Below are positions 1-64,000 of a DNA stretch of 64,000 nucleotides, piece after piece (positions within the stretch are counted from its first letter, which is position 1; every line of letters begins with the position of its first letter). The stretch is from Fibrobacteria bacterium. GTDB taxonomy: Bacteria > Fibrobacterota > Fibrobacteria > UBA5070. The position numbers were made by a program, and so were the translations under genes. The notes below the pieces were generated by a model that made no database searches, was not told where the DNA came from, and worked only from the letters and a program-made list of their open reading frames with translations. The DNA lies in NCBI GenBank assembly GCA_035352895.1, contig DAOPYN010000010.1, forward strand, positions 24,188 to 88,187. The letters are read 5' to 3'.

Positions 1-948
1 CATGACGCCGCCCAGGCACTGCGGGCCTTCGGCGTCGCAGATCGCGAGGTCGCCGGCGGTCAACGCCAGATTCCGTCCATCCAGCAAGGTGAGCGTCTCG
101 CCCGCCTTGGCGCCGCGCACGTTCACGCATCCCCCGCGCAGCTTGGCGAGATCGAAGGCGTGCAGGGGTTGCCCCACTTCCAGGAGCACGAAGTTGGTGA
201 TGTCCACCAGGGCCGAGATGGGGCGCAGCCCCACCGTGCGCAGCAGGTTCTGCATCCAGGCGGGCGAAGGGCCGTCCTTCACGCCGCGGATGGTGCGTCC
301 CACGTAGCGCGAGCAGCCGCAGCCGGGCTCGATCTGGACCGGAGTCGTCGCGGCTCCCGAAGCGGCCGGAAGAACCACCCCCTCCAGCGGATTCTTGAGC
401 GCTCGCCCCAGGCGCAGGGCCAGCTCGCGTGCCAATCCCAGATGGCCGGTGGCGTCCGGACGGTTGGGGGTGACGTTGATCTCGAAGACCACGTCGGCGA
501 TGCCGGTGGCCTTCGAAAACTGCTCGCCCGTGGGCAGCGCCGCATCCAGCTCCAGGATGCCGTCGTGGCCGGCTCCCAGGCCGAGCTCGTCTTCGGCGCA
601 CAGCATCCCGAAGGAATCCATGCCGCGCACCTTGGCCGCCTTGATCTCCATGCCGCCGGGCATGACGGTGCCCACGGTGGCCAAGGCCGCCTTGATCCCG
701 GCGCGCACGTTGGGCGCTCCGCAGACCACGGCCAGTTCCCGCGCGCCGTCCCAGACCACGCATTGCGAAAGCTTGGTTCCTTCCACCTTGGCGCACTGGC
801 GCACCTCGGCCACGACCACGCCGGGAAGGGCGTTCACCGCGGTCCACTCCTCCACCTCCAGGCCCACGGCGGTCAGGTGCGAGGCGATCTCCTCGGGGGT
901 CTCGGTCAGGTCGACCAAACGTTTCAGCCAGTTCAAGCTCGCCTTCAT
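1..948 (-). CDS. pheT: phenylalanine--tRNA ligase beta subunit (N-terminal part; gene runs off window start)
   Basis: Minus-strand translation from ATG 948..946 (GGAG RBS upstream) reads MKASLNWLKRLVDLTETPEEIASHLTAVGLEVEEWT..., which matches the PheT N-terminus. It lies directly downstream of pheS in the classic operon. It is absent from the ORF track because there is no stop inside the window. Confidence 0.85.
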   Translation of the reverse strand, partial: MKASLNWLKRLVDLTETPEEIASHLTAVGLEVEEWTAVNALPGVVVAEVRQCAKVEGTKLSQCVVWDGARELAVVCGAPNVRAGIKAALATVGTVMPGGMEIKAAKVRGMDSFGMLCAEDELGLGAGHDGILELDAALPTGEQFSKATGIADVVFEINVTPNRPDATGHLGLARELALRLGRALKNPLEGVVLPAASGAATTPVQIEPGCGCSRYVGRTIRGVKDGPSPAWMQNLLRTVGLRPISALVDITNFVLLEVGQPLHAFDLAKLRGGCVNVRGAKAGETLTLLDGRNLALTAGDLAICDAEGPQCLGGVM

Positions 949-1130
949 GGCATTGTCTCCGCTAGTACCAGAAATTGTCCAGGCGCCGCCCTTCGATGTG
1001 GCGGCCCGAGAAACAGTCCGCGATTCGCCGTTCCCTGAGTGATGGCCTGCCCCTCGATACAGCGACCTTCGGTCGCCACTCGGGGAACAGGCCATTGGTT
1101 CGAAGGGCGGCGGATCATGGTCAAGATGCC

Positions 1131-2159
1131 TTACGCCAATCCCTTGAACTGGCGCAGGAAGCGCATGTCGCCGGCGGTCAGGAGCCCGATGTCCTTGATG
1201 CCGTGTCTCAGCATGGCCATGCGGTCCAGCCCGAATCCGAAGGCGAAGCCCTGGAATTCCTCCGGATCCACGTCGCTGTTCTTGAGCACGTTGGGATGCA
1301 CCATGCCGCAACCGCCGATCTCCATCCAGCCTTCGCGGTCCAGCCCCACCGAGCGGCAATCCACGTCCATTTCTGCCGAAGGCTCGGTGAACGGGAAGAA
1401 GCTCGGGCGGAAGCGCAGCAGCGCGCCTTCGCCGTAGAGGGCGCGCACCATCGTGTAGATGGTCGCCTTCAGGTGTGAGAACGAAATGCCCTTGTCGAGC
1501 ACCAGGCCTTCCACCTGCGTGAACACCGGCGAGTGGGTCGCGTCCGAATCGCAGCGGTACACCTGCCCGCAGTTGAGCAGCCTAAACGGCGGCTTGCGGT
1601 CGCGCATCGCGTGGGGCTGGTAGTTCGAGGTGTGCGTGCGCAGGACCAGCGAATCCTCGCCACGTTCGCGCGACAGGAAGAACGTGTCCTGCATGTCGCG
1701 GGCGGGGTGGTCGTCGGCCACGTTCAGCGCGCTGAAATTGAACCATTCGGTGTCGATTTCCGGCGCATCGGCGATCTCGAAGCCCATGCCCACGAACAGA
1801 TCCAGGATCTCGTCGCGCAGGGCCAGGAGAGGATGGAGCGTCCCGGGTTCGGCGCGATCGCCGGGAAGGGACAGATCCACGCGCTCGGAATCCAGGCGTG
1901 ATTGCAGCGCCTGCGCCCGCAGGCGTTCCTGGAGCTGGTCTAGAGTGGATTCCACCGTCTGGCGCAGTGCTTGGACGGCGGCACCGAAGGTGGGTTTCTC
2001 TTCCGCGGAAAGAGCACCGAGGTGACGCATGAGGCCGGAGATTTCGCCCTTTTTGCCCAAGAAACGAGAACGCAGCTCGGCGAGCTGTTGCTCGCCGGCT
2101 GCGTTGATCTCGGACGCGAGCGAAGCCCAGGCGGACCGGACTTCGTCAAGCGGATTCAT
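1131..2159 (-). CDS. pheS: phenylalanine--tRNA ligase alpha subunit
   Basis: ORF 1131..2330 with the true start at [11 protein letters not shown] (ATG 2159). Class II aaRS motifs are present (FPFTEPSAE, GFGLDRMAMLRHGI). The ATG sits 1 nt inside the rplT stop. Confidence 0.95.
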   Translation of the reverse strand: MNPLDEVRSAWASLASEINAAGEQQLAELRSRFLGKKGEISGLMRHLGALSAEEKPTFGAAVQALRQTVESTLDQLQERLRAQALQSRLDSERVDLSLPGDRAEPGTLHPLLALRDEILDLFVGMGFEIADAPEIDTEWFNFSALNVADDHPARDMQDTFFLSRERGEDSLVLRTHTSNYQPHAMRDRKPPFRLLNCGQVYRCDSDATHSPVFTQVEGLVLDKGISFSHLKATIYTMVRALYGEGALLRFRPSFFPFTEPSAEMDVDCRSVGLDREGWMEIGGCGMVHPNVLKNSDVDPEEFQGFAFGFGLDRMAMLRHGIKDIGLLTAGDMRFLRQFKGLA

Positions 2160-2509
2160 TAGGCGACCTTCGCGACCTCGACGACGCGCTTGAAAGCGGC
2201 CATGTCGGAGACGGCAAGATCGGCCAGGACCTTGCGGTCGAGTTCGATCTGGGCCTTGAGGAGGGCGGAGATCAAGCGGCTGTAGGTGGTTCCGCAGATG
2301 CGGGCGGCGGCGTTGATGCGCACGACCCACAGGCGGCGAGCCTGCCCCTTCTTGTCGCGACGATCGCGGTAGGCGTACTGGCGAGCACGGTCCACGGCCA
2401 TCTTGGCGAGCTTGAACACGTTCTTCTTGCGGCCGAAGTATCCGGCGGCGGCAGCGATGATCTTCTTGCGGCGGTTGCGGGACGGAACCCGCTGAGTCGC
2501 TCTGGGCAT
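2159..2509 (-). CDS. rplT: 50S ribosomal protein L20
   Basis: 116-aa product [18 protein letters not shown]...[15 protein letters not shown] is a typical L20. It sits between rpmI and pheS. Confidence 0.95.
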
Positions 2510-2544
2510 TTCAATTTACCTCGTGATTTGGAGAGCGGCGAAAT

Positions 2545-2742
2545 TTACGCGTAAGGAAGCTGGACGTCAATGCGATGACGATCCGAGGCGTCCACGTAGT
2601 CGCCAAGGCGCAGGTTGCGCTTGAGCTTTTGGGTCTTGTTCTTCTGCAAGTGGCGCATCTTGGTCTGCTTGCACTTGACCTTGCCGGAGCTCTTGACCCG
2701 GAAGCGCTTCTTGGAGCTGGAGAGGGACTTCATCTTGGGCAT
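2545..2742 (-). CDS. rpmI: 50S ribosomal protein L35
   Basis: 65-aa basic protein MPKMKSLSSSKKRFRVKSSGKVKCKQ..., a typical L35. Confidence 0.95.
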   Translation of the reverse strand: MPKMKSLSSSKKRFRVKSSGKVKCKQTKMRHLQKNKTQKLKRNLRLGDYVDASDRHRIDVQLPYA

Positions 2743-2803
2743 CGCGATCTGACCTCTGCTGATGGGTTTGGTTCTGTCTTGGAAAGAGCGTTGGGCAACG
2801 GCG

Positions 2804-3388
2804 TCAGGATTCCGCCGGGGCCGCCTTCGAATCTGGCTTGGCTTCGGCCGGCGCGTCCGACTTGGCCTTCTTGCGCGATGGGGAAAGGAGAAGCCCCAAG
2901 GAACGTCCTTCCATGGAAGGAGCCTGTTCCACCACGGCCTGATCCTCCAGGTCCTTGACCATCTGGTCCAGAAGCCGGCGGCCGTAGTCCATGTGCGCCA
3001 TTTCGCGGCCCCGGAACAGGACGGAAGCCTTGATCTTCCAACCCTTCTCCAGAAACTCGATGGCGTGCTTGAGGCGGTATTCGTAATCGTTCTTGTCGGT
3101 CCGGGGGTGGAACTTGATTTCCTTGACCTTCACGACGTGCTGCTTGGCCTTCGATGCCTTTTCCTTCTTGGCGATCTCGAAGCGGTACTTGCCGAAATCC
3201 ATGATGCGGCACACCGGGGGGCGCGCCATGGGGGCCACCTCCACCAGATCGTATCCCTGCTCCTGCGCCATCTGCTTGGCGATGTGTGTGGGGACCACTC
3301 CGATCTGTTGAGAATCGGCTCCGACCAGTCGCACCTCGGGGATGCGGATCATGTCGTTGACGCGCGTGCGATTTTCGGTGGAGGGCAT
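2804..3388 (-). CDS. infC: translation initiation factor IF-3
   Basis: IF3 homology from MPSTENRTRVNDMIRIPEVRLVG through PPVCRIMDFGKYRFE...VLFRGREMAHMDYG. It has a Lys/Ala-rich C-terminal tail. ATG 3388 was chosen by alignment to the E. coli N-terminus; the ORF track extends to 3538. Confidence 0.9.
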   Translation of the reverse strand: MPSTENRTRVNDMIRIPEVRLVGADSQQIGVVPTHIAKQMAQEQGYDLVEVAPMARPPVCRIMDFGKYRFEIAKKEKASKAKQHVVKVKEIKFHPRTDKNDYEYRLKHAIEFLEKGWKIKASVLFRGREMAHMDYGRRLLDQMVKDLEDQAVVEQAPSMEGRSLGLLLSPSRKKAKSDAPAEAKPDSKAAPAES

Positions 3389-3666
3389 CTCGAAGGAATG
3401 GAACCTGGCCAATCTGTCTCCCATGGGCGCATTGTGGAAACGACGCGTTCGGTGGTGAGGAGCCACTACCCAAAGCGAAGAGTGTGGGAATAGTAGCAAA
3501 TCCTTCGCGAACAATCGAAGGGAACCTGCAAAAGGCACAAGTTCCCCCTATGAGTCAAGATGGAAAGGAGACACTTTGTACACCGGAGAAACCATCCAGC
3601 GTTCAGCAACCTGGAGGATCCGACGAATTGCCCCTCCGTTGGCAACCTCGTTGTACTTTGCACAGT

Positions 3667-4365
3667 ATGGAGGTCCTCATGTCCACCCCCACCAACCGCC
3701 CTCCGGTCCAACACACCTCCAGGGGAGTCACTTTCCTGGAGCTGATGGTCGTTCTGGTGGTCATTGGCCTGTTGAGCGGGCTGGCCGTGGTCAAGTACAA
3801 CACCTTCCAGCGCCAGGCGGAACTGCGGTCTTCCGCGCAGAAACTCTACCAGATCTTCGGATGGGCCCGGCTGGAATCGGAAAAGCGGGGCGACACCTTG
3901 TTGGTGCGGCTGTCCACCTTTCCAGAAGTGAGCGTGTACGTGGACCAGAACGGCGATGGCTTCGTGAATCAAGGAGAGCCTCGACTCTTGATGGATTCCT
4001 TGGCTCGTTCCGTGCGGGTGTTCAAACCAGCGAAGGCTCCACCACCAACCATCGATCCCACCGGTGGCTTTGCTCAGGGCAGCGGTTCCTGTAACTCACG
4101 CAACTGCTGTAGCCGATTCGGCGAAGATGGATTTCCCACTTGGGATGTTCCAGTATTAAAGAATGCGGGGGTTGCGGTATGCGCTCGGAACCTTCCCCGC
4201 ATGCCCTCCGACATCGAGGACGGAGCGATCTACTTGGAATCTGCGGAATCTGGCGTCAAGGAGAAGTGGGCCGTAGTGATGGCCAAGGTGACTTCCAAGA
4301 ATCCATCCCTGTGGACCGCCACCAAGGCTCCGTCAGCGCCCACCGATTGGAGCCAAAAACGATGA
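3667..4365 (+). CDS. prepilin-type N-terminal cleavage/methylation domain protein (FimT/GspH-like minor pilin or pseudopilin)
   Basis: N-terminus MEVLMSTPTNRPPVQHTSRG|VTFLELMVVLVVIGLLSGLAV is a class III signal with Glu at +5. It is the first gene of a four-gene overlapping operon. The stop overlaps the next start (ATGA). Confidence 0.75.
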   Translation: MEVLMSTPTNRPPVQHTSRGVTFLELMVVLVVIGLLSGLAVVKYNTFQRQAELRSSAQKLYQIFGWARLESEKRGDTLLVRLSTFPEVSVYVDQNGDGFVNQGEPRLLMDSLARSVRVFKPAKAPPPTIDPTGGFAQGSGSCNSRNCCSRFGEDGFPTWDVPVLKNAGVAVCARNLPRMPSDIEDGAIYLESAESGVKEKWAVVMAKVTSKNPSLWTATKAPSAPTDWSQKR

Positions 4366-4745
4366 AACGCCACGGATTCACCATTTTGGAAGCCCTGGTG
4401 GCCCTCGTCCTGTTGGGTATCGTGATCACCGGCCTCACCCCCATGTTCCGGGGAGCCAAGTCCTCGCAGGTGGGATCGTACACGGTGGAGCAAGGTTCGC
4501 AGTACGCGGAATTCCGCATCGATTCCCTCCGCTCCCTGGGGCGGGCGGTGTTGGCCAAGCAGCAGATTCCGGGCAACTGGACCAGCCCCGCACTGCCGTT
4601 GGACATGGGCATGACCACCGGAACGTGGATGTGGATGCTGGACACCCCGGCCGTGGCAGGAAAGGCGGGCACCCTCACGGTCCGGGTGCTGTGGCACCAA
4701 GGCTCCGTCCCCCATCAGATCGAGTTGCAAGGAGCCATGCCATGA
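4362..4745 (+). CDS. prepilin-type minor pilin/pseudopilin (PilV/GspI-like), 127 aa
   Basis: Starts MKRHG|FTILEALVALVLLGIV (prepilin peptidase site, E+5). ATGA overlaps with both neighbouring genes. Confidence 0.75.
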   Translation: MKRHGFTILEALVALVLLGIVITGLTPMFRGAKSSQVGSYTVEQGSQYAEFRIDSLRSLGRAVLAKQQIPGNWTSPALPLDMGMTTGTWMWMLDTPAVAGKAGTLTVRVLWHQGSVPHQIELQGAMP

Positions 4746-5986
4746 AACGGGGACTCACGCTCATCGAGCTGCTCATCGCCCTGCTCCTGGCCGGCCTGGT
4801 GGTGGGGTTCGCCGTGACCATGTTGCGCGACGAAAACTCCAACATGATCCACGTGCGGTCGCGCGTCCAATCCCAGACCGCCGCCCGCGACGGCATGAAG
4901 ATCCTGGAATCGGAGCTCCGCGCCGCCGGATTCAGAGTGGCCATGTCCATCTCCACCGCACCGACACGGCCGCTGGAAATGGTTTCCTTGTCCTCCTGCC
5001 CAAACGCCATCGAAGCCCCCTTCCAGTCCTCCGTGGTGGCCATGGATGGCTACAACGGCGGCAACGACACCCTGGATCTGGCCTTTCCGACGATGGTGGA
5101 TGCGACCAGCGGAGCCAATTGCCTATCCATCCGGTGGACGCGGTACGTGGTTGCCAAGAACGGAGATCTGATACGCTACGAGGCGGCATCCAGAGCCAAT
5201 TTTGCAGCAGCACCCCCGGCCGTCGTGGGCAAGAACGTGGATGTGTTCCAGGTTCAATTGGGGGCCTCGGGGATTTCCCGCAACGGCAAGGTGTTCCTGG
5301 CTGCCGCGGATTCGTGCTGTCCAGGCACCACCTGGACCGCGACCGGGGTCACGGTGACTCCCAATGCGACCACCAAGACGGACGAATTGGCCGTGGCAGG
5401 ATCTTGGAGCTACCTATCCAAGGAGAAAGTGCTTTCGATCGGTGAGACCTGGCGCTTGCGGTTCATCGTACAGAACGCGGATGCCGCCCTGCTCAAGGAC
5501 CTGAAGGACAACGCCCCCACCTCGTTCATCAAGATCGGGCTCTTCTCCAGTTCGGGATCGGGAGACGTCACGCTTCCGATCCTCTCGCGCCCTCTCGAGG
5601 CCCCAAGCGGATTCGGACAGCTGGTGGAAGCGGATCTGGTGGTCCCCGAATCCGGCAAGTACAGGATCGGCCTATCCGGAACCGCCACGGGAAAACTCAC
5701 CATCGAGGGATTCAACGCCCTCGCCGTGCGCTTGGGTGCCGATTCCGTTTGGCTCAAGGACCCTTCCGACATGAACCTGGACGATTGGACCCGGGTGAAG
5801 AGCGTCCGTGTGCAGGTGCTCACCCGCGCTCCCGCCGACAAGCAGGATTACCACTCCAAATTCACGGGCTTGTCCAACTTCCTTCAGACCTCCACCTCCG
5901 TTCCAGGGGAGTTCGATGTCAAGGATACCGCCATCCGCGTTCTTCTGGACCACGTCTATCCGGCAGGCAACAATGGAAATTTCTAA
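4742..5986 (+). CDS. prepilin-type minor pilin (PilW/GspJ-like), 414 aa
   Basis: Starts MKRG|LTLIELLIALLLAGLVVGFAV (E+5). It is much larger than canonical PilW/GspJ. Confidence 0.7.
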   Translation: MKRGLTLIELLIALLLAGLVVGFAVTMLRDENSNMIHVRSRVQSQTAARDGMKILESELRAAGFRVAMSISTAPTRPLEMVSLSSCPNAIEAPFQSSVVAMDGYNGGNDTLDLAFPTMVDATSGANCLSIRWTRYVVAKNGDLIRYEAASRANFAAAPPAVVGKNVDVFQVQLGASGISRNGKVFLAAADSCCPGTTWTATGVTVTPNATTKTDELAVAGSWSYLSKEKVLSIGETWRLRFIVQNADAALLKDLKDNAPTSFIKIGLFSSSGSGDVTLPILSRPLEAPSGFGQLVEADLVVPESGKYRIGLSGTATGKLTIEGFNALAVRLGADSVWLKDPSDMNLDDWTRVKSVRVQVLTRAPADKQDYHSKFTGLSNFLQTSTSVPGEFDVKDTAIRVLLDHVYPAGNNGNF

Positions 5987-8228
5987 GCGTTCCGCCCCTC
6001 GCCAGGGAATGGCGATCTTCGCGGTCCTTTCCTTGATGGTGGTGTTCACCGTCCTGGGGGTGGCCGCCATCACCATCGCCCAACGCGACAACTCCAGCAG
6101 CGGAAACGTGCTGGACATCAAGCAGCGCGAAGCGGCCGCCTACGCGGGTTTGGTGTACGCCCAGAACGAACTCGCGCGCGACCCGGCCAACCTGCTGGCC
6201 ATGCTGGAAAGCTGGCGGACCAGGACGCTGTACGCCAGCCCTACCGGCCCCTTCGGACCGGTGTATCTGAAATTCGATCCCACTGCCGCAGTCGCCCTGA
6301 CCACCACCGATCCCGGCATGTACCAGATCCCCGGCTCCACCTCCAAGATCAAGGTGGAAGTCACGGGAATCACCCTGCCAAGCTCCAACCAAGAACCGCG
6401 GATCGCCTTGCGTTCCACGGGCTCCAGCGCTTCCGGAGACGAACAAACGATCCTGGGCGTGTACCAGATCAAGAACATCCGGATGAGCTCCAGCTCCATC
6501 ACGATGCCCCTCACGCACCCGTTCTACGTGAGCGGAGCAGGAAACTGGGACAATCAATCCGTCACCATCGACGGTGGCAATGCGTTCTTTGGCGGCAAGA
6601 CCCACGTCAATGGAACCAATCGTCATGTTATCCTAAAGAGTGCAGGATTGAGAGTGAGCGGCGATTTCGAACTGGACGACATCACAGAATTCACCGTGGA
6701 CAGCAGCGTGTACATAAATGGGGACTTTCTTATCCACCAAATCACGGGGGCTCTCAAACTCAAACAAAACGTAATTGTCACTGGGAATATTTCCCCTCAA
6801 AGTGACGGGGCCACCTTGCAACTTGATAGTTCTCTTTATCTTATGGGGTCGCCGGGATTCACCATTGCAAAAGCTCTTCGCATTGTCATTGGCAAGGATT
6901 TTTACTTCCCAAATGGATCCCTCAAACTTGAATCCGGATCTTGGATCGATGTGGGTGGATCGGCATATATCCGACGATTTGATCAGGACGTTGGAAAAAG
7001 TATTGCGCTGGACGTTGGAAAACGGTTGGAACTATCCGGAAAGGGAGGAGCTCGACATCAATTTTTTGGAACTGGAAATTGGGGACAACTGATTGTAAGA
7101 AACGGTGCACCAGGTAGTACAATCCAGCCAGTCTCTTTTTCTTCAACCTATTTCCCCACCCGAGCGTCCACGGGCCTTCAGGTTTCCAATAACCCTGGTC
7201 CCTCCTGGATAGCCAACAACTTCATTACGGTGGCCAGTACATCAAATAGACTCCGCCTGATGCCCGACAGCGCAACGACCCATTTCCACACAATGGGTAT
7301 GGGATCACCCGTTTACCTCACCTCGGGAACTACTGGAGATGTCGTACTCCTGAACAAATTGGGCAGGCCGGGCGCGGTGAGTCCATCTGTGGATGCCATC
7401 GATGGATTCGACGATGGTCCTCTTGGGCCGCGCTCGGAGGCGGAAATTGCCAACGGAGCGACAAGACCAACAGAAACGTCCGACTTTGAGCTAGGGGTCG
7501 ACCTGAGCAGGGATCCAACCTTGGTTTCGCGTGGATGGATCGCCACTGCAAGCAGTCTTTGCGAAACGCCTTTTCATACCTGCGCGAAAGCGATTCAGAA
7601 TGCATACGATGCAAACGTCAGTTCCAGGTCTCAATTCTACGGCGAGTTCTTTATCGTGCGACTTACCGGAACTAAATTAGGTTGGGACCTGGGGCGCGAT
7701 TCCGCAACTCGACTTAAAGGCAAGTTCATGTTTGTGGTCCAGGGGAACTATGCCGTCGCCGACGTCGTCTGGCCAACTACCGCACCAAACCCAAATGCGA
7801 AAAACCCCCAAAATGTCATTTTCATTTATGCGAGAGGGAAGAACTATATTTTCGATGGTTTCAGTCCTAGATACAAGAACAATACAACAGATCCAGTGGA
7901 GTTTACCGGCTATGTGCGGTATGATGGGGATTGCTCCATGGCAAAACCTTCAATGACACCGCAAGCACCCTTGATCATTAACGGTGCGCTCCATGTGATG
8001 GGTCCCCCGTACAATGGCACTCCTGGCAGCGCCTCATGCCAAGGATTGACAATAAATTCCGGAGCGGCTGTGACATTCAAATTTGACCAGGCCGCGTTGG
8101 ATGCCGTTGGTTCATCGCTGGGAACGGTGTTCACCAAACCCGATGGAACCAGTCTTCCCATGCCCCCCAATCAATTCCTGCTCATGGAGAACTGGGTGCA
8201 GATGCGGACCTTGGGCGAATTGAGGTAG
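5973..8228 (+). CDS. PilX_N-domain minor pilin-like protein (PilX/GspK-like), 752 aa
   Basis: Start MEISKRSAPRQGMAIFAVLSLMVVFTVLGVAAITIAQRD matches the PilX N-terminal domain (hydrophobic segment, no E+5), followed by a large extracellular region. The start overlaps the end of the previous gene. Confidence 0.65.
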   Translation: MEISKRSAPRQGMAIFAVLSLMVVFTVLGVAAITIAQRDNSSSGNVLDIKQREAAAYAGLVYAQNELARDPANLLAMLESWRTRTLYASPTGPFGPVYLKFDPTAAVALTTTDPGMYQIPGSTSKIKVEVTGITLPSSNQEPRIALRSTGSSASGDEQTILGVYQIKNIRMSSSSITMPLTHPFYVSGAGNWDNQSVTIDGGNAFFGGKTHVNGTNRHVILKSAGLRVSGDFELDDITEFTVDSSVYINGDFLIHQITGALKLKQNVIVTGNISPQSDGATLQLDSSLYLMGSPGFTIAKALRIVIGKDFYFPNGSLKLESGSWIDVGGSAYIRRFDQDVGKSIALDVGKRLELSGKGGARHQFFGTGNWGQLIVRNGAPGSTIQPVSFSSTYFPTRASTGLQVSNNPGPSWIANNFITVASTSNRLRLMPDSATTHFHTMGMGSPVYLTSGTTGDVVLLNKLGRPGAVSPSVDAIDGFDDGPLGPRSEAEIANGATRPTETSDFELGVDLSRDPTLVSRGWIATASSLCETPFHTCAKAIQNAYDANVSSRSQFYGEFFIVRLTGTKLGWDLGRDSATRLKGKFMFVVQGNYAVADVVWPTTAPNPNAKNPQNVIFIYARGKNYIFDGFSPRYKNNTTDPVEFTGYVRYDGDCSMAKPSMTPQAPLIINGALHVMGPPYNGTPGSASCQGLTINSGAAVTFKFDQAALDAVGSSLGTVFTKPDGTSLPMPPNQFLLMENWVQMRTLGELR

Positions 8229-8309
8229 GCATCCACCGGCTGGGTCCGGCGGATGTGGACGAGAAGGAATGGAGCGATTGAGAACGCTTGATCCTTCCTG
8301 GACGCGCCC

Positions 8310-9938
8310 CTAGCGGAGGAGCGTCCAGGTCGCCTTACCTTGGGCTCCTGTGGCGTGCACCACCACCACGCCCTTTTCCTCCAGGCGAAGGAACGCCACG
8401 GGATCGGCGACCACCCCCTGGGCCAGAAGCCGCCCCTGGAGATTGCTCACCCGGACGGTGATCGGCTCCTGCGACGACGCTCCGTGCATCTCCAGGCCAC
8501 CGATGGTGGATTGGACCCGCCACCGCGAGTGGACCGCATTCTTCCCCACCCGAGTCTCGCCGGGATCGGTTTCGAATTGATCCAGCACCAGGCGTCCCGT
8601 GTCGGAGGTGCTCCACTCGATCCTCAAATCCTGGGGACCGGCGGGGATGTCGATGGAATCAGGAGTGGCGAAGGTTCCCATCGACGCACCGGAAGATGCC
8701 GCCACGGAAATCTGGGAGAGCGTCTCCGAACCACGCTTGAGGAGGATCGTTCCCGCCGACCCAGCCCAACCGCGAAGAATCACGCGCGCACGGAACGCCG
8801 AAGCCGCGCGGACCTGGTACTGGGACCAGGATCCCCCGAACAACTCCAGGTGTGGACGTTCCCCGGGCTTGCCGCTGACCACATGATCAAAACCCACGGA
8901 TCCAAAAGCGCGCGCCTCGACGACGCCGGGCAGGGAGAAGGTGTCGAACCGCGCCTTCACCCGCCCATCCCCCAGGATGGCGGTGCGGAAAAAGCTCCCC
9001 ATGGGAGTCAGGTCGGATGCGGTCCATCCTCCGTCCGGCGAGGCGGAGGGGACCAGCGCATCGCCGCCGCCGGTCGCGCGGGAAAGCGACCACCCGCACC
9101 AGGGCAGTCCCAACGTGTCCAGGACCGCCTTCCAGCGCCCGGCCATTTCCAGATCGGCCTTCCCATCCTTGGGCCGCACCGCCGAAAGCTGGTTGACGAA
9201 CACCGGCAACTTCGCCTCCACCAACTTCCCCAACCGGAGGCGATCCTTGGTTTCGTCGGATCCCGGATCCAGCTTCTGCGCATAGACGACATTCGTGTCG
9301 CCCAAGGGATTGGCCAAGGCGGCGTCGGATTCCCGGCTGTCCCGTGGCGTGGAAACGATCACGACTCCGGGATGGTGGGCGCGGATCACGGAGAGGATCT
9401 CCTGGTGGAGCTTGCGCAGCCGGCTCCAATCGTAATCGTTCCCGGAAAGTCCTTCGTACGGCTCGAAGAGGAGGTTGGGCTTGCCGGCGTAGACCATGGC
9501 CATCTCCTCGAAGAAATCCTTCGCCTCCGCGGGATGGTCGGAGAGCGAATCCTCGTGCCAGGACACCACCACATACAGGCCGCGCTCGATGGCTCCCTGG
9601 ATCCACTGGTGGATCCGGGCCTTGGCCAGGTTGGGGTTGTTCCGATAGGCCTCCAAGGCGGGTAGCCGACTCACATCCATCCTCAAGCGCACCACGGAAC
9701 TGCCCCAATCGGTACCGAGCCACCCCATCGCCTGCGGCCCCCAGACCAGGGACTCGTCCTCGGTGCCCAGGTCTCCCAGGGTCATCCCGGCCAACCGCAC
9801 CTTCTGGCCGGTGAATTCCCCCACCAGCGCTCCTTCGCGCACGGAAAGCCACCCGTGGACGGAAACCGGCGAAGCGCAGATCGCGGACACGGACAAGAGC
9901 GAACAAGCGACGAACGCGGAGCGGAAACAGCGAGTCAT
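8310..9938 (-). CDS. secreted glycoside hydrolase family 5-like protein with T9SS-type C-terminal sorting domain (catalytic residues apparently substituted)
   Basis: Signal peptide MTRCFRSAFVACSLLSVSAICA. GH5 core pattern GLYVVVSWHED...FFEEMAMVYAGKPNLLFEPYEG...VFVNQLSA aligns with canonical ...NEP... and ...TEFG.... C-terminus ...ITVRVSNLQGRLLAQG...GKATWTLLR resembles the Por_Secre_tail. Confidence 0.7.
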   Translation of the reverse strand: MTRCFRSAFVACSLLSVSAICASPVSVHGWLSVREGALVGEFTGQKVRLAGMTLGDLGTEDESLVWGPQAMGWLGTDWGSSVVRLRMDVSRLPALEAYRNNPNLAKARIHQWIQGAIERGLYVVVSWHEDSLSDHPAEAKDFFEEMAMVYAGKPNLLFEPYEGLSGNDYDWSRLRKLHQEILSVIRAHHPGVVIVSTPRDSRESDAALANPLGDTNVVYAQKLDPGSDETKDRLRLGKLVEAKLPVFVNQLSAVRPKDGKADLEMAGRWKAVLDTLGLPWCGWSLSRATGGGDALVPSASPDGGWTASDLTPMGSFFRTAILGDGRVKARFDTFSLPGVVEARAFGSVGFDHVVSGKPGERPHLELFGGSWSQYQVRAASAFRARVILRGWAGSAGTILLKRGSETLSQISVAASSGASMGTFATPDSIDIPAGPQDLRIEWSTSDTGRLVLDQFETDPGETRVGKNAVHSRWRVQSTIGGLEMHGASSQEPITVRVSNLQGRLLAQGVVADPVAFLRLEEKGVVVVHATGAQGKATWTLLR

Positions 9939-10055
9939 GGAACCCTGCCTCGTGGAAACGGTCTACAGAATGTAGAAGGACTTGCGCGGTTCCGGTGCGG
10001 TCCGCGCAAAAGCGGCGATGACTCCCGCGTAGGCACCACGCTCCCCCGGAAACCC

Positions 10056-11213
10056 TCAAACACGGGCCGAGGAACTCGATTCCAGACGCTCGCGCAATCC
10101 CCACAGGGCCTTGGGCGAAAGCTGGACATCCGCCTTGGGAGGATCGATGATCGCCACGCAGTGGAACTGGTCCACGGCGGTGTCGCGATGGATGGGACAC
10201 CCCAGAGGCAATCCGGAAGGCGAGATGTAGCTGGCCACCACCGGCGACTTGGCATCCTTGCCGCGGCGGATCACCACGCCGATCTCCCCGTTTTCGAGCA
10301 AGACGTGGTTGCCCGGAGGGAAGATCCCCAAGGCCCGCACCATCGATGTGGCCACTTGGGGCATCACGAATTTCCCCAGGCCCCGCAGGATCTCCACCAG
10401 GGTCAGGTTCGACTTCTCGGTCGCCGCCCAGCTGCGGTGGGTCACACGGGCGGTGTACATGTCGGAGATCCGCAATACCTGGGCTTCCAGGGGAATCCGG
10501 TCGCCGACCAATTCCAGGTAACCCGTTCCGTCGACGGATTCGTGATGGCACCGCACCGCCTCCAACCAGACCGGATCCTGGACTCCCGACGACCGCAGGA
10601 GCTCCCAGGAGGCCAACGGGTGGCCGCGCATCCTGACCTGCTCCGCGTCGTCGATGGGACCGCTGCGCTCGTTGAGGGTCTCGTGCAACTCCAGGGTCGA
10701 CAGGTTCATGGTCATCGCCGCGCACATCATCGACAACCGCGTGGGTCTGGGCATCTCCAACGCCTTGGCCAAGGCCTCCGCGGCGATGGCGGTGTCCATC
10801 TGGTGCTTGATCGAATGGTGGGGCCAGGTGCCCAGGCAGATGGAGGCGATCGCCGCGTCCTGCTCCTGCAGGCAAAGCACCTGGAGACCTTCGGCCAGAG
10901 CGACGATGGTCTCCCGCAGGCGGAGTGGATCGGGAGCCGGGAGCATCGCGCGCTGGAGGCCGTCGAGCATCTCGGAGAGCGAATCGAAAGCGGGCAGCGA
11001 CGCGTTGCGCCTGTAGAGCCGCCGAGCCGATGCGTCGTCCGATTCCAGGGAGAGACGGCTGGCTCCCCGTCGGATCAGTTCGTCCACCATGGCCTGGTTG
11101 GACACGATCTGTCCACGCCGCAGGAGCAGACGACCCGTTCCGTCGAACAGATCGAAGTCCAGTGCGGTGCCCGCGATCAGGTCCAACGAACCGATCCGTC
11201 GCATGGTGGTCAT
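10056..11213 (-). CDS. HD-GYP domain c-di-GMP phosphodiesterase
   Basis: HD domain followed by HHESVDGTGYLELV (HD-GYP signature). Start MTTMRRIGSLDL at ATG 11213. Confidence 0.8.
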   Translation of the reverse strand: MTTMRRIGSLDLIAGTALDFDLFDGTGRLLLRRGQIVSNQAMVDELIRRGASRLSLESDDASARRLYRRNASLPAFDSLSEMLDGLQRAMLPAPDPLRLRETIVALAEGLQVLCLQEQDAAIASICLGTWPHHSIKHQMDTAIAAEALAKALEMPRPTRLSMMCAAMTMNLSTLELHETLNERSGPIDDAEQVRMRGHPLASWELLRSSGVQDPVWLEAVRCHHESVDGTGYLELVGDRIPLEAQVLRISDMYTARVTHRSWAATEKSNLTLVEILRGLGKFVMPQVATSMVRALGIFPPGNHVLLENGEIGVVIRRGKDAKSPVVASYISPSGLPLGCPIHRDTAVDQFHCVAIIDPPKADVQLSPKALWGLRERLESSSSARV

Positions 11214-11349
11214 GGCTCGCGGCCTCCGGACGCGGATGCCCACCGCGGAAACCCCGCGGAGGAAACGATCCACCTCAACATCCTACCGTTCGCGGGAATC
11301 CTCGTCCAGCGCGAAGACCGTACCGAAGACGATGCTGGGCCTGGAGGGA

Positions 11350-13716
11350 CTAGTGTCCCCCCACCGCTTCCTTCTGCTGGGCGAGGTCTTCGGATTCCGG
11401 TCCGTACAAGGTGACGCGGTTGCGGCCGTTCTTCTTCGAGAAGTACATGGCCTTGTCGGCGCCATCGATGAAGTCCTGCTTCACCGAGGCCATGTCCGGA
11501 AACAGGCAGACCCCGATGGAAATGGTGACCTTGAGCATCCGCCCCTCGTGCGGGATGGCCATGCCTTCCACCGCGGCGCGGACGCGCTCGGCGCTCTGCA
11601 TGGCCCCCACCTCGTCGGCCTGGGGCATGAGCACCACGAACTCCTCGCCGCCGTAGCGGGCGATCATGTCGCTGGACCGGATGGCCATCCCCACGCACCG
11701 GGCGACTTCCTTGAGGACCAGATCCCCGATGGCGTGACCGTAGGTGTCGTTGAACCTCTTGAAGTGGTCGATATCGAAGAGCATGAGCCCGATGCGCTGG
11801 CCGTAGCGGGTGGCGACCTCCAGTTGCTGGTTGAGCAAGGTCTGGAAGTGCCTGTGGTTGGGGACCTGGGTGAGGCCGTCGATGGTCGCGAGTCGCTCCA
11901 TCTCCTGGTACATCCGCGCGCGCGTCAGGGCTCCGGCCGCGATGGAGGCGATGGCCGCCAGGAGCTTGGCGTCCAGCTCCTGGTAGGAGCCCGCCACGGT
12001 GGACTCCAGGGTGAGCACCCCGAAGCATTGGCGATCGTCGTTGAGGAACGGAGCGCCCATGATCTCATGGCCTCGCCAACCGATCTCGGCATCCATCCGG
12101 GCCTCGAACACCGCCCGAGGCCCGTCTTGGCCTTCGCGGGCCAGGACTTCCCGACCCGTGCGGAAGACGGCCCCGCAGATGGACGAAGGATCGGATGCGT
12201 CGAAGTAGGCCCCACGCTCCGGCAACGGCACGATCCCCGTCGAAAGCTGGACCTGGGCCATCTGCTTGGAGGGATTCCAGAGACTCACGGTCAACCGTTC
12301 CAGAGGGAACAGGGTGCGCAGGGAGGATTCCAGCACGACCAACAGGTCGTCCGGCTTGAGATGGCGGGTGAGCCTGGACTGGATGTCGTAGAAGGTGTTG
12401 GTGATGGTCGCCTGCCGCTGGATGGCCGTCCGCGCGGATTGGACGGTGACCAGAGCGGAAGCGATGCTCGCGAACCTCTTGAAGTAGTGGTAGTGCTCGT
12501 CGGAGAAGGCGCGCGCCCCCTTGTGGTCGACCACCAGGAGAGCCTGGAGCTCGCCGTTGTCCTCGTTGCGCACCGGCAAGGCCATCAGGGACAGGACGCG
12601 TTCGCCCTCCGGATAGTATTCCGGAGCTTCCCCGTAGTTGGCCACATCGCCGGTCAGCAAGCCGGAACGCAGGGAATTTCCCAGCAATCGGACTCCGGGG
12701 ACGATCCGCGCGTCGGGAACCACGGTTCCCTTGCCGAACTTGGCGTCCAGGAGGAGCTCTCCGCTGATGGGATCCACCAGGAATCCCAAGGCGGAATAGG
12801 AACGGAACACCTTGTGCATCAGGTGCACCACCGGTCCCAGCAACCTGGACATCTGCTGGCGGGCCTGGTCGTCCTGCTCGGACAGGATGGAACGGGACAG
12901 GACCTGGGAAGCGGAAGGGTCGATCTCGTCGCCGCTGGAGGACATCGTGGGATCGTCCCAGGCTCCCTGCACGCGCTGGCGCGGAATCGCCGTCGATGCA
13001 CGAGGATCCACCGGAGGATTGGACAAGCCTTGTCCGGATGGCCCCGTGGGACGCGCATGCGATCCCGAAACGGACGCCGTGGTGGAGCCCACCGGCGCGG
13101 AAACGGAAGCCACCGCATGCACCCCGGACGAGGAAGCCGAAGGGGACGAAGCCGACGCCTCGGAAATGCTCAGTCCACCCCGTCCGCCCCCGGAGACTGC
13201 TTCCATCCGGCCCCGCGGACTGGAGACCTGATGCAGGGAGTGGTGGACCAGGAGGAACACGAGAAGCCAGATTCCGACCTGCGCGAAATGGAAGGGGATG
13301 TCGATCAGGGGGATCTGGACGGCCCCCCACAGCGCCAAGCGGCCGACCAGCAGCGGACTCGCCACCAGGACCACCGCACCGGCCAGAAGATGGAGCCGAT
13401 CCCTCTTCGGATCCGAGATCGGAAGCAATGGGACCAGCCATGCGCCCAGGGAAACCAACAACCAGGACGAATCCGTGGGGGCCACCAGGATTTGCGCCAG
13501 CAGCACCCCGATCGCGAGCATCGAGCCGAAGGCTCCGAGCCTGCGCAGCACAGGCCGCGCGAAAGTGGCGGCCACGGCGAAGGCCACCAGGATCCCGCTG
13601 TAGATCAGGAGTCCTGATGTTGGCGTCAGGCCAGGAAACTGGCGCCCACCAACAAGCCATCCGCTCGCGCCGACGATCCACAGGATGGCCGCAGCCGCCT
13701 GAAGGAAAACACCCAC
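11350..13716 (-). CDS. membrane-anchored GAF-GAF-GGDEF diguanylate cyclase
   Basis: Five predicted N-terminal TM helices, a Ser-rich linker, GAF-like regions, then the GGDEF domain (RYGGEEF active-site motif, I-site-like context). Confidence 0.85.
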   Translation of the reverse strand: MGVFLQAAAAILWIVGASGWLVGGRQFPGLTPTSGLLIYSGILVAFAVAATFARPVLRRLGAFGSMLAIGVLLAQILVAPTDSSWLLVSLGAWLVPLLPISDPKRDRLHLLAGAVVLVASPLLVGRLALWGAVQIPLIDIPFHFAQVGIWLLVFLLVHHSLHQVSSPRGRMEAVSGGGRGGLSISEASASSPSASSSGVHAVASVSAPVGSTTASVSGSHARPTGPSGQGLSNPPVDPRASTAIPRQRVQGAWDDPTMSSSGDEIDPSASQVLSRSILSEQDDQARQQMSRLLGPVVHLMHKVFRSYSALGFLVDPISGELLLDAKFGKGTVVPDARIVPGVRLLGNSLRSGLLTGDVANYGEAPEYYPEGERVLSLMALPVRNEDNGELQALLVVDHKGARAFSDEHYHYFKRFASIASALVTVQSARTAIQRQATITNTFYDIQSRLTRHLKPDDLLVVLESSLRTLFPLERLTVSLWNPSKQMAQVQLSTGIVPLPERGAYFDASDPSSICGAVFRTGREVLAREGQDGPRAVFEARMDAEIGWRGHEIMGAPFLNDDRQCFGVLTLESTVAGSYQELDAKLLAAIASIAAGALTRARMYQEMERLATIDGLTQVPNHRHFQTLLNQQLEVATRYGQRIGLMLFDIDHFKRFNDTYGHAIGDLVLKEVARCVGMAIRSSDMIARYGGEEFVVLMPQADEVGAMQSAERVRAAVEGMAIPHEGRMLKVTISIGVCLFPDMASVKQDFIDGADKAMYFSKKNGRNRVTLYGPESEDLAQQKEAVGGH

Positions 13717-13810
13717 CAGAGTCCTCCGCTATGGGTCAAATGTATGTTTATCGATCCTAGTTTTACCATTTCCATAGGGTACCTGCCAACGGGAAGCGAG
13801 GAGAGGAAGA

Positions 13811-14767
13811 TTGAGTCGATCCAGCTTGATTTCCTGGTGGCAGCGGAGTCGATACCTTCGACAGGTTGCCAAGGCGATCGATTCCACGGTGGCCCCTCCC
13901 CCACGGGCCCAGCCCCTCCTGAGCGGTCCCGGCGTGGTTCTGGTCCCCTTCGACCCCGTCCATGCCGCCCTTGCCAATCCATTCATCCAGGACCTTTGCC
14001 AGACCCTGGAAGGGCCCATCCGCCTTGCCGGCCCCGTATCCAGCCTGCGATGGTCACCGGAAACCTCCCTGCCCCCCATCGAAATCCCGCTTGGGCTTTC
14101 CCCGAAGTCGTTCCGGGAATGGCTCGAATACCACAGGGCCCATCGAACCGACTGGTGCCTCCTGGTTTCCAGATCCCCTTCTCCACTGGAGGAGGCATGC
14201 CTCGCTTGGCTGGGGTCGGGCGCCAGGATCGCCTCCCTGGATGCATGCCTGTCGAGTGCTGCCAACGTCAAGTTGCAAACCCAGCCGGAAGGCTCCTTCG
14301 AGCTCCATCTTCGCCGGACCCTGCGCACCGTGCTGACCGGTTTTCCCCATGGAATCGTGGCCGACCGTCCCAAATCCGGCCCCCGGGTCCTGGAGATCCC
14401 ACCTTCGCTTCCGGAAACAGGGGGACGCACGAAGGCCTTCGTGGAGCAGATCACCCGGTTGGCCACCTCCCAACCCCTCCTGCTGGCGCACTCGGAAAAT
14501 CTTCCCGAACTGATCGCGGACACCGTCCGCAGCCTGGGCCCCCGCATCGCACTGGTCCATTTGCAGGCGGCGAAGGACGTCCAGGAACTGGCGAAGCGTT
14601 CCAGTGTCTTCGTTGGCGTGCGCTCCCCGGCCACCGCTTTGGCCGCCCTCGCGGGGTGCCCGGTCCGTCTGATCGGAGCTTCCGAGGATGCTCTGGACTA
14701 TCCGTCGGAAGGTGTCCAAGTGGTTTCCCTAAAAATCCTTAGGCAAGAATTGGACGAATCGGTGTAG
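13811..14767 (+). CDS. hypothetical protein, weak glycosyltransferase family 9 (heptosyltransferase)-like C-terminus
   Basis: 318-aa ORF with genome-typical codon usage. The C-terminal VFVGVRSPATALAALAGCPVRLIG resembles the GT9 donor-binding motif. Competing minus-strand ORFs look low-complexity. Confidence 0.4.
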   Translation: MSRSSLISWWQRSRYLRQVAKAIDSTVAPPPRAQPLLSGPGVVLVPFDPVHAALANPFIQDLCQTLEGPIRLAGPVSSLRWSPETSLPPIEIPLGLSPKSFREWLEYHRAHRTDWCLLVSRSPSPLEEACLAWLGSGARIASLDACLSSAANVKLQTQPEGSFELHLRRTLRTVLTGFPHGIVADRPKSGPRVLEIPPSLPETGGRTKAFVEQITRLATSQPLLLAHSENLPELIADTVRSLGPRIALVHLQAAKDVQELAKRSSVFVGVRSPATALAALAGCPVRLIGASEDALDYPSEGVQVVSLKILRQELDESV

Positions 14768-14780
14768 ATTTGGCCCTCCA

Positions 14781-14853
14781 CGGGATGTAGCTCAACTGGT
14801 AGAGTGCCTGCTTTGGGAGCAGGTGGTCGCACGTTCGAATCGTGTCATCCCGA
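14781..14853 (+). tRNA. tRNA-Pro (anticodon TGG)
   Basis: Cloverleaf drawn by hand: acceptor CGGGATG/CATCCCG, D-arm GCTC..GAGT, anticodon stem CCTGC/GCAGG with loop TTTGGGA (anticodon UGG, G37), T-arm GCACG-TTCGAAT-CGTGT, discriminator A. Confidence 0.85.
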
Positions 14854-14917
14854 CTCCGGAGCAGGAAGTTCTACTCTTTCCTTCCTGTCCCGGCCCTTCA
14901 CCCCCTTAGGAGAACCC

Positions 14918-15535
14918 ATGGCTGCCAAGGAAGAATCGGTCATCCTCAAATACCTGAAGAAGAACCCCGGATCCGAAGCGCTGGACATCTCGTTCGGTAC
15001 CGACATCGACGAATCCGTGGTGAAGGAAACCCTCCAGCAGCTCTTGGGCAAGCAGCAGGTTTCCGAAGCCGTCAGCGAATCCGGCATTTCCACCTGGTCG
15101 ATCGCCGCTCCTCCTCCGCCGGCCCCCAAGGTGGCGGCTCCCAAGCCCCAGCCGGCCCCCAAGCCGGTCAGCGAGGATGCTCCCACCGACGACAGCGACG
15201 ATTCCGACAGCGACGAGGGTTCCAGCTCCAAGGGTGGAGTCGGCAAGGGCTTCGTCATCTTCATCGCCTTGCTGTTCGCCGCCATCGGTGCCGGCGCCTC
15301 GTTCTTCATGGTCCAGGGCTCCATCAGCGCCGCCAAGGCCGATATCGTGAAGGCCAAGGGCGAGCTGCAGGATTCCGTTGGTGTCTTCAAGCTGGCCACC
15401 AACAACCGCATCTCCGCGATGGAGCAGGAGATCAAGTTGCTGAAGGCTCCTCCCGCCGAGGAGAAGGCCGACGACGCCAAGGCCGCCAAGAAGGCCACCA
15501 AGCCCGTTGTCAAGAAGGGCAAGAAGGGCAAGTAA
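14918..15535 (+). CDS. hypothetical single-pass membrane protein (N-terminal winged-helix-like region, Pro-rich and acidic linkers, coiled coil, Lys-rich tail)
   Basis: ATG 14918 preceded by AGGAGA. Contains MAAKEESVILKYLKKNPGSEALDISFGTD..., the TM segment GFVIFIALLFAAIGAGASFFMV, and the C-terminal KAAKKATKPVVKKGKKGK. The ORF track extends upstream over tRNA-Pro, which is unlikely to be real. Confidence 0.55.
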   Translation: MAAKEESVILKYLKKNPGSEALDISFGTDIDESVVKETLQQLLGKQQVSEAVSESGISTWSIAAPPPPAPKVAAPKPQPAPKPVSEDAPTDDSDDSDSDEGSSSKGGVGKGFVIFIALLFAAIGAGASFFMVQGSISAAKADIVKAKGELQDSVGVFKLATNNRISAMEQEIKLLKAPPAEEKADDAKAAKKATKPVVKKGKKGK

Positions 15536-15613
15536 GCGGGTCGCCCGATCTTTCCGGTCGACGCCCTCTCCGAGCGCCTCGTCGCGACCTACCGCGACGG
15601 GGCGCATCTTGTT

Positions 15614-17872
15614 TTGAAAGCCCCCACCGGCTCGGGCAAGAGCACGCGGGTTCCACGCCACCTCCTGGAGGCGGGTATCCGGGGCCGGATCTGGGTGATC
15701 CAGCCCCGCAGGTTGGCTGCCCGCAGCGTAGCCAGATGGGTGGCCAAGCAGCTGGGCGAGGAATTGGGCGGCAGGATCGGCTACCACGTCCGGTTCGATC
15801 GAACCGAATCGGAGCGGACGGAAGTCCTGTTCTTGACGCCGGGTGTCGCCCTGCGCATCGCCTCGTCATCCCAAGGATTTTCGGGGGTCTCGGCGATCCT
15901 GCTGGACGAATTCCATGAACGGTCCGCCGAAACCGACGCGCTGGCAGCGCTGGCATTGGCCTCCGGCAGACAAGGACCACTGGTCTGGTTGTTGTCGGCC
16001 ACGGTGGATCCGGAAGAACTGCGGACATGGCTTTCCAGCGGTTCGCGTCCTGTCCAGGTCCTCGAAAGCCAGGGGCGGATGTACCCCGTCCAGATCGAAT
16101 ACCGCCCCATGCCCGGCAATCTGCAGCTTGCCGATTCCATGGCCAACGCAGTTCGCGAACGCCTGCGCCAAGGCGTGGATGGCGATCTTCTCTGCTTCGT
16201 CCCCGGAGTGGGAGAGATCCGTCGGACCATCGAGTTGCTTTCCCGAACCCCACTTCCCACGCCGCTTCGAACCCGTCTCCTGAGCCTCCATGGCGACATG
16301 GAGCCATCCGAACAGGACGCAGCGCTGGCGGAAGCCCCTCCCGGATGCGTGAACATCGTGGTGGCCACCAATGTGGCGGAAACGTCCCTGACCCTTCCAG
16401 GAGTCCGGCACGTACTGGATTCCGGCTATGTCCGTTCGGCACGATTCGATCCGCGTCGCGGACTGGACACCCTCTACACGATCCGCGCGAGCCGTCGCAG
16501 TGCCGACCAGCGGGCCGGACGCGCCGGACGCGTCGCCGCGGGAACCTGCTGGAGATTGTGGTCGGAATCCGACATCCCCCCCCAAGACGAACTCCCGGAA
16601 ATCCTCCGCATCGACCTCGCTTCCCTCTGGCTGACCCTGGCGGCCTTCGAACGCTCCCCCGGGAACTTCCCCTGGCCCACCCCGCCCTCGGAAGAACGGA
16701 TCCGATCGGCTTGCGGACTCCTGACCATGCTGGGAGCCTTGTCCCCTTCGGGAGACGTGACCGATCTTGGCAAACGCATGTCCCGGATGCCGGTGTCGCC
16801 CCGCACCGCCAGGGTGCTGCTGGAGGCTCGACGGCTGGGGGGATCCCCGCAGGCCTTGCGGTGGGCGGCCGCCTGGGAATCGCAGGGGCCACGCGACGAG
16901 GACCTCCTGCGAAGAAGCCTGGAGGAGTTCGTCAGGGGCGCTCCGGGTCGAGAAGTCCCGCTGGGTAGACTCCTGCTTTCCGCTTTCGCCGATCGCTTGG
17001 CCGTCCAGGCCTCGCCCGACCGGTGGCGTCTGAACGACGGACGGGTCTGCGAGGGAAGCGTCGGCGGTGAAACCCAGCTTTGTCTGGCTCTGGAAGTGCA
17101 GGAAACCGCCAATGCGCAGCGAGGCACCAGCCTTCGCTTGCGGGAGGCGGAGCCCGTGGAGACCTCCTGGGTGGAGGACGCCTTCCCTGGACGGATCCGC
17201 ACCTCGGTCGAGGTGGACTGGGATCCACGCAATCGTCGGGTGCACGCGCGCGAGGTGGTCCGCTTGGCCGACCAGAGCCTGTGGTCGCGTCCGGTGGACG
17301 ACAACCGGATTCCTCGGCTGCAGGCCGAACAGCTCCTGTCCAGCAAGATCGCCCAGGGGGAGATCCGATGGAAGTGGGGCGAGGAGGAGGACCTTTGGGT
17401 CCTCCGGTCGCGCCTGGTGGCCAAGGCCTTCCCGGAACGTGGACTGTGCACCTTCGAGGAGGAGGATCTGGAACTCGCGCAAGCGGGAATCGTCGAAGGG
17501 TGCCTGGCCGCGGCGGGAGTGGAAAACCGCGAAGTGCTTCCCTATCTCAAGGAAGTCCAGGGGCACGAGCAGGTGCAATTCGTGGAAAAGATGGCTCCCC
17601 TCGGGATCGGATTGGCTTCCGGAAGGAAGGCGCGGGTCGCTTACCAAACCGACGGTTCCGCCCTGGTCTCGGCCCGGATCGGGGATTTCATCGGGGTCAA
17701 GCAGGAGTCGGTGCGGATCGGGCAGGGCAGGATTCCCATGGTGTTCGAGATCCTGGCCCCCAACCACCGTCCCGTCCAGCGCACATCCGATCTGGACGGA
17801 TTCTGGCAGAGATCCTACCCCCAGATCAAGGCCGACCTGAAACGCCGCTACCCCAAGCATCCCTGGCCCTGA
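15614..17872 (+). CDS. hrpB: ATP-dependent RNA helicase HrpB (DEAH-box)
   Basis: Walker A APTGSGKST, DEFHER, and the HrpB C-terminal domain. The coordinate is the TTG start from the ORF track. The conserved N-terminal homology (PIFPVDALSERLVATYRDGAHLVL) continues upstream to about 15548 with no ATG/GTG/TTG (see findings). Confidence 0.85.
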   Translation: MKAPTGSGKSTRVPRHLLEAGIRGRIWVIQPRRLAARSVARWVAKQLGEELGGRIGYHVRFDRTESERTEVLFLTPGVALRIASSSQGFSGVSAILLDEFHERSAETDALAALALASGRQGPLVWLLSATVDPEELRTWLSSGSRPVQVLESQGRMYPVQIEYRPMPGNLQLADSMANAVRERLRQGVDGDLLCFVPGVGEIRRTIELLSRTPLPTPLRTRLLSLHGDMEPSEQDAALAEAPPGCVNIVVATNVAETSLTLPGVRHVLDSGYVRSARFDPRRGLDTLYTIRASRRSADQRAGRAGRVAAGTCWRLWSESDIPPQDELPEILRIDLASLWLTLAAFERSPGNFPWPTPPSEERIRSACGLLTMLGALSPSGDVTDLGKRMSRMPVSPRTARVLLEARRLGGSPQALRWAAAWESQGPRDEDLLRRSLEEFVRGAPGREVPLGRLLLSAFADRLAVQASPDRWRLNDGRVCEGSVGGETQLCLALEVQETANAQRGTSLRLREAEPVETSWVEDAFPGRIRTSVEVDWDPRNRRVHAREVVRLADQSLWSRPVDDNRIPRLQAEQLLSSKIAQGEIRWKWGEEEDLWVLRSRLVAKAFPERGLCTFEEEDLELAQAGIVEGCLAAAGVENREVLPYLKEVQGHEQVQFVEKMAPLGIGLASGRKARVAYQTDGSALVSARIGDFIGVKQESVRIGQGRIPMVFEILAPNHRPVQRTSDLDGFWQRSYPQIKADLKRRYPKHPWP

Positions 17873-18012
17873 ACGGTATTTTCGTCCCGTCGAGGCGGTT
17901 TCGGTGCTATTTTCCGCGATGGCGTTTCCGACCGCCCGACCGCGATCGGGACCGTTTCGGACCGATCGCGGAGAACCGCGCCATCCAAACACCCTCGCGA
18001 AAGGACCCCCAG

Positions 18013-18207
18013 ATGGGAAGCCACGGAAAGTGCTGGCTGTTCACCAACGGCGACGACGGAAATTGCTACTAGTGCTACTGCAACAAGTACTCCGACGACA
18101 TGGAAAAGGAGTTCAAGCGCCAGGTGTACTCGCGATCCGGCTACGCCTGCCGCAAGGTGCATCGCTACGACCACACCCCCGACCGCGGCTACGAACTGTT
18201 CGTGTGA
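18013..18207 (+). other. small Cys-rich ORF interrupted by in-frame TAG (MGSHGKCWLFTNGDDGNCY-TAG-CYCNKYSDDMEKEFKRQVYSRSGYACRKVHRYDHTPDRGYELFV)
   Basis: ATG 18013 preceded by AAAGGA. GC3-rich codon usage persists on both sides of the amber codon at 18070-18072 up to TGA 18205-18207. No homolog recognised. Confidence 0.3.
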
Positions 18208-18217
18208 GTCTGAGATA

Positions 18218-18256
18218 GGTGTCCGGAAGCGGTCCAAGGAACGCCTCCGGACACCC
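18218..18256. terminator. stem-loop (14-bp stem, 1 mismatch) between convergent small ORF and Ala/Lys-rich gene
   Basis: ggtgtccggaagcg ... cgcctccggacacc inverted repeat. No clear T-tract. Confidence 0.4.
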
Positions 18257-18262
18257 ACCGGC

Positions 18263-18811
18263 TCATGCCGTTCCGATGATCTTGGAGACCCCCAGTATGG
18301 AGGCCAACCTGGAATCCACGGCTTTCATTCCTGCATCCTCCTTCTTGGGAGCAGACTTGGCGATGCTCGCCTGGGCTTCGGCACTTAGTTTGGGAGCCTC
18401 GGTTTTCCCCCGCGCATCGGACAGGACGTTCTGCAAGGGGTCGGCCTTGGTCGCGGCGGCGGCCTCCGCCTTTCGGGCCTTGGCTGCGGTCTCGAAGTAG
18501 TTCTGGACCTCATTGGCGTTGGCGGCGGCAAGGTCGAGGGTGCGGGTTCCCGTCCCGCTGGCCATCGGAGACATCTTGGCTTTCAGGCTTTGTGCCACCA
18601 CATAGGCCTTGGCCTGGCTTGCTGTGGCCTGGGCTTGAGATGCCCCCTTGGGGTCGGACTTGGCCGCAGCGGCGGTTGCATCCTTCCCGGATTGACCGGA
18701 TGCCGTCTTGGTCGCTTCTGCCGACGCTTGCGCGCCTTCGGCCGCCTTGGGTGGTGTCACGGTTTTAGGCGCGGTGATCTCGCGGATCAGTTTGATTGGA
18801 TCGGTTGGCAT
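18263..18811 (-). CDS. Ala/Lys-rich low-complexity hypothetical protein (histone-H1/AlgP-like composition)
   Basis: ATG 18811 with a GGGGGGG RBS. Product MPTDPIKLIREITAPKTVTPPKAAEGAQASAEATKTASGQSGKDATAAAAKSDPKG... is 182 aa. The ORF track entry is longer through an upstream extension. Confidence 0.5.
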   Translation of the reverse strand: MPTDPIKLIREITAPKTVTPPKAAEGAQASAEATKTASGQSGKDATAAAAKSDPKGASQAQATASQAKAYVVAQSLKAKMSPMASGTGTRTLDLAAANANEVQNYFETAAKARKAEAAAATKADPLQNVLSDARGKTEAPKLSAEAQASIAKSAPKKEDAGMKAVDSRLASILGVSKIIGTA

Positions 18812-19003
18812 ACAGGTCCCCCCCTTGAACGGATTTCCCCGATATCTGTTGTCGACCGAACTGTCGTAGGACTTTAGTCTTTTTTCGCGAAAACTCTCCA
18901 GGACCATGGCGTTTCCCACGTCCTCTTCTCTTGGCCCTTTCGCCCCCACTTCCCCTCGTCTTGCGCCCTGCGAGCTAGCTTCCCAAGCCAGGAGATCCGC
19001 ACC

Positions 19004-19459
19004 ATGAAGCACATCATCTGTCCCGAACGGCATGAAGGAAGCGAATCGACCCTGTTCCTTGCCGGAGGCATCAGCGGATGCCCGAACTGGCACGACCGAT
19101 TGGTGGAGTTGCTTTCCAGCACCGATCTGACCTTGTTGAACCCACGCCGCAAGAACTTTCCCATCGACGACCCTTCCGCCTCGCGGTTCCAGATCCAGTG
19201 GGAACACGAGCACTTGCACAGGGCCCAAGCGATCTCCTTCTGGTTTCCCCGCGAAACCCTCTGCCCCATCACGCTCTACGAGCTGGGCGTCTGGACCACG
19301 TCGGAGAAGCCCCTGTTCATCGGGATGCACCCTGACTACAGCCGCCGGATCGACGTGGAAATCCAGACCTCGCTGGTGCGGCCGAACTTGGTTCCCGCCT
19401 ATTCGCTAGAAGACCTTGCCGGACAGATTCGCTCGTGGGAGAGATCAAAATCGCTCTGA
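19004..19459 (+). CDS. nucleoside 2-deoxyribosyltransferase-like (SLOG superfamily) protein
   Basis: FLAGGISGCPNWHDRLVELL...LLNP...QWEHEHLHRAQAISFWFP...CPITLYELGVW...KPLFIGMHPDY matches the Nuc_deoxyri_tr2-like fold pattern. Local GC is lower than its surroundings. Confidence 0.55.
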   Translation: MKHIICPERHEGSESTLFLAGGISGCPNWHDRLVELLSSTDLTLLNPRRKNFPIDDPSASRFQIQWEHEHLHRAQAISFWFPRETLCPITLYELGVWTTSEKPLFIGMHPDYSRRIDVEIQTSLVRPNLVPAYSLEDLAGQIRSWERSKSL

Positions 19460-19485
19460 GCTCCATCCTGAACGGAGATCGGTCC

Positions 19486-19528
19486 CAAAACCAAAAAGCC
19501 CTGCTCCTGGCAAAACCAGGAGCAGGGC
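19486..19528 (-). terminator. rho-independent terminator of the esterase gene
   Basis: Perfect 13-bp stem gccctgctcctgg/ccaggagcagggc with loop caaaa. On the minus strand it is followed by TTTTTGGTTTTGGG. Confidence 0.8.
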
Positions 19529-19579
19529 CCGGCGCTCCTCAGCCAGGAGCGCTCGCCATCGAATCCAGCGTCGATCGAT

Positions 19580-21025
19580 CTAGGGAAGCTTCTTGGTCTG
19601 CATGGAGGACCATTGTCCGCTGCAGAAGGCGCAGGTGTTCCCGATGAACTTCTGACGACCGGTGGAGCCGGTGTCCCCTTTCAGCCACCAGTTGAACCAG
19701 GCCACCGCGAACTTCGCGAATTCCCCTCCGTTGTCCGCCCAGTAGGTTCCCCCGTGGCCGGCGCTGGGAACGTTGGCGAACACCGTGGGCAGGTGAGCGA
19801 TCCCGTTGAAGTCGCGCAGACCATTGGGGTAGGCGATGTCGTCCGGGCCACCGATCGCGTAGGCGATGGGCGCATGGAGCTTGTTGAGGGTGGACTGGTC
19901 GGGGCTCAGGAGACCGCTGCTCATGATGATGGTGGCGTCCACCCGCGGATCCAGGGAGGCTCCATAGGCCATGATGCCTCCGCAAGACCAGCCGAACGAA
20001 CCGACCATGGTATCCAGGCTCTGGTAGAAGCGGCTGCAGGGCTTGCCGTTCTGCTGGAGCGCCCAATCGAAGCCCTTGATGAGGTACCCGCCCAAGGTGC
20101 CCAGGCCGGAGCCCATGTCATAGCTGCCCGATCCTCCGGGAGTCCCCTCGTTGATCACGATGAATCCATGAGAGGCGATCTCGGCATAGAAATCGGCGGT
20201 TTCCGTGGAATTCCTGCCGCACCCTCCATTCCCCCAAACCAGGATGGGGTACTTCTTACCCGCGCCCAAATCGCTGGGGCGGTAGATGGTCTTGCCCGAC
20301 AGGCTGGGATCGGTTTCGATCACCACCTGGTGGGAACCGGTCAGGGGACTCCCCCCCAACGAGGCGTTCACCTTCACAGGGTCCGGCCCCTTGTCGGCGG
20401 GATTGCAGGTGGCCAGCGCGCTCAGGGTCACGTCCACGGTCCCTTCGTAGCTGGACAGGGGGACGGTCTTGGAGACATATCCGTTCGCGGACACCTTCAA
20501 GGAATCCACCACGGCCAGGGACCGGGCGGAAACCCCGCGATCGACCGGCTGCGAAGCCAGGAGCCGTCCCTCGCCGGTCCGGACCATCCGGAAGGTGGAG
20601 GTCCGGTCGCCAAGACCCACGCGAACCAGGAGCATGGTCGCCGACAGCGAGACCTTGGAGGCATCGAACGAGAAGAGGCCTGCGGGAGCGTTCCTTTCCA
20701 CCGCGGCAAGGCGATTCCCGGAAAGATCCAGCCAATCGATGCTCACATGGGTCGGCACCGCGAGCTCGGCGGTCAGGACTCCGCCGACCATCGAGAGCGA
20801 ACCGGGAAGATCGGATCGATCCAGGATCCCGTTGGTCCCTCCGGTCAGGGAATAACCTCCGCTCGCATCGGTCGTGGCCTTCAGGGACTTCGAATCCAAA
20901 GCCACGGTGGCACCCGAGATGGGGCTTCCAGCGTCGCTCTTGACGGTCCCATTCAGTGCAATGGTCTGGGCCCCGACATCGAGGCCTAGGATCAGGAAAG
21001 CGCAAAGGGATACGGATGGGCGCAT
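19580..21025 (-). CDS. secreted alpha/beta-hydrolase (esterase/lipase-like) with N-terminal carboxypeptidase-regulatory-like domain
   Basis: Signal peptide MRPSVSLCAFLILGLDVGAQ, then a CarboxypepD_reg-like segment (GTVKSDAGSPISGATVALDS...DASGGYSL). Hydrolase core YPILVWGNGGCGRN...FGWSCGG (G-x-S-x-G nucleophile). Confidence 0.7.
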   Translation of the reverse strand: MRPSVSLCAFLILGLDVGAQTIALNGTVKSDAGSPISGATVALDSKSLKATTDASGGYSLTGGTNGILDRSDLPGSLSMVGGVLTAELAVPTHVSIDWLDLSGNRLAAVERNAPAGLFSFDASKVSLSATMLLVRVGLGDRTSTFRMVRTGEGRLLASQPVDRGVSARSLAVVDSLKVSANGYVSKTVPLSSYEGTVDVTLSALATCNPADKGPDPVKVNASLGGSPLTGSHQVVIETDPSLSGKTIYRPSDLGAGKKYPILVWGNGGCGRNSTETADFYAEIASHGFIVINEGTPGGSGSYDMGSGLGTLGGYLIKGFDWALQQNGKPCSRFYQSLDTMVGSFGWSCGGIMAYGASLDPRVDATIIMSSGLLSPDQSTLNKLHAPIAYAIGGPDDIAYPNGLRDFNGIAHLPTVFANVPSAGHGGTYWADNGGEFAKFAVAWFNWWLKGDTGSTGRQKFIGNTCAFCSGQWSSMQTKKLP

Positions 21026-21313
21026 GCGGGCCCCCTTTATGGTTCCAGGTGAGGTTGTCGAACAGTTCTCAATGTACCTGACAACGGTCTTTCCCACCGT
21101 CAAGTTCCAAGACAACGTTTTGGAAGATCCTACAAAAGCCGCAAGTTTCCGGACTGGCTATCCCCGTTCCGCCAGAATACGCTCCCACCTCCCCAGCCAC
21201 CGCCGCAACGGGGCGTCCAAGAAAAGACGAGGCACCCGATCAGGGTGCCTATGTCTTCCATCAATTAGAACATGAAGGGAAAGGCATGATGTCCAGACAA
21301 GATGATCGAGACA

Positions 21314-21352
21314 AATACGAAAAAGCCCTGTCCCGGGGAACCGGAACAGGGC
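21314..21352 (-). terminator. rho-independent terminator downstream of mutB
   Basis: Hairpin gccctgtcccgg-ggaa-ccggaacagggc (1 mismatch). On the minus strand it is followed by TTTTTCGTATTTGTCTCG. Confidence 0.7.
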
Positions 21353-21376
21353 TCGTCAATTTCCGCCTGAGCTAGA

Positions 21377-23550
<2,174 letters not shown>

Positions 23551-23554
<4 letters not shown>

Positions 23555-25689
23555 CCCTGCACTCCGATCTTCTTCTGAAGGCCGCCCAGAACCTGGAGGA
23601 GGTTGGCGCGGACATGGATGAATTCGTCGATTCCCGAGGCCTTGTGGGCTTCGACCTGGTCGGCGGGGAAGCCCGCCAGGACCACGGCCACTCCGGGGAT
23701 CGCCGCCTTGAGGGCCGGCACGATCTGGGGGACCAGTTCGGGATAGGTGTCGTCGGTGCTGCAGATGGTGACCACCTTGGCGCCGGAATCCGTCGCCGCG
23801 TCCACCATGTCCTTCACCGAAGCGAAACCTTCCGGGTACACCACTTCGAATCCGCCGACTTCGAAGAATCCGCGGGAGAAGTCGGCGCGGCCCTTGTGCT
23901 GCGCCAGGGGCCCCATGGTCGCCAGGAAGACGCGCGGACGCCAGCCGGTGCGGACCAGATGGCGATCGGCGGCATCGCGCAGCTTCTCGAAGGGCTCCGA
24001 CAGGCGGTGGAGCTTGAGCGGCTGGATGGTCGGACGGTCGGCGTCGCCGGCGCGGATCACGCGGGTGATCTCGCCCAACGTGGCTCCGGCCTGGACGGCC
24101 TCGATCGCGGCCGCGACCATCTTCTCGTCGGTGACACCCATGAGATCGGACAGCTTGCCCATGACCTTGGAGTGCTTCACGTCGTCGTAGGCGGTGCGGT
24201 ATTCGGTGACCGACACCACGCGCGACTTGTAGATCGCGGCGTAGTCGGGCTTGCGGCCCTCGATCTTCTTTTCGCCGATGTTGGCGTACTGGTTCACGCC
24301 CACCTGGACGTCCTTGCGGGTGGCCAGAGCCGATTCCTTCGCCTTGCAGACCTTTTCGATCTCGGACTGGATGAACCCGGCCTGGAGAGCGGCGAAAGCT
24401 CCGCCCTTTCCTTCCACGGCCTGGAAGAGTTCCCAGGCCTTCTGGGCGATCTGGTCGGTGAGCCATTCCACGGCCCACGATCCACCCGCGGGATCCACCA
24501 CGTGGCGCAACTGGGCTTCCGTGGCCAGGAGGATCTGGGTGTTGCGGGCGATGCGGCGGGAGAACTCGTCCGGAAGTCCGAAGACCTCGTCGAACGGGGT
24601 CACCTGCAGCGACTGCACGCCGCCCAGCACCGCCGAGAAGCTCTCGGTGGTGGTGCGCAGGAGGTTCGCGTAGGGATCCAGCTTGGACTTGTTCCACAGC
24701 GCCGTACGGGCGTGGATGCTCATGCTCTGCGAGCACATGTTCCCGCCGAAGGCTTCCACGATGCGGCTCCACAACAGGCGCGCTGCGCGGAACTTGGCGA
24801 TTTCCATGAAGAAGTTGGGACCCACGCTGAAGGCGAAGCGCATGCGGGGAGCGACGGTGTCCACCGCCACGCCGCGCTTGACCAGCTCGCGGATGTATTC
24901 GGCGCCCTGGGAGAGGGCGAAGGCCAGTTCCTGCACGGCGCTGCCGCCGGCTTCCAGGAAGGAACGCGAGTGGACGCACACGGTCTGCAGCGCCGGAGCT
25001 TCGCGCTCGGCCCACAGGGTGAGCTGGGCCATCTCGCGATAGGCCTCGTCCAGGGACTGGGGAAGGGTGCCTTCGTGGGCGAGCACGCCCAGCGGATCCA
25101 TCTCGATGCATCCGCGCAGCTTCCTGACATCCAGTCCGCGGCTCTTGACCAGGGCGGCCAGCAGGGCGGCGAAGGGAAGTCCGGAGGCTCCCGAGCGGAC
25201 GAACAGCGAGGTCTTCTCCAGGTCGATGTCTTCCAGCGCGACGGAGAGATCCTTGATGGTGGCGATGCTGACGCCGCCCTTGCCCACGTCGCCCTCGACG
25301 GCGGAATCGGGATCGATGCCGGCGCGCGTGGCGTGGTCGAGGTTCAGGTTCAGCGCCGTGAGGCCACGCGACAGATCGTGTCTGGCGGCCTGGTTGAACT
25401 CGCGGGGTCCCGGATAGGGCAGCTCCTGCGAAACCTCCCAGGCCTCGGCGACGTAGCCTTCGTGCGAAGACCCGCGCGCCAGCTGGCCGCAACCGGGCTT
25501 GGCCTTCAGGTGTTCCAGGCCGGCCACGTCGGAGGCGTTGTAGATGGGCTGGACGGTGATGCCTTCGTAGGTGCCGGAGACGAGCTTCTTCTCGTAGGGC
25601 ACGCCCTTGAGTTCGGCTTCGACCTGGGCCTTCCACTTGTCGAAGGGAACCTCCGCGAATTCGGAGAGCAGCTTGGGTTTGTCGGTCAT
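23551..25689 (-). CDS. mutA: methylmalonyl-CoA mutase small (beta) subunit
   Basis: 712 aa, [20 protein letters not shown]..., typical MutA. Its degenerate B12 domain ends ...[19 protein letters not shown]. Confidence 0.9.
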
Positions 25690-25693
25690 CGGA

Positions 25694-26086
25694 TCACTCC
25701 ACGTCCAGGAGGGCCTGGCCCTCCTCCACGGTGGCGCCGGCGGCGACGTAGATCTTGGTGACCTTGCCCGTCTTGGGAGCGGTCACGGGAGTGTTCATCT
25801 TCATGGCCTCGAGGACCAGGACCTGCGCGCCGGCCTGGACCGAGTCCCCTTCCTTCACGTCCACCGACACGATGCGGCCGGCGAGCTGCGAACGGACCGA
25901 TGCGGCCGATCCGGCCCCTGCGGGCTTGGCCGCGGGAGCCGCGACGGCAGCAGGCGCGGCTGCAACGGCCGCGGCGGGAGCCGCGGCCCGGGGGGCCACG
26001 CGGGAGGCTCCGGTGGAGGTGTCGTCGATGGTCTCGACGACGACTTCGTAGGTTTTTCCTTCGACGGTGATTCTGAGCTTTTTCAC
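25694..26086 (-). CDS. biotin carboxyl carrier protein (biotin-dependent methylmalonyl-CoA carboxyltransferase/decarboxylase 1.3S/gamma-type subunit)
   Basis: 130 aa with an Ala/Pro-rich linker and the biotinyl domain carrying the EAMKM biotinylation motif. Confidence 0.9.
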   Translation of the reverse strand: MKKLRITVEGKTYEVVVETIDDTSTGASRVAPRAAAPAAAVAAAPAAVAAPAAKPAGAGSAASVRSQLAGRIVSVDVKEGDSVQAGAQVLVLEAMKMNTPVTAPKTGKVTKIYVAAGATVEEGQALLDVE

Positions 26087-26098
26087 GACGGTTTCCTT

Positions 26099-26269
26099 TT
26101 CAGCGCAAGCGATGCGATTCGAACTGTTGAAAACGACCGTGGATGTTCCAGAGGCTTTGCGTCCGGACCGCGGGCTCGATGCTCACGATCCGGAACGGTT
26201 CGTCCAGGACCGCGTGCACGGCGGCCGCCACGATGGCATGGAGATCCTTTTCCTTGATGTCCTGGCTCA
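26099..26269 (-). CDS. small 56-aa ORF, possible acyl-CoA carboxylase epsilon-like / decarboxylase small subunit
   Basis: Below the ORF-track cutoff. ATG 26269. Product MSQDIKEKDLHAIVAAAVHAVLDEPFRIVSIEPAVRTQSLWNIHGRFQQFESHRLR exactly fills the gap between the carboxyltransferase and BCCP genes. Weak resemblance to PccE-type subunits (E-x-L-A-A-I/V..A..L). Confidence 0.35.
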
Positions 26270-26280
26270 TCTGGCCTCCC

Positions 26281-27834
26281 TCACAGAGGAATGTTTCCGT
26301 GCTTCTTGGGGGGGCGGGTTTCGCGCTTGGAGAGCGTGTTCCGCAGGGCCAATGCCACCGTGGGACGGCTCATGGCCGGCTCGATGACGTCGGTGATCAT
26401 GTTGTTCTCCGCGGCCTGCCAGGGCGAGGCGAACTTGTCGCGGTACTGGCTGACCAGTGCCGCGGCTTTGGCCTTGGGATCGGAAGCGGCCTTGATCTCC
26501 TTGCCGAAGAGCACGTTCACGGCACCGTCGGCGCCCATCACGGCGATCTCGGCGGTGGGCCAGGCGAAGACCATGTCGGCGCCCATGTCCTTGGAGCACA
26601 TGGCCAGGTACGCGCCGCCGTATGCCTTGCGGAGGATCAAGGTGATCTTGGGCACCGTGGCCGCCGCGTAGGCGAACAGCATCTTGGCGCCGTGGCGGAT
26701 GATGCCGCCGCGTTCCTGGGCCACGCCGGGCAGGAATCCGGGAACGTCCACCAAGGTGACGATGGGGATGTTGAACGCGTTGAGGAACCGGATGAACCGG
26801 GCCGCCTTGTCGGAGGCGTCGATGTCCAGGGTTCCGGCCTTCATCATCGGTTGGTTGGCGACGATGCCCACCACCACGCCCTCGATGCGGGCGAAGCCGA
26901 TGATGATGTTGCGCGCCCAGTCCTTCTGGACCTCGAAGAGGTGTCCGTCGTCGACCAGGCGTTCGATCACCGTGTACACGTCCAGCGGCGCCTTGGCGTC
27001 CTCGGGGACCAGGTCGTTCATGCCCAGGTCCGGCGACATGGAAATGCGCGACGTGGGCCTGTGCGGCGGGTCGTCCAGGTTGTTGGACGGCAGGTACGAC
27101 AGAAGCTCCTGGCAGAGCTGGATGGCGTGTTCGTCGGAGTCGGCGATGAAGTGGATGTTGCCGGACACCGAGCCGTGGGCGTCGGCGGATCCGATGTCGT
27201 CCATGGTGCAAACCTGGCCGGTGACCGCCTTGATCACGTCCGGGCCGCAGATGAACATGTTGGCCTGGCCGCGGATCATGATGAGGAAGTCCATCAGGGC
27301 GGGCGAATAGGCCGCGCCACCGGCGCAGGGTCCGGCGATCAACGAGATCTGCGGCACCAGACCGGAAGCCTCGACGTTGTGGTGGAACACACGTCCGTAA
27401 CCGGAGAGGGAATCCACCCCTTCCTGGATGCGCGCGCCGCCCGAGTCGTTGACCACCACGATGGGCATCCCGCCCTGCATCGCGTAGTCCATGAGGTCGC
27501 AGATCTTCTGGGCGTGCATCTTGCCCAAGCTGCCGCCGGCCACGGTGAAGTCCTGGCTCACCACCGAGACGGGGCGACCGCCCACGTAGCCCACGCCGGT
27601 GATCACGGCGTCGGCGGCCATGTACTTGCCGGACAGGCCGAAGTCGTGGGCGTGGTGCTGCACATGGGCACCGAATTCCTGGAACGTGTCGGCTTCGAAG
27701 AGGCGTTCCACGCGGTCGCGGGCGGTCATCAACCCCTTCGTGCGGCGGGCTTCGAGCTTGTCCTTGCCGCCACCGGCCAGGACCTTGGCGCGCCGTTCGG
27801 CGAGTTCTTCCAACAATGCCTTGTCAATTGCCAT
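26281..27834 (-). CDS. pccB: propionyl-CoA carboxylase beta chain / methylmalonyl-CoA carboxyltransferase (12S-type)
   Basis: MAIDKALLEELAERRAKVLAGGG... with both carboxyltransferase N and C halves. Start ATG 27834; the ORF-track extension upstream is unlikely. Confidence 0.9.
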   Translation of the reverse strand: MAIDKALLEELAERRAKVLAGGGKDKLEARRTKGLMTARDRVERLFEADTFQEFGAHVQHHAHDFGLSGKYMAADAVITGVGYVGGRPVSVVSQDFTVAGGSLGKMHAQKICDLMDYAMQGGMPIVVVNDSGGARIQEGVDSLSGYGRVFHHNVEASGLVPQISLIAGPCAGGAAYSPALMDFLIMIRGQANMFICGPDVIKAVTGQVCTMDDIGSADAHGSVSGNIHFIADSDEHAIQLCQELLSYLPSNNLDDPPHRPTSRISMSPDLGMNDLVPEDAKAPLDVYTVIERLVDDGHLFEVQKDWARNIIIGFARIEGVVVGIVANQPMMKAGTLDIDASDKAARFIRFLNAFNIPIVTLVDVPGFLPGVAQERGGIIRHGAKMLFAYAAATVPKITLILRKAYGGAYLAMCSKDMGADMVFAWPTAEIAVMGADGAVNVLFGKEIKAASDPKAKAAALVSQYRDKFASPWQAAENNMITDVIEPAMSRPTVALALRNTLSKRETRPPKKHGNIPL

Positions 27835-27850
27835 GGGTGGGGAGTCTCCG

Positions 27851-28255
27851 TTACTTCTTGGGTGCGCAGAATTCCGTGAGGACGCCGCGCGTGGATTTGG
27901 GGTGCAAAAAGGCGATGTCCATTCCGCCGGCACCGGGCCGGGGAGCTTCGTCGATCAGGCGGAGTCCATCTTGCTTGGACTTGGCCAGTTCGCCGACGAG
28001 GTCGTCGGTGCGGAAGGCGACGTGCTGCACGCCTTCGCCGTTCTTCTCGATGTACTTGGCGATGGCGCTCTCTTCCGAGGTGGCCTCCAACAGCTCGATG
28101 TAGACCCCGCCCACCTTCAGGAATGCGGTGCGCACCTTCTGGGACGGCACCTCCTCGATGAGTTCGCACTTGACGCCGAGCATCTTCTCCCACAAGGGGA
28201 TGGCCTCGTCCAGGCTCTTCACCGCGATTCCAAGGTGGTCGATCTGCTTGATCAT
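27851..28255 (-). CDS. mce: methylmalonyl-CoA epimerase (glyoxalase/VOC family)
   Basis: [27 protein letters not shown]...HVAFRTDD...[19 protein letters not shown], 134 aa. ATG 28255. Confidence 0.85.
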
Positions 28256-28446
28256 GTCGTTCCTCCCGATGCCTTCGGCCCTCAGGTGATTTCCATCAAT
28301 TGGCCGACTGCAGAAACCTTGGTGGAGAAAACTGGATTTACATGTCCTCTTTAACAAGGGAAAAACCACCTTCGCGAGTTTCCATCCAGGTGAAACACCG
28401 ATGGAATGGGCTTGCGAATCGCTCGGCACAAATCTAGCTTGTATGG

Positions 28447-30084
28447 ATGGATATCCAACCGACAACAACCGTCGGATTCGACAATTTGCCGATTCCGGCC
28501 ACGCTCGCCAAGCACATCTCCGAGCGTGGAATCACCGAGCCCACCCCGGTCCAGGAAGCGGTCATCCGCAAGATGGTCCCGGAGCTGGGACAACTCCTGG
28601 AAGGCGACCTCCTGGCCCAGGCCCGGACAGGTTCCGGCAAGACGCTTGCCTACCTGCTGCCGGTGGCCGGCGCGCTGGACTCGGGCACCATCTCCCGCGC
28701 CTGGATCGTATGCCCCACCCGCGAGCTGGCCCAACAAGTTGCCCGCGAAGTGGCATGGCTCCTGGGCGAAGCCTGCGTGGCCACGCTGGTGGGCGGCGCA
28801 CCCTTCGGCCCCCAGCTTCGCGAACTGCGCGGTCAGCCACCCGTGGTGGTGGGCACGCCGGGCCGCATGGCCGACCACCTGCGCCAGGAGACCCTCGAAG
28901 TGGAATGCGACGTGCTGATCCTGGACGAAGCCGACCGCATGCTGGACCTCGGCTTCAAGGAGGAACTGGACCAGGTGGTGGGAGCCGCCGGCGAGGATTC
29001 CGCCAGATGGTTCTTCTCCGCGACCTACGAAGGACGCGTGCAGGCCGCCGCGGGCGACTGGCTGCGGTCCCCCACCCAGATCCGCCTGGACGCGGGCAAG
29101 GGCTCCAGCCACGTGCCGCAGAGCTACGTGATCGCGCCCTACGCTCGTCGCGAAGAGGCTCTGGGACGGCTGGTGGACATGCTCGAGCCCACACGGGCCA
29201 TCGTGTTCGTCCGCACGCGCGTCGAGGTGGAGCAGGTGGTGCAGGGGCTCCTGCGCCACGGGATCCACGCGGAGGGGCTTTCCGGCGATCTCGCCCAGGT
29301 GGCCCGCGAACGGGCGCTCTCGCGCTTCCGCGAAGGCCGGGTGACCCTGCTGGTGGCCACCGACGTGGCCGCCCGCGGACTGGACGTTCCCGGAATCACC
29401 CACGTGTTCAACCTGGGCCTTCCCGACGACCTTTCCAACTTCATCCACCGCGTGGGCCGCACCGCGCGCGCCGGAGCGGAAGGCGAAGCCTGGAGCGTCC
29501 TGGCCCCGCAGGAGCGCGGACGTTTCCTGTCCATCAGCAGGCAGTCCGAGTACAAGCCGGAGCAGAGACAGATTCCGACCAGCCGCGAGCTCACCGACAA
29601 GCGCAGGGAACGGCTGGCCCAGCGGGTGATGGAAAGCCTGGGAGAGGGTCTGGAGCTTCCCGAAAGCTTCAAGCCCCTGATCGAGGAGCACGGTGCCGAG
29701 GCGGTCCTGGCCGCCCTGGTGCACAAGCTGGTTCCGGAGCCGCCTCCGGAGGAGCCGCGTCGGCCGCAGCGTTCCGAGGCTCGGGAACGCGTCCAGGGCG
29801 ACCGCCCCGAGCGCCCACGCCACCCCGCCCATCGCGGGCGCGAAGGGGTGTGGCTGGCCTTCAGCCTGGGCACCGACGACGGGATCGAGGTCCGCAACCT
29901 GGTTCCGTTCGTGTGCCGGGCCGCCGACATCCCCAGTTCCGAACTGGGCCGCATCGAGATGATGCCGAGGTTGTCGCTGGTGGAAACCACCCCGGAAGCG
30001 GCCGAGCTCCTGCTCAAGCTCAAGCTCAAGTGGCAGCGCAGGCCGATCCGGATCCGGGAAGCGGATCCGCCCAGGCGCCTCTGA
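28447..30084 (+). CDS. deaD: DEAD-box ATP-dependent RNA helicase (DeaD/CsdA-like with DbpA-type C-terminal RNA-binding domain)
   Basis: Q-motif, [27 protein letters not shown], and a C-terminal domain ...[22 protein letters not shown].... Confidence 0.9.
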
Positions 30085-30141
30085 GGCGCTTTCCCGGATT
30101 CCGCGGCAAAAACCGGGGCGAGGCGTCATCTTCTCCGTGAG

Positions 30142-31014
30142 ATGCCTTTCCCCACCGCCTTCCGATCCATCCTCTCCACCGCCGCCCTCTGGCTGGCCTG
30201 CCTCGCCCCGGCCGCGGCTTGCCGGAACCTGGTCCCCTTCCTGCGGGAACTCCAAGCCGAGCATCGTCCCTCCCTGTTGCGCACGCTGGGCCCCGACGTG
30301 AGCCGGATCAGCAGGAGCCTGGGATTTCGCCAGGACGATTCGGCCACGACCGAGGCGATCCTGGCTCCCTTGTTCCTCCACCACCTGCTGACCACGACCG
30401 CTCCCGTGGACGGCCAGCGCGGAGGCGTGCTGGAAACGGTGTACTTCTGGCATTGGATCTCCCCCAATCCCCGGCACCGGATCCGGATGCTCCCCGATTC
30501 GAGCCTCCTGACGGCGCATCGTCCCCATCCGCGCCACCCGAGCTACCGCACCTTCGCCGACATGGACCGGACTCCCGACCTGTTCCTGTCCGACCTGGTC
30601 TCCGAGGAGCCTAGGTACAACCACCCGGAGTTCGGGACGTTCACCACCTTCGGGTGGTGCAGCGAGCGGGAGATGGCCTACGCCCTGATCCTGCGACGGA
30701 TGGGCTACCTCGCCAAGATCCGCTTCCAGGGCAACCACGTCTGGACCGAAGTCCTGATCCAAGGTGCCACGAAGGACGGTTCCTCGGGATCCGGGGTGCT
30801 GGTGGTGGACAACACGTTCGCAAGCGCGGAGCCCGCCCCCCTGCGGCAGCCGGTCGCCGCCTGGCTTTCGGACGTCGGTCGGGGACGCGATGTCGTGTCG
30901 ATGAACGCGAAGGCGGGAGCCTCCGCCCAGGTCCGGTTCGTGGACAGCCTGCAGGTGGGGCCCAAGGCGACGTCCCGCATCCGGGGATTGGTGGTCGGCT
31001 GGCTCGTAAGATGA
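30142..31014 (+). CDS. secreted transglutaminase-like (Cys-His-Asp) superfamily protein
   Basis: Signal peptide, then FGWCSEREMAYALILRRMGYLAKIRFQGNHVWTEV...VVDNT, which resembles the transglutaminase-like cysteine protease core. Confidence 0.45.
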   Translation: MPFPTAFRSILSTAALWLACLAPAAACRNLVPFLRELQAEHRPSLLRTLGPDVSRISRSLGFRQDDSATTEAILAPLFLHHLLTTTAPVDGQRGGVLETVYFWHWISPNPRHRIRMLPDSSLLTAHRPHPRHPSYRTFADMDRTPDLFLSDLVSEEPRYNHPEFGTFTTFGWCSEREMAYALILRRMGYLAKIRFQGNHVWTEVLIQGATKDGSSGSGVLVVDNTFASAEPAPLRQPVAAWLSDVGRGRDVVSMNAKAGASAQVRFVDSLQVGPKATSRIRGLVVGWLVR

Positions 31015-31051
31015 CCGCGAGCGTCCCTGCGCGCCTTTCCGGCGGGAGCTC

Positions 31052-31609
31052 CTAGAACACCCAGCCGCCGGAAATCGTCACCTCGGGTCCGCCCAGCTCG
31101 AGGACGCGGGCGATCCTGTCGGTGGAGCGGTCGCGCATCCCGGAAAGCCACCGGGATCCGCCACCGGAGAGCACCAGCCCCCAGCCCGTGCCCGCCAGCA
31201 ACCGGAAATCGCCAAGCGACCAGCGGACTCCCGCACGAGGCGCGAGGAGGATCCCTCCATCCATGCGATACATGGCGGTATCCGACGCGTTGCCGGTCTC
31301 GGAGTCGATCGTGACTTCGTCCATGCCCTGCACGTTCGCCAGCGCGAGTCCCAAAAACGGCGCGAAGGAACGGAGGACCGGGAAGCACCGCCGGACCTGG
31401 ATCCCGTAGCTGAATCCGGCCATTCCCAGCCCCCCTCCGATCCCGAGCAGAGTCCCGCCCCCCAGATCCACGGAGTATTCCAAGGAATTACCGAAGGGAT
31501 GGCCCCACCCCAGGTTCACGTCCACCTCCTGGGTGTGCGGCGGCTCTTCGGCGGCGGCGGCGGTTGCGACACAAATCGTCATCATCAGGAAGGCGAGGAG
31601 GTTCTTCAT
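31052..31609 (-). CDS. small outer-membrane beta-barrel protein (OmpW/OmpA-like)
   Basis: Signal peptide MKNLLAFLMMTICVATAAAA, Gly-rich alternating beta-strand pattern, and C-terminal ...ISGGWVF aromatic terminus. Confidence 0.55.
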   Translation of the reverse strand: MKNLLAFLMMTICVATAAAAEEPPHTQEVDVNLGWGHPFGNSLEYSVDLGGGTLLGIGGGLGMAGFSYGIQVRRCFPVLRSFAPFLGLALANVQGMDEVTIDSETGNASDTAMYRMDGGILLAPRAGVRWSLGDFRLLAGTGWGLVLSGGGSRWLSGMRDRSTDRIARVLELGGPEVTISGGWVF

Positions 31610-31644
31610 GGATCGGTCTCTCGGTGGGGTCGGGAACGGGACGA

Positions 31645-32030
<386 letters not shown>

Positions 32031-32050
32031 CGCGTGGGGGCCAAGATAGC

Positions 32051-33166
32051 TCAGGAACCCACGCAACGGCGCAGGATCCCGCACGCGGAATCCACTTCCG
32101 CCCCATCCACCGCGTGCCCCACCGAGATCCGCAGACCCCGTTGCGCCTCGTCCTCGGTCCAGCCCATCGCCACAAGCACCGGGGAGGGCCGCAGCGAGCC
32201 CGAGGCGCAGGCGCTGCCCGCCGAAACAGCCACCCCGGAGAGGTCGAGCCGTTGCACGAGGGTTTCCGCACGGCGGGAGGTCTTGAGATGCAGCGTGTTG
32301 GCCAGCGAATCCTCCGGTGGGCAGGTGCGCTCCACTCCAGGGAGATCCGCTACGGCATTCCAGAGCATTTCGCGCCAGACGGGCCATGGATCCTTGGCGG
32401 AGGGATCCTCCATCCACGCGCGCGCGGTTTCGCCCAGGCTCGCGATGGCCAGCGTGGACTCCGTTCCGGCCCGGCGGCCACGCTCCTGCGCGCCCCCTTC
32501 CCACAATCCGTGGAACCCGGCAGAGTCGGAAAGCCACAAGGCACCGGCACCTGCGAGAGCACCCATCTTGTGTCCGGACCAGCAGGCGGATCCCACGGCG
32601 ATCCGCCCCAGGGGAAGCTCCTCCCGAAGCCAGCTCTGGGTGGCATCCACGTGCAGGGGAATCCCCCTGGCCGCGCAGGCGTCCGCCCAGACCATCCACG
32701 GCAGACGCCGGCCGGTTTCGTTGTTGGCGCTCATGCACACGCACAGGCAGACTTCGTCGCCGATCGCCTGGGCGATCCAATCCGGGTCCATGGTTCCGGT
32801 CCGATCCACCGGCGCCCACACCACCTGGAATCCCTTCCGCTGCCAGGCCTGGAGGTTCTCGCGCACGGAAGGATGCTCCACCGCGGAAGCGAGGATGGTC
32901 CTGCGCGCACCGGCTTTTCCCAGCCAGTGGGCGATGGCGGACGCATTGGCCTCGCTCGCCCCGGAAAGGAAGGTGATCCGGCCCGTGGCCTGACCCACCG
33001 AGATGGCCACCTGCTCGCGGGCGCGCTCCACCAGCTCGCGCGCGGTCCGCCCCGCCGCGTGGGGGCTGGATGGATTGGACCAATCCCGCGTTCCGACCAG
33101 ATCGACGAGGAAGGAGGATACGCGCGGATGCAGGGGCGCACCCGCGTTGTGGTCCAGGAAGATCAG
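32051..33166 (-). CDS. cysteine desulfurase (NifS/IscS family, class V aminotransferase)
   Basis: SGHKMGALAGAGALW (PLP lysine) and SAGSACASGS (active-site Cys). The conserved N-terminus LIFLDHNAGAPLHP... continues upstream of the ORF-track GTG at 33031 to a CTG/ATC that overlaps the MBL gene stop, and a GGAGG lies 7 nt upstream. The start is non-canonical or uncertain. Confidence 0.8.
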   Translation of the reverse strand: MIFLDHNAGAPLHPRVSSFLVDLVGTRDWSNPSSPHAAGRTARELVERAREQVAISVGQATGRITFLSGASEANASAIAHWLGKAGARRTILASAVEHPSVRENLQAWQRKGFQVVWAPVDRTGTMDPDWIAQAIGDEVCLCVCMSANNETGRRLPWMVWADACAARGIPLHVDATQSWLREELPLGRIAVGSACWSGHKMGALAGAGALWLSDSAGFHGLWEGGAQERGRRAGTESTLAIASLGETARAWMEDPSAKDPWPVWREMLWNAVADLPGVERTCPPEDSLANTLHLKTSRRAETLVQRLDLSGVAVSAGSACASGSLRPSPVLVAMGWTEDEAQRGLRISVGHAVDGAEVDSACGILRRCVGS

Positions 33167-33945
33167 TCCTCGACCTCCAGGACCAGTCCGTCCCAGGCGG
33201 GACGGATTCCGTCAGGAAATCTGCGGAGCATCCCCTGGTGCGTGATCCGGTGGGCGAAGTGCGTGAACCAGGTACGCTTGGCACCCACGCGCCGAGCCAG
33301 GTCGATCGCCTGGTCGAAGGAAAGGTGCGTGGGATGGGTCTCCTCCCGCAGCGCGGACAACACCAGGGTGTCCAGGCCCTCCAGCAGTTCGAACGAGGAC
33401 TCCGGAATGGTGGAGACGTCGGTGAGATAGGCGAGGTTCCCGATCCGGAAACCCGTGCAGGGAAGCTTGCCGTGGAAGATCGGGATGGGAACGATCCTGC
33501 GGCCGAGGGTGTGGAACGGACCATCGATCTCCAGGGGGACCAAAAGCGGATGGCTCACTCCGGAGGGATCCACTTCCGACCGGAAGGCGTAGGAGAACCT
33601 GGATACGGATTCGGCCAGGGTCTGGGCATTGCCCCGGACGGGCAACGCCTTGGGTTTTCCCTGGTGGTGGCAGAACACCCGGAGATCGTCGATTCCGTTG
33701 GTGTGATCGGCATGGCTGTGGGTGAGCCACACCTCGTCCACGTTCCGCAGGCCCGCGCGAAGCGCCTGGGTGCGGAGATCCGGTCCGGCATCCACCAGGA
33801 CCTTGTGATCGTCCCAGCCGACCAGCACCGAGGAACGCAATCGCTGGTCCAACGGATCCAACGACCCGCAGGCGACGCAATCGCAGCCGACGATGGGTAT
33901 GCCGAAGGAGCCGCCCGTGCCCAGGAATCGAAGATGGATGCTCAT
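33163..33945 (-). CDS. MBL-fold metallo-hydrolase (PhnP/RNase Z-like)
   Basis: THSHADH motif, LGTGGS, and additional His/Asp ligands. 260 aa. Confidence 0.8.
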   Translation of the reverse strand: MSIHLRFLGTGGSFGIPIVGCDCVACGSLDPLDQRLRSSVLVGWDDHKVLVDAGPDLRTQALRAGLRNVDEVWLTHSHADHTNGIDDLRVFCHHQGKPKALPVRGNAQTLAESVSRFSYAFRSEVDPSGVSHPLLVPLEIDGPFHTLGRRIVPIPIFHGKLPCTGFRIGNLAYLTDVSTIPESSFELLEGLDTLVLSALREETHPTHLSFDQAIDLARRVGAKRTWFTHFAHRITHQGMLRRFPDGIRPAWDGLVLEVED

Positions 33946-33998
33946 GGAAGGAGTAGGAATCTAGATGCCGGAAGCCATGCGGAGTGGTAACATGGGGC

Positions 33999-34565
33999 AT
34001 GGAGTTCAGATTGGACCGCCCCGAAGCCGTGCAGTGCGTGGAATGCGGACGTTTCCGGGTATCCGGAACGTGGTCGCACAACCACCTCTTCCGGGCCGAG
34101 GTCGTCACCCACACGATCTGTCCTTCCTGCCAGCCCTCCATGCTGGACCACCTGCGATGGGACATCGAATTCCCCACCTGGCCGTTGGAGAAGCAGCTGG
34201 AAGCCGTGCGCCTGCGCGTGCGGCACATCCCCATGGACATGGACATGGTCCTGGACAAGATCCAGGGGCTGCCCATCGATCCGGAGGATCTTCCCGCCTT
34301 CCTGGACCAGGTGAGACCCTATCTGGCCGAACGGATCTGCAAGTACTGCAAGCTGCCCATCGAACCCACCGATCCCGTTTCCGAACGGGCCGGTTACGTC
34401 CTGCACGAATCCTGCGCCAGGACCCTCACGGACTCGCTGCACATCCTGGTGGAGATGGAACCCCCTCCTCGCCACCTGGACGCCTACATGGACATCGCCA
34501 GGATTCCCCATGGCGTGCGCGCGGGAGTGCGCAAGGACATCGAATCGTCGTTCCTGGTCGCATGA
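33999..34565 (+). CDS. hypothetical zinc-ribbon protein
   Basis: MEFRLDRPEAVQCVECGRF...ICPSCQ...CKYCK...HESC gives two CxxC pairs. GC3-rich codon usage. A GGAGTGG RBS lies upstream of ATG 33999. Confidence 0.5.
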   Translation: MEFRLDRPEAVQCVECGRFRVSGTWSHNHLFRAEVVTHTICPSCQPSMLDHLRWDIEFPTWPLEKQLEAVRLRVRHIPMDMDMVLDKIQGLPIDPEDLPAFLDQVRPYLAERICKYCKLPIEPTDPVSERAGYVLHESCARTLTDSLHILVEMEPPPRHLDAYMDIARIPHGVRAGVRKDIESSFLVA

Positions 34566-34600
34566 CGTAGGGACGCAAGATATTGCGTCCCTACGTCATG
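34561..34600. terminator. perfect 40-nt palindrome (17-bp stem, 6-nt loop) between convergent genes
   Basis: catgacgtagggacgcaAGATATtgcgtccctacgtcatg. No T-tract follows. It could act as a bidirectional terminator or as a protein-binding site. Confidence 0.5.
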
Positions 34601-34625
34601 CGACCCTACGTTGTAGCCGGGAACG

Positions 34626-35366
34626 CTATTCCTTGAACGGGTCCCGCTCCGCTGCGGCGGAATCCGACGAGGATGGTTTGGCGGCGGAGGAGTCCTTGTC
34701 CCAAGGACGGCCTTCCGCCGAATCGCGCAGGCTGTTCCACTTCACCCAGGGATCGGAGAGATCCGCCTTGGGATCGAACTTGGCCCGACTCCAGGAGCCG
34801 TCCTTGCGGAAGGTGACTTCTTCACCCTGCAGCAGCCTGACCCACTCGGCAAGACTGACCTCGCGGGGGCCGGACACCTCGCCCTTGGCCCGCAGGAGAC
34901 TGTCGGTCCGGATGGATCCCACATCGACCCCACCCTCGTAGAGACGCACGCGCGAAGTGGAATCGGTCGCGCCCACGGCGAACACCGTCCCGCGCACCGC
35001 GGCCACGGCCGTGGGCGTGCGCACTCCGAATCCGGTTCCACCGCTGCCGACCTTCCGGACGTTCGCCCAGATCCTGCCTGCCTGGAGAGCCGGTTCGGGA
35101 GTGGCCTTGCCGCGCAAAGCCAGCACCAAGCGGGAATGCTCCTCCAAGCGGACCAGGGTGTTGTCCGGGTAGCGAAGCTCGGCGCGGGATGCCTTGGACA
35201 TGCCCAGGGTGTCCCCGACCTTGCACTGGAGCCCCACTCCAAGGGGAATCTTCTGTTTTCCACGCACCAGATGCCCGGAACCCACGAGGTAGGAAACCTT
35301 GGGTCCTTCCTGCGCGAAGGCGCCCAGGAGCGGAAGAAGGAGACAGACCAGCGCGCGGGACACCAT
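34626..35366 (-). CDS. secreted FecR-domain protein
   Basis: Signal peptide MVSRALVCLLLPLLGAFAQ. FecR-like core ...RTPTAVAAVRGTVFAVG.... GGAGG RBS. It is the last gene of the long minus-strand operon. Confidence 0.65.
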   Translation of the reverse strand: MVSRALVCLLLPLLGAFAQEGPKVSYLVGSGHLVRGKQKIPLGVGLQCKVGDTLGMSKASRAELRYPDNTLVRLEEHSRLVLALRGKATPEPALQAGRIWANVRKVGSGGTGFGVRTPTAVAAVRGTVFAVGATDSTSRVRLYEGGVDVGSIRTDSLLRAKGEVSGPREVSLAEWVRLLQGEEVTFRKDGSWSRAKFDPKADLSDPWVKWNSLRDSAEGRPWDKDSSAAKPSSSDSAAAERDPFKE

Positions 35367-35368
35367 CG

Positions 35369-36717
<1,349 letters not shown>

Positions 36718-36718
<1 letters not shown>

Positions 36719-37815
36719 CAGGTCATCCAGCTCCGGTCGGAGGCACCTTCCACGCCGCGCAGCTTGAGCTCGAAGTCGGCTGGATTCGACGCGCTGCGAA
36801 GGGCCACTTCGTACGAGATCACGTCGTCGGTGAAGAGTTTGAAGATGGACTGGTCGAACGACTGGCTTCCGTACTGGGCGGTGCCCTCGCGGATCGCCGG
36901 TTCGATCATGTGCGTCATCTCGGGATTGATGAGGTAGTCGTGGATGGTGGCGTTGTTCACCAGGATCTCGGCGGCGGGAACACGGCCCTGGCGGTCCTTG
37001 CGCGGGAGAAGCCGCAGGGAGATGATCGCCACCAGGGTGTTGGCCAGAAGCAGCCGCACCTGCTGGTGCTGGTGGGGCGGGTAGAACGACACGATGCGCG
37101 AGATGGTCTCGGTGGCGTTCATGGTGTGGAGCGTGCTCATCACCAGGTGGCCGGTGTCGGCCGCCTGCAGCGCGATGTGCATGGTCTCCTGGTCGCGGAT
37201 TTCGCCGATCAGGATGGTGTCGGGATCCTCGCGGAAGCTCGCGCGCAGCGCGTTGGGGAAGTGGTGGGTGTCGTATCCCACTTCGCGCTGGCTGATGATG
37301 GACCGCTTGTCGCGGTACAGGAATTCGATGGGGTCCTCGACGGTGATGATGTTCGAGGAAGTCATCTCGTTGATGTGGTCGATCATGGAGGCGAGCGTGG
37401 TGGACTTGCCCGACCCGGTGGTCCCGGTGACCAGGATGAGGCCCCGCTCCTTGAGGGCCAGATCGCGGACGATTTCCGGCAACCCGAGCCCCTCGAAGGA
37501 GGGAATGGTCTGGGTGATGTGCCGGATGGCCAGAGCCGGAGTGCCTCGCTGGCGGAACGCGTTGACGCGGAATCGCCCCAATCCCCGCACGCCCACCGCG
37601 AAGTCCAGTTCCAGTTCGGAATCGAACCTCGCACGCTGGTTGCGGTTCATGATCACGCCCAGGTAGCTTTCCATGCCTTCCGGACTCACGCGCTCGGTCT
37701 GCAGGCGGAACAGGTCTCCGTTGATGCGCAGGGCCGGCGGGACCCCGACGCGAAGGTGCAGGTCGGACGCGCCGCGGTCCACCATCTCCTTGAAGAGCTG
37801 TTCGATGGTCATCAC
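36718..37815 (-). CDS. pilT: type IV pilus retraction ATPase PilT
   Basis: 365 aa with Walker [10 protein letters not shown], Asp box, Walker B, His box and the PilT signature ...[18 protein letters not shown].... It lies between accB and accC. Confidence 0.9.
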
Positions 37816-37816
37816 G

Positions 37817-38302
37817 TCAGGCTGGCCTGATCAGGAAGAGCACCGTTCCGAACTCGACGGGAGTCTCGTTGGCGACGCAGACCTTGACCACGGTGCCGGA
37901 AACCTCCGCTTCGATCTCGTTCATGAGCTTCATCGCCTCGACGATGCACACGGTCTTGCCCTTCTCCACGCGACCGCCCTCCTCGACGAAGGCGGGAGAA
38001 TCCGGCGAGGCGGAGCGGTAGAAGGTGCCCACCATGGGGCTCGTGATCTCCACCAGACCGGCTTCCGTTGCGGCTGGTGCGGCAGCGACAGGCGTCGGCC
38101 CAGGGACGACCGGTGCGCTCGGAACGGAGACCGGTGCGGCCACCTGGACCGGTGCGGCGGCCATGTGCACCACGGCGGGCCCTGGCTTCTTCAGGAGCAG
38201 GCGCTCCCCTTCGCCGGACCATTGCAGCTCGGAGAGGGAGGATCTGTCCAGGAGTTCGATCAGCCGACCGATGTCGTCGACGTTCATTCTGTTCCTTTCC
38301 AT
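37817..38302 (-). CDS. accB: acetyl-CoA carboxylase biotin carboxyl carrier protein
   Basis: Ala/Pro-rich linker and a biotinyl domain with the [12 protein letters not shown] motif. Alternative start MNVDDIGRL at 38287. Confidence 0.9.
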
Positions 38303-38322
38303 GGAATGTCAGGAGCGGAGGC

Positions 38323-40167
38323 TCAGGCCTTGCCCTCGATGTCGGCCAGGCGGCGGCGGAGATCCTCGTTGCCGGGATCCTTCTCCAGCAGCTGACGATA
38401 GATGCTGGCCGCCTTGTCGCGATGTCCCTGGCGAAGGTACTCCTCGGCGAAGGTGACCGTGGGCAGTCCCACCGGGAAATCGGAATCGCCACCGAAGAGA
38501 TCGTCCAGACGTCCTTCGATGTCGTCGCCGGTGACCTGGTTCTGGTTGGCGGAAGGATTGCGGGGAACGAATCCGGTCCTCCGCGAAGCGGGGTTGGCGT
38601 CCGCCTGGAATTCCGAGGAGGCGAAGAGTTCGTCCAGACGGCTGTCGACGTCCTCGGCGGTCAGGCGGGTGGTGCCACGCGTGTCCAGGTTCGGACGGGT
38701 CGTGTCGAAGGACGAAATGTCAACGCTGGAAAGGGCCATCAGCTCCGCGGTGGATTCCGCAGGGCGAGGCGCCTTGGGAACCGGCAGTTGGGCTTCGATG
38801 GTGGTGTCGCGGGCCACCGCGGCGGTATCGGCCGCCTCGGAGAACGACGACGGAGCGAGCATGGCATCGCGCGGCATGGTGGAGGTATCGCTGGACGCCG
38901 AGGGATGCGGAGGCTCGGAAGTCGGGGCGGTCAGGTCGATGACGCTCTCGCTGAAGAGGTCGTCCAGACGCCCTTCGATGTCGTCTCCGGAAACGACGGG
39001 CTGGTTGCTGGGAACCGCCATCGCCGGTGCCGTCGAGGCGGGTGCAGGTGCCGAGCTTTCGCCGAACAGTTCATCGAGGCGTCCCGCGACATCGCCACCG
39101 GTGACCTTGTCCGATCCCGGACGGAACACGGGGAAGTCGATGGCGGTGGGAGGCGTGTCCACAGGCTGGAATGCGGAAGCCTGGGGTGCCGCCTGGGCAG
39201 GCGAAGTGGAGATCTCGCCGAACAGTGCGTCCATCCGGTTCTCGATGTCGTCCCCCTGGACCCGATCCGACGAGAGACCGGCCGCAGCGGGAGCGGCGAG
39301 GAACTGGGTGGCTTCGGCGTCGATTCGATCCTGGGCGGTGGGAAAACGGCCGGGAACCGCGGGAGGAGGCAACTGTCCAGCCGGGAATTCGGAAGCCGGA
39401 GTCGGCGCCGCGGAAGGCGGGACGGGCATTTCCAAGGGCGGCGGAGGGATGGTACGCGAAGGCGTGAAGGAAGGCATCTCCAGGGTGGCGAACGACGATT
39501 CCTCCACCTTGCCCAGAAGGGACGCGGAAGGCGGAGGTGCCGCGGCAGGCGCCTGGAATCCCGGCAATTCCGGGATGGTCGCGGCCTCCATCCGTGCGTT
39601 GGTGAATCCGGAAGCCGACGGGGATTCGCCCATGTCCAGCTGGAAGGCGGGCATGGGGGTGGCCATGGAGGACATGCCAAGCGATGTGGCCCCTTCCGAG
39701 AGGGCTTCCCGGGAGTGGACGTCTTCCTGCTCACGCACGAGCTTCACCGGATCCAATCCGGCGGGATTGTCCATGGACTGGGCCAATGTCCGGACTTGGG
39801 TGGAGGCCTTGGGATGGTCCGGCTCCAAGGCGGCCAGTCGTCCCCAGACCTCGAATGCCTGGCGTAGATACTGGGCGCGGGTGCTGGCTTCGGCCAATCC
39901 CTCCAAGGCGGCGCGGGAGGCTCCGTCCAGATCCACTGCGGTCTGGAAGCTGGATCTGGCAACTTCGAAATCCCCTCGCTCGAGGGCGATCTTGCCACGG
40001 AGGATGCGACCCGTCAGACTGCGCGGCCAACGCTGCAGCCCTTCCTGGACGACTTGTTCGGCCTGTTCGGTCCGCCCCGCCTTGAGCAAGGCCTCCGCGT
40101 ACATGGAAAAGCCGAGCCCTCCCGGTCGTGTCCTGCTGATCCCTTCCAATGTATCCAGGCTCGTCAT
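38323..40167 (-). CDS. cytoplasmic TPR-repeat protein with five acidic tandem repeats (consensus TGDDIEGRLDDLFGE)
   Basis: N- and C-terminal TPR-like helices (..AEALLKAGRTEQAEQVVQEGL.., ..EEYLRQGHRDKAASIYRQLLEKDP..). The central Pro/Ser-rich region carries about 15-aa repeats at approximately aa 303, 355, 392, 503 and 545. GGAGG RBS. No signal peptide. Confidence 0.7.
   Translation of the reverse strand: MTSLDTLEGISRTRPGGLGFSMYAEALLKAGRTEQAEQVVQEGLQRWPRSLTGRILRGKIALERGDFEVARSSFQTAVDLDGASRAALEGLAEASTRAQYLRQAFEVWGRLAALEPDHPKASTQVRTLAQSMDNPAGLDPVKLVREQEDVHSREALSEGATSLGMSSMATPMPAFQLDMGESPSASGFTNARMEAATIPELPGFQAPAAAPPPSASLLGKVEESSFATLEMPSFTPSRTIPPPPLEMPVPPSAAPTPASEFPAGQLPPPAVPGRFPTAQDRIDAEATQFLAAPAAAGLSSDRVQGDDIENRMDALFGEISTSPAQAAPQASAFQPVDTPPTAIDFPVFRPGSDKVTGGDVAGRLDELFGESSAPAPASTAPAMAVPSNQPVVSGDDIEGRLDDLFSESVIDLTAPTSEPPHPSASSDTSTMPRDAMLAPSSFSEAADTAAVARDTTIEAQLPVPKAPRPAESTAELMALSSVDISSFDTTRPNLDTRGTTRLTAEDVDSRLDELFASSEFQADANPASRRTGFVPRNPSANQNQVTGDDIEGRLDDLFGGDSDFPVGLPTVTFAEEYLRQGHRDKAASIYRQLLEKDPGNEDLRRRLADIEGKA
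38488..39261 (-). repeat. coding tandem repeats (5 copies of [VT][ST]G[DG]D[IV][EDA][GNS]R[LM]D[DEA]LF[GSA]E) within the TPR protein gene
   Basis: Seen directly in the translation as GDDIENRMDALFGE, TGGDVAGRLDELFGE, SGDDIEGRLDDLFSE, TAEDVDSRLDELFAS and TGDDIEGRLDDLFGG. Confidence 0.7.
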
Positions 40168-40209
40168 GGCGTCCTCCGTGTCACGGGCAATTCGACAGTT
40201 TCCGTAATA

Positions 40210-40503
40210 TTACGATTCGGCTCCGCGGGAAGCGGCGAAACTCGAAGAAGCGAGCGTTTCCAGGATCAATCCTTCCTCCTTGAGAAGGCAGGGGATCCCG
40301 TTGCGGATCACGTATCCCTTCCTTCCGTCCTGGCGGACCAGAAGCCCTTCGATGGGACCGGATGGGTGTTTCCCGCAAGCATCCAGGATTTCGCGGCGCT
40401 CGAGTGCCTGGTTGACCAGGACGAGCTGCTCAGAGTCCGCCAAGCGCAGGCTCTGGTGGGATTCCGGACAACAGAGGATATCCAACAGTTTCTGATCCAT
40501 CAT
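40210..40503 (-). CDS. Trm112-family (DUF343) small protein
   Basis: MMDQKLLDILCCPESHQSLRL...VIRNGIPCLL matches the Trm112/YcaR zinc-ribbon-like pattern. It overlaps the accA stop. Confidence 0.6.
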   Translation of the reverse strand: MMDQKLLDILCCPESHQSLRLADSEQLVLVNQALERREILDACGKHPSGPIEGLLVRQDGRKGYVIRNGIPCLLKEEGLILETLASSSFAASRGAES

Positions 40504-41483
40504 GACCCTCGACGGGCTCCTTCCAGGAAGACTCCCACTCGAGCGTACCGCTCCATCCGCGAGTGGACAAGTTCATCGCCGGGAATCTCCCGCAATGCGG
40601 AAAGCTCCTCCAGCAACGCGGTTTTCAGCGAGGCGCAGGCGGCTTCGGGACGCCAGTGGGCGCCTCCGGCCGGCTCCTCCACCACCCGATCGATCAGCCC
40701 CAGCTCCAGGAGGTCGCGCCCCGTGAGCTTCATCTGGTCGGCCACTTCCCTGGCCTTCAGACGATCCCCCCAGAGGATGGCGGCGCATCCCTCCGGCGAG
40801 ATCACGCAGTACCAGGAGTTCTCGAACATCAGCAGGCGGTCGCCCACTCCGATCCCCAACGCTCCCCCGGAAGCTCCTTCGCCGAGCACGGCGACGATCA
40901 CCGGCACCTTGAGGAGGCTCATCTCCAGGATGTTTTCCGCGATGGCCTGCGCTTGCCCTCGTTCCTCGGCGCCGATTCCGGGAAAGGCTCCCGGAGTGTC
41001 CACCAGGCAGATCACGGGACGACCGAAGCGTTCGGCCAGCTTCATCACGCGCAACGCCTTGCGGTATCCTTCCGGATGGGGCATCCCGAAGTTCCGATGG
41101 ATGTTCTCGCGGGTATCCTTCCCCTTCTGGTGGGCGACCACGCAGACGGGAATCCCCTCCAACCTGGCAAAGCCCGCGACGATGGCCGGATCGTCCGCGA
41201 AAGCGCGATCGCCGTGCAGTTCCACGAAATCCGTGAACGATGCCTGGATGTGGTCCAGGGCGTAGGGCCTCCCCTGGCGACGAGCGATCTCGACGCGATT
41301 CCACGCGGTCATCTTCTGTTGGGACTTGGCCAGGAGCTGCTCGCGTTTCTTGTCCAAGCGGGCGATTTCCGACTCCAGATCCAGACCGTTTTCCGCCGCC
41401 AGAATCCGCATTTCCGCGATCTTCTGGTCCAATGCCAGCACGGGCTGCTCGAATTCGAGACCGCCCCCCTTGGCCAAGCTCAT
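40500..41483 (-). CDS. accA: acetyl-CoA carboxylase carboxyltransferase alpha subunit
   Basis: MSLAKGGGLEFEQPVLALDQKIAEMR...GRPVICLVDTPGAFPGIGAEERGQAQAIAENI.... ATG 41483 with a GGAGGG RBS; the ORF-track upstream extension is rejected. The start abuts the stop of the upstream GT2 gene. Confidence 0.9.
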   Translation of the reverse strand: MSLAKGGGLEFEQPVLALDQKIAEMRILAAENGLDLESEIARLDKKREQLLAKSQQKMTAWNRVEIARRQGRPYALDHIQASFTDFVELHGDRAFADDPAIVAGFARLEGIPVCVVAHQKGKDTRENIHRNFGMPHPEGYRKALRVMKLAERFGRPVICLVDTPGAFPGIGAEERGQAQAIAENILEMSLLKVPVIVAVLGEGASGGALGIGVGDRLLMFENSWYCVISPEGCAAILWGDRLKAREVADQMKLTGRDLLELGLIDRVVEEPAGGAHWRPEAACASLKTALLEELSALREIPGDELVHSRMERYARVGVFLEGARRGS

Positions 41484-43075
41484 CGTGGACCCTCCGTTGG
41501 AAAGTTGTGGTCCAAGGTAATATCCACGAGGACAGGCTCGCCATCCCGGGGCGTGGGAAGAGCCAGGAAGAGCTCGACCTGGCGCAGTTGGCGCAACTGG
41601 GCCAAGGTACGGGAAATCCGATCGTCGGTGGGCACCACCAAGGTACGGACCTCCAGCGCCTTCAAGGCCGGCATCGGATTGGGCATGGAGGCAAGAGGCA
41701 TGACCTCCCCTGGCTCGGCGGGAGATTCGTCCTGGAGAGCCAGGAAGCCCAGCATCCGCACCCGCGAAGATGCCTGGAACCGGCGGGCGAGATCCTGGGA
41801 AGCAGCCCCCAACCCCACCACCAGCACGCGGCGTGGAAAGGTCCGGGCGCGTCGCGCATGCCACAGGTGCCGACCCAGGATCGCCAGGCAGGCGACACCC
41901 GCCCCGATGACGAAGCTTCCACGCGAGAACACGATGGACTTGGCGATGAAGCCGGTGGTCAGGAACCCTCCGCTGGCTCCGGCGAGGCCGGTCAACAGAT
42001 TCCGTCGCGAGACCGGAGCTCCGGAATAATCACCCACCAGGAGCATGGCGCCCATGAACCAGATGCTGAGCACCGGATGCCAGATCCAGTCGAATCGTCC
42101 GTCTCCGAGATAGGTGCCGCTGCTGCGCAGCCAGAGCCAAAGGCTGGAGATCGTGAAGAAGGACAGGTTGATGGACACCAGATCCATCCCCATGCGGCGC
42201 CAGCGCCGCATGGACTGCCCGAAATGCCCCATGGCGGCGAGAAGCCAGGCCACGAGGGTCAGCAAGCCACCCAGGACGACGCCCACCCCGAAGTTCTTGC
42301 GGGCGAAGACGACCATGGCCTGGTAGAAGTTGATTCGCGCTCCCAGGGGCCGGGTGGCGGCACTCTGTCCCTTGTGGTGGACGATGTGCACGTTGCCGTG
42401 GTACCAGATCTCCCAGTCGGCCTGGGCCACGCGCAGGCACAGATCGAGATCCTCGCCGTAGAGGAAGAAGATTTCGTCGAATCCCTTCACGAATCGGAAG
42501 ACTTCCGCTCGGATCCAGAGGAACGATCCCGAGACGGCCTCGACCGGATAGGTCCCCGCCGGGTCCAGGTAGGTGAGGTTGTACTTGCCCAAGGTCCGAC
42601 TCTTGGGAAACAGGATGGAAAGCCCCGAAAGCCGCTGGATGGTGATCTTGGGAGTGGGAATCGAACGTCGGCAGGCGAGCTGGAGCTTGCCATCGCCATC
42701 CACGATCCGGCACCCCGCGATGCCGAGCCTGGGATTGGCTTCCACGTATCGATGCATCTCGCGCAAGGTGCTCGGCAGGACCACCGTATCGGGGTTCAGG
42801 AAGAGGATCCACTCGCCCTTGGCAAGGGCGGCTCCCCGATTGCACCCGATGGAGAACCCCAGGTTGCGGTCCATCGCCAGGAATTGCACCTCGGGAAATT
42901 CCCTGGAAAGGATCTCCACTGTGTCGTCGGCCGACGCGTTGTCGACCACGATCACTTCCAGGCGAGGGGAATCGGCATCCAGGGTTCGCAGGCTTTCCAG
43001 GCAATCGCGCAGTCGGTCCCGTACGTTGAACGAGACGATGACGACGGAAAGCTGGACTTCGCCCGTTCGATTCAC
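41480..43075 (-). CDS. glycosyltransferase family 2 with C-terminal multi-pass membrane domain
   Basis: QLSVVIVSFNVRDRLRDCL...VIVVDNASADDT...GCNRG...YGEDLDLCLR (GT2 DXD and ED motifs), then about 6 TM helices. The likely start is GTG 43075 overlapping the upstream TGA (GTGA). The ORF-track N-terminal extension overlaps the upstream gene by 320 nt and is rejected. Confidence 0.75.
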   Translation of the reverse strand: MNRTGEVQLSVVIVSFNVRDRLRDCLESLRTLDADSPRLEVIVVDNASADDTVEILSREFPEVQFLAMDRNLGFSIGCNRGAALAKGEWILFLNPDTVVLPSTLREMHRYVEANPRLGIAGCRIVDGDGKLQLACRRSIPTPKITIQRLSGLSILFPKSRTLGKYNLTYLDPAGTYPVEAVSGSFLWIRAEVFRFVKGFDEIFFLYGEDLDLCLRVAQADWEIWYHGNVHIVHHKGQSAATRPLGARINFYQAMVVFARKNFGVGVVLGGLLTLVAWLLAAMGHFGQSMRRWRRMGMDLVSINLSFFTISSLWLWLRSSGTYLGDGRFDWIWHPVLSIWFMGAMLLVGDYSGAPVSRRNLLTGLAGASGGFLTTGFIAKSIVFSRGSFVIGAGVACLAILGRHLWHARRARTFPRRVLVVGLGAASQDLARRFQASSRVRMLGFLALQDESPAEPGEVMPLASMPNPMPALKALEVRTLVVPTDDRISRTLAQLRQLRQVELFLALPTPRDGEPVLVDITLDHNFPTEGPR

Positions 43076-43785
43076 CGATGGCGCCCCATCCGCAGACGCA
43101 CCACCAGGAGAAGCGCTTCCCGAATGATCTTCCCGGACATCTTGCTCACTCCCGCCCGCCGATCGACGAACACGATAGGAACTTCGGCCAGCCGGAACCC
43201 CTTCTTCCAGACCTTGAAATTCATCTCGATCTGGAATCCGTAGCCGCTGGCGGAGATTCCGTCGAAGTCGACGGACTCCAAGGCCTCGCGCCGGAAGCAT
43301 TTGAATCCGGCGGTGCAATCGGCGATGGGAAGACCGGACACGAACTTGGCGTACTTGTTGGCGAACCAGGACAGAAGCAGCCTGGACATGGGCCAATTGA
43401 CCACGTTCACGCCCGTCAGATACCGGGAGCCGATCACCAGGTCGGCCGACTCCGACGCTTCCAGCATCTGGGGCACGTACTTGGGATCATGGCTGAAATC
43501 GGCATCCATCTCGAAGACTCGCTCGTAGTCCCGCTCCAGCGCCCAGCGGAACCCGGCCACGTAGGCGCTTCCCAATCCCATCTTCCCCGCACGGCGCATC
43601 AGATGGACGCGAGAAGATTCCCGACCGCGCGCCTCGACGATATCCCCGGTCCCATCCGGCGACCCGTCGTCGACCACAAGGACATGCACGGTTTCCGGGA
43701 ACCCCATCAAGGTATCCAGGAGTTCCGTGATGTTGTCCTTCTCGTTGTAGGTGGGAACCACGATCAGGGTCTTGCGAGCGCTCAA
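43072..43785 (-). CDS. polyprenol-phosphate mannosyl/glucosyltransferase (Dpm1/GtrB-like GT2)
   Basis: MSARKTLIVVPTYNEKDNI...LVVDDGSPDGT...EMDADFSHDP..., 237 aa. Confidence 0.85.
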   Translation of the reverse strand: MSARKTLIVVPTYNEKDNITELLDTLMGFPETVHVLVVDDGSPDGTGDIVEARGRESSRVHLMRRAGKMGLGSAYVAGFRWALERDYERVFEMDADFSHDPKYVPQMLEASESADLVIGSRYLTGVNVVNWPMSRLLLSWFANKYAKFVSGLPIADCTAGFKCFRREALESVDFDGISASGYGFQIEMNFKVWKKGFRLAEVPIVFVDRRAGVSKMSGKIIREALLLVVRLRMGRHR

Positions 43786-43863
43786 AACAGCCTCCGATGG
43801 ATGGTTCCGAAATCTACTTCCTTGCAGAAGTCGAACTTGAGCATTAAACTTTGTGCCTCCAAC

Positions 43864-43939
43864 GGTGGCTGTAGCTCAGTTGGTTAGAGCTCCTGATTGT
43901 GGTTCAGGAGGTCGTGGGTTCAAGTCCCATCAGCCACCC
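43864..43939 (+). tRNA. tRNA-His (anticodon GTG) with encoded G-1
   Basis: G-1 pairs with discriminator C73. Acceptor GTGGCTG/CAGCCAC, anticodon loop TTGTGGT, T-arm GTGGG-TTCAAGT-CCCAT. No CCA is encoded. Confidence 0.9.
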
Positions 43940-43942
43940 TTA

Positions 43943-43980
43943 AAGAAGGCCGCCCGGTTTCGGGTGGCCTTCTTTCGTTT
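43943..43980. terminator. bidirectional rho-independent terminator (tRNA-His / pssA)
   Basis: 14-bp stem aagaaggccgcccg/cgggtggccttctt with loop gttt, followed by TTCGTTTC on the plus strand. Confidence 0.8.
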
Positions 43981-44768
43981 CAGTCTTCCGGGTGGCTGGA
44001 CAGAGTGGCCTTGATGCTGGAGCGCCGGATGATTCCGTAGGTGAATCCGACACCGCTGTAGATGGCGATGAGGCTGAAGAGGAATTCAGGGAACTTCATG
44101 GCCAATCCGAAGATGTAGCCGATCACCACGCAGACGATCTGGACCATGTTGAACGCCTTGGATCTGCGGCTGATCAGCTTGGAGATGTAGAAGCCGGAAA
44201 TCATGAGGCCCGCCTGGACGATCTGCGCGGCCACCAGGGCGGAGGCGAGAGTTCCGGAGAAGACGCCGTCGGTCCACTTGTAGGCGATCAGGAAGATGAG
44301 CGCGGCGAAGCCTCCGGAAAGGGTGGAAGGCATGCCGACGAAATACTCCTTGAGGCCGGTCTGTGCGACGTTGTAGCGCGCCAACCGCCATGCGGCGCAC
44401 AACACGTAGAAGGACAGCGCCAGGATCTGGATGGGAACGTTCTGCTCCGCCCATTGGGGTGCGATCGCACGCATGCCATGGAAGAAGAGCATGGCCGGAG
44501 CGAGCCCGAAGGCCACCAGATCGGCGAGGGAATCGAACTCGGCGCCGAAGGCGGTGGACGCCTTGAGCCGCTTGGCGAAGAATCCATCCAGCTTGTCCAG
44601 GAGAACGGAATAGACGATCAGCCATGCCGCCCATTCCAAGGCGGTCTTTTCGCCCCAGAGGAAGGACATTTTCTGAGTTCCCAGAGGGGAGAGAACAACG
44701 GAGAACGTCCCCATCAGGAAGTTGAGGCTCGTGAAGAAATTCGGGATGGCATAGCGGATGCGGCTCAT
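43980..44768 (-). CDS. pssA: CDP-alcohol phosphatidyltransferase (phosphatidylserine synthase-like)
   Basis: DKLDGFFAKRLKASTAFGAEFDSLADLV signature with multiple TM helices. Start MSRIRYAIPNFFTS. Confidence 0.85.
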   Translation of the reverse strand: MSRIRYAIPNFFTSLNFLMGTFSVVLSPLGTQKMSFLWGEKTALEWAAWLIVYSVLLDKLDGFFAKRLKASTAFGAEFDSLADLVAFGLAPAMLFFHGMRAIAPQWAEQNVPIQILALSFYVLCAAWRLARYNVAQTGLKEYFVGMPSTLSGGFAALIFLIAYKWTDGVFSGTLASALVAAQIVQAGLMISGFYISKLISRRSKAFNMVQIVCVVIGYIFGLAMKFPEFLFSLIAIYSGVGFTYGIIRRSSIKATLSSHPED

Positions 44769-44807
44769 GGCCCAGTGATGTAGCAATCCGGCGGGGCCGC
44801 GAAAAGG

Positions 44808-45518
44808 TCAGGTCGCCGGTCCGATCTCCAATCGGTAGCCAGCTCCCCGGACACTGGTCAGGAGCTGGGGATTGGTCTGGTCGACCTCCAGCTTCTGGCG
44901 CAGCCGCATCAGGAAGTTGTCCACAGTGCGGGTGCTGGGAAGATTGTCCGGGGAGTACCCCCAGACCCGTTCCAGCAGATCTTCGCGGCGGACCACCTCC
45001 CCCGGATGGGTGGCGAAATCCCGCAGGATCTCGAACTCGCGGGTGGAAAGATCGATGGGCTGACCTTCCACCCAGCAGCGGAACTGCTTGAAATCGATCC
45101 GGATGCGCCCCTGCCACTCCACGACCTCCACCGCAGCCGGCGCCCGCATGGCCTTGCGACGCAGGAGGTTGCGGATGCGGGCGATCAGTTCGGCCAGGGA
45201 GAACGGCTTGGTGACATAGTCGTCGGCCCCCAGGGTGAGACCAGCCACCTTCGATGCTTCGTCGGAACGCGCCGTGAGCATCAGGATGGGGAGCTCCGCA
45301 CGCTGCGAGCGCAGTTCCCGACAGATGTCGAAGCCCGACTTCCCCGGAAGCATCAGATCCAGAAGGACGATGTCGGGCAGGAAGACCGGAAGGATCTTCA
45401 TGGCTTCCTGGCCATCGCAGGCTTCCTCCACGGAAAACCCCTCCAGTTCCAGGGTGACGCGCAATCCCGATCGGATCGAAGCGTCGTCTTCCACGACCAG
45501 GATTCTGGCTTCAGGCAT
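44808..45518 (-). CDS. OmpR-family response regulator
   Basis: Receiver domain MPEARILVVEDDASIRSGL...DLMLPGKSG... plus a winged-helix output domain (...RLEIGP). Confidence 0.9.
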   Translation of the reverse strand: MPEARILVVEDDASIRSGLRVTLELEGFSVEEACDGQEAMKILPVFLPDIVLLDLMLPGKSGFDICRELRSQRAELPILMLTARSDEASKVAGLTLGADDYVTKPFSLAELIARIRNLLRRKAMRAPAAVEVVEWQGRIRIDFKQFRCWVEGQPIDLSTREFEILRDFATHPGEVVRREDLLERVWGYSPDNLPSTRTVDNFLMRLRQKLEVDQTNPQLLTSVRGAGYRLEIGPAT

Positions 45519-47292
45519 CGATCTCCTCCACCGCCGGAAGGCGGATCTCAAATATGGTTCCGTTCCCCTCGCTGCTCTCCAAAACCACTTCGCCACCGTG
45601 AAATTCGACGTTCCTCTTCACGATGGCAAGCCCCAGGCCGGTCCCGGCAACGGTTCGGGTGAGTTCGCCTCCGCCGCGGAAGAACCGCTCGAAGACCCTC
45701 GAGTGATCCTCCGGCGGAATCCCCGGACCGTCGTCGGAGACCCGAAGCAGGGCCGATCCCCCCTGGCGACGGACCTCCAGGTGGACCTTCCCCCCGGTTT
45801 TCCCGTACTTGAACGCGTTGTCCACGAGATTGTCGATCACCGGTCGCAGGAGGGTCTTGTCTCCCACCACGGTGACAGGTTCCGTCTCGATGCGCCACTC
45901 GATGCCGCGGCGGTGGGACACGGCATCGAAGGAAGCGCCCGCCTCCCTGGCCAAGAGATCCAGTCGGAGAGGCTCCCGCACCTTGGCGGTGGGGTGGGCC
46001 TCGTCGCGGGCGAACGACAGGAGCCCGTCGATCAACCCCTGCAAGCGCCGGGCTTCCCGCAGGATGGTGGCACCGAATTCGCCGGAGCGCTCCACGCCGC
46101 GCCCTCCGGCGAGGAGTTCGGCGTACAGGGCGATGGACGTCAAGGGAGTCTTCAGTTCATGGGAAATGTTCCCGATGAAGTCGGTCTTCATGGTGAGAAG
46201 GTCCCGTTGGACCCGGATGGATCGGTTCGCCGCCGCCGTGGCCCCGACCAGCACGATCAGGGAAAGGCCCAGGAGCGCGGAGACGAAGATGGTCCGGAAT
46301 CGGGTGGCCGAGGCGTGCTCGTTCACCGACCACACGGCCACCGACCAGGAAGGGAATCCTCCCGGGACGGGCACGAGTTCGTCGGGCTCCACGGCCGGTG
46401 GTGTTCCTTCCAGACCCAGGATGTCGCCGGCGGCGTTCTTCATGCCCAGGAGGAGCTCCCGGTCCGGTCCGGTGGCCTTGGATGCCGGCACCAGTTCTGC
46501 GTTGAGGAGCCTCTCCTGGAGCGCCCTCTCGGAAAACCTCCCCACGGCCACCACCCCTCGAGGTAGATCCGGCGGGGCGAGCACCAGCCAGGTGCGACCA
46601 CCCACGTCCACCAGGTGGGTCTCGGGCCTCTTGGCGAGGGAATCGAAGACATCCGACGCCTCCTTGCGCACCTGGACCTGGACTCCTCGACGCTTCATCG
46701 CCTCCAGCTGGTCGGACAGCAACACCTTCCACTGGGGCCGTGTGGCGACATCCACCGAGATCCGTCGGGCGACCGTGTCCAACCTGGACACGAGATCGAA
46801 GGGTAGCACGTTGTCGGGCGCGTGCAGGATCACCAGGATCCAGTCTTCCAACCGCGAAAGGCGGTCGTCGGGAGCGGAACCCGCCTCCCAGATGGCGACG
46901 TACATGGCCTCGAGTCTGGCGGAATCGACGGCTCCCGAGTTCTTCTGGCGCGACCACTGCTCACCTCGGATCTCGACCGCGTCGAACCAGGGAGGTGGCA
47001 CCTGGGCGAGGCCCATTCCCACGTCCATCACCCAGCGTTCCAGCTGCACCTGGGCCTGGTTGCGCACTTCCCGACCGGCCCCCGAGAGATTTCCGGCGAC
47101 CTGGTAGGCGAGACGTTGTCGGGATTCCACCACTTGGCGACGCAGGAGGTTCTGTTCCACCCCCACGGCTCTCCACGCCAGCCAGGCGAGAACCAGGCCG
47201 GGCACCACGATGGGTACCCACACCCACCGCACCCATCCGTCCCTGGGATGCCTATTCGGGCCGGAGGAGTCCACGCCGGGATCCTTGAACAA
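45511..47292 (-). CDS. sensor histidine kinase (two TM, periplasmic sensor, HisKA-HATPase)
   Basis: H-box NISHELKTPLTSI, plus N, G1 and G2 boxes. Overlaps the RR start by 8 nt. The true start may be GTG 47232 (VRWVWVPIVV...), which would avoid a 40-nt overlap with lpxA. Confidence 0.85.
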   Translation of the reverse strand: MFKDPGVDSSGPNRHPRDGWVRWVWVPIVVPGLVLAWLAWRAVGVEQNLLRRQVVESRQRLAYQVAGNLSGAGREVRNQAQVQLERWVMDVGMGLAQVPPPWFDAVEIRGEQWSRQKNSGAVDSARLEAMYVAIWEAGSAPDDRLSRLEDWILVILHAPDNVLPFDLVSRLDTVARRISVDVATRPQWKVLLSDQLEAMKRRGVQVQVRKEASDVFDSLAKRPETHLVDVGGRTWLVLAPPDLPRGVVAVGRFSERALQERLLNAELVPASKATGPDRELLLGMKNAAGDILGLEGTPPAVEPDELVPVPGGFPSWSVAVWSVNEHASATRFRTIFVSALLGLSLIVLVGATAAANRSIRVQRDLLTMKTDFIGNISHELKTPLTSIALYAELLAGGRGVERSGEFGATILREARRLQGLIDGLLSFARDEAHPTAKVREPLRLDLLAREAGASFDAVSHRRGIEWRIETEPVTVVGDKTLLRPVIDNLVDNAFKYGKTGGKVHLEVRRQGGSALLRVSDDGPGIPPEDHSRVFERFFRGGGELTRTVAGTGLGLAIVKRNVEFHGGEVVLESSEGNGTIFEIRLPAVEEIDA

Positions 47293-48031
47293 ATTCCGTC
47301 AAGACCTTCGCCTCCGTCGAATCCGTTTGCGCCAGCTGGGCGAGGGCATCCTGGAGCAGATGGCCCCGCCGCAGCAGGATCCGCAGGCAGTCCTCGACCT
47401 CCCGGCGATCGGGGGCGTCGACGGCGCGCGCGAGGGCCACCCGGTTGAGACCCGCCCAGCGAGGGGGCTCCCCCAACGCACGGGACCAGGGAACGAGATC
47501 CCTGTCCAACCGTACGCATCCGGCCACGAAGGCGAGCTCCCCGATCCGTACGAACTGGTGGACATGGGCGCCGCCTCCGAGGAACGCGTCGCGTCCCACC
47601 TCCACATGCCCTCCCAGCTGGACCCCGTTGGCAAGCACCGTGCGCGCACCGATCCGGCAATCGTGCGCCACGTGGGAGTAGGCCAGAACCATCGCTCCGT
47701 CCTCCACCACGGTCCACCCCTCCGGAAGGGAGGATGCATGGATGGTAGCGTACTCCCCCACCCGCACCTTCGCTCCCAATCGGCATCCACCTCCGTGGTC
47801 CAGATCGCGCACCTGGGCCAATCCTCCCACCGAAGCACCTTGCCCGATCCGGGATCCCTCCCCCACGATCGCCCCTTGGCAGATCCGGGAATGGGGTTCC
47901 AGGATGCATCCCGCACCGACCTCGCAATGCGCTTCCACCACGCAGAACGGACCCACGACGCATCCGTCGCCCAGATTCGCCGAGCTGTGGACCGCGGCAC
48001 GGGAATCGATGGTCGCTGCGGCGGCCTTCAC
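47252..48031 (-). CDS. lpxA: acyl-ACP--UDP-N-acetylglucosamine O-acyltransferase
   Basis: Left-handed beta-helix hexapeptide repeats, plus the LpxA C-terminal helical domain. The likely GTG start at 48031 overlaps the fabZ stop (GTGA). Confidence 0.85.
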   Translation of the reverse strand: MKAAAATIDSRAAVHSSANLGDGCVVGPFCVVEAHCEVGAGCILEPHSRICQGAIVGEGSRIGQGASVGGLAQVRDLDHGGGCRLGAKVRVGEYATIHASSLPEGWTVVEDGAMVLAYSHVAHDCRIGARTVLANGVQLGGHVEVGRDAFLGGGAHVHQFVRIGELAFVAGCVRLDRDLVPWSRALGEPPRWAGLNRVALARAVDAPDRREVEDCLRILLRRGHLLQDALAQLAQTDSTEAKVLTEFVQGSRRGLLRPE

Positions 48032-48495
48032 ACCATCGTCGCCATCAGCTCGGCCTCGCACGAAACCTGGCCATCCACCAGGATCCGCGATTGGACGGTG
48101 GCCATGTTCCGCCGGAAGGAGACCAATTCCACCTCCAGGCGCAGGCTGTCGCCAGGACGAACCGCCCTGCGGAACCTAGCCTTGTCGATCCCCAGGAATG
48201 CCGGACGTTTTCCCTCCACATCGTGGGAAAGCATCACCAGGATGGTGGCCACCTGCGCGAGCGCCTCGATCTGGATCACGCCGGGCATCACCGGATCGGC
48301 GGGGAAATGTCCGACAAAATGCGGTTCGCCAAAGCTCGCGAGCTTCAGCCCCACGGCGCGCTTGCCCTCCTCGAATTCCAGCAGGCGGTCCACGAAGAGG
48401 AAGGGGTGACGGTGGGGAAGCACGGCCAAGACCCCCGCATGATCGAGGACGCATCCGGGGATGGAGGGCTTGGGAAGGTCGGCAAGGCGTGGCAT
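48028..48495 (-). CDS. fabZ: 3-hydroxyacyl-ACP dehydratase FabZ
   Basis: 155 aa MPRLADLP...HFPADPVMPGVIQIEALAQ... hot-dog fold. This is the only real part of the 800-aa ORF-track entry. Confidence 0.9.
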   Translation of the reverse strand: MPRLADLPKPSIPGCVLDHAGVLAVLPHRHPFLFVDRLLEFEEGKRAVGLKLASFGEPHFVGHFPADPVMPGVIQIEALAQVATILVMLSHDVEGKRPAFLGIDKARFRRAVRPGDSLRLEVELVSFRRNMATVQSRILVDGQVSCEAELMATMV

Positions 48496-48569
48496 CGAAC
48501 GTTTCCTGGATACGGGTGGGTCCGACGGAGACCCGCCGGACCCTGCAAGATAGCCGCTCGAGGCCAGCC

Positions 48570-51500
48570 TCAGGGAGCGCGCTTGTATCCGACCTTGAAC
48601 AGCTTGTTCTGGATCATGACCCGAACGTTCACGCCGTTGACCGACTGCTGGCTGTACGAAACCAGCCGCAGCATGTACACGCCCGTTGCCAACCGGCCCT
48701 TCTCGCCACCCATGCCGTTGAGGGAAAGCAGCACGGCGTATTTGCCGTTGCTTGCCACCATTCCCTCGGCGGCCAGACTGTCCCGGTCGAGCTTGAGGTC
48801 CTGCTTCCCGACGAACACTCCCAGGTTGTCGTAGGCGAGAACCTGACCGTCGAACGAAGTATTCAGTTCCACGCGCACGCCGAAGAGCCCCGTTGCCACC
48901 GCCACCGAATCCAACGATCGGAGATTGGACGCTCCGGTGCTGGACACGGGTTTGGCCTGACCGCTCCACGAGGTGGGCAGCACCCAGACGCTCAATGGAG
49001 GCAGAAGGCGCGTGGGCTTGTCCAACCCGTCGTCGACGAACACGGGCTGGGGGAAGACCGACGCCTTGTAGCGGACCGGATAGGGACCGGTAAGGACGGG
49101 AACCTTGAGGGACACATCGCCCACCGCGTTTCCAACGGCATCCTGCAAGCCCTTCGACAGACGTGCGCTGTCCCCGAAGGCTGGCAGGCCGTAGGTGGTG
49201 ACCCCGTCGGTGCAGCTGTCGCAGATCACCAGTAGGCGCGTTCCCTGGACGATGATGTGGGCCTTGGGATCCGTCGGAAGGAAAGGCTTCTGTTCCCCCC
49301 TGCGAATCACGTCGAAGAGGAACGACGGGACCGGCGCATCCTTCAGTGGCTCGGAAAGGACCAACGCGATGGTGTCGGCCGCTCCTTCCACCTGTCCGTA
49401 GGATACGAACACCGACTGGAGGACCGGAGCGATGCCATCGAGAACCACGAACGGCTGCGGCTCCAGGGGGGTGCCGTCGACGATGCTCGTGGATGTCCCC
49501 GTTCCGTTGCCGGAGGTCTTGCCCGCGGGGAATCCCGCCACGGGAATGATCGCCTCGGTGAGCCCCACCAGTCGCTTGCCGTACCCGACGCTGTCCACGG
49601 TCACGGTCACCCCCTGCCAGGTGAAGCCGAAGGTCGGGGAACCCAGCAACGGACGCTTCCAGGCCAGGCGCACGGCATCGGCCGTTCCATCGCCGTTCTG
49701 GTCCAGGATCCGCGCGGTGTCGGGAGCGCGATCGCCACCCGCCACAGGCACGTACGGAGCGGCGCCGGAAGACGCCGGGAGTTGATCGGAAGAGACCGCC
49801 CGCAGGACGGATCCCGTGATGGCCATGCGCACCAGATCGCCCGGCTCCACGCTGCCGACGGGGATGTCGAAGGTTCCGACATTCGCCCCCGCCCCGCTTG
49901 CCGGGATGGTCGTGGCGGTCGCGGGAATCGGCTCGTCGCCGGCGGCGGTCTTGCGGACCAGGTAGACCGTTTGCCCCGGGCGAAGCCCCGACACCACCGG
50001 TTCGGAGAAACGAACGGTGAGCTTGTCGGAGCCCGCGGCGAATTCGAGCTTGGCCACACCGATGGCGACGGGAGGAACCGAGTCGCGAAGATCGTAATCC
50101 TCGCGGCGCATGGATCCCTGGAGCAAGGTCAGCTTGCCCATCCCGTTGAGTCCCGTTCCCACGGTCAGTCCCGCGGCGATGTTCACGGGCAGCTGGTAGG
50201 TCGCATTGCCCAGCGACACGGCCTGCGCCCAGGAATAGGTGGAATCGACGGTCTGGATCCAACTGCCGACCACGATCTTGTCCGGAGCTTCGGCAGGTTT
50301 GCGGAATTCCCGACGGAAGACCATGGTGACCACATCGGCACGACCGTCGCCATCGCGATCGGAAAGCCAGGAATCGACGATGGGAACGGCGATCGGCTGC
50401 AGGACGATCTGGGCGGTATCTCCACCGCATTCGCTGTAGCGTCCCGGATTGCCCGCGGCGTCGACGATTCCCGACGCGGTGGCGATCGCGATGCGCGCAC
50501 CTTCGGCCACGGCTCCGGCGGCATTGCCCTGGACCACGAACACGAGGTCGGTGGTCCCGTTGCCGGAAACCACCTGGGCGGGCATCGGCGATGCGGGAGT
50601 GGTTTCCACGCCTCCGAGGAAGGTGCGGAAAGGCAGAGTGGTTCCCGCGAAGGTGACCGGCTCGCTGAAGCGGACCTTCAAGGTGTCGGTTCCCGGAGTG
50701 GTGTTTTCCACGATGGTGGCCAGGATCGGCCGAGGCCCGATCCCGTCGGAGACAGGAACGTAGGAACCATCACCCAGGACCACCTGGGTGTCTTCCGCCG
50801 GCGGACGGCGCAACGAAGCCACCACGCGGACCTCGGCGAGCGGAATCCAGGCGGGAAGTTTGGCCAGGCTCGCCCCCAGGGAAATTCCCAAAGCGGTGTT
50901 CCCTGCCAGAGGATGGATCTTCGTGGAATCCAGAGACACCGTGTCGGCACCCAGTCGGAACACCACCCGGCTCAGGCGGACCTTGGATGTATCCAGAACC
51001 GCGACGCGCACGGATCCCCCCAGAGGCTTGAACAGGATCACAGTGGAATCCGCCGACCCGTCGCAATCCTTGTCCAGGAACACGCCATTGGCGGGTTCCG
51101 GGGCATCCGGCTTGGGAGGCAGACGGAACGTGACGGGTTTGAAGAGGGCCTGCACGCCGTTTCCGATCCACGGATGCGATGCCTTCAGGGTGTCGTTGGT
51201 CAGCGGCACATCGGACCGAACCCACAGGTCCAGGACTCCGGCCACCAGGGTCGCCGAATCCAGGGCAGTCGTAGAGGTGGCCGTGGCGTAGAACTTGGTC
51301 CCGGCGACCGATTTGAGGGTCACCGTCGCACCCGACCAGGAATCCGTGGCGTCCGGAACGGTTCCGTTCTTGGAGAGGATCAGGTGGACGGGCATGGCCA
51401 CCGTGATGAACGTGTCGATCTTGGAATCCGGCACGAACCAGAGTTGAGCACGCGGCTTGCCCACCTTCATGAGGGCGGAATCGATGACCGTCTTCCCGTT

Positions 51501-54269
51501 CACGTTGGCGAAGCCCCAGAACTTGTGCCCCTCCGTCCCCTCCACGAAGTGGTAGAGGGAGACAAGACCCGTGGCATCGCTCTTGACCTGCGTGGCGGTG
51601 AAGGGGCCCGTGGCGGCGGCGGCATACCCTTGCCGGAGGATTCCGGGATCGATCGCCTGGTACCCCAGGACCACATCGGCGATGGTGTCCACCTTGTTGC
51701 CGAACTTGTCCACCACCTGGAGCGTGATGGGGGTGGGCGCCTGATCCATGATGGTGGCGATGGAATCCTTGGGCCGGGTCTGGTCCACATACATCCAATC
51801 CGGCGGATTCTGCCAGATCACCTTCTCGGGCAGACCCGGGCGGACGTTGATCACCCCGGCACCAGGCACCGGAAGAGTACCGACCATTCCGGAAAGGGAA
51901 ACCGTGACAGTCCCGGTCTGGGTGAACCTCACGTTGAACGACCCGATTCCTCCTGAGAGGTTCTTCCCGATGGTGTCGCCGGACATCACCTGCTTGTCGG
52001 CAGGGAGCAGGAACATGTTCTTGTCGGGGGTCGCGGCGAGAACATCGATGGTGGGGATGCTCGAATTGTTGTCCGTCCGACGGCCCACCACACGCATGTA
52101 GACCGGCTCTCCCACCCGCACGGACGAGACCGTGTCGGTACCCGTCGCGGAACGGGTGAAGTACACGTCCAGTTTGTATTGGGTCTGCCGCCAGATCCAA
52201 ACGCCCACGTTGGACTTGGTGGGCTTGCCGTCCACCTCGCCCTTGACCACCAGATCGAACCTGGCGAACGAATCCACCGGAGCGGTGGGAAGCGATGCCT
52301 TGAAGATGCCGCAGGAATTGGCTGCGGGCTTGGTGCCCGTGTTGGTCAGCTTGACCGGAGTCGGGAACGCGGGAGTGGGAATGTCGCCGTTGGGCCCTTC
52401 CTTGGTCAGCGAAATGGTCCTGTAGTAGCTCGCCAGTTCGAATTCCAAGTCGGAGGCGGTTCCATTGGCTTCCAGGCAGTACTGGAACGAAACCGTCTTC
52501 GCGGTCTTGTCCAAGGTGACGATGAACTGGTCCTTGAGAAGCAGCGGCGAAATCAGACCGTCACCGGCCTCGGAAACCGCACCTCGATCCACCATGGAGC
52601 CATCCATGTCGCGGTTGCCGGCAGCCACCCACCCCTTGTCGAAGACCGTGGAGTCCACGATCGCCGAATCCCATTGCGGAACCAGGAAGCCGGGATTTCC
52701 AGGAGTGGTGCTCTTGAAGGGGAACTTGCGGACCCAATAGTTGGCCTGTAAGGAAATGTCGATGTTCGCGGTCGCGTTCGTGCCGGCCCCCTTGACGTAC
52801 CGGATGCGCCCGCCCTGGTGGAAGAAGTCGGCGTTCTGGGGGTTGGTCGCCTCGTAGGGATTCCCCTTGTAGATCCCGGTGTAGTTGGCACCCTGCCCGA
52901 CATTCCATCCGTTCCAGATCCACTGACCCTTCACACCCTGGATCACGGAAACCGGCTTGTCCCAGGTGAGGTAGCAGGGAGGCGCCTGGTTGACCGTGGC
53001 GCAGACCGCCGCATCTTGGACAGGCCCCGATTGCTCGCTTTGGATCTGGTAGAGGGAATCCCCCTCGCCCACCTCGAAGGTGTTGTTGTACAGGAAGTCC
53101 TTGTAGTACTGCAGGTATTGGCGGCCATCCTTGACCATCCGGGCATTGATGCCCTTTCGGTTGAAGTTGGTGACCAGGTTGTTGTAGAAATAGTGCTGGA
53201 CTCCCGGCTTGAAATAACTGTTGGCGAACACCATCACGGAGCCGTTGATCGTGTTGTTGTAGATCTTGTGCGGAACGATGCGGACGTCCTTCAGGTACAT
53301 GAATCCGCCGGTCATGTTGTTGGATTCGGCCGAGGAGTCCGTGTTCTGGGCGAACTGGGTGTTGTAGTTCTGGTCCATCAGGTTGTAGCGGATGGTGGAT
53401 CCGATGTCCCATTCCATCTCGTTGTAGATCACAAACCAGTTGTTGTGGACGTAGTTGCGCTCGATGAGGTGGTCGCCCATCTTCCCGAACCGCGAATAGG
53501 GGACGATGGTCTTCACGTCCAGATCGTTGGGATTGGGCGCGGCGAAGGCACCACCGACGTTGCGGTTCTGGATGTACATGGCGGCGAAGCAATTGCGGAT
53601 CTCCGTGTTGCGCACCACCACCTTCTTGGACTGGAAGAGGTTGATGCCCACGTTTCCGAAGAAGACGTCCCACTTGTCGTCCCAGATCCCATTGTTGACG
53701 AAGGTGGTGGGCTTCTTGCCATCGATGTGGATGCCTTCGATGAGGATGTTGGTGGACTTGTAGACCACCACGTAGCCGTTGTTCTGGAATCCGCTGGTGC
53801 TGTAGGGGTTCGCCGAGGCGCCGGTGTCGCCCGCTGCACCGGCACCACGTTGGCTGGAGCCCTTGACCGGCCATTTCTTCCAGCCGGCGGGACGCAGCGG
53901 ATCGGCGGGATTGGCCGCCGTTCCAGCGGCATTGAATTCGCTTGCGATGTTGACGTAGGTCAGCCGAGGCCGGATCTTCAGGGCGACCATCTGCGGGGAA
54001 GGCTGGATGGAAAGATTGTTCTTCTCCTCGATCCAAACTTCTCGACTGATGTTGTAGAGAGAGTCAGTGAGGACGATCTTGCATCCCGCGGCCGGACACG
54101 CGTTCACCGCGTTCTGGATGCTGGTGTAGGCTTGCCCCGCCCCGACGTTCATCTGGACCTGGGCCTGCAACTGGGCCGGAGCCAACAGGAGACCAGCGAT
54201 CCCTCCCCATAGGGAAAGGAGCTTCGTGTGGAAAACGAACTTGGTCGGACGGGGCAGATCCAGCAGCAT
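48570..54269 (-). CDS. giant secreted cell-surface protein (1899 aa): right-handed beta-helix (pectin-lyase-fold) N-terminal region, Ig-like/Ca-binding repeat array, conserved C-terminal sorting-like domain; paralog A
   Basis: Signal peptide MLLDLPRPTKFVFHTKLLSLWGGIAGLLLAPAQLQAQ. N-terminal region NACPAAGCKIVLTD...NPYSTSGFQNNGYVV...VRNTEIRNCFAAMYIQNRN with many N-N-T/YNN beta-helix rungs. DxDGDGxxD motifs. C-terminus ...GVYMLRLVSYSQQSVNGVNVRVMIQNKLFKVGYKRAP. Confidence 0.8.
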   Translation of the reverse strand: MLLDLPRPTKFVFHTKLLSLWGGIAGLLLAPAQLQAQVQMNVGAGQAYTSIQNAVNACPAAGCKIVLTDSLYNISREVWIEEKNNLSIQPSPQMVALKIRPRLTYVNIASEFNAAGTAANPADPLRPAGWKKWPVKGSSQRGAGAAGDTGASANPYSTSGFQNNGYVVVYKSTNILIEGIHIDGKKPTTFVNNGIWDDKWDVFFGNVGINLFQSKKVVVRNTEIRNCFAAMYIQNRNVGGAFAAPNPNDLDVKTIVPYSRFGKMGDHLIERNYVHNNWFVIYNEMEWDIGSTIRYNLMDQNYNTQFAQNTDSSAESNNMTGGFMYLKDVRIVPHKIYNNTINGSVMVFANSYFKPGVQHYFYNNLVTNFNRKGINARMVKDGRQYLQYYKDFLYNNTFEVGEGDSLYQIQSEQSGPVQDAAVCATVNQAPPCYLTWDKPVSVIQGVKGQWIWNGWNVGQGANYTGIYKGNPYEATNPQNADFFHQGGRIRYVKGAGTNATANIDISLQANYWVRKFPFKSTTPGNPGFLVPQWDSAIVDSTVFDKGWVAAGNRDMDGSMVDRGAVSEAGDGLISPLLLKDQFIVTLDKTAKTVSFQYCLEANGTASDLEFELASYYRTISLTKEGPNGDIPTPAFPTPVKLTNTGTKPAANSCGIFKASLPTAPVDSFARFDLVVKGEVDGKPTKSNVGVWIWRQTQYKLDVYFTRSATGTDTVSSVRVGEPVYMRVVGRRTDNNSSIPTIDVLAATPDKNMFLLPADKQVMSGDTIGKNLSGGIGSFNVRFTQTGTVTVSLSGMVGTLPVPGAGVINVRPGLPEKVIWQNPPDWMYVDQTRPKDSIATIMDQAPTPITLQVVDKFGNKVDTIADVVLGYQAIDPGILRQGYAAAATGPFTATQVKSDATGLVSLYHFVEGTEGHKFWGFANVNGKTVIDSALMKVGKPRAQLWFVPDSKIDTFITVAMPVHLILSKNGTVPDATDSWSGATVTLKSVAGTKFYATATSTTALDSATLVAGVLDLWVRSDVPLTNDTLKASHPWIGNGVQALFKPVTFRLPPKPDAPEPANGVFLDKDCDGSADSTVILFKPLGGSVRVAVLDTSKVRLSRVVFRLGADTVSLDSTKIHPLAGNTALGISLGASLAKLPAWIPLAEVRVVASLRRPPAEDTQVVLGDGSYVPVSDGIGPRPILATIVENTTPGTDTLKVRFSEPVTFAGTTLPFRTFLGGVETTPASPMPAQVVSGNGTTDLVFVVQGNAAGAVAEGARIAIATASGIVDAAGNPGRYSECGGDTAQIVLQPIAVPIVDSWLSDRDGDGRADVVTMVFRREFRKPAEAPDKIVVGSWIQTVDSTYSWAQAVSLGNATYQLPVNIAAGLTVGTGLNGMGKLTLLQGSMRREDYDLRDSVPPVAIGVAKLEFAAGSDKLTVRFSEPVVSGLRPGQTVYLVRKTAAGDEPIPATATTIPASGAGANVGTFDIPVGSVEPGDLVRMAITGSVLRAVSSDQLPASSGAAPYVPVAGGDRAPDTARILDQNGDGTADAVRLAWKRPLLGSPTFGFTWQGVTVTVDSVGYGKRLVGLTEAIIPVAGFPAGKTSGNGTGTSTSIVDGTPLEPQPFVVLDGIAPVLQSVFVSYGQVEGAADTIALVLSEPLKDAPVPSFLFDVIRRGEQKPFLPTDPKAHIIVQGTRLLVICDSCTDGVTTYGLPAFGDSARLSKGLQDAVGNAVGDVSLKVPVLTGPYPVRYKASVFPQPVFVDDGLDKPTRLLPPLSVWVLPTSWSGQAKPVSSTGASNLRSLDSVAVATGLFGVRVELNTSFDGQVLAYDNLGVFVGKQDLKLDRDSLAAEGMVASNGKYAVLLSLNGMGGEKGRLATGVYMLRLVSYSQQSVNGVNVRVMIQNKLFKVGYKRAP

Positions 54270-54449
54270 GGCGAACCTCTTCAGCGACGGCGACACGAAC
54301 GGTCTCGAACGACAGGGCCACGGCCTCCCTATGAAGGAAACGCGAAGCCACATAAAGATTTACCATGATTTTGGTCGCAGGAGGGGCGATTCTGGTTGAT
54401 TCCAGTGGCAAATCGTTCTCGCACGGAGCACGAACCACCCCTGAATCAC

Positions 54450-55229
54450 TCATTCGGCAAGTCGTTGTCCCACCTGGAGATGCAATGCGTGCCCCGCATC
54501 CACCACATCGATCTTCCCCTGAGGAATCCCTCCACAGCGCAAATAGAGGTCGCCAATCAGGTCCAACGCCTTGTGGGCGGCACATTCCCCGGGAATCCGG
54601 GGGACGCCCCCCGTCCAGACCTCTTGCCGGGAATCCACCCCCAGAACCGCAGCCAGGTCTGCCTCCTCCGGCCCCACGTCCCCACCAGGGAACAAACGAC
54701 CGCAATCGGGGGAAGCTCCAGCCAACAAGCCCCGGTTCCGGGCCTGGACAAACTCGCGGGCGGTGACGAAGGTCCTGGCCGACAACAGATCCGGCAAGGC
54801 CTCCGCGTCTCCCTGCCAGGTTTCCTCTCCCTGCGGCCCCCGACTCCACGTCACCCGAAGATCCAAACGTGAGGAGGGTTCGATCCGGATCCGGCCACGC
54901 GCATCGGCCTGTTCGAGGATCGATCCAGGCCCGGGAACCACCAAGGGAGGGTTTGGAGAGCCCGTGGCCAGGATCGCCTCCTTCCAGGCCAGGGCCGAAC
55001 CATCGAACAGGGGAAGATCGGGGTGGGTCGCCTCCAGGATCCATCCGTCGACCCCCAGGATGCAGATGGCCGCCAGGAAGTGCTCGAGGGGGCCGACCTC
55101 GAAGACTCGAGTGCAACGGAGGGACGTGTCGTGAGCCGCTCTCAGTCGCCGCGGCGAGAATTCCAACCGGGAACCGATGCGCACGAGCGCCACCCCGGGA
55201 TCGGAACGTCGGAACCGAAGCGTATTCAT
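54450..55229 (-). CDS. lpxC: UDP-3-O-acyl-N-acetylglucosamine deacetylase
   Basis: 259 aa MNTLRFRRSDPGVALVRIG...PLEHFLAAICILGVDGW...LFDGSAL...AHKALDLIGDLYLRCGG...DAGHALHLQV matches LpxC zinc-site motifs. It is hidden in the frame of a 1111-aa spurious ORF-track entry. Confidence 0.85.
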   Translation of the reverse strand: MNTLRFRRSDPGVALVRIGSRLEFSPRRLRAAHDTSLRCTRVFEVGPLEHFLAAICILGVDGWILEATHPDLPLFDGSALAWKEAILATGSPNPPLVVPGPGSILEQADARGRIRIEPSSRLDLRVTWSRGPQGEETWQGDAEALPDLLSARTFVTAREFVQARNRGLLAGASPDCGRLFPGGDVGPEEADLAAVLGVDSRQEVWTGGVPRIPGECAAHKALDLIGDLYLRCGGIPQGKIDVVDAGHALHLQVGQRLAE

Positions 55230-55321
55230 TTCCCCGGTGTGAAATCCCGGTCCAGCAAAGGAAAAGGCCACCCCCTGGACGGGAGGCGGCCTTTGGATCG
55301 ATCCGAATCCGGGGGGAGTCT

Positions 55322-58300
55322 TCACTGCTTGCGCTGGTAGCCGACCTTGAAGACCTTGTTCTGCAGCATCGCACGGACCTGGACTCCGTTGACGTTCTGC
55401 TTGCCGTAGCTGATCAGGCGGATCATGTAGACACCGCTGGAAACAGGCTTGCCCACCATGTTCGAACCGTTCATGACCACTGCCAGTGTGTACTTGCCTC
55501 CCACCAGGAGACCTCTGGCGCGAAGGTCCTCGATGTCGATGAGGATCTTCTGCGTTCCCACGTAGACCCCGAGGTTGTCGTAGGCGAGGAAGTCCGCATC
55601 GAAGGATGTGTTCATCTCCACCACCAGACCGTAGAATCCGCTCTGTCCGATGGCGTTGGTGATCACCGGATTGCCGGCCTGGGCCACACCGTCCACCGTG
55701 GTCCCGATGGGGGTCCACACCGCATCCGGCAGGTTGCTGGCCGGAAGGATGAAGGCCGAGACGGGAGGCAGCTTGCGCACAGGAGCATCGTCGGGAACCA
55801 CGTTGCTCTGCACCCCACCCTTGGGGTACAGGTTCACGCGATAGCGAGTGGGATAAAGGCCGTTGAAGACGGTCACCCAGACGCTCGAATCTCCCACCGC
55901 ATTGCCTTGGGCGTCGACGATCCCCGCCTGCAGGCGAGCGCGATCCGGCCAGCTGGGCAATCCGAAGGTCGTGGGAGTCTCGATGCATGCGTTGCAAGCG
56001 ATGGTGAACGGTCCCGTGCCCTGGACGCTGGCCAGACCATCCGTAGCGGCGAAGGGCTTGCGGACGCCGCGGCTTTCGATGCCGAGGAAGGAATTGACCT
56101 GCGGCATGGCGATGGGCTCGCTTGCCCAGACCCGGATGGTGTCGGCGGAACCTTCCACCTGGCCGTAGCTCACGAAGACGGAATCGATGACCGGAGGCAC
56201 CCGATCCTTCAGGGGGAAGGTCTGGGCCGGCTCCAAGGCTCCGGCCACCAAGCTCTGGGTGGTTCCCAAGGCGGATGGATCCCCTGTGACCATGGGAAGG
56301 AACCCGACCACAGGCAGGGTGAGTGTCACCGAATCCTTCGCACCATGGGTCTTGCTGTCCACGGACACCGGAGTGCCGCCCCAAGTGAAGGTGTAGAGTG
56401 GATTGCCACGCAAGGGGCTGGCGTAGAACAACCGGACCGCATCGGCAGTACCATCTGCGTTCAGATCCAGCACCAAGGCGGAATCCGGAACACGGTCGCC
56501 ACCTTGCACCACCACGCGCGGAGGATGCGCCACCGTGGTGGGGATCACGCCTCCGATGCCGACCAATCTCGAGGTCGCGTTGGGTAGGTAGACACTGTCG
56601 CCCACGGCGGGATACGGATTGGCCGAAGACGGAACGGAGAAGACCCAGTTGGTCGATGCCGCCATACCGATGGCAGTCAGACCCAACGCTTGGCCACTCT
56701 GGTGCATCAGGTAGGATCCGCCGGCGAGCTGGGAAACGGGCTCGGAGAAGACCACCCGCAGGGTGTCGGCGTCCTTGCCGAAGCGCAGCGCGGCGGACAT
56801 GGGAATGGGCCCCACGCTGTCGACCAGATCCACGACCTGGTTCTGCATGGGACTGCGGAAGGTGAGCTGTCCCTGTCCGGCCAGCCCCAGACCCGTGGTC
56901 TTGCCGACTTCGAAGGGGACGATGTCCACCGAGAAGTTGATGCTGTCCGCGGAGCTGCCCAGCTTGACCGAACGCGTCCCGCAGAAGTCGCACCAGTTGG
57001 AGACCACGAGGGAATCCGGGAAGTGGGCGGTCTTGGAAAGCTTGGCGGCGAAGCGGACATGGATCTGGTCGGCCGCGCCATTGCCATCGACATCCACGAT
57101 CGCGGCGGAAACCATGGGAATCGGTTTCACATACACCAGGAGGGTGTCGGTGGCTCCGGCACAGTCGTCGGCGTGGTTGCCGGCGAGGTCGACGATGTCC
57201 GCCGAGGGATCGATCCTCACCACGGCCTTCTCCACCAGCAATCCGTCGTTGCCCTGGACATCCAGCTCGATGGTGTCTGCGGCAACTCCGATCTTGGCAT
57301 TGAGAACCGTCGCGGCAGTCTTCTTCCAGACGCCGCCGTTCCACACGAGAAGCGGGAAGACGGGCTTGGTGTAGACCACCGGTTCGCTCACCACGAAACG
57401 CAAGGTGTCGCGGGGATTGCCCAGGGAGTTTTCCCAGATCACCGCACGCGGAACCAGACGCGGCCCGACGCGGTCGGCGATGCCGAAGACGGTATCGGTC
57501 GTTCCGGTCACCAAGGCGTTCACCACGGTGTCGCCGAGGGAAAGCCGCTTGAGGCTGAGCCGAATGGAGGCGGCGCCACTGGGAGTGGTTCCTGGGATCG
57601 GATTGGAGAGCGCGACATCCAGGATGGAGGAATCGGCATCCACCACCTTCGTGGAAGCGGCAGGAATGAGCTGGCTGGCGAAGGGCAGCTTCACGGATAC
57701 ATCCGTGACCTGGATCGAGTCCTTCAAACGGCGCACCGGATCCTTCTTGAAGAAGATCCGCACGTGGTCCGCCGCACCGTCGCAATCCACATCGCGGAAA
57801 GCGGCGGAATCGACGCTGGGCGTGGGCGGAACCGGGGGCGGCATGAAGGTGATGGGCTGGAAGGTGGCGGCATCGTCCAACGCTGGGTTGGTTGCGGCGA
57901 TGCTACCTGCCGAGACAGGGCCATCGGACAGGACCACCAGATCGACGGATGCGGTCGAACGGAGAATGTCCACGGAAGCGATGGCGGAATCGGGATTGGT
58001 GGGCAGTGCCAAACGCAATCCCGGAGCCAAAGTGAGGGTGGCGGTGAAGGGAGGCGCCGAAGCATCCAGCGCCGGAGCTCCATTGCCGTCCACCAGAGTC
58101 AGGGTGATCGGAGCGGATTGCCCCAGATACCGGAAGATGGAGTCGCCAGCGGCATAGGTCCACTTCAAGGCTTCCTTGGGAGGCATCACCTTGACCCGGG
58201 CCGAGTCGCGCACCACGACCTGCGATTTCAGGAAGAAGACGCTTCCCACCGGATCGAAGGTCCTTGCCCAGAAGACGCCGTTGGCGGAATCCAGGTGGAG

Positions 58301-61300
58301 GACAATGGACTTGGCGGAAGGATCGCCACCCACCACGGACACTCCGCCCAAGGCGGTGGTGATCTCGATACCGATGTCGGAGCTGGTGTCCACCAGGTTG
58401 CCCACGCTGTCGAACACCGTGACCTTCACCGGTACCCGCGCGTTCTGGGTCATGAAGCCGGTGTCGGCCAGGGTCACCGAAGGCGGATCCTGGAATTGGG
58501 CCATGTAGGGAAGGCCGGGACGGATCAGGATCTTGCCGTCGCCGGAGAAGCTCGCCTTCTTGCCGCCCACGCCCACGGTGTCCTTGCCGTTGGCGCCCAC
58601 GATCTGGGGACCCGCCACGGTGAAGAACACGTCGTAGGAGGTTTCGCCCTTCACGTTGGTGCGGAAGATGTCGGAAGGTTCCACCAGGGTGCCACCCTTG
58701 GCCACGTCATGGAGCCCGGTGGCCCGGATCTGGACCATCTGCAACGTGCCCGAGTACAGGTTGGCGGTCTTCTTGCCGGCATCGAGCGAATCGCGGAAGG
58801 AGGTGTCGGCGGCGACCACCTTGCCCAGGCCGGTGCAGACCTTGGCCGCGGAATCCTTGCTGGACAAGCCCAGGTAGGTCAGGACGCCGGTGACGTTGTT
58901 GCGGCAGTTGTATTTGATGCTGCTGACCACGGAGAGCACCGCGTCGCGGGAAACCACGGGTCGCACCCGCATGACCACGGTCTGTCCCACGCGGGCCGAA
59001 TTGATCTGGGCTCCGGTGGTCTTGTCGAAGAACATGACGTTCATGTCGAAACCGTCGTTCTTGTAGAGCCACGTTCCCATGTTGGAATACACCGTGGTGC
59101 CCGTGGCCGTCTGGGCCACCACCATCACCTGGTAGCGCGAGCGCGGGTCGGGCTTGACCGGGAGCTTCGCTTCGAAGGTGTTGGATCCTGGCTTGGGGAC
59201 GCCGCTGATGATCGAGGTCAGCGCGAGGTCCTTGGGATTGTAGGGGAGGATGGGGGTGTCGTCGTCGGAAACCGCCGAAGCGTAGGAGAAGATGTAGTAC
59301 TGGTAGTTGACGAAGTTGCCACCGGTCTCGACCAGGTCGAAGGAGAAACGGATGGTGTTGGCGACGGAGTCGTACTTGGCCTGGGTTCCGTCCTTGAGCA
59401 CGATGCTCGGTGCGGTCCCCTTGGACTTGGACTTGGCTCCGACGTCGGCGATCGAGCCATCGGGGTCGATCCCCCACCGGCCATGGTCCAGGATCACGGA
59501 ATCCACGCCCGGGTCCTCCCAGACGGGCTCGAGGAACTTGGGGCTCTTGGGATCGACGGACTGGAACGCCACGGACTTGATGAACCAGTTGGTCTGCTTG
59601 CGCACGTCCTTCTTGGCGATGGTGTCGATGGTCCCCAGGGTGTCGGTCCAGGTGGCGCGCAGATTCTGCACCAAGACGGAATCCAAGGCCGTCCACTGCT
59701 GCTGGTTGGCCTGATCCATGATGGGGATGGTGTCGCCGGGCTGCACGCCCGCCGGCAACTGGTTGTTGTTCGTGCCGACGACGCCCTTGAGCAGGCCGAG
59801 CACGGAATAGTTCTTGGTGGGCAGTTTGGCCGGAGGCACGGCGGGGACGGAGAGTTCCCATCCATTGAAGGGGAAGTTCCGTTCACCCTTCTGGTACTGG
59901 ATGTTGGCCTGGCTCCAGTACTGGATGCTGTCCTTGAACGGGGTGGCCAGGTTGATGTAGGTGCCCGTGGTGGCACCCGGCGGGGTGTACTGGGTGGCCT
60001 GGAAGTTCCAGGTCAGTTTCTGCGTCTGTACGTTCACCTGCAACCGGGGCTCCGGGAAGACCGCCTCCGACCGGGTGATGGTGGTCATGGCGGAATCCGT
60101 CACCTTCATGGCGGTGAGGGCGACCTTCTCGGGGAAGATCGCGAAGGTGTTGTTGTAGATGCCGTCGGTGTACTTGGAGATCAGGTCGACGTTCGAGAAG
60201 TAGGTCTTGAAGTTTTCGGTCTTGAGACCGGTCTTGGACTTGTTGTAGTCCAGGTACATGTTGGTGATGAGGTTGTTGTACACCAGGTGCTGGGTGGTCG
60301 CCCGCCACATCCCGTACCCGAAGATGGACGCGTTCTGGTAGAACGTGTTGTTGTAGATCTTGTAGGGAACGGTGACGAAATCCTTGCCGTACATGAATCC
60401 GCCCGCGTGGTTGGCGGCTTCCGAATTCCCCTTCACCGCGGTGGGCGCGGCCGTGGGGCAGCCCGCGGTGGCGGACTTCGCGCAGCTCATCCACTGGGCG
60501 TAGTCGCGGTTGTAGTTGCTGTACACCAGGTTGTGGTGGAAGGTGGACCCCAGGTCCCAATCCGACTCCACGTAGACGCCCCAGACGTTGTTGGCGAGCT
60601 CCGAGTACTCCACCATGTGCTGCCCGGAGTATCCGAATTGGCTGTTGGGCAGGAGCATGTCCTTGTCCAGGTCGGCCTGGTTGTTGCGCGCCATGGCGCC
60701 GCCCTTGTTGCGACCGAAGATGTACAGCGCGGAAAAGCAGTTCTGGATCTTGGTGTTGCGCAAGGTGACTTCGCGCGAAAGGAACAGGTTGACGCCGAAA
60801 TTGCCAAGGAGCGTCGGATACCCGGAAGGATCCCAGATGTTCAGGTGTCCGATGGGCAGGGGGGCCACGCCGTCGATCACCACGTTGTCCAGCGTGATGT
60901 TGGAACTCTGCTTGATCAGGATGACGCCGTTTTGCTGGTAGCCGCTGGTGGAGTACGGATTGGAGGAGTTCTTGCTTCCTCCGACCGTGGCCGTGTTGTT
61001 GATGGGCCACTGCTTCCAACCCGCGGGCTGGTTGACGGAATCCGCCGCCGTGAAGAACGGCCCCGCCAGCAGGCCCTGGTCCTGGAACTGGATGACCGGC
61101 TTGACACCCAAGGCACCCTTGATGGTGATGTTCGATTTCTCGTAGATCAAGAGCGTGTTGGGCAGCTTGTACAAGGGGTCCGACAGGCTGATCACGCAAC
61201 CGGTGTTGGCCGGGCAGGCGTTCACCGCGTCCTGGATGGTCGCGTGCGTGCCAGGGACCTTGAATTGCGCCTGCGCAAAGGCCGTGGATGCCATGGAAAG

Positions 61301-61369
61301 CAATCCGCCCAGCAGAAATACTCCAAACTTCCGACGAAAATCGGACCAGACAGGCAATCCCGCAAGCAT
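55322..61369 (-). CDS. giant secreted cell-surface protein (2015 aa), paralog B of 48570..54269
   Basis: Signal peptide ...RRKFGVFLLGGLLSMASTAFAQA. N-terminal about 250 aa colinear with paralog A (NACPANTGCVISLSD...NPYSTSGYQQNGVIL...LRNTKIQNCFSALYIFGRN). Ig-like repeat array and DVDCDGAADH-type motifs. C-terminus ...SGVYMIRLISYGKQNVNGVQVRAMLQNKVFKVGYQRKQ. Confidence 0.8.
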   Translation of the reverse strand: MLAGLPVWSDFRRKFGVFLLGGLLSMASTAFAQAQFKVPGTHATIQDAVNACPANTGCVISLSDPLYKLPNTLLIYEKSNITIKGALGVKPVIQFQDQGLLAGPFFTAADSVNQPAGWKQWPINNTATVGGSKNSSNPYSTSGYQQNGVILIKQSSNITLDNVVIDGVAPLPIGHLNIWDPSGYPTLLGNFGVNLFLSREVTLRNTKIQNCFSALYIFGRNKGGAMARNNQADLDKDMLLPNSQFGYSGQHMVEYSELANNVWGVYVESDWDLGSTFHHNLVYSNYNRDYAQWMSCAKSATAGCPTAAPTAVKGNSEAANHAGGFMYGKDFVTVPYKIYNNTFYQNASIFGYGMWRATTQHLVYNNLITNMYLDYNKSKTGLKTENFKTYFSNVDLISKYTDGIYNNTFAIFPEKVALTAMKVTDSAMTTITRSEAVFPEPRLQVNVQTQKLTWNFQATQYTPPGATTGTYINLATPFKDSIQYWSQANIQYQKGERNFPFNGWELSVPAVPPAKLPTKNYSVLGLLKGVVGTNNNQLPAGVQPGDTIPIMDQANQQQWTALDSVLVQNLRATWTDTLGTIDTIAKKDVRKQTNWFIKSVAFQSVDPKSPKFLEPVWEDPGVDSVILDHGRWGIDPDGSIADVGAKSKSKGTAPSIVLKDGTQAKYDSVANTIRFSFDLVETGGNFVNYQYYIFSYASAVSDDDTPILPYNPKDLALTSIISGVPKPGSNTFEAKLPVKPDPRSRYQVMVVAQTATGTTVYSNMGTWLYKNDGFDMNVMFFDKTTGAQINSARVGQTVVMRVRPVVSRDAVLSVVSSIKYNCRNNVTGVLTYLGLSSKDSAAKVCTGLGKVVAADTSFRDSLDAGKKTANLYSGTLQMVQIRATGLHDVAKGGTLVEPSDIFRTNVKGETSYDVFFTVAGPQIVGANGKDTVGVGGKKASFSGDGKILIRPGLPYMAQFQDPPSVTLADTGFMTQNARVPVKVTVFDSVGNLVDTSSDIGIEITTALGGVSVVGGDPSAKSIVLHLDSANGVFWARTFDPVGSVFFLKSQVVVRDSARVKVMPPKEALKWTYAAGDSIFRYLGQSAPITLTLVDGNGAPALDASAPPFTATLTLAPGLRLALPTNPDSAIASVDILRSTASVDLVVLSDGPVSAGSIAATNPALDDAATFQPITFMPPPVPPTPSVDSAAFRDVDCDGAADHVRIFFKKDPVRRLKDSIQVTDVSVKLPFASQLIPAASTKVVDADSSILDVALSNPIPGTTPSGAASIRLSLKRLSLGDTVVNALVTGTTDTVFGIADRVGPRLVPRAVIWENSLGNPRDTLRFVVSEPVVYTKPVFPLLVWNGGVWKKTAATVLNAKIGVAADTIELDVQGNDGLLVEKAVVRIDPSADIVDLAGNHADDCAGATDTLLVYVKPIPMVSAAIVDVDGNGAADQIHVRFAAKLSKTAHFPDSLVVSNWCDFCGTRSVKLGSSADSINFSVDIVPFEVGKTTGLGLAGQGQLTFRSPMQNQVVDLVDSVGPIPMSAALRFGKDADTLRVVFSEPVSQLAGGSYLMHQSGQALGLTAIGMAASTNWVFSVPSSANPYPAVGDSVYLPNATSRLVGIGGVIPTTVAHPPRVVVQGGDRVPDSALVLDLNADGTADAVRLFYASPLRGNPLYTFTWGGTPVSVDSKTHGAKDSVTLTLPVVGFLPMVTGDPSALGTTQSLVAGALEPAQTFPLKDRVPPVIDSVFVSYGQVEGSADTIRVWASEPIAMPQVNSFLGIESRGVRKPFAATDGLASVQGTGPFTIACNACIETPTTFGLPSWPDRARLQAGIVDAQGNAVGDSSVWVTVFNGLYPTRYRVNLYPKGGVQSNVVPDDAPVRKLPPVSAFILPASNLPDAVWTPIGTTVDGVAQAGNPVITNAIGQSGFYGLVVEMNTSFDADFLAYDNLGVYVGTQKILIDIEDLRARGLLVGGKYTLAVVMNGSNMVGKPVSSGVYMIRLISYGKQNVNGVQVRAMLQNKVFKVGYQRKQ

Positions 61370-61533
61370 TCAGTCTCCTAACGTGGCAATGGAACGGATT
61401 TCTCCGCTCGATAGAACCGAAGCAAGCTACCCCCACCCCATCGATTTCGCTGTGGAAATTTTGGCTGCCGGATCATTGTCGGAACGACAATGGATCCCAG
61501 AGAGCCCAATCCACCCGGTACCCCAATGGGGGA

Positions 61534-62457
61534 TCAGCCCTCTGGCGCCCCGCGGGTTCCCGAATCCCTTCGACCGGACCCCGGACGGGCGGGAAACCCG
61601 CGAAGAACCGTTCCCACCGGCCACGAGCGGGTGACTCCGGCACGGGCGGCCACCACGCAGTCGTCGCCCAGTCGGACGTGATCGGCGAAACCCGCCTGCC
61701 CACCCACCAGGCACCGGTCCCCCAGGATCACCGACCCTGCCAGTCCGGCTTGGCCCGCCAACACGGATCCATCACCGATCCGGCAGTTGTGGCCCACCTG
61801 GATCTGGGCGTCCAGGTGACAGTCGCGACCGATCCGGGTCGGATCGAGCAATCCCGCCGCGATCTGGCATTGAGCTCCGATCCTGGAGCCCGCCCCCACC
61901 TCCACCCCACCCCAGTGCGGCAAAGGCCTGCGAACCCCGTCGAGGAGAACCAACCCGAATCCGGGCGCTCCCACCACGGTTCCGTCCCCGATGCACACCC
62001 CTTCGCCCAACCGCACACGTGGATGGATCACCGCTCCCGCACCGAGGGCCACTCCGTGGCCCAACTCCGCCGTCCGGTGCACCATTGCGTGGCGCGCCCT
62101 CTCGCCGAAGCGGTGGGCCAGCTCCAAGGGAGACAGCCAATCTTCGGGAGCCTCGGGAGGACGGCAAGGTCCTTCCAGGATGTCCAGGAAGACGCGGGAA
62201 GGCTCCGGGACCTCGACGAACCTTGGGACAAAATCCGACATCAGGTGTTCCCTCTGGCGGGAACTCCCCACCAGAACCTGCGCCCGGCAAGCGCGGACCT
62301 GCAGGGGACTCGCCTGCGCAGGCAGCACGCAAAGATCGCCCGGACCGGCCTCCTCCAGTCCCGCCAGACGAAACAAGGGGACCCACTCCATCGGAAGGGT
62401 CCCCAGTTCCGGCGACAACTCGCCCCACCCGCCCACGCCAGACAGAGCCAGCGCCAT
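61534..62457 (-). CDS. lpxD: UDP-3-O-(3-hydroxyacyl)glucosamine N-acyltransferase
   Basis: N-terminal LpxD domain plus a hexapeptide-repeat beta-helix (GHNCRIGDGSVLAGQAGLAGSVILGDRCLVGGQAGFADHVRLGDD...). Confidence 0.85.
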   Translation of the reverse strand: MALALSGVGGWGELSPELGTLPMEWVPLFRLAGLEEAGPGDLCVLPAQASPLQVRACRAQVLVGSSRQREHLMSDFVPRFVEVPEPSRVFLDILEGPCRPPEAPEDWLSPLELAHRFGERARHAMVHRTAELGHGVALGAGAVIHPRVRLGEGVCIGDGTVVGAPGFGLVLLDGVRRPLPHWGGVEVGAGSRIGAQCQIAAGLLDPTRIGRDCHLDAQIQVGHNCRIGDGSVLAGQAGLAGSVILGDRCLVGGQAGFADHVRLGDDCVVAARAGVTRSWPVGTVLRGFPARPGSGRRDSGTRGAPEG

Positions 62458-62463
62458 GGACGG

Positions 62464-63051
62464 CTACTTGGTCTTGGTCTTCGCGGGGGCGGCGGGGGCG
62501 ACCGGTGCGTCCTTGGCGGGAGCATCGGTGGAGATGAAATCGGCGTTCAGGCGATCCAGCACCTTCTGCGTCAGATCCCAGTCCTCCTTGCCCACGTAGA
62601 AGACCGCACCGGAGGCGCGATCCAGGACCAAGTCGTAGCCTTCGGCCTTGGCCACCTGTTGGGCGATCCCCCGGATCTTCTGGATGATGGGCGAGGTGAA
62701 CTTCTCGTTCTCCTTGACCAGCTTGCCGTCCTTGCCGTAGAGGGTCTGGACCATCTTCTGGAGATCGGCCTGCTTGGCCATGAAATCGCTCTGGAGGTTG
62801 CGCTTGCGCTCCTCCGAGAGCATCATGCCCTGCTTGTCGAACTTCTCCTTGAGGGTGGCCAGTTCCTTCTGCTTGTCGGCGACGTCCTGCTCCCAGGCGG
62901 CGACCTGCTTGTCGAAGCGTTCCTGGGCCTCCTTGGTGCCCTTGAAACCGTCGAATATGGCCTTGGTGTCCACCAATCCGATCCGCGGAGCGGCGTCGGC
63001 GGCGAAGACGGAAATCGACAACGCGAGGATGCTCAGGAAAACGTTTCGCAT
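62464..63051 (-). CDS. skp: periplasmic chaperone Skp (OmpH)
   Basis: Signal peptide MRNVFLSILALSISVFAADA, then Skp/OmpH coiled-coil pattern (IGLVDTKAIF...QKELATLKEKFD...). ATG 63051. Confidence 0.85.
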   Translation of the reverse strand: MRNVFLSILALSISVFAADAAPRIGLVDTKAIFDGFKGTKEAQERFDKQVAAWEQDVADKQKELATLKEKFDKQGMMLSEERKRNLQSDFMAKQADLQKMVQTLYGKDGKLVKENEKFTSPIIQKIRGIAQQVAKAEGYDLVLDRASGAVFYVGKEDWDLTQKVLDRLNADFISTDAPAKDAPVAPAAPAKTKTK

Positions 63052-63062
63052 GGGGTGGCCTT

Positions 63063-64000
63063 TCAGAAGGGCTGTTCGATGGTGAAGTTCGCGTGCATCC
63101 CCTTGTTGGGGATGGATTGGCCGTAGCTGTTCTCGCCGTCGTCCAGGCCCCAGGCGAAGTCGAACCCGAGGATGCCCATCATGGGGATGTTCAACCGGAA
63201 ACCGAAGCCCCAATCCCGCTTGAGGTTGCCCAGATCGATCTCCTCCCAGGGATTGGGAAGGGTCTTGACGGAGTAGTCCACATTCCTTCGCAAGGCCTCT
63301 CCGAAGACGTTCCCCGCGTCCATGAAGGCGATCAGGTAGAACAGCTGGTCGGCCACCGGATAGCGGAGTTCCGCCGTGCTGGAAAGGAAGGCGCGCCCCA
63401 CCCGGAACAATCCCAGCGACGAGGCGTCGTATCCGCGCATCTTGCCCTGGTAGCCCAGAAGCCCGCCTTCGCGGTACAGCGAAGACTCCTGCAGCACGTC
63501 GCCCCCCTGGATGCCGCCCTGCATCTCCATGCCCAGGACGAACTTGCCCACCGTGGGGAACCACCACTTGGCCACCGTGGACCCCTGGTGGTAGTCGAAA
63601 TCGCCGCCGAAGATCCCGCCCACCCGGCGGTAGGACAGCTGGAACACGCTGCCGGAGGTGGGGAACAGAGGCAGGTCCTTGTCGTCGCGGGTGAGCGTGA
63701 CGGAAACCGACGATTCGATGCCATCCCTTCGCAGGAGCCCCGCGTCGTCGGAGTTCGCTCCGCGATAGCGGTTCAGGGAGAAGCCGTACCCGGTCCCGAT
63801 GGAGAAATAGTCGTCCGGCCAGGTGAGGCGGCGCCCCAGGGAAAGATCGAAGCCACGGGACTCGTAGTCGTAGGAGTCGTCGTATTGGTCGGTCTGGTGG
63901 GTCCAGAACCCGGAGATTCCCACGCGGGTGGGCGAATCCATGAACCAGGGCTCGGTCAGTCCCAGGCGAATGCTCTGCTTGTAGCCGCCGTAGTCGATGT
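63063..64000 (-). CDS. bamA: outer membrane protein assembly factor BamA (C-terminal beta-barrel part; gene continues beyond window end)
   Basis: Omp85 barrel sequence ending ...GMHANFTIEQPF (C-terminal Phe). It lies immediately upstream of skp, which is conserved synteny. Confidence 0.85.
   Translation of the reverse strand, partial: IDYGGYKQSIRLGLTEPWFMDSPTRVGISGFWTHQTDQYDDSYDYESRGFDLSLGRRLTWPDDYFSIGTGYGFSLNRYRGANSDDAGLLRRDGIESSVSVTLTRDDKDLPLFPTSGSVFQLSYRRVGGIFGGDFDYHQGSTVAKWWFPTVGKFVLGMEMQGGIQGGDVLQESSLYREGGLLGYQGKMRGYDASSLGLFRVGRAFLSSTAELRYPVADQLFYLIAFMDAGNVFGEALRRNVDYSVKTLPNPWEEIDLGNLKRDWGFGFRLNIPMMGILGFDFAWGLDDGENSYGQSIPNKGMHANFTIEQPF

Follow-up and report, generated by a model that had tools for sequence, protein, structure and literature searches.

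A four-gene cassette in an uncultured Fibrobacterota lineage, proposed to encode minor pilins with predicted polysaccharide-adhesin modules for the tip of a type IVa pilus

The DNA analysed here is a 64-kb stretch (64,000 nucleotides, hereafter the window) in which positions 3667-8228 of the forward strand hold four overlapping genes, g1 to g4 (Table 1). Three encode prepilins with a G|xTxxE-type motif, and the fourth encodes a GspK/PilX-type protein without Glu5. When the six frames of the whole 64 kb were scanned for these motifs, three class III signal peptides and a single K-type N-terminus were found, and no more. Each lies at the start of one of the four consecutive ORFs of the cassette, so this arrangement is not due to chance. 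With N_methyl/TIGR02532 above threshold in g1, g2 and g3 (PF07963 gives 23.5 bits against a cut-off of 21.2 in g1, and 29.5 bits in g2), the preliminary description was right to read three consecutive genes as carrying class III signal peptides (G|VTFLE, G|FTILE and G|LTLIE). It was also right about a PilX_N-like start on the fourth, where the family matches are below cut-off. It had given that fourth protein 752 residues, one more than the actual 751, and had counted three ATGA overlaps among four junctions. There are three junctions in all, with ATGA overlaps at two of them (4362-4365 and 4742-4745), while the reported 14-nt overlap of g3 and g4 is present at 5973-5986. Between 3300 and 8500, a promoter scan found no promoter-like site and a terminator scan found no more terminator-like sites than expected by chance. 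The inverted repeat downstream of g4 lacks a T-run and was missed by the terminator scan; judged from its sequence, it is possibly, on weak evidence, a bidirectional terminator.

Table 1. Features of the cassette and its neighbours in the window
Feature	Position	Strand	Description
g1	3667..4365	+	prepilin, 232 aa, or 228 aa with the ATG at 3679 as start; ...SRG|VTFLE
g2	4362..4745	+	prepilin, 127 aa; MKRHG|FTILE
g3	4742..5986	+	modular GspJ/PilW-type minor pilin, 414 aa; MKRG|LTLIE
g3 inserted beta-sandwich	5309..5746	+	CBM-like; about residues 190-335
g4	5973..8228	+	K-type (PilX/GspK-like) modular tip pilin, 751 aa; ...PRQG|MAIFAVLSLMVVFTVLGV, Ala at +5
g4 pilin module	5973..6533	+	codons 1-187: leader, alpha1 helix 14-82, beta-sheet 97-171 (model secondary structure)
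g4 adhesin region	6522..8225	+	residues about 184-751; tapirin-like fold
Short inverted repeat	8231..8258	.	CATCCaCCGG...CCGGcGGATG, lying between the stop codons of the convergent genes g4 and GH5; read from sequence
GH5	8310..9938	-	GH5 cellulase-family protein, 542 aa; PF00150 73.6 bits, E 2.4e-20; convergent with g4
pilT	36718..37815	-	PilT/PilU-family type IVa pilus retraction ATPase; TIGR01420 451.7 bits vs cut-off 319.1; PF00437 E 5e-47

In g1, a GGAGG lies 5-6 nt ahead of the second ATG, suggesting that translation may truly start there, which would leave a leader of 16 aa as in the relatives. The first 66 residues resemble TIGR01708 GspH below its cut-off (E 4e-11, 43.2 vs 80 bits), and a conserved D-x-N-G-D-G Ca-binding-like loop occupies residues 93-104, approximately. 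A g1 profile built from 7 orthologues matched the alpha1 helices of solved type IV pilins (E 2e-8) and, weakly, dockerin repeats (E 0.01). From its position and order in the cassette, its size and the GspH-like N-terminus, we propose that g1 is a FimU/GspH-type adapter minor pilin. The N-terminus of g2, a gene found in every related cassette, resembles HpsB (E 3.8e-8, 33.6 vs 150 bits) and TIGR02523 PilV (E 2.8e-5, 24.6 vs 52.2 bits), both below cut-off; together with gene order, these matches lead us to propose g2 as a PilV/GspI-type minor pilin. Against the PDB, the family profiles of g1 and g2 recovered the generic pilin alpha1 helix only, and the identities of H and I are therefore ones that we infer.

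In the structural model of g3 (mean pLDDT 73, with defined domains), residues 7-62 form the alpha1 helix, and the protein also has a pilin beta-sheet and, as an insert, a beta-sandwich. The long alpha1 helix is predicted to pack on an antiparallel beta-sheet, as is characteristic of type IV pilins. The modelled fold is that of GspJ/PilW, with GspJ, EpsJ and XcpW among its structural matches, and among pilins it comes closest to a type IV-like pilin of Thermus. J is thus the one member among H, I, J and K whose assignment is independent, based on its predicted fold. In sequence, PilW is matched below cut-off (E 0.004, 17.5 vs 26 bits), HpsC is weakly similar, and one g3 orthologue has a weak PpdB match. 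The best structural matches of the insert outside pilins are carbohydrate-binding modules (CBMs), pointing to a beta-jelly-roll fold of the CBM4/16/22-like kind, with no Pfam CBM match at E values up to 1. Identity across the fold matches of both g3 and g4 is 7-16%, and beta-helices and jelly-rolls have many functions.

The g4 protein begins PRQG|MAIFAV, with Ala at +5 and no Glu5. Gly-1 is kept in at least 90% of 22 homologues, in which the motif R-x-G|x-A-x-F is conserved, while the matches to PilX_N (E 0.064, 13.7 vs 25.5 bits) and to the GspK N-terminus (E 0.002, 17.7 vs 130 bits) are below cut-off. In the AF2 model (mean pLDDT 83, pTM 0.71), the pilin module is followed by a beta-helix from residue 184 to about 440, a long loop at about 441-535 and a conserved C-terminal part ending ENWxQ...ELR, whose last strand could return to the pilin sheet. 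Searches of PDB sequences with g3, g4 and the g4 family profile (phmmer/hmmsearch) gave nothing meaningful, including no match to a CBM or tapirin family. The structure predictions that the preliminary description had called for bear out its view that the last two proteins carry large folded extracellular modules, placing a CBM-like beta-sandwich in g3 and a tapirin-like beta-helix in g4. Disordered or low-complexity C-terminal tails are rejected for both at these pLDDT values. The pilin module of g4 has native codon usage (GC3 0.83) and is 49-83% identical to its homologues, and GC3 breaks at codon 187. A recent one-off horizontal transfer is weakened as the cause of the low GC3 of g4, which recurs in every one of the four close-clade members.

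Synteny in relatives revealed the same cassette (about 230/125/420/750 aa) in all 11 related Fibrobacterota loci examined, conserved as a unit. Gene overlaps are kept there (4, 4 or 16, and 11 or 14 nt), as is the signal-peptide motif, except in the g1 ORF of locus L004, which as called starts inside the motif. None of the 11 loci has T2SS or pilus-machinery genes beside the cassette, and no T2SS genes adjoin the window cassette either. The cassette and GH5 diverge far more quickly than the genes around them. Between genomes in which the flanking genes (rplT, rpmI, infC and pheS on one side; HD-GYP, GGDEF and HrpB on the other) are 80-99% identical, g1-g4 share 54-79% identity. Such divergence is as expected of exposed adhesins. 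The homologues come from water and sludge MAGs, and this uncultured, high-GC lineage may not be cellulolytic.

A link between the cassette and the neighbouring GH5 gene had been suggested. The adjacency is real, although confined to the window and three close relatives (L003, L033 and L034); in other clades the cassettes have other contexts. Membership of GH5 in the operon is rejected, since it is convergent with g4, and so not co-transcribed with it, and does not accompany the cassette in other clades. The further claim that GH5 is T9SS cargo was not confirmed. Its C-terminus matches TIGR04183 at the correct position but below threshold (12.2 bits vs a cut-off of 23, E 0.14), and neither TIGR04183 nor PF18962 identifies it as cargo; the sequence is suggestive only. 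The pilT gene reported at 36718 holds up, scoring well above its TIGR01420 cut-off. No major pilin, PilB/C/D or PilM-Q was found within the 64-kb window. Likewise, gspC, D, E, F, G, L and M are absent from the 64 kb and from the flanks of the 11 related cassettes, so that the neighbourhood does not mark g1-g4 as pseudopilins. A survey of 10 Fibrobacteres genomes found pilB in 9/10 and pilC, D, M, N, O, Q and T in 10/10 (PMC4704652). The window also encodes glycosyltransferases, a GGDEF protein and an HD-GYP-like protein.

The cassette resembles the core minor-pilin sets FimU-PilV-PilW-PilX of P. aeruginosa and Myxococcus, GspH-I-J-K, and PpdA-PpdB-YgdB-PpdC of E. coli, in which four minor pilins are co-transcribed. 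As in these sets, g1-g4 form one operon of four genes standing alone, away from machinery genes, with a GspJ-fold J and a last subunit, K, that lacks Glu5. Unlike them, no family cut-off is reached for H, I, J or K, and, unlike sets of the FimU-PilV-PilW-PilX type, the operon has no PilY1 or PilE gene. J and K are also far larger, at 414 aa vs about 200-270 and 751 aa vs about 170-330. A Glu5-less K-type minor pilin with a large beta-solenoid, encoded with partner minor pilins, is found in ComZ of Thermus thermophilus (PMC6561018) and in cyanobacterial PilX (PilX-Com and PilX-EPS; bioRxiv 10.64898/2026.02.12.705559). Both are precedents for K-type pilins acting as tip caps or adhesins, and both are proposed to cap the pilus and to stand in for PilY1. 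ComZ (6qvi_B), in which the solenoid sits within the pilin sheet between its strands, is the third-best Foldseek match of g4 (E 0.015, probability 0.38); the g4 beta-helix may be inserted in this way or appended. Modular type IV pilins with an adhesive module grafted on for display at the tip, such as PilB-vWA and PilC-lectin of S. sanguinis, are already known, with grafts that include carbohydrate-binding modules (Raynaud et al., bioRxiv 10.1101/2021.01.27.428410). This cassette is a variant with modules on both J and K: in contrast to the S. sanguinis pilins, two different modules sit on neighbouring subunits of one tip complex, and neither is detectable by sequence signatures.

By two methods, no structure in the whole PDB matches g4 better than the Caldicellulosiruptor tapirins (Calkro_0844, Calkr_0826 and Calhy_0908; PDB 4WA0, 6N2B and 6N2C). 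Tapirins are experimentally shown cellulose adhesins whose genes lie directly downstream of pilin genes (bioRxiv 10.1101/359786, 10.1101/614800). Their high affinity for crystalline cellulose is ascribed to a strip of aromatic residues along one face of the helix. The two are alike in size (about 640-750 aa), and the modelled beta-helix core of g4 shows the tapirin-specific architecture with its long connecting loop, albeit with about 100 more loop residues between helix segments. The tapirin sequences that we retrieved have, like g4, a hydrophobic, Glu5-less N-terminus after Gly (DG|SVLIVVIIVIAVLSTILLG) and are encoded directly after a prepilin gene; one tapirin cluster in UniRef is named 'PilX N-terminal domain-containing'. 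Both hosts belong to polysaccharide-degrading groups and have a cellulase gene nearby. Overall sequence similarity is not significant (10-14% identity). In profile comparisons by hhalign, the g4 family matched 8 aligned tapirins weakly and locally (E 2.6e-4, probability 42%, 57 columns), where the beta-helix begins in each; its match to a single tapirin was not significant (E 0.051). A C-terminal 'E-x-W-x-Q' motif common to the two was dropped, as the tapirin C-terminus, read from a reverse primer, is ...NMVTR. The tapirin host is a monoderm thermophile, whereas g4 comes from a diderm. Tapirin genes close a machinery locus, coming after pilM-N-O and a single prepilin gene, whereas g4 belongs to a complete stand-alone H-I-J-K cassette. 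Cellulose binding is demonstrated for tapirins only, and the adhesin role of g4 is predicted.

Together this leads us to favor, at a probability of about 0.68, the reading that g1-g4 make up the H-I-J-K core of minor pilins in a retractile type IVa pilus whose tip carries two polysaccharide-adhesin modules. The order would be FimU/GspH-like, PilV/GspI-like, PilW/GspJ-like and PilX/GspK-like; tip location, assembly order, ligand and use of T4aP machinery are likewise inferred. We hypothesize that one translationally coupled transcript would yield all four proteins, which would insert into the inner membrane and be processed by prepilin peptidase. By analogy with GspIJK and PilVWX, I, J and K would join via their alpha1 helices into a complex that primes pilus assembly and remains at the distal tip, with K, lacking Glu5, capping the fibre and H connecting the complex to the major pilin. 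J would display its CBM-like beta-sandwich and K its roughly 570-residue tapirin-like beta-helix module. The tip would thus combine two adhesin modules directed at an insoluble polysaccharide, with cellulose or some other glucan of plant fibre as the most plausible ligand. Retraction driven by PilT would then draw the cell onto its substrate. The earlier suggestion of a pilus-tip adhesin that attaches to polysaccharide or fibre, as against an ordinary T2SS pseudopilus, is supported by the predicted folds, the CBM-like insert, PilT and the absence of T2SS neighbours.

That pseudopilus is the alternative suggested by the best, sub-threshold NCBIfam N-terminal matches (GspH and GspK), by the likeness of g3 to GspJ/EpsJ/XcpW structures and by mention of a type II secretion pathway in the F. 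succinogenes genome paper (PMC3079729). The cassette would then encode the GspH-I-J-K tip of a T2SS located elsewhere, with the large modules selecting or pushing secreted substrates such as glycoside hydrolases instead of adhering. We consider this improbable. The equivalog cut-offs are far from reached (43 vs 80 bits for GspH, 18 vs 130 for GspK), no other gsp gene sought lies nearby, a beta-helix replaces the defining alpha-domain of GspK, and so large an adhesin-like cap would hardly be sensible on a periplasmic pseudopilus. PilT, which T2SS lack, is present, and a T9SS has been proposed for the hydrolases of Fibrobacter (PMC6851124). An equally slim chance goes to the tip of a competence pilus like that of Thermus PilA2/ComZ, in which the g4 beta-helix would bind extracellular DNA for uptake. 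Its points are the rank of ComZ among the g4 matches, the overall design of K-type pilin plus large beta-solenoid shared with ComZ and the cyanobacterial PilX-Com proteins, and the Thermus pilin heading the matches of g3.

Somewhat better placed, though still unlikely, is a tip that recognises the cell's own secreted exopolysaccharide, for surface motility or flocculation and not for plant fibre, along the lines suggested for cyanobacterial PilX-EPS/HpsA-D and Myxococcus T4P-EPS. HpsB, a hormogonium polysaccharide pseudopilin, is the best N-terminal match of g2, and g3 has its weak HpsC similarity; extended solenoids occur in the PilX-EPS subfamily, and the glycosyltransferases, GGDEF and HD-GYP-like proteins of the window and the water and sludge origin of the homologues would fit. 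However, the Hps matches cover the generic N-terminal helix only and lie far below cut-off, the structures most like these proteins are those of cellulose adhesins and of CBMs for plant polysaccharides, and the close clade keeps GH5 next to the cassette.

The means by which Fibrobacter and related bacteria grip cellulose have been under debate for decades. The evidence that implicates type IV pilins is only indirect, with a pilin absent from cellulolysis-deficient mutants (PMC6851124) and likewise from adherence-deficient mutants (PMC3079729). The cassette is a testable candidate for such a grip on plant fibre by Fibrobacterota, in which the adhesin would be the pilus tip itself. A predicted tapirin-like beta-helix on a K-type pilin, joined by a CBM-like insert in J, offers the Fibrobacter and Caldicellulosiruptor fields a concrete test case. 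It would also be the third beta-solenoid type, after ComZ and cyanobacterial PilX, among pilus systems without PilY1. If binding is confirmed, the modules would be new cellulose-binding scaffolds invisible to current sequence signatures.

The interaction of tapirins with type IV pili 'remains to be determined' (10.1101/614800), and the available tapirin papers do not describe them as pilins. We tentatively speculate, as a single joint proposal that we hold to be possible but doubtful, that tapirins and this Fibrobacterota family form one class of K-type (PilX-like) cap pilins with the beta-helix as cellulose adhesin. Tapirins would then be the terminal subunit of the type IV pilus, not free 'scout' or S-layer-bound proteins, and the same pilus-tip solution would serve two unrelated lineages of fibre degraders, the monoderm Caldicellulosiruptor and the diderm Fibrobacterota, reinforced in the latter by a CBM-bearing J subunit. 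Under the same proposal, exchange or diversification would affect the adhesin part of g4 independently of its pilin part, which the change in GC3 at codon 187 and the hypervariable block containing GH5 both suggest.

The preliminary description had placed class III signal peptides in three of four consecutive ORFs, and both the sequence and the family profiles agree. The prepilin motif scores above threshold in g1 (PF07963, 23.5 bits), in g2 (PF07963, 29.5 bits) and in g3 (TIGR02532, 21.2 bits against a cut-off of 16.3). The fourth gene is indeed large, with a K-type N-terminus, but the 752 aa first assigned to it counted the stop codon. Both ATGA overlaps and a 14-nt overlap occur between the genes, as described, but there are three junctions in all and only two of them are ATGA. 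Scanned for these motifs in all six frames, the whole window yielded three class III signal peptides and one K-type N-terminus, all in the cassette, and because the motifs are found nowhere except g1 to g4, the arrangement is not due to chance. The claimed divergence from infC is also borne out, as infC, rpmI, rplT and pheS lie divergently upstream, and the matching Pfam families are present in the syntenic genes of the close relatives L003, L033 and L034. Downstream, the convergent neighbor is a GH5 gene as proposed (PF00150, E 2e-20), however the T9SS-cargo label is not upheld at threshold, with TIGR04183 at 12.2 bits against 23. Since it is convergent with the cassette, GH5 was ruled out as an operon member. 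The reported pilT encodes a genuine PilT/PilU ATPase (TIGR01420, 451.7 bits against a cut-off of 319.1). It sits between genes for the biotin carboxyl carrier (accB) and biotin carboxylase (accC), with abutting coordinates, an unusual location for a pilus retraction ATPase.

Features of the window, with their identity to the genes of three syntenic relatives (L033, L003, L034)
Feature	Position	Strand	Length (aa)	Identity (%)	N-terminus
g1	3667-4365	+	232	56-62	...SRG/VTFLE, then hydrophobic stretch
g2	4362-4745	+	127	73-79	MKRHG/FTILE, then hydrophobic stretch
g3	4742-5986	+	414	58-75	MKRG/LTLIE, then hydrophobic stretch
g4	5973-8228	+	751	54-64	...APRQG/MAIFAVLSLMVVFTVLGV, Ala instead of Glu at +5
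GH5	8310-9938	-		51-55	
HD-GYP-like	within 10056-13716	-		84	
GGDEF	within 10056-13716	-		85	
rplT				98-99	
infC				95	
pheS				88-89	
HrpB				80	
accC	35369-36718	-			
pilT	36718-37815	-			
accB	37817-38302	-			
Giant ORF	48570-54353	-	1927		
Giant ORF	55322-61369	-	2015		

A structure model of g4, built from 22 homologues, has a mean pLDDT of 83 and a pTM of 0.71, with low confidence confined to the membrane-embedded N-terminus. After helices (residues 14-82) and a sheet of five strands (97-171), the model shows a beta-helix that runs from residue 184 to roughly 440, a stretch rich in loops, and a conserved C-terminal part ending in an invariant ENWxQ...ELR. Against solved pilins, the g1 and g2 family profiles align with the alpha1 helices only, and their sub-threshold N-terminal matches are to GspH (E 4e-11), PilV (E 2.8e-5) and HpsB (E 3.8e-8). 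Based on these matches, gene order and size, g1 is the candidate H subunit and g2 the candidate I subunit. A conserved loop, D-x-N-G-D-G-K...D, with a helix after it (SVYVDQNGDGFVNQGEPRLLMDSL), is present in g1 and its orthologues at residues ~87-110 (window ~3925-3995). In the PDB it has weak matches to single Ca-binding repeats of dockerins (1ohz_B, E 0.01; 2ccl_B, E 0.013). Because there is only a single repeat, this is probably a Ca-binding loop and not a dockerin. A CxxxxCC motif at g1 residues ~141-149 is partly conserved, the second Cys of the CC pair alone being invariant in seven orthologues, while g3 has invariant cysteines at residues 86, 127 and 192-193, including the vicinal pair C192-C193. 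The conserved cysteines of both proteins may form unusual disulfides or metal sites.

Full-length homologues of the g4 protein number 22 (32-62% identity, 719-764 aa) and have no Pfam domain; an identical copy is present on a 95-kb JGI contig. All named homologues come from Fibrobacteria/Fibrobacterota MAGs. When 1.84 billion representatives were searched exhaustively with a profile, 119 proteins reached E 1e-3 or better, and some 50 of these, 710-915 aa long, share the N-terminus and the start of the beta-helix; the named proteins were again from Fibrobacterota, and in GTDB relatives were recovered from three species genomes only. At least one MAG has two g4 paralogues, P0012 and P0178 (PK208_08360 and PK208_09750; see also locus L035), each presumably in its own four-gene cassette, an arrangement reminiscent of Myxococcus and cyanobacteria, which have multiple minor-pilin sets. 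In all related loci with called genes the four-gene unit is kept (~205-244, 119-142, 403-433 and 740-806 aa), as are the small overlaps, and in L006-L008 a separate ORF scan recovered the upstream prepilin genes too. No pilus or T2SS machinery genes adjoin the cassette in the related loci, where the unit always stands alone. The order infC-[cassette]-GH5 is kept in the close relatives (L033, L003/L006 and L034). In the more distant L001, L002, L004 and L005 the cassette instead has a divergent split histidine kinase pair upstream (a HisKA-only protein of ~286 aa and a HATPase_c-only protein of ~440 aa), which may be a dedicated regulator, and an aminotransferase downstream; other loci have unrelated neighbors. 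The GH5 adjacency is therefore clade-specific. Just past GH5 lie an HD_5 protein and a GAF-GGDEF diguanylate cyclase, in an order kept in L003; control of adhesion and cellulolysis by c-di-GMP has been proposed for F. succinogenes (PMC6851124).

The cassette and GH5 form a hypervariable block (3667-9938, 51-79% identity) between flanks at 80-99% (1131-3538 and 10056-17872). Exposed proteins that undergo diversifying selection or allelic exchange would be expected to form such a fast-evolving block in a conserved backbone. Within g4 the helix region is the least conserved part (23-66% identity), and GC3 falls from 0.83 in codons 1-187, the pilin module, to 0.53 in codons 188-751, the adhesin module, where the lowest value is 0.34. 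By maximum likelihood the composition changes at codon 187 (nt about 6534), which is the pilin/beta-helix boundary of the model. The low GC3 is common to the close clade (L033, L003, L034), absent from L001, L005 and L009, and seen as a partial dip in L004, and could reflect either module replacement from a lower-GC donor or a long-standing codon peculiarity.

Tapirins, the Caldicellulosiruptor cellulose adhesins, have a mass of ~70 kDa and an affinity for crystalline cellulose like that of CBM3, and whether they interact with the pilus is, according to the authors, still "to be determined" (bioRxiv 10.1101/359786, 10.1101/614800, 10.1101/622977). Using a published primer sequence, we retrieved a tapirin locus, L010, from a metagenome collection, and its first tapirin is 100% identical to C. 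obsidiansis COB47_1678. Here a 282-aa prepilin (MKLKG/FSLVE) precedes a 643-aa tapirin with the N-terminus ...KKVDG/SVLIVVIIVIAVLSTILLG, and the second tapirin begins ...NLSG/SALIIVIIIIAILSTVLLG. Both have a Gly followed by a hydrophobic helix lacking Glu5, as in PilX/GspK and g4. One tapirin cluster is named 'PilX N-terminal domain-containing protein' in UniRef, and PF14341 matches one of eight tapirins (E 0.006), about as weakly as it matches g4. Profile-profile comparison of the g4 family with the eight tapirins gave a single local match (E 2.6e-4, probability 42%), between g4 residues 178-238 and tapirin residues 265-321, which is the beta-helix entry in both. The features in common are therefore the N-terminal type, the position after a prepilin gene and a specific beta-helix architecture. 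Homology of g4 and tapirins is plausible but not proven; functional analogy is the safer claim. Between the two tapirin genes of L010 (3212-6716, ~6.1 kb in all) are two ORFs (571 and 459 aa) that by their sequence resemble transposases, and the same spacing recurs in L014.

We propose, with a probability of about 0.68, that the cassette encodes the tip complex of a type IV pilus, equipped with adhesive modules; within that reading, cellulose as the ligand takes somewhat under half of the probability. By analogy with GspIJK, PilVWX, ComZ/PilA2 (PMC6561018) and cyanobacterial PilX (bioRxiv 10.64898/2026.02.12.705559), the coupled genes would yield stoichiometric subunits, of which I, J and K would nucleate assembly and then stay at the tip, with K, because it lacks Glu5, capping the fiber and H acting as adapter to the major pilin. 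No PilY1 gene lies alongside the cassette, so the K module would assume the plug and adhesin role of PilY1, as proposed for cyanobacteria. At the tip a tapirin-like helix would stand next to a CBM-like sandwich, and retraction of the pilus, once bound, would fall to PilT. Among surveyed Fibrobacteres genomes nearly all have pilB and all have pilC, D, M, N, O, Q and T (PMC4704652).

A T2SS pseudopilus tip is very improbable: the sub-threshold Gsp N-terminal matches are all that favors it, gsp machinery adjoins none of the cassettes examined, the g4 model has a beta-helix in place of the GspK alpha-domain, and PilT is present in the window. We give as little credence to a ComZ-like DNA receptor, which would share the design of ComZ but leaves the CBM-like insert of J unexplained and matches far more weakly in structure than tapirins do. 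Recognition of self-EPS, as in Hps/PilX-EPS, fits the origin of the MAGs in water and sludge, though we consider it unlikely.

As a class, modular pilins are established and widespread (Raynaud et al.), and solenoid-bearing K-type pilins are already known in ComZ (PMC6561018) and cyanobacterial PilX (bioRxiv 10.64898/2026.02.12.705559). What is new is a predicted tapirin-like module fused to a K-type pilin within a diderm's complete H-I-J-K cassette, another, putatively CBM-like module carried by the J subunit, and the spread of the cassette across an uncultured Fibrobacterota radiation. A new implication is that tapirins may in turn serve as cap subunits of the pilus. Resting on predicted folds, the cassette would offer a good lead, and one that can be tested, on two open questions of adhesion. 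Elsewhere in the window, two giant ORFs with coding-like GC3 (0.82 and 0.85 in table order) and no Pfam match at E up to 1e-4 are similarly rich in V/G/A/T/S/D/N, and may encode large surface proteins.

Follow-up and report, generated by a model that had tools for sequence, protein, structure and literature searches.

A conserved, probably GH5_2-derived protein of Fibrobacteria without the two catalytic glutamates

The GH5_2 endo-beta-1,4-glucanases include Cel5A from Bacillus agaradhaerens (1A3H/1H5V) and CHU_2103 from Cytophaga hutchinsonii (5IHS). The reference structure of the subfamily is 1A3H/2A3H (PMC3526467), and 1EGZ and 1TVN bear the label GH5-2. Several GH5 lineages are non-catalytic: GH5_30, the Xanthomonas GH5_1-derived expansin/CBM63 proteins, the GH5_8-related lipoproteins and RsgI24C-GH5 of C. 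thermocellum (Aspeborg 2012, PMC3526467). These lineages have incomplete machinery and long branches and have been read as evolving new non-hydrolytic functions, and in the cellulose sensor RsgI24C-GH5 a GH5 module lacking the acid/base residue serves as a binding/sensing domain (PMC3526467). Cleft A of CBM6 consists of two stacking aromatics (Y33/W92, CmCBM6 numbering) and Asn120/121; in the atypical CBM6 of the GH5_34 arabinoxylanase HhXyn5A, the aromatic pair and Asn120 are replaced and the cleft is gone (PMC10284105). For export, a basic terminal domain has been proposed as a type IX secretion system (T9SS) signal in F. succinogenes, and T9SS use has been proposed for Fibrobacter (PMC6851124). 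PMC11285876 describes the fold of the T9SS type A C-terminal domain (CTD) as an Ig-like beta-sandwich of seven strands and ~70–100 aa.

Here, we analyze a protein encoded in a 64-kb window (the whole stretch of DNA under study), for which NCBI, JGI and ENA records carry an identical protein labelled ‘cellulase family glycosylhydrolase [Fibrobacteria bacterium]’. With moderate confidence we read it as a maintained pseudo-glycosidase, that is, a non-hydrolytic surface binding or scaffolding protein with a re-specified pocket. Like the documented non-catalytic GH5 lineages it combines incomplete machinery with a conserved lineage and a long branch, but it probably has an independent origin from GH5_2 in Fibrobacteria and carries a CBM6-derived module and a T9SS-type CTD. 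It is hence an independent, probably GH5_2-derived addition to an already known set, and the finding is modest and of specialist interest. Counting the protein as a cellulase on the basis of its automated label would overstate the cellulolytic potential of Fibrobacteria metagenome-assembled genomes (MAGs).

Architecture and family placement

Table 1 Features of the locus, with positions in the window
Feature	Position	Strand	Remarks
Complete ORF, 542 aa, ATG start, TAG stop	8310..9938	(-)	Pseudo-GH5_2 / CBM6-like / CTD protein
Signal peptide, aa 1-22 (MTRCFRSAFVACSLLSVSAICA / SP)	9873..9938	(-)	Putative; read from sequence and ortholog alignment
(beta/alpha)8 barrel, probably GH5_2-derived, with degenerate catalytic site, aa 23-325	8964..9872	(-)	PF00150, PDB phmmer, Foldseek, model strands b1-b8
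End of beta-3 and loop, aa 127-136, WHEDSLSDHP	9531..9560	(-)	Clade-invariant in ortholog alignment
End of beta-4, aa 159-163, EPYEG	9450..9464	(-)	E159=Cel5A E135 kept; E162=N138; G163=acid/base E139 lost
End of beta-6, aa 222-224, KLD	9267..9275	(-)	K222=H200, D224=Y202, both lost
Beta-7, aa 247-252, FVNQLS	9183..9200	(-)	Q250=nucleophile E228; L251=W229; S252=G230
CBM6-derived beta-sandwich, aa 330-460	8559..8951	(-)	hhalign to relatives' CBM6; mapped to 1UXZ
C-terminal domain, aa 468-542, 7 beta-strands, pI 10.7	8313..8537	(-)	Putative T9SS-type sorting domain
Conserved non-coding block 5' of start codon (CCTTCTACATTC ... CGTTTCCACGAGGCAGG ... ATG)	9939..9985	(-)	Candidate promoter, operator or SD

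By homology and fold the protein belongs to GH5 (clan GH-A). It matches Pfam PF00150 (E=2.4e-20, 73.6 bits against a cutoff of 23.5), and a phmmer search of the PDB gives E~1e-41 for GH5_2 endoglucanases of solved structure, the best match being Cel5A of B. agaradhaerens (32% identity). The AF2 model, built from a 21-sequence alignment (pLDDT 80.8; a 5-sequence run gave pLDDT 54 and was discarded), contains the eight strand/helix repeats of a (beta/alpha)8 barrel, with the end of beta-4 at residue 162 and beta-7 at 246-251. It superposes on Cel5A 1h5v with a TM of 0.92 and an rmsd of 2.0 Å (Foldseek). Profile match, PDB matches and superposition all bear out an earlier note on this DNA, in which the GH5 core was aligned to family-5 cellulases. 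The best PDB matches in phmmer and Foldseek are all GH5_2 enzymes, and the protein lies on a very long branch of the neighbor-joining (NJ) tree. Like Cel5A it is secreted, as stated in the earlier note, and modular: an N-terminal signal peptide is recognizable in the sequence and coincides with a low-pLDDT helix of the model, and it appears to be of the Sec/SPase I type because the cleavage site has no Cys in the orthologs.

Two proteins, MCB9497065.1 (P0026) and HNY29668.1 (P0079), from MAGs of the same class share the module order end to end, including a basic CTD of the kind also present in T9SS-cargo glycosidases of F. succinogenes (PMC6851124). They are 23–28% identical to the query but intact, keeping NEP...H.Y...E...W and the CBM6 motifs GY/GGWQxW/NLNW. 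Their identical three-module architecture supports an ancestor that would have been a Fibrobacteria endoglucanase made up of signal peptide, GH5_2, CBM6 and a basic C-terminal sorting domain. A burst of substitutions in one lineage would then have turned the acid/base Glu into Gly and the nucleophile Glu into Gln or Arg, and would also have removed the Asn, His and Tyr that position the catalytic Glu, most glucan contacts and, in the CBM6, the residues of cleft A. The CBM6-derived middle module was absent from the earlier note.

Catalytic positions and pocket

Catalytic residues were mapped by phmmer to the PDB, by an HMM alignment together with 135 intact GH5_2 domains plus Cel5A, and by local inspection of the register. 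All three mappings concur that E162 corresponds to Cel5A N138, G163 to the acid/base E139 and Q250 to the nucleophile E228. The motifs quoted in the earlier note are found (WHED at 127-130, FEPYEG at 158-163 and VFVNQLS at 246-252), and its main claim, the loss of both catalytic Glu, holds: the explicit profile mapping places no Glu at either position. It had allowed for a 1-residue indel near NEP, but none is needed at the acid/base site, because the register is ungapped and the flanking anchors are equally spaced on both sides (E159=E135; G166=G142, D168=D144, W171=W147). The site reads E/D-G in all five orthologs, with G163 invariant and E or D at 162, and the nucleophile position is Q in three and R in two. 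As both losses are common to 5/5 orthologs, they do not result from chance or sequencing error.

That the protein is an ordinary active GH5 cellulase whose Glu losses reflect mis-alignment has a vanishing probability. Beyond E162, one residue before the canonical position, nothing speaks for it. It conflicts with the doubly anchored register, the agreement between the phmmer-to-PDB and 135-domain HMM mappings, the strand ends of the model, the lack of any Glu or Asp at or adjoining position 250 (N-Q-L) and the loss of H200 and Y202, and as far as sequence and model allow we consider it ruled out. Apparent ‘E-N-G’ acid/base variants among the relatives were insert-state artefacts of a clade-derived profile; NEP is intact in those proteins, and once the artefacts are resolved the E139 position is Glu in the relatives.

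Only R84, H128 and W283 remain of the active-site octet R, H, N, E, H, Y, E, W; the others are replaced (N to E/D, E to G, H to K/R with H in one ortholog, Y to D, E to Q/R). Equivalents of Cel5A R62, H101, E135 and W262 are kept, with H128 as H101, and D130 stands where 75% of the relatives have His. The extent of change was understated in the earlier note, since it also takes in H200 (K/R), Y202 (D, as the clade-invariant D224), D99 (S/V/A), Y154 (L), W178 (D/L/K), Q180 (R), H206 (D), N261 (G) and K267 (A/G/V/T), all of them near-invariant in the relatives. Because these Cel5A residues are replaced, along with N138, E139 and E228, the protein is unable to use the family-defining double-displacement mechanism; Q or R at the nucleophile position makes it impossible, and with no Glu at either catalytic position the protein cannot be a canonical retaining glycosidase. 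It therefore lacks what marks GH5 as an enzyme family, namely the acid/base Glu (N-E-P), the nucleophile Glu and the complete octet. RsgI24C-GH5 has lost only the acid/base residue, whereas this clade has lost both Glu and the glucan contacts.

GH5_2 enzymes hold beta-glucan with aromatic and polar residues, and here these have been exchanged at W39, W178, Q180, Y202, H206 and K267. Several cleft positions (W178, K267 and the nucleophile) vary within the clade, so conservation of an extended cleft for glycan binding is not obvious. At many of the replaced positions the clade has settled on one new residue (G163, L177, R202, D224, D228, G282 and D88), a pattern suggestive of re-specification as opposed to random decay. 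The former -1 pocket would hold new invariant charged residues, E/D162, D224, D228, D130, R202 and D88, adjoining the retained R84, H128 and W283.

The same pocket might instead be catalytic through non-canonical machinery, a reading that we consider unlikely. E/D162 could serve as general acid and D224 or D228 as base in inverting chemistry, or the mechanism could be substrate-assisted, with an N-acetylated or amino sugar as substrate and no need of an enzyme nucleophile. The shifted acid raised in the earlier note belongs here, and it survives in part: there is no indel shift and residue 162, where beta-4 ends, takes the place of Asn138, but an acid role is possible in principle. The acidic residues newly fixed in the pocket (E/D162, D224, D228 and D130), the retention of R84, H128 and W283 in the -1 subsite and an omega that is lowest in the barrel (0.10) would all fit catalysis, and ‘alternate mechanisms’ have been left open for incomplete GH5 machinery in a family in which GH5_2 includes a reported chitosanase (PMC3526467). 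However, variation between Q (three orthologs) and R (two) at the nucleophile position is unlike a catalytic position, residues of the +1 and -2 subsites are lost and variable, and the CBM6 targeting module is without its binding cleft as well. A further point against it is that we know of no clan GH-A enzyme that works without the beta-7 carboxylate, save with engineered or exogenous nucleophiles.

The CBM6-derived module and the C-terminal domain

The middle module is a CBM6 beta-sandwich by homology: it aligns with the CBM6 modules of the relatives (hhalign 98.9%, E=3.6e-17), which match Pfam CBM_6 (best E=6.8e-37) and PDB 1W9S/1UXZ. Pfam CBM_6 is matched by 15 of the 21 alignment members, and the query is not among them (E=0.069, 13.9 bits against a cutoff of 28.9). 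The cleft-A ligand site is lost throughout the clade, with Y33 replaced by E/D, W92 by no aromatic and N121 by V/Q (E, none and V in the query); the cleft-B Trp39 is kept in the query as W371. HhXyn5A likewise joins a GH5 barrel to a CBM6 without cleft A, but its catalytic domain is active, whereas in the query both modules are degenerate. The earlier note had suggested a catalytically dead, lectin-like surface protein. A GH5 fold without both catalytic Glu agrees with the first part, but lectin-like binding of the ancestral ligand does not stand, given that the glucan-holding residues are replaced and cleft A is lost too; the replaced residues do not support a lectin for beta-glucan.

The 75-aa CTD has seven strands at 474-541 in the AF2 model (pLDDT about 80–87), a fold that agrees with a T9SS type A sorting domain, and its basic pI compares with 5.8 for the rest of the protein. 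The T9SS-type CTD proposed in the earlier note can be kept as to homology, strand number and basic character, but the query itself falls below detection in profile searches with TIGR04183 and PF18962. By hhalign, its CTD scores 96.6% against CTDs of intact Fibrobacteria-like relatives and 86.7% (E=4e-6) against six relatives' CTDs picked by eye as T9SS-like, and the other relatives' CTDs score 95.7% against that by-eye set. Por_Secre_tail/TIGR04183 is matched by an unspecified 4–5 of the 21 alignment members. The C-terminal 220 aa gave no match in a direct sequence search of the PDB, and no other CTD-bearing, GH5 or CBM6 proteins were found in the 64-kb window. Judged from sequence features, the protein would be exported by Sec, then probably routed through T9SS by way of the basic seven-stranded CTD, and exposed at the cell surface, where it would act without hydrolyzing beta-glucan, most likely as a binding or scaffolding module.

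Conservation, neighborhood and function

Five orthologs are known, all from Fibrobacteria/Fibrobacterota MAGs and 49–54% identical to the query. A word-indexed homolog search returned the five clade members only, whether run with one sequence or with a profile of 21, and in a genome scan covering 185,579 species representatives a single clade member turned up. The clade is monophyletic, and no other internal branch of the GH5_2 NJ tree is as long as its stem (0.63, with a median of 0.034); its root-to-tip length is 1.03, compared with 0.54. The tree is distance-based, weakly resolved and without bootstrap. A metagenome scan with a looser peptide pattern gave, among the matches listed, only ordinary GH5_2 loci and has no bearing on abundance; the window's own JGI contig was absent among the listed matches.

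The gene is under purifying selection, keeps its synteny and its 5' non-coding block across the orthologs, and has a narrow phylogenetic range in Fibrobacteria. The least saturated pair gives an omega of 0.154 overall, 0.104 in the GH5 barrel, 0.25 in the CBM and 0.28 in the CTD, values to be taken as coarse conservation statistics given five sequences only and a dS that approaches saturation in most pairs. An inactivated gene would be expected to lose its catalytic residues first, and this is what speaks for a pseudogene in decay or a single artefact of assembly or sequencing. Even so, we hold such a reading to be very improbable and in effect refuted: the 542-544-aa ORF is intact in five lineages at a dS of 0.65 to 2, omega is 0.10–0.15 in the least saturated pair and not ~1, conservation extends to the signal peptide, the CTD and the upstream block, and the identical protein occurs in 6 contigs from independent ENA, JGI and Logan assemblies. 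The appended CBM6 has lost its canonical cleft too, yet the whole protein is under purifying selection, and this makes it a clean natural case of glycosidase scaffold reuse after loss of both catalysis and ancestral substrate binding.

GGDEF and HD-GYP genes lie upstream on the same strand, and beyond the GH5-like gene a four-gene minor-pilin cluster (PilX/GspK-like, PilW-like, PilV-like and GspH-like) faces it. This order is kept in every ortholog contig long enough, which could mean that the protein is an accessory of the adjacent c-di-GMP enzymes and/or the pilin cluster, in contact with other proteins, and not with glycans, as part of a surface adhesion apparatus. The interval from HD-GYP to the GH5-like gene showed no terminator (in a sigma-70 promoter/terminator scan that was uninformative), and pilins and c-di-GMP are linked to adhesion and cellulolysis in F. 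succinogenes (PMC6851124). We nevertheless give the accessory role a low probability. The whole region is syntenic, hrpB, infC-rpmI-rplT and pheST included, so adjacency may merely reflect genome relatedness. In one genome (L004) a transposase region takes the place of the upstream c-di-GMP genes and the GH5-like gene is still present, the pilin cluster is convergent and therefore not co-transcribed, and the GH5-like gene has its own upstream block, conserved in 5/5 orthologs and without a second copy in the window. A Shine–Dalgarno-sequestering stem in this conserved leader was rejected, with no covariation and one mismatch in the window.

Under the non-hydrolytic surface role that we prefer, a ligand that turned out to be a matrix polysaccharide, or a protein partner from the adjacent pilus/c-di-GMP genes, would inform substrate attachment of non-rumen Fibrobacteria. 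A bolder version, which we regard as quite improbable, is that barrel and CBM6 were jointly re-specified for a new ligand or chemistry with a surface role in the adjacent c-di-GMP/pilus adhesion programme. E/D162, D224, D228, D130, R84, H128, W283 and R202 may then together bind a charged or amino sugar, for example an exopolysaccharide component, or make up a non-canonical catalytic centre, and the protein would found a GH5-derived family with a new function in Fibrobacteria.

Degenerate GH5_2-like domains also occur elsewhere in the phylum, in a 901-aa protein from a Fibrobacterales MAG (P0008, MGL1900780.1). It differs from the query in having two tandem barrels after a 300-aa N-terminal region, the first with AEP and Q at the nucleophile and the second with GQP and S at the nucleophile. 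The NJ tree, weakly resolved and without bootstrap, does not support it as sister of the query clade, and its losses therefore appear independent.

Replacement of the catalytic residues in a GH5 barrel

The GH5-like protein retains the family 5 core that an earlier sequence-only note had recognized. Pfam PF00150 matches it at E=2.4e-20, and residues 23–321 match solved GH5 endoglucanase sequences at E ~1e-41, the Bacillus agaradhaerens Cel5A group scoring highest (phmmer versus PDB). An AlphaFold2 model built from a 21-sequence alignment (mean pLDDT 80.8; ~90 across most of the barrel) superposes on Cel5A (1h5v) with a TM of 0.92 and an rmsd of 2.0 Å. The identical protein is recorded in several assemblies as 'cellulase family glycosylhydrolase [Fibrobacteria bacterium]'.

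Catalytic residues were mapped onto a Cel5A sequence rebuilt from the phmmer alignment, in which the glutamates of NEP and SEWG take chain numbers 139 and 228, as in the literature. E162 of the query then corresponds to N138, G163 to E139, K222 to H200, D224 to Y202 and Q250 to E228, and an HMM alignment that includes 135 GH5_2 domains with intact catalytic residues agrees. The profile alignment thus places no Glu at the acid/base or nucleophile position, and the suspected loss of both catalytic glutamates is borne out. R84 (R62), H128 (H101), E159 (E135) and W283 (W262) are kept. Around the acid/base site the register is gapless (PN-L-L-F-E-P-Y-E-G-L-S-G-N-D-Y-D-W in the query), with identical anchors on both flanks, which settles the earlier concern about a one-residue indel near the NEP motif. 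The Glu thought to be shifted by one sits in the Asn column, and the alignment identifies E162 as a replacement of that Asn and Gly as the replacement of the acid/base. In the model, strand β4 ends at residue 162 and β7 spans 246–251, as expected for clan GH-A. The apparent acid/base Gly of some relatives came from aligning with a clade-derived profile, and their NEP is in fact intact. Judged from sequence and model, canonical GH5 double-displacement chemistry is excluded in the query.

The losses extend across the barrel. Among positions with the same residue in at least 70% of intact relatives, the clade (the query and its orthologs, five in all) shows D99 (99% conserved in intact relatives) to S/V/A, N138 to E/D, E139 to G, Y154 (98%) to L, G174 to A/S, the +1 platform W178 to D/L/K, Q180 to R, H200 to K/R (one ortholog retains His), Y202 to D, H206 to D, E228 to Q/R, W229 to L/F, G230 to S/A, N261 to G and K267 to A/G/V/T. 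Substrate contacts reported for a GH5_2 enzyme are His70, Trp74, Tyr75, Tyr101, Glu174, Trp212, Gln214, Tyr236, His240, Trp296, Lys301 and Glu303 (PMC11926323); this numbering is offset by ~35 from Cel5A, and most of the contacts are among the residues replaced in the clade. Replacements fixed across the clade are G163, L177, R202, D224, D228, G282 and D88, and replaced positions 200, 250, 288 and 290 still vary. The main rival to a non-hydrolytic protein is a neo-enzymatic role, in which E/D162 would pair with D224 or D228, or catalysis would be assisted by the substrate, but two features speak against this: Q/R variability at position 250 and variation among the subsite residues.

Conservation and origin of the clade

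A word-indexed search recovered four further clusters of 543–544 aa with 49–54% identity to the query; those with a named source come from Fibrobacterota/Fibrobacteres MAGs. In all five proteins the acid/base site reads [E/D]-G and the nucleophile position is Q or R; their invariant runs include WHEDSLSDHP and SRE.DA. Searched exhaustively with HMMER against 1.84 billion representatives, the clade forms one 50% cluster scoring 994 bits; the runner-up reaches 642 bits solely because four intact GH5 domains add up, and single-domain matches score ≤262 bits. One member was found among 185,579 species genomes scanned. Neighbour joining of 171 GH5_2 domains recovers the clade as monophyletic; the stem leading to it, at 0.63 substitutions per site, exceeds every other internal branch (median 0.034), and its root-to-tip depth is ~2-fold that of the rest.

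For the least saturated pair, clade proteins P0002 and P0003 (dS 0.65), Nei–Gojobori omega is 0.154 overall, with 0.104 in the barrel, 0.247 in the middle module and 0.280 in the C-terminal domain (CTD). This purifying selection, together with the conserved clade of five proteins, led us to reject a pseudogene; the changes belong to a conserved lineage and did not arise by accident. The clade appears to have changed in a burst and then come under purifying selection, a course that Aspeborg et al. described for other GH5 groups without catalytic activity (PMC3526467).

Catalytically intact proteins ordered signal peptide, GH5_2, CBM6, CTD can be aligned with the query over the full length, and two are recorded under Fibrobacteria MAGs (P0026, MCB9497065.1; P0079, HNY29668.1). 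The simplest history would be divergence within the class from an intact endoglucanase of the same architecture. Documented non-catalytic GH5 modules include GH5_30, Xanthomonas GH5_1 derivatives, GH5_8-like lipoproteins and the cellulose-sensing RsgI24C-GH5 (PMC3526467). Compared with these, the clade is a further independent case, probably from GH5_2 and in Fibrobacteria, with a co-degenerate CBM6 and a putative T9SS-type tail.

Other degenerate GH5_2-type barrels were seen. P0008 (MGL1900780.1, Fibrobacterales MAG, 901 aa) has tandem barrels at 302–597 and 603–897, both degenerate (AEP with Q at the nucleophile; GQP with S), an apparently independent second loss in Fibrobacterota. In P0028 (783 aa), from a cluster with Paludibacteraceae MAG members, one barrel is intact and the other degenerate, its acid/base site reading DNT. 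Multi-domain GH5_2 proteins of eukaryotic protists are among the closest matches: P0030 (KAJ9445649.1, Diplonema papillatum, 1591 aa), with an intact first barrel and a degenerate second (SQP, Q at the nucleophile), and P0007, a Gymnodinium smaydae transcript (960 aa).

Accessory modules and possible role

Residues 330–460 match Pfam CBM_6 below threshold (E=0.069). They align to the relatives' module (CBM_6 matches in 15 of 21 alignment members, best E 6.8e-37), with 98.9% probability and E=3.6e-17 in profile–profile comparison, and among solved CBM6s the module of one relative matches 1W9S and 1UXZ. Conserved CBM6 motifs, by 1UXZ chain index, are E20, Y33, W39, W92 and N121. Cleft A needs two stacking aromatics including Trp92, plus Asn120 and Glu20, and cleft B is the glucan/cellulose site (PMC10284105). 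The clade has E/D for Y33 and V/Q for N121 and offers no aromatic residue to match W92, so that canonical cleft A is also lost; W39 is retained, and the clade's module has a specific invariant motif, LR.EW...DTGR...DQ.E. A lectin for beta-glucan is unsupported because ancestral binding residues are gone from both barrel and CBM6-derived module. The protein is best read as maintained, secreted and non-hydrolytic, a probably surface-displayed product whose former −1 pocket would have been re-specified by fixed charged residues.

The CTD (residues 468–542) forms seven beta-strands in the model and is strongly basic (pI 10.7; remainder of the query 5.8). Profile–profile comparison gave 96.6% probability against CTDs of nine architecture-sharing relatives and 86.7% against those of six relatives whose sequences were judged T9SS-like by eye; the two sets match each other at 95.7%. 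Por_Secre_tail/TIGR04183 matches occur in 4–5 of 21 alignment members, counted over the whole alignment and not per CTD set. The query CTD itself does not reach the TIGR04183 or PF18962 thresholds. Raut et al. proposed that glycosidases of F. succinogenes carry their T9SS signal in the basic terminal domain (PMC6851124); with the profile matches, this makes T9SS routing of the query a reasonable inference.

Genomic neighbourhood

Features in the window
Feature	Position	Strand	Remark
Four prepilin-type (N_methyl) genes	3679..8228	+	tail-to-tail (convergent) with GH5-like gene
GH5-like ORF	8310..9938	-	ATG start, TAG stop, 542 aa
Conserved ~45-nt non-coding block	9939..9985	-	directly upstream of ATG, 5/5 orthologs
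HD-GYP-type (HD_5) protein gene	10056..11213	-	directly upstream of GH5-like gene
GAF-GGDEF diguanylate cyclase gene	11350..13716	-	upstream of GH5-like gene
tRNA-Pro(TGG)	14781..14854	+	ordinary RNA gene
RNase P class A RNA, bacterial	31646..32023	-	ordinary RNA gene
tRNA-His(GTG)	43865..43939	+	ordinary RNA gene

In every long-enough ortholog contig the GH5-like gene lies downstream of the diguanylate cyclase and HD-GYP-type genes on the same strand, and infC-rpmI-rplT-pheST lies beyond the prepilin genes. The GGDEF/HD-GYP order is kept in loci carrying the upstream region (L001/L003, L005, L006–L008, L010), and the prepilin cluster in all orthologous loci. The cluster encodes GspH/FimT-like (228 aa), PilV/GspI-like (127 aa), PilW-like (414 aa) and PilX/GspK-like (751 aa) proteins, the last recognizable as such at its N-terminus and without other recognizable domains. 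The GC content of 6001–8000 is 0.535, markedly below the window's ~0.64. Clade protein P0004 occurs in two contexts: in L004 (8619..9918, GCA_016715065.1) a DDE transposase region replaces the HD-GYP/GGDEF genes, and in L005, another sample's contig (487..1212), an HD_5 gene is still upstream, which indicates recent rearrangement beside the gene. Since the whole region is syntenic and the upstream genes are replaced in L004, functional coupling with the neighbours is only a possibility.

A scan of the 117-nt spacer upstream of the GH5-like gene found no terminator and no sigma-70-type promoter. The conserved block, also present in L001 (~9955-10000), L005 (~1250-1294), L010 (~9955-10000) and L009 (1-38), has no second copy within the window and, across five orthologs, no covariation, CCUGC/GCAGG pairing included. 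Its pattern, CC[TG]TGCTACATTC ... CGTTTCCAsrAGGCAGG ... ATG, is conserved despite near-saturated synonymous sites and may contain either an operator or a -10-like TACATT together with an SD-like AGGCAGG.

What the first reader, a model, noticed from the sequence alone, without database searches (positions are those of the whole stretch)
18013..18207. Cys-rich small ORF with an in-frame amber codon: possible readthrough, recoding, or a freshly inactivated peptide gene
Seen in sequence: ATG 18013 with an AAAGGA RBS encodes MGSHGKCWLFTNGDDGNCY, then TAG (18070-18072), then 44 more in-frame codons (CYCNKYSDDMEKEFKRQVYSRSGYACRKVHRYDHTPDRGYELFV) to TGA. The strong GC3 codon bias continues across the TAG, which argues that both halves are or recently were translated as one 64-aa Cys-rich (6 Cys), Tyr-rich polypeptide. 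It lies in a slightly lower-GC islet after hrpB. I do not recognise the family. Options: a sequencing error, a recent nonsense mutation, programmed amber readthrough, or two peptides where the second starts at the internal ATG (MEKEF...).
Basis: seen in the sequence. Interest (0 to 1): 0.5.

Follow-up and report, generated by a model that had tools for sequence, protein, structure and literature searches.

The report
Nonsense-mutated small protein gene
This is a real 64-codon gene for a rare, unnamed small protein in an uncultured Fibrobacteria bacterium, and a single G-to-A change has turned a conserved tryptophan codon into a stop, so it is an ordinary, recently broken gene rather than a case of recoding.

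Summary
In detail: ATG 18013, in-frame TAG 18070-18072, 44 more codons, TGA 18205-18207. The only slip is that there are 5 Cys, not 6.

The ORF is a genuine gene. About 45 homologous clusters exist among 5.8 billion proteins. Nearly all are stand-alone proteins of 61-79 aa, and none matches Pfam, NCBIfam, PHROGs, PADLOC or PDB. Three related Fibrobacteria species keep the gene downstream of hrpB, with a Shine-Dalgarno site, a terminator hairpin and dN/dS of about 0.17.

All 37 aligned homologues have an aromatic residue at the TAG position (W 27, Y 9, F 1). The syntenic orthologues have TGG there. A protein identical to the window's product but with W comes from a 95-kb contig of the same population.

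The TAG is not a base-call error. It is present in 12 loci from 10 samples, in two haplotypes.

TAG is an ordinary stop elsewhere in the window. There is no suppressor tRNA in the window, no stimulatory RNA structure and no TadA editing motif. The internal ATG is not conserved.

Verdict: a recent TGG-to-TAG nonsense allele that is still polymorphic in the population. Low interest. The untouched small-protein family is the only mildly new item.

The parts
18000..18005 (+). Shine-Dalgarno-like AAAGGA, 7 nt upstream of the ATG
   Evidence: Read in the sequence. A GA-rich SD sits at the same place in the orthologues L001 (GAGAGGA) and L025 (GAAAGGA), and in distant members L015 (AGGAG) and L016 (GAGGA).
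18013..18069 (+). Codons 1-19 of the small-protein gene (strand beta1, the turn and the start of beta2 in the model)
   Evidence: Translation. Against L001, dN/dS is 0.02 over these codons. The family profile matches across the stop with E = 1e-31.
18070..18072 (+). Premature amber codon TAG, derived from TGG (Trp20) by a G-to-A transition at 18071
   Evidence: The orthologues L001 and L025/L026 have TGG. The P0001 allele has W. The position is W/Y/F in 37 of 37 homologues. TAG is present in 12 loci from 10 samples.
18073..18207 (+). Codons 21-64 and the TGA stop, now stranded downstream of the nonsense codon
   Evidence: Translation. dN/dS is 0.30 against L001. Aligned to the family. The model places the rest of beta2, the helix 28-42 and strands 50-52 and 60-62 here.
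18100..18207 (+). The 35-aa ORF (MEKEF...) that gene callers annotate in place of the broken gene; an annotation artefact
   Evidence: It is P0003, called in 8 of the assemblies. Met30 is not conserved (3 of 37; Lys in L025). No SD is visible upstream.
18218..18255 (.). Strong hairpin between the convergent genes, a likely bidirectional terminator
   Evidence: -27.1 kcal/mol, z = -3.5. Hairpins of different sequence follow the stop codon in L001 (z = -3.4) and L025 (z = -2.2).
17940..17971 (+). 5'-leader hairpin CCGCGATCGG-N12-CCGATCGCGG; conserved in position, role unknown
   Evidence: Folding. The GTTTCG loop and GATCG stem block are kept in L001 and L025, with a change consistent with pairing (TCGG/CCGA against TCAGG/CCTGA). 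The whole-leader z-score is not significant (-1.4).
15614..17872 (+). hrpB (DEAH-box helicase), the syntenic upstream neighbour in the Fibrobacteria orthologues
   Evidence: Pfam HrpB_C, Helicase_C, HA2_N and DEAD. Synteny in L025/L026, and probably in L001.
18263..18907 (-). Convergent downstream gene (Ala/Lys-rich, no Pfam match), the syntenic neighbour
   Evidence: Gene calls, no Pfam hit. A gene of 188 aa in L025 and one of 158 aa in L001 occupy the corresponding position on the opposite strand; their sequences were not compared.

Best explanation
Positions 18013-18207 hold a bona fide monocistronic gene for a 64-aa cytosolic protein. The protein belongs to a rare, unannotated family. Its predicted fold is beta-hairpin, alpha-helix, two beta-strands. 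In this uncultured Fibrobacteria population a single G-to-A transition at 18071 changed the Trp20 codon TGG to TAG. Trp20 lies in the middle of strand beta2, at a position that is aromatic in every homologue. Ribosomes starting at ATG 18013 therefore terminate after 19 residues, and the remaining 44 codons are untranslated remnants apart from background misreading. The allele is a recent loss-of-function variant. It is common (10 samples, two haplotypes) but still polymorphic, because an otherwise identical TGG allele exists in the same population. What is shown: the gene is real and conserved, TGG is ancestral, the TAG is real DNA, and TAG is a normal stop in this window. What is inferred: termination actually occurs at the TAG, and function is lost. 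The biochemical role of the intact protein is unknown. The best guess is a small protein-binding or regulatory factor, because it is stand-alone, has no conserved neighbours and has no enzyme-like features.
For: Only three direct hits came back: an identical 64-mer with W20 (P0001), an 80% identical 64-mer with W20 (P0002) and the truncated 35-mer. An exhaustive HMMER search and two profile searches define a family of about 45 clusters. Nearly all are 61-79 aa; there is one 101-aa call and one C-terminal fusion. Position 20 is W in 27, Y in 9 and F in 1. The orthologues L001 and L025/L026 have TGG at that codon, a Shine-Dalgarno site and a terminator hairpin; L025/L026 place the gene downstream of hrpB, and L001 has a matching gene layout. 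dN/dS is 0.17 (Fisher p = 3e-6) against L001 and 0.17 against L025. Parsimony on the window branch gives 9 synonymous changes, 4 missense changes and the nonsense change, so the lineage was under purifying selection until recently. TAG is present in all 12 conspecific loci, from 10 samples and different assemblers, in two haplotypes that are 99.9-100% identical to the window. The 95,481-bp contig recorded for the W allele is also the longest contig recorded for three neighbour proteins identical to the window's. TAG ends 8 of 33 crude ORFs, including gene-called ones at 13811-14767 and 19580-21025. The window holds only tRNA-Pro and tRNA-His. The AF2 model has pLDDT 84 and puts residue 20 inside strand 18-23.
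Against: No expression or protein data exist, so some readthrough cannot be excluded. Tyr, a plausible near-cognate insertion at UAG, is the native residue at this position in 9 of 37 homologues. The TAG allele outnumbers the TGG allele by 12 loci to 1 and sits on two haplotypes, which is a little unexpected for a neutral or deleterious null. The strains are so similar (at most 0.17% divergence) that decay of the ORF after the mutation cannot be assessed. The DNA of the TGG contig could not be retrieved, so that allele is known only from its protein record.
Confidence: 0.82

Rival explanations
1. The TAG is leaky. Near-cognate tRNAs (Tyr, Gln, Trp) or a genomic suppressor read it through often enough to give functional full-length protein, so the allele is a hypomorph or a regulated form rather than a null.
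For: The family tolerates Tyr or Phe at this position (10 of 37). The TAG allele is the common one and the rest of the ORF is intact in all 12 loci.
Against: No homologue carries a stop there. There is no stimulatory structure around or after the TAG (z = -0.17). TAG is used as an ordinary stop in the window. There is no suppressor tRNA in the window. The intact ORF is uninformative, because the strains differ by at most 0.17%.
Confidence: 0.08
2. There are two separate peptides: a 19-aa N-terminal peptide and a 35-aa product starting at the internal ATG 18100.
For: Gene callers annotate the 35-aa ORF in 8 assemblies.
Against: Met30 is present in only 3 of 37 homologues and is Lys in the syntenic orthologue L025. 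No SD precedes ATG 18100. In the model both fragments would lack half of the four-stranded sheet. Codons 21-29, which lie between the TAG and the ATG, are conserved as coding sequence.
Confidence: 0.03
3. A-to-I mRNA editing of UAG to UIG, read as UGG (Trp), restores the ancestral protein at the RNA level.
For: An A-to-G change at 18071 would exactly recreate the ancestral Trp codon. TadA-dependent mRNA editing is documented in bacteria (PMC12255301).
Against: TadA needs YTACGAA in a stem-loop, and changing the +1 C abolishes editing (PMC12255301). The site here is CTAGTGC, which matches 3 of 7 positions and has G at +1. It is not in a stable hairpin. That paper's text never uses the phrase 'stop codon' (0 occurrences).
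Confidence: 0.02
4. The TAG is decoded by a dedicated system (pyrrolysine or a reassigned code).
For: None beyond the in-frame TAG itself.
Against: TAG terminates several gene-called ORFs in the window. Homologues have W/Y/F, not a conserved TAG. No tRNA-Pyl or tRNA-CUA is in the window. No other coding-like in-frame TAG exists in the 64 kb.
Confidence: 0.01
5. The TAG is a sequencing or assembly artefact.
For: One record (P0001) has W at this position.
Against: The same TAG is in 12 loci from JGI, ENA, NCBI and Logan records, some of which carry MEGAHIT- or SPAdes-style contig names, on two haplotypes.
Confidence: 0.01

Closest known systems
Ordinary nonsense (premature stop) alleles, or young pseudogenes, segregating in bacterial populations
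   Same: A single transition turns a conserved sense codon into a stop. Orthologues and a conspecific allele are intact. The rest of the ORF is still undecayed.
   Different: The null allele is the majority form across many metagenomes. The gene affected belongs to an undescribed small-protein family.
Pyrrolysine amber recoding (methylamine methyltransferases mtmB/mtbB/mttB; from general knowledge)
   Same: An in-frame TAG inside an otherwise conserved ORF.
   Different: In Pyl genes the TAG is conserved among homologues, and pylTSBCD are present. Here homologues have W/Y/F, TAG is a common stop, and no pyl components were seen in the window.
TadA-dependent A-to-I mRNA editing in bacteria (PMC12255301), and fungal stop-loss editing UAG to UGG (the latter from general knowledge)
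   Same: An A-to-I change at the middle base of UAG would recreate Trp, as happens in the fungal cases.
   Different: The bacterial editing motif YTACGAA in a hairpin is absent. Editing of a bacterial stop codon is not discussed in that paper.
Small phage or toxin-antitoxin-type binding proteins (T7 Gp2, T4 Dmd, ATfaRel2, phi29 p56)
   Same: Similar size and a compact alpha/beta architecture. They appear among the top fold matches.

Membership tests
Unnamed small-protein family (consensus GHGxCWLVANGDDGNKYW...KYSDAxETSFKA...) | Full-length match to the family profile | tested here: met
   hmmsearch of the A4 profile against the six-frame translation of the window gave E = 1.3e-31 over profile positions 1-62, running across the stop.
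Unnamed small-protein family (consensus GHGxCWLVANGDDGNKYW...KYSDAxETSFKA...) | Aromatic residue after the invariant Tyr19 | tested here: not met
   The window has TAG. All 37 homologues have W, Y or F. This is the lesion.
Nonsense allele / young pseudogene | Ancestral sense codon in orthologues and in a conspecific allele | tested here: met
   TGG in L001 and L025/L026. W in P0001.
Nonsense allele / young pseudogene | The stop is real in DNA, not an artefact | tested here: met
   12 loci, 10 samples, two haplotypes.
Nonsense allele / young pseudogene | No full-length product is made | not testable with these tools
   This needs proteomics or a reporter assay.
Programmed amber readthrough / pyrrolysine recoding | In-frame TAG conserved among homologues | tested here: not met
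   0 of 37 homologues have a stop at this position.
Programmed amber readthrough / pyrrolysine recoding | TAG rare as a terminator, or other genes carrying an in-frame TAG | tested here: not met
   TAG ends 8 of 33 crude ORFs, including gene-called ones. There is no other credible in-frame TAG in the window.
Programmed amber readthrough / pyrrolysine recoding | Suppressor or Pyl tRNA and pyl genes | tested here: inconclusive
   Only tRNA-Pro and tRNA-His are in the 64-kb window. The rest of the genome is not available.
Programmed amber readthrough / pyrrolysine recoding | Stimulatory downstream RNA structure | tested here: not met
   Folding 18040-18105 gives z = -0.17.
TadA A-to-I mRNA editing site | YTACGAA motif in a tRNA-Arg-like stem-loop | tested here: not met
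   The site is CTAGTGC with G at +1, and there is no hairpin. The motif is taken from PMC12255301.
Cys-rich peptide (RiPP precursor, bacteriocin or zinc-ribbon-like) | Conserved cysteine pattern | tested here: not met
   C18 is found in 2 of 37, C21 in 4 of 37, C23 in 22 of 37, and C7 and C46 in 30 of 37 each.
Cys-rich peptide (RiPP precursor, bacteriocin or zinc-ribbon-like) | Adjacent modification or export genes | tested here: not met
   Neighbours differ between lineages: hrpB and a nucleoside deoxyribosyltransferase here; prepilin peptidase and FUSC, ketoacyl synthase, or a MACPF-like protein elsewhere.

The most novel reading that the evidence does not exclude
The amber allele is not a dead gene but a tuned one. 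Low-level or condition-dependent decoding of UAG could yield small amounts of functional protein. Candidates are near-cognate Tyr, which is native at this position in a quarter of the family, an unlinked suppressor, or an unconventional A-to-I edit. That would explain why the TAG allele predominates across many digester metagenomes while the ORF stays intact.
Probability: 0.07. Interest if true: 0.6.

Novelty: new member of a known kind. Interest (0 to 1): 0.2.

Why it matters
The main value is for annotation hygiene. Gene callers report a spurious 35-aa ORF here, and the true feature is a 64-codon gene with a premature stop. A secondary point is that the analysis uncovers a very rare, unannotated small-protein family. 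It has roughly 45 clusters among 5.8 billion proteins, is scattered over Fibrobacteria, Actinomycetota and Proteobacteria, and gives a confident predicted fold with no significant structural neighbour. That could interest people cataloguing bacterial microproteins. The TAG/TGG polymorphism offers a natural knockout/wild-type pair in one population if anyone wants to study the family's function.

Tried and rejected
- Rfam scan of 17700-18400 at E up to 10: only chance-level hits.
- Sigma-70 promoter scan: none found. The terminator scan missed the long-loop hairpin, which folding later revealed.
- The search for related loci with the two-sequence alignment in genome contigs and in metagenome contigs, and an exact DNA pattern with R at the variable base in metagenome contigs: all returned nothing. 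These collections evidently lack the relevant contigs.
- Retrieving the 95,481-bp TGG contig through P0001 or through neighbouring proteins: failed, because it is not in the position index.
- Pfam, NCBIfam, PHROGs, PADLOC and a PDB sequence profile search for the family: no meaningful hit. The Vps3844_C hit at 19.8 bits is below its cut-off and Cys-driven. The blaPOM and ATP synthase epsilon hits are chance-level.
- Conserved gene neighbourhood across the family: none found.
- Literature searches for family motifs and for the sample accessions: zero hits.

Full report
**1. Observation**

- AAAGGA lies at 18000-18005 and the ATG at 18013.
- Nineteen codons follow (MGSHGKCWLFTNGDDGNCY), then TAG at 18070-18072.
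- Forty-four further in-frame codons run to TGA at 18205-18207.
- GC3 is 0.79 before the stop and 0.91 after it, while GC2 is 0.47 and 0.36. The codon-position signal therefore crosses the TAG.
- The local GC dip (0.585-0.61) comes from low GC1/GC2, that is, amino-acid composition. GC3 is at host level, so there is no sign of foreign DNA.
- One correction: there are 5 Cys, not 6.
- A window-wide scan for single in-frame stops flanked by coding-like composition found only this site and one antisense artefact at 60939.

**2. It is a real gene**

A word-indexed search of 5.8 billion proteins returned three hits:
- P0001, a 64-mer identical to the window product except for W at position 20.
- P0002, a 64-mer 80% identical, also with W20.
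- P0003, the 35-aa fragment MEKEF... that gene callers annotate when the ORF is broken.

An exhaustive HMMER search of 1.84 billion representatives with a profile of P0001 and P0002 found seven more-distant members. Two further profile searches brought the family to about 45 clusters.
- Nearly all members are stand-alone proteins of 61-79 aa; one call is 101 aa.
- One cluster is a C-terminal fusion to an unannotated coiled-coil-like domain (P0006, 335 aa; P0044, 362 aa).
- Sources that name these proteins call them 'hypothetical protein'.
- There is no meaningful match in Pfam, NCBIfam, PHROGs, PADLOC or PDB sequences.

**3. Organism and orthologues**

Neighbouring proteins are identical to GenBank entries from a 'Fibrobacteria bacterium' TPA MAG (HNY30250-52). 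Two related species carry the same small gene.
- L025/L026 keeps the order hrpB, small gene, opposite-strand gene, nucleoside deoxyribosyltransferase-like gene. The short contig L001 shows the matching layout of a + strand gene end, the small gene and an opposite-strand gene.
- Each has a Shine-Dalgarno site and a strong hairpin right after the stop codon. The hairpin sequence differs in each species: window 18218-18255, -27.1 kcal/mol, z = -3.5; L001 z = -3.4; L025 z = -2.2.
- Both have TGG where the window has TAG.

Selection on the gene:
- dN/dS is 0.17 against L001 (17.8 synonymous and 18.2 non-synonymous differences; Fisher p = 3e-6) and 0.17 against L025.
- Both halves are constrained, at 0.02 for the N-terminal part and 0.30 for the C-terminal part.
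- With L025 as outgroup, the window branch carries 9 synonymous changes, 4 missense changes and the nonsense change. Purifying selection therefore acted for most of that branch, and the stop is recent.

**4. The residue hit**

In the 37-sequence alignment only Y19 and F34 are invariant. Position 20 is always aromatic: W in 27, Y in 9, F in 1. In the model it lies inside strand beta2. C18 occurs in 2 of 37, C21 in 4 of 37 and C23 in 22 of 37. Only C7 and C46 are common, at 30 of 37 each.

**5. The TAG is real and polymorphic**

Twelve conspecific loci all read TACTAGTGC, and the 195-nt ORF is otherwise identical in all of them. They come from:
- JGI 3300025867, 3300010352, 3300010355, 3300025855 and 3300019221
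- ENA ERZ27257449, ERZ27257431 and ERZ761564
- NCBI GCA_964455015.1
- Logan SRR4236661

They fall into two haplotypes that differ at 17877 and 17920 in the leader and are 99.8-100% identical to the window overall.

The W allele (P0001) is recorded on a JGI contig of 95,481 bp. That same length is the longest contig recorded for three neighbour proteins identical to the window's. TGG and TAG therefore coexist in one near-clonal population. The contig's DNA could not be fetched. With at most 0.17% divergence, about 0.2-0.3 further differences are expected in 195 nt, so the intact downstream half says nothing about selection since the mutation.

**6. Tests of the recoding alternatives**

- TAG is an ordinary terminator here. 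It ends 8 of 33 crude ORFs, including the 318-aa gene at 13811-14767, which is followed 14 nt later by tRNA-Pro, and the 481-aa PETase-like gene at 19580-21025.
- The window has only tRNA-Pro and tRNA-His.
- The RNA around the TAG has no unusual structure (z = -0.17).
- The site CTAGTGC does not fit the TadA editing motif YTACGAA. It has G at the critical +1 position (PMC12255301).
- The internal ATG 18100 is Met in only 3 of 37 homologues, is Lys in L025 and has no SD. The 'two peptides' idea has no support.

**7. Function of the intact protein**

The function is unknown. Neighbourhoods differ in every lineage examined:
- hrpB in Fibrobacteria
- prepilin peptidase and FUSC in L010-L013
- a ketoacyl synthase in L014
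- unannotated proteins in *Segeticoccus rhizosphaerae* (L015)
- a muramidase / MACPF-like cluster in a Sphingomicrobium MAG (L016)
- a two-component system for the fusion form (L029)

The protein has no signal peptide or hydrophobic segment (read directly from the sequence). The best guess, which is inference only, is a small cytosolic binding or regulatory protein.

**8. Verdict**

This is a recent TGG-to-TAG nonsense allele of a genuine small-protein gene. It is common but not fixed in an uncultured Fibrobacteria population. The finding itself is ordinary (interest about 0.2). The only modest novelty is the rare, unannotated protein family. A residual possibility of about 7% is that the amber allele is partly rescued by readthrough, because Tyr is acceptable at this position.

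Noticed in passing
window 15536-15613 (upstream of hrpB TTG 15614); L025 2531-2599: The first canonical start of hrpB (TTG 15614) puts the P-loop at residue 3. The 26 open codons upstream (AGRPIFPVDALSERLVATYRDGAHLVL) look like a normal HrpB N-terminus. In the related species L025 they are conserved with only synonymous differences, yet neither species has an ATG, GTG or TTG there. In the window they follow the TAA of the 205-aa gene directly and in the same frame; in L025 the frame differs. This suggests a non-canonical start codon, perhaps ATC 15548.
   Followed up: partly
window 17940-17971 (+): There is a ten-base-pair hairpin, CCGCGATCGG-N12-CCGATCGCGG, in the leader of the small gene. 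The GTTTCG loop and GATCG stem block are kept in L001 and L025, with a change consistent with pairing. With only three species and a whole-leader z of -1.4, no claim can be made. There is no Rfam hit.
   Followed up: partly
window 17905-17913 (+): A TGCTATTTT motif (TGTTATCTT in L025) is conserved about 100 nt upstream of the ATG. It could be an extended -10 promoter element for the small gene, or the T-tract of a weak hrpB terminator, which the scan flagged at 17888-17906.
   Followed up: no
L022 3867-6004 (JGI Ga0116247_10000445), corresponding to window about 23551-25690 (-): In the 83.6-kb conspecific contig the second MM_CoA_mutase-family gene, the one adjacent to the 725-aa mutase, is split into 322 + 418 aa. 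It is one 712-aa gene in L021, and the window has a single open frame there. This is either a frameshift allele or an assembly error in that contig.
   Followed up: no
window 13811-17872 (+): Three consecutive + strand genes (318 aa, 205 aa and hrpB) lie in the same reading frame. They are separated only by a TAG plus a tRNA-Pro gene, and then by a single TAA. This looks coincidental, because the tRNA lies between the first two and the frame differs in L025.
   Followed up: partly
window 48570-54359 (-) and 55322-61369 (-): Two very large adjacent ORFs of about 1,930 and 2,015 codons have high GC3. Their identity was not examined.
   Followed up: no
L016 979-6794 (Sphingomicrobium MAG): A distant member of the small-protein family sits inside a cluster that encodes an N-acetylmuramidase with a PG-binding domain, an Exo_endo_phos protein, several unannotated proteins and a 776-aa MACPF-like protein. 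This might be a toxin or effector island.
   Followed up: no
P0038 (ENA 199-kb contig) against P0005: P0038 looks like P0005 with a scrambled middle (KYEATATTTSFKAKVEQPVGLPVPHRPDDEY). This suggests frameshift errors or another decayed copy of the family in a long-read assembly.
   Followed up: no

Follow-up and report, generated by a model that had tools for sequence, protein, structure and literature searches.

Why should two genes for giant surface proteins lie inside the cluster that builds the outer membrane? The question is raised by the window, a stretch of 64 000 nt from a Fibrobacteria bacterium (GCA_035352895.1, DAOPYN010000010.1:24188-88187). ORF calls and HMM matches in the window gave the minus-strand order bamA(partial)-skp-lpxD-G1-lpxC-G2-fabZ-lpxA-HK-RR-pssA, as the original prediction had it. 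The 3′ part of bamA (63063..63998, minus strand, as are all features below; PF01103 Omp85, E 3.3e-36; TIGR03303 BamA positions 436-728) continues past the window end, and 11 nt past its stop comes skp, encoding an OmpH family chaperone (62464..63051; PF03938, E 2e-29). An lpxD-like N-acyltransferase gene (LbH; 61534..62457) precedes the secreted giants, G1 (ORF 55322..61369, 2015 aa) and G2 (ORF 48570..54269, 1899 aa), which lie on either side of lpxC (54450..55325). Downstream are fabZ (48028..48495), lpxA (47252..48061), a PhoR-like histidine kinase gene (HK, 45511-47292), an OmpR/PhoB-family response regulator gene (RR, 44808-45596) and pssA (43980-44786).

The enzyme assignments held to different degrees in HMM searches. 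LpxC, the UDP-3-O-acyl-GlcNAc deacetylase, scored 102.7 bits against PF03331 (E 3.3e-29; gathering cut-off 27) and FabZ scored 162.9 bits against NF000582 (curated cut-off 113), whereas the lpxD product had LpxD as its top NCBIfam match (NF002060, E 3.5e-50) at 171 bits, under the curated cut-off of 207. That match is confined to the C-terminal LbH part (NF002060 positions 143-314); the N-terminal ~120 aa are divergent, and a Pfam search found no match there to the N-terminal LpxD uridine-binding domain PF04613. The place of lpxD after skp is kept in relatives. LpxC lies under the NCBIfam equivalog cut-offs because the protein is divergent; its motifs EH, ARTF, AAHKALDLIGD and GH are invariant in the clade alignment, and alignment to Escherichia coli LpxC (4mdt) placed the zinc ligands and catalytic residues E78/H79, T191, H238, K239, D242, D246 and H265 (E. 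coli numbering). LpxA carries hexapeptide repeats and a C-terminal Acetyltransf_11 domain (PF00132 and PF13720, both above gathering), and its match to NF003657 (E 7.4e-65, 218.7 bits) is slightly under the cut-off of 226. As listed, the lpxA ORF overlaps fabZ by 34 nt; the overlap is 4 nt in relatives.

Comparison of synteny in relatives revealed that the insertion is shared across the lineage and is not an isolated case. The arrangement was identical in three independent assemblies, those of the window and of the congeners L001 (4.4-Mb contig) and L010, and is therefore not an assembly artefact. A giant gene lay immediately upstream of lpxC at 16/16 distinct junctions, and the HK, RR and pssA genes (43980..47292) were downstream of lpxA in every relative. 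The predicted bracketing of lpxC by two giants is true of the window's genus but is derived: the ancestral order is bamA-skp-lpxD-G(-G)-lpxC-fabZ-lpxA-HK-RR-pssA, and what is conserved is the presence of one or two giants between lpxD and lpxC, followed by a contiguous lpxC-fabZ-lpxA. In one clade of uncultured Fibrobacteria, the giants are a fixed part of the outer-membrane biogenesis operon; at the next-nearest lpxC loci, L019 and L020, the genes lie compactly and no giant is linked to lpxC. The window shares housekeeping gene order, orientation and the fabZ-lpxA overlap with the canonical bamA-skp-lpxD-fabZ-lpxA(-lpxB) operon. The wide conservation of fabZ next to lpx genes has been interpreted as functional coupling (PMC5007114, PMC13333357). 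Unlike that operon, the clade has lpxD and lpxC separated by 6-13 kb of surface-protein genes, and in the window's genus such genes also separate lpxC from fabZ.

The same comparison raises the alternative that the linkage is a relic. A large adhesin or enzyme gene may have entered an ancestor once between lpxD and lpxC, duplicated and been kept by descent, exploiting a constitutive essential operon while being functionally unrelated to lipid A. Giant copy number and position relative to lpxD and lpxC differ among lineages (single, tandem or split), and the distant family members L004, L005 and L009 have no linkage to lpx genes; the linkage could therefore be historical. Against this, it survives rearrangement and deep divergence, to 36 % identity for LpxC and 25-30 % for the giants, and in L002, where bamA-skp-lpxD has been lost, the giants still adjoin lpxC. 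We regard simple hitch-hiking as unlikely.

G1 and G2 were correctly predicted to be paralogous, secreted beta-helix/Ig-repeat proteins (BLASTP: 35 % identity over 1165 columns, E 2e-137; 30 % over the N-terminal ~820 residues, E 1e-80). We read them as ~200-kDa cell-surface proteins of a small family mainly restricted to Fibrobacterota, and they probably dominate the surface of the organisms that encode them. The family is new and rare, with 266 clusters at 50 % identity among 1.84 billion representative proteins, and the sources found were MAG and metagenome sequences only. Both giants begin with a Sec signal peptide and a conserved beta-helix head, whose fold is polysaccharide-lyase/hydrolase-like; a long Ig stalk with Ca-binding-like DxDxDG motifs and a basic C-terminal FlgD-Ig/T9SS-CTD-like domain follow. 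In G2, which was modelled, the approximate layout is signal peptide (aa 1-36), beta-helix head (aa ~40-560), Ig-like stalk with three DxDxDG...FSEPV modules (aa ~575-1760) and C-terminal FlgD-Ig/CTD-like domain (aa ~1770-1899). G1 has the same succession of parts and is 84-85 % identical to its orthologues in L001 and L010. The whole G1 protein had no Pfam or NCBIfam match at E <= 0.01, and its N-terminal 600 aa alone gave a weak Beta_helix match (E 0.01).

We considered whether the giants are mis-assembled, pseudogenized or horizontally acquired genes disrupting the operon. GC content dips to 0.58-0.59 in the head-coding parts, and neither giant belongs to a database family. However, both frames are intact (1899 and 2015 aa) and have >45 full-length homologues, GC3 (0.82-0.85) resembles that of neighbouring genes, and the gaps around the giants contain no transposase, integrase or flanking repeats. 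An artefact or recent mobile insertion is hardly credible and is refuted by the synteny and conservation data.

The head domain prompts a different alternative, in which the giants work at the surface or in the periplasm as polysaccharide-active enzymes, processing O-antigen, capsule or exopolysaccharide as a lyase, hydrolase or epimerase, and the lpx link reflects envelope glycan remodelling rather than coat anchoring. The head is a right-handed parallel beta-helix of three-stranded coils (pectin-lyase fold), and it resembles polysaccharide lyases and hydrolases such as PL6 in fold only, at 9-17 % identity. Many non-enzymatic adhesins have beta-helix heads too, and PfbA and tailspike-like binders were among the fold matches. 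No catalytic constellation could be mapped, Pfam and NCBIfam searches gave no sequence match to any lyase or hydrolase family, and the 1300-aa Ig stalk with its CTD-like tail suits a displayed surface protein. We consider a primarily enzymatic role improbable; enzymatic activity would nonetheless be compatible with the explanation that we prefer, not exclusive of it.

The C-termini give some indication of how the giants may reach the surface. A profile built from 27 family C-termini matched the FlgD Ig domain (3osv, E 6.5e-5), the PorZ CTD (E 0.0067) and, at E 0.54, the PorU CTD. Relatives of the giants matched FlgD, PorU, PorZ and TIGR04183 models, all below curated cut-offs, the best TIGR04183 score being 19.7 bits against a cut-off of 23 (E 6e-4); G1 and G2 themselves matched no type IX secretion system (T9SS) CTD model, the type A models TIGR04183/PF18962 included. 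The last 90 aa of G1 have a pI of 9.9, similar to the basic terminal domain suggested to serve Fibrobacter proteins as their T9SS signal (PMC6851124). In the congener L001, where 26 kb were covered, a PorU homologue (E 2.4e-64, partial protein) is encoded ~4 kb upstream of bamA and 8 kb upstream of G1.

The closest analogy that we found is with TfsA and TfsB, the S-layer glycoproteins of Tannerella forsythia, which carry a C-terminal T9SS domain and are exported by the T9SS (PMC4175972), and which are O-glycosylated at D(S/T)(A/I/L/V/M/T) (PMC8550257). Like the giants, TfsA and TfsB are two large side-by-side paralogues from the FCB superphylum with a signal peptide and an Ig-like beta-sandwich architecture. 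The giants carry 24-33 sequons of the same type, z 7-9 over expectation (z 6.8 and 8.7), an enrichment seen in the giants only; part of the excess may stem from motifs conserved for structural reasons, DSV.P and DTL.V.FSEP among them. The giants differ in being larger (1900-2000 aa), in having a beta-helix head and in a CTD that is recognizable only below threshold, and no sequence similarity to TfsA/TfsB was detected. We know of no tfsAB genes embedded in an lpx operon. The SprB and RemA proteins of Bacteroidota are likewise very large, repeat-rich, Sec- and T9SS-dependent surface proteins; they differ from the giants in repeat types, a type B CTD and a gliding role, and are not known to be linked to lipid A genes. 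In Porphyromonas gingivalis, PorU cleaves the CTD and moves cargo to A-LPS delivered by PorZ (PMC10202324), which offers a mechanistic reason for a link between surface protein and LPS. T9SS cargo genes in that species are scattered and are not known to be coupled to lpxC. The weak FlgD-Ig/T9SS-CTD matches in relatives, the PorU homologue near bamA in L001 and the analogy with TfsA/TfsB hint that the giants may be LPS-anchored and may form an S-layer.

The junction between G1 and lpxC led us to revise the predicted spacing of the locus. Gaps of 74-180 nt had been proposed, and those at lpxD-G1 (164 nt), lpxC-G2 (180 nt) and G2-fabZ (74 nt) were confirmed; the supposed 92-nt gap between G1 and lpxC is most likely a 4-nt overlap, GTGA (55322..55325), in which the TGA stop of G1 is overlapped by an in-frame GTG start of lpxC. 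An [A/G]TGA overlap was found at 14/16 distinct giant-lpxC junctions. L010 has lost the overlapping start, and L017 has a different spacing. Over the whole set of junctions lpxC is always in frame +2 with a spacing of 65, 68, 71 or 110 nt, and therefore all length differences are multiples of 3. Since the lpxC start overlaps the giant stop and leaves no space for a promoter, co-transcription of lpxC with the preceding giant appears close to unavoidable, and the sequence shows no independent transcription start for lpxC.

Within the first ~20-23 codons of lpxC lies a terminator-like hairpin (55263-55294) with a U-rich tract (55255-55269), spanning 55255..55294 in all (MFE -26.5 kcal/mol, z -3.6); an alternative lpxC GTG start at 55271 falls in its 3′ arm. 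In an alignment of 16 sequences, 95.5 % of cells were paired compared with 82.7 % in shuffles (0/500), with compensatory changes in six pairs. A stem of 10-14 bp and a T-rich tail, as in intrinsic (Rho-independent) terminators or attenuators, were present at 16/16 junctions. The U-tracts are broken by C or G, and that of L018 is weak. Separating a highly expressed cistron from the enzyme genes behind it by a hairpin and U-tract, and letting stop and start codons overlap, is a classical route to unequal operon expression. The clade differs from other operon-internal leaky terminators in that the element forms part of the coding sequence of an essential gene, the downstream one. The predicted co-transcription or co-regulation stands in part: no strong terminators separate the giants from the lpx genes and the lpxC start overlaps the giant stop, but the terminator-like hairpins had been missed, and they would make the coupling attenuated rather than plain co-transcription.

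Other conserved signals flank the giants. The lpxD-G1 intergenic region (61370..61533), aligned among the window, L001 and L010, contains conserved non-coding blocks, with an inverted repeat (61470-61497), an invariant block (61407-61433) and an AGGAG ribosome-binding site (61373-61382). The lpxC-G2 region (54270..54449) has the conserved motif GTGCTC-N5-GAGAACGATTTG (54407-54431), an invariant TCATGGTAAATCTTTA (54353-54368) and a ribosome-binding site (54267-54282). The GTGCTC-N5-GAGAACGATTTG motif also occurs upstream of giants in L008, L016, L017 and L018 with 1-3 mismatches; by chance, <=3 mismatches is reached in 0.6 % of random 300-nt windows. A sigma-70 scan found no promoter. Past the G2 stop, ~22 nt ahead of the fabZ start, is an 11-bp GC-rich hairpin (48518..48543; MFE of the 51-nt stretch -25.8 kcal/mol) with two compensatory changes in L001; its T-tract, weak in the window, is better formed in the congeners L001 and L010. 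In L016, L018 and L002, a terminator comes after the first giant.

We infer from these signals how the promoters, terminator and read-through of the giant-lpx operon might work together. Each giant would be strongly transcribed from its own conserved upstream region; the majority of transcripts would stop at the hairpin in the lpxC start, and a fraction would read through, possibly aided by ribosomes re-initiating at the overlap and melting the hairpin. The read-through fraction would give lpxC and then the downstream fabZ-lpxA, slaving synthesis of the committed lipid A enzyme to that of the surface protein. The wiring of lpxC to the end of a giant gene suggests a coupling between the synthesis of coat protein and that of lipid A. 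Export of the giants would run through the type IX secretion system, and PorU would then attach them to LPS, where they would form a glycosylated coat or adhesin layer like that of Tannerella TfsA/TfsB; an LPS-attached coat would explain selection keeping the giants beside the lipid A genes. On balance, we find it more probable than not that T9SS-exported surface giants reside in the lpx operon with lpxC slaved to the giant through the overlap and an attenuating hairpin. A bolder version is doubtful: that the giants are an O-glycosylated, T9SS-exported two-component surface layer covalently anchored to LPS, and that the lpxC-start hairpin is a translation-sensing attenuator, melted only after ribosomes complete the 2000-codon coat gene and re-initiate at [A/G]TGA, whereupon lpxC (then fabZ-lpxA) is transcribed.

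LpxC, an antibiotic target, carries out the committed step in lipid A synthesis. The regulation described for it is mainly post-translational, via FtsH/LapB/YejM proteolysis (PMC13333357). This control is known almost only from Proteobacteria. If the bolder version were true, coat-protein synthesis would set lipid A flux, and transcription/translation-level control of the committed LPS step would replace or supplement the FtsH/LapB proteolysis of Proteobacteria. The clade-wide position of lpxC behind a 6-kb surface-protein gene represents a testable case of a different LPS control logic, and genomic evidence for an operon-level balance between a major surface protein and its probable lipid anchor.

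Under hitch-hiking, the hairpin would do no more than terminate a highly expressed gene in the ordinary way, and lpxC would live on leaky read-through. The attenuated coupling that we prefer is better matched by the conservation of the stop/start overlap, of the frame and of the hairpin with its compensatory changes, which goes beyond passive retention. The giants also evolve more slowly than the lpx enzymes beside them: between congeners they are 80-85 % identical, compared with 58-61 % for LpxC, 67 % for LpxD and 72-75 % for LpxA.

The original prediction had described, on the minus strand, an outer-membrane biogenesis cluster interrupted by two giant genes, and we recovered the same reading frames in the same order between 43980 and 64000. 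In sequence, these were the 3' part of bamA (63063-63998; Omp85 match, E 3.3e-36), skp (62464-63051; OmpH match, E 2e-29), an lpxD-like LbH acyltransferase gene (61534-62457), a 2015-aa ORF (G1; 55322-61369), lpxC, an 1899-aa ORF (G2; 48570-54269), fabZ (48028-48495) and lpxA (47252-48061), with genes for a PhoR-like histidine kinase (HK) and an OmpR/PhoB-family response regulator (RR), and pssA, 3' of lpxA. The HMM searches upheld lpxC (PF03331, 102.7 bits; the EH, ARTF, AAHKALDLIGD and GH motifs align with Escherichia coli LpxC) and fabZ (above the equivalog cut-off), but only partly lpxD, for which LpxD was the top match at a score under the curated cut-off, with the N-terminal third of the protein unmatched. 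G1 and G2 are paralogues over their full length, with 35% identity across 1165 columns (E 2e-137) and 30% across the N-terminal ~820 columns. An artefact, mis-assembly, pseudogene, HGT or recent mobile insertion was rejected on the evidence of GC3, of the unbroken reading frames and of the arrangement's presence in three separate assemblies.

Assemblies from NCBI, JGI, ENA and Logan supplied the genomic surroundings of genes for giant homologues and for the divergent LpxC specific to this clade. The insertion proved to be lineage-wide, a giant lying directly upstream of lpxC at all 16 distinct junctions, with LpxC identity to the window protein as low as 36% within this set. The split layout, bamA-skp-lpxD-G1-lpxC-G2-fabZ-lpxA-HK-RR, was found in the window and in its congeners L001 and L010, with 80-85% identity among the giants. 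Loci L016 and L018 carry two giants in tandem, (clpB-)bamA-skp-lpxD-G-G-lpxC-fabZ-lpxA-HK; L008 and L013 are of this type but incomplete. L017 has the tandem order too, but no lpxD was called at the usual place between skp and the first giant, which is taken by an opposite-strand gene of 243 aa without a Pfam match (L017:2785-3516); membership of lpxD in the block is thus not universal. Two giants are also present in L002, L003 and L014, preceded by tuf-secE-nusG in place of bamA-skp-lpxD, whilst L007, L021 and L022 have a single giant (skp-lpxD-G-lpxC-fabZ-lpxA-HK-RR-pssA). Given these layouts, the conserved feature is the placement of one or more giants between lpxD and lpxC-fabZ-lpxA. The predicted bracketing of lpxC by two giants holds for the window, L001 and L010, but is a rearrangement peculiar to the genus of the window, in which it breaks the widely conserved lpxC-fabZ adjacency (PMC5007114).

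Between the congeners, identity was 58-61% for LpxC, 67% for LpxD and 72-75% for LpxA, against 80-85% for the giants and 88-95% for BamA, Skp, FabZ and the response regulator; the lpx enzymes of this lineage thus change more quickly than the proteins encoded around them. The canonical lpx operon is compact, and the next-nearest LpxC homologues, in L019 and L020 (29-33% identity), are encoded in compact lpxD-lpxC-(fabZ-)lpxA blocks without giants. Distant homologues of the giants in L004, in L009 and in Chitinispirillia (L005 and L006, again as a tandem pair) have only the N-terminal beta-helix head and the proximal part of the Ig-like stalk in common, and are not linked to lpx genes. The main alternative to a functional association is that the giants have simply hitch-hiked beside lpxC by descent. 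We regard this as unlikely: it accounts for the variable copy number and for the unlinked distant homologues, but leaves unexplained why the giants still lie beside lpxC at loci where bamA-skp-lpxD is gone.

The junction between the giant and lpxC is itself constrained. At all 16 junctions lpxC lies in frame +2 relative to the giant, and in 14 an in-frame ATG or GTG overlaps the stop codon of the giant as [A/G]TGA (in the window, lpxC GTG 55325-55323 and G1 TGA 55324-55322). The distance from this stop codon to the conserved GxGFHTG motif of LpxC is 65, 68 or 71 nt, or 110 nt in L017, so that all length differences are multiples of three. The clade orthologues of LpxC were mostly called at 288-297 aa, a length that includes the extension from the overlap. 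Taken with the retained overlap and the indels in multiples of three, these calls make the shorter lpxC starts, ATG 55229 (the gene caller's choice for the protein P0054) and GTG 55271, less likely. At the L010 junction (L010:10028) the overlapping start has been lost (stop TAA, overlapping codon GTA), and the sole remaining lpxC start is a GTG within the 3' arm of the hairpin described below. In L017 (15685-15800) a run of 12 G separates the hairpin from the LpxC core; it may reflect an error of assembly or a tract prone to slippage.

The stretch from the overlap to the LpxC core contains a GC-rich hairpin of 10-14 bp followed by a T-rich tract, which encodes the Phe/Ser-rich first strand of LpxC (AFSF, AFSL, AFFV and similar). 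In the window (AAAGGCCGCCTCCC-GTCCA-GGGGGTGGCCTTTTCCTTT) the hairpin spans 55263-55294 and the tract 55255-55269, and the surrounding 51-nt stretch folds at -26.5 kcal/mol (z -3.6). The 16-sequence alignment, with 10 consensus pairs, has 95.5% of its cells paired, compared with 82.7% in shuffles (0/500 as high) and 49-61% in slid registers, and six of the pairs show compensatory changes. Hitch-hiking by descent does not explain the upkeep of overlap, frame and hairpin through such changes, and we favour a functional tie between the end of the giant and lpxC. Since there is no space for an lpxC promoter, it follows from the sequence that any lpxC transcript would have to start upstream and cross the terminator-like element.

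Similar elements flank other genes of the block. Behind G2, some 22 nt ahead of the fabZ start, is a similar 11-bp hairpin (48518-48543); it shows two compensatory changes in L001, and its T-tract is better in L001 and L010. A canonical terminator also follows the first giant of the tandem loci L016, L018 and L002. A terminator scan returned 9 sites against 12.8 expected; the junction hairpin counted there as no more than a weak site of 6 pairs, and the T-run rule of the scan leaves out the hairpin between G2 and fabZ. A sigma-70 scan returned 0 promoter sites, with no consensus match upstream of the giants, and the one Rfam match over 43000-64000 was a tRNA, so that the gaps yielded neither a leader nor a riboswitch.

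Each giant is preceded by 160-330 nt of non-coding DNA containing blocks that are invariant between species. Upstream of G1 these comprise an inverted repeat (61470-61497; GGATCCATTGTCG-TTC-CGACAATGATCC), the stem of which varies with compensation in L001 and L010, and a 27-nt block (61407-61433; GGGGTAGCTTGCTTCGGTTCTATCGAG), almost unchanged among three species; both could represent an operator, a 5'-UTR structure or a promoter element. Upstream of G2 we found the motif GTGCTC-N5-GAGAACGATTTG at 54407-54431, and a separate invariant stretch at 54353-54368. This motif, as GTGCTC-N5-GAGAACG(A/G)TT(C/T)G, recurs 135-215 nt 5' of giant start codons in L008, L016, L017 and L018, differing from AGAGAACGATTCGTG at 1-3 positions; among random 300-nt windows, 0.6% contain a sequence this close (<=3 mismatches). 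We regard the motif as a candidate promoter element or regulator-binding site, at which the HK/RR pair that always comes after lpxA could act. The conserved upstream blocks were also considered as sigma-54 or ECF promoters, a reading rejected on spacing and consensus.

These features lead us to propose that each giant forms a separate unit, expressed strongly from a promoter of its own and with a long 5' UTR, and that the hairpins may act as leaky terminators setting a high ratio of giant to enzyme. Expression of lpxC, and in the window also of fabZ-lpxA, would then depend on read-through past the hairpins. Translation of lpxC may proceed by termination-reinitiation at the overlap, and it is possible that ribosomes over the hairpin favour read-through. 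Control of LpxC has so far been known mainly at the post-translational level, through FtsH, LapB and YejM (PMC13333357), and we found no literature on lpx gene organisation in Fibrobacterota.

The giants themselves represent a new protein family. When G1 and G2 were searched whole and as 600-aa pieces, the only Pfam or NCBIfam match was a weak one to Beta_helix (E 0.01), and a profile of 36 family members found no match among PDB sequences. With family alignments as input, AlphaFold modelled G2 confidently in two parts (pLDDT 83.3 for aa 1-1000 and 84.1 for aa 900-1899), and outside the head G2 is predicted to be an all-beta 'beads on a string' structure. The best fold matches of the stalk were Ig-like domains of GH2 enzymes, intimin/invasin, the S-layer proteins SbsC and SbsB, alpha-2-macroglobulin and PorU; a Foldseek search of the C-terminal model against the PDB returned generic Ig arrays only. 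The stalk contains three modules of ~220-240 aa, each opening with D-x-[DN]-x-D-G-x-x-D and holding FSEPV. Only 266 relatives of the head-plus-stalk half were found at E <= 1e-3 among 1.84 billion representative proteins, so the family is real, sharply bounded and rare; its hosts were encountered only as MAG and metagenome sequences. It is possible that the head is an enzyme acting on envelope polysaccharide, a reading compatible with the fold matches and with the strongly conserved charged residues of the head; we consider it quite improbable, and it does not exclude the structural role proposed below. Proteins of ~750 aa (P0123-P0133) combine a signal peptide and the same beta-helix head with a short unrelated tail. 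At 43-50% identity, their heads are nearer to that of G2 than is the head of G1; these proteins may be paralogues with a head alone, or fragments that short contigs have yielded. By eye, these relatives appeared to end in a classical T9SS CTD, an impression rejected when NCBIfam gave no match.

In their last ~130 aa the giants share with the wider family the motif YDN.G..V ... W(N/D)G....G..V.SGVY..R, on which this part can be aligned. A profile of these C-termini matched the FlgD Ig-like domain (3osv, E 6.5e-5) and the C-terminal domains of PorZ (5m11 residues 708-741, E 0.0067) and PorU (E 0.54). Single family members matched FlgD, PorU, PorZ and TIGR04183, every score falling under the curated cut-off, and G1 and G2 themselves matched none of these models. 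The last 90 aa are basic (pI 9.9, compared with ~6 for the mature part), a likeness to the 'basic terminal domain' of Fibrobacter, which has been proposed as a T9SS signal (PMC6851124). Locus L001 encodes a 1303-aa Peptidase_C25 protein (L001:3-1871), of which the C-terminal 622 aa lie inside the locus and match the T9SS sortase PorU (E 2.4e-64). This gene is upstream of DUF547-clpB-bamA, ~4 kb from bamA and 8 kb from G1; the window ends short of the corresponding region.

The general O-glycosylation sequon of Bacteroidota, D(S/T)(A/I/L/V/M/T) (PMC8550257), is strongly enriched in the giants. G1 has 33 copies against 8.3 expected from shuffles (z 8.7) and G2 has 24 against 6.8 (z 6.8), whilst z was <= 2.6 in every one of 27 other window proteins. 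Family members contain 20-46 sequons each, and 19 alignment columns hold a sequon in at least half of 36 members; part of the enrichment may stem from structural motifs (DSV.P, DTL.V.FSEP). The sequon enrichment, together with the conservation of the giants between congeners, higher than that of LpxC, LpxD or LpxA, is more in keeping with a main structural constituent of the surface than with an adhesin that evolves fast. By analogy with Bacteroidota, in which PorU fixes T9SS cargo to LPS (PMC10202324), the giants would be exported by Sec and the T9SS and then attached to LPS by PorU. They may form a glycosylated coat comparable to the TfsA/TfsB S-layer of Tannerella, which requires the T9SS (PMC4175972). 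T9SS cargo, LPS attachment, leaky terminators and overlapping cistrons are each known, but their combination is not: giants fixed within a lipid A/OMP operon, with lpxC tied to the end of a giant by a putative terminator in its own coding start.

Downstream of the block, envelope and lipid genes continue on the minus strand (35369-43785), including a polyprenyl-phosphate-type GT2 (43072-43785), a GT2/sugar-transferase fusion (41480-43396), a TPR protein, accB (37817-38302), pilT (36718-37815) and accC (35369-36718). In L002 and L017, pssA is followed by the same GT2-GT2-accA neighbourhood. A tRNA gene on the opposite strand (43865-43938, plus) lies between pssA and the glycosyltransferase genes, and probably marks the end of a transcription unit begun at or before the giants. 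Elsewhere, the window encodes a GH5 cellulase, a GAF-GGDEF diguanylate cyclase and a protein with a type IV pilin N-methylation motif (8310-9938, 11350-13716 and 4625-5986), which bear no relation to the giant/lpx finding and are ordinary for Fibrobacterota.
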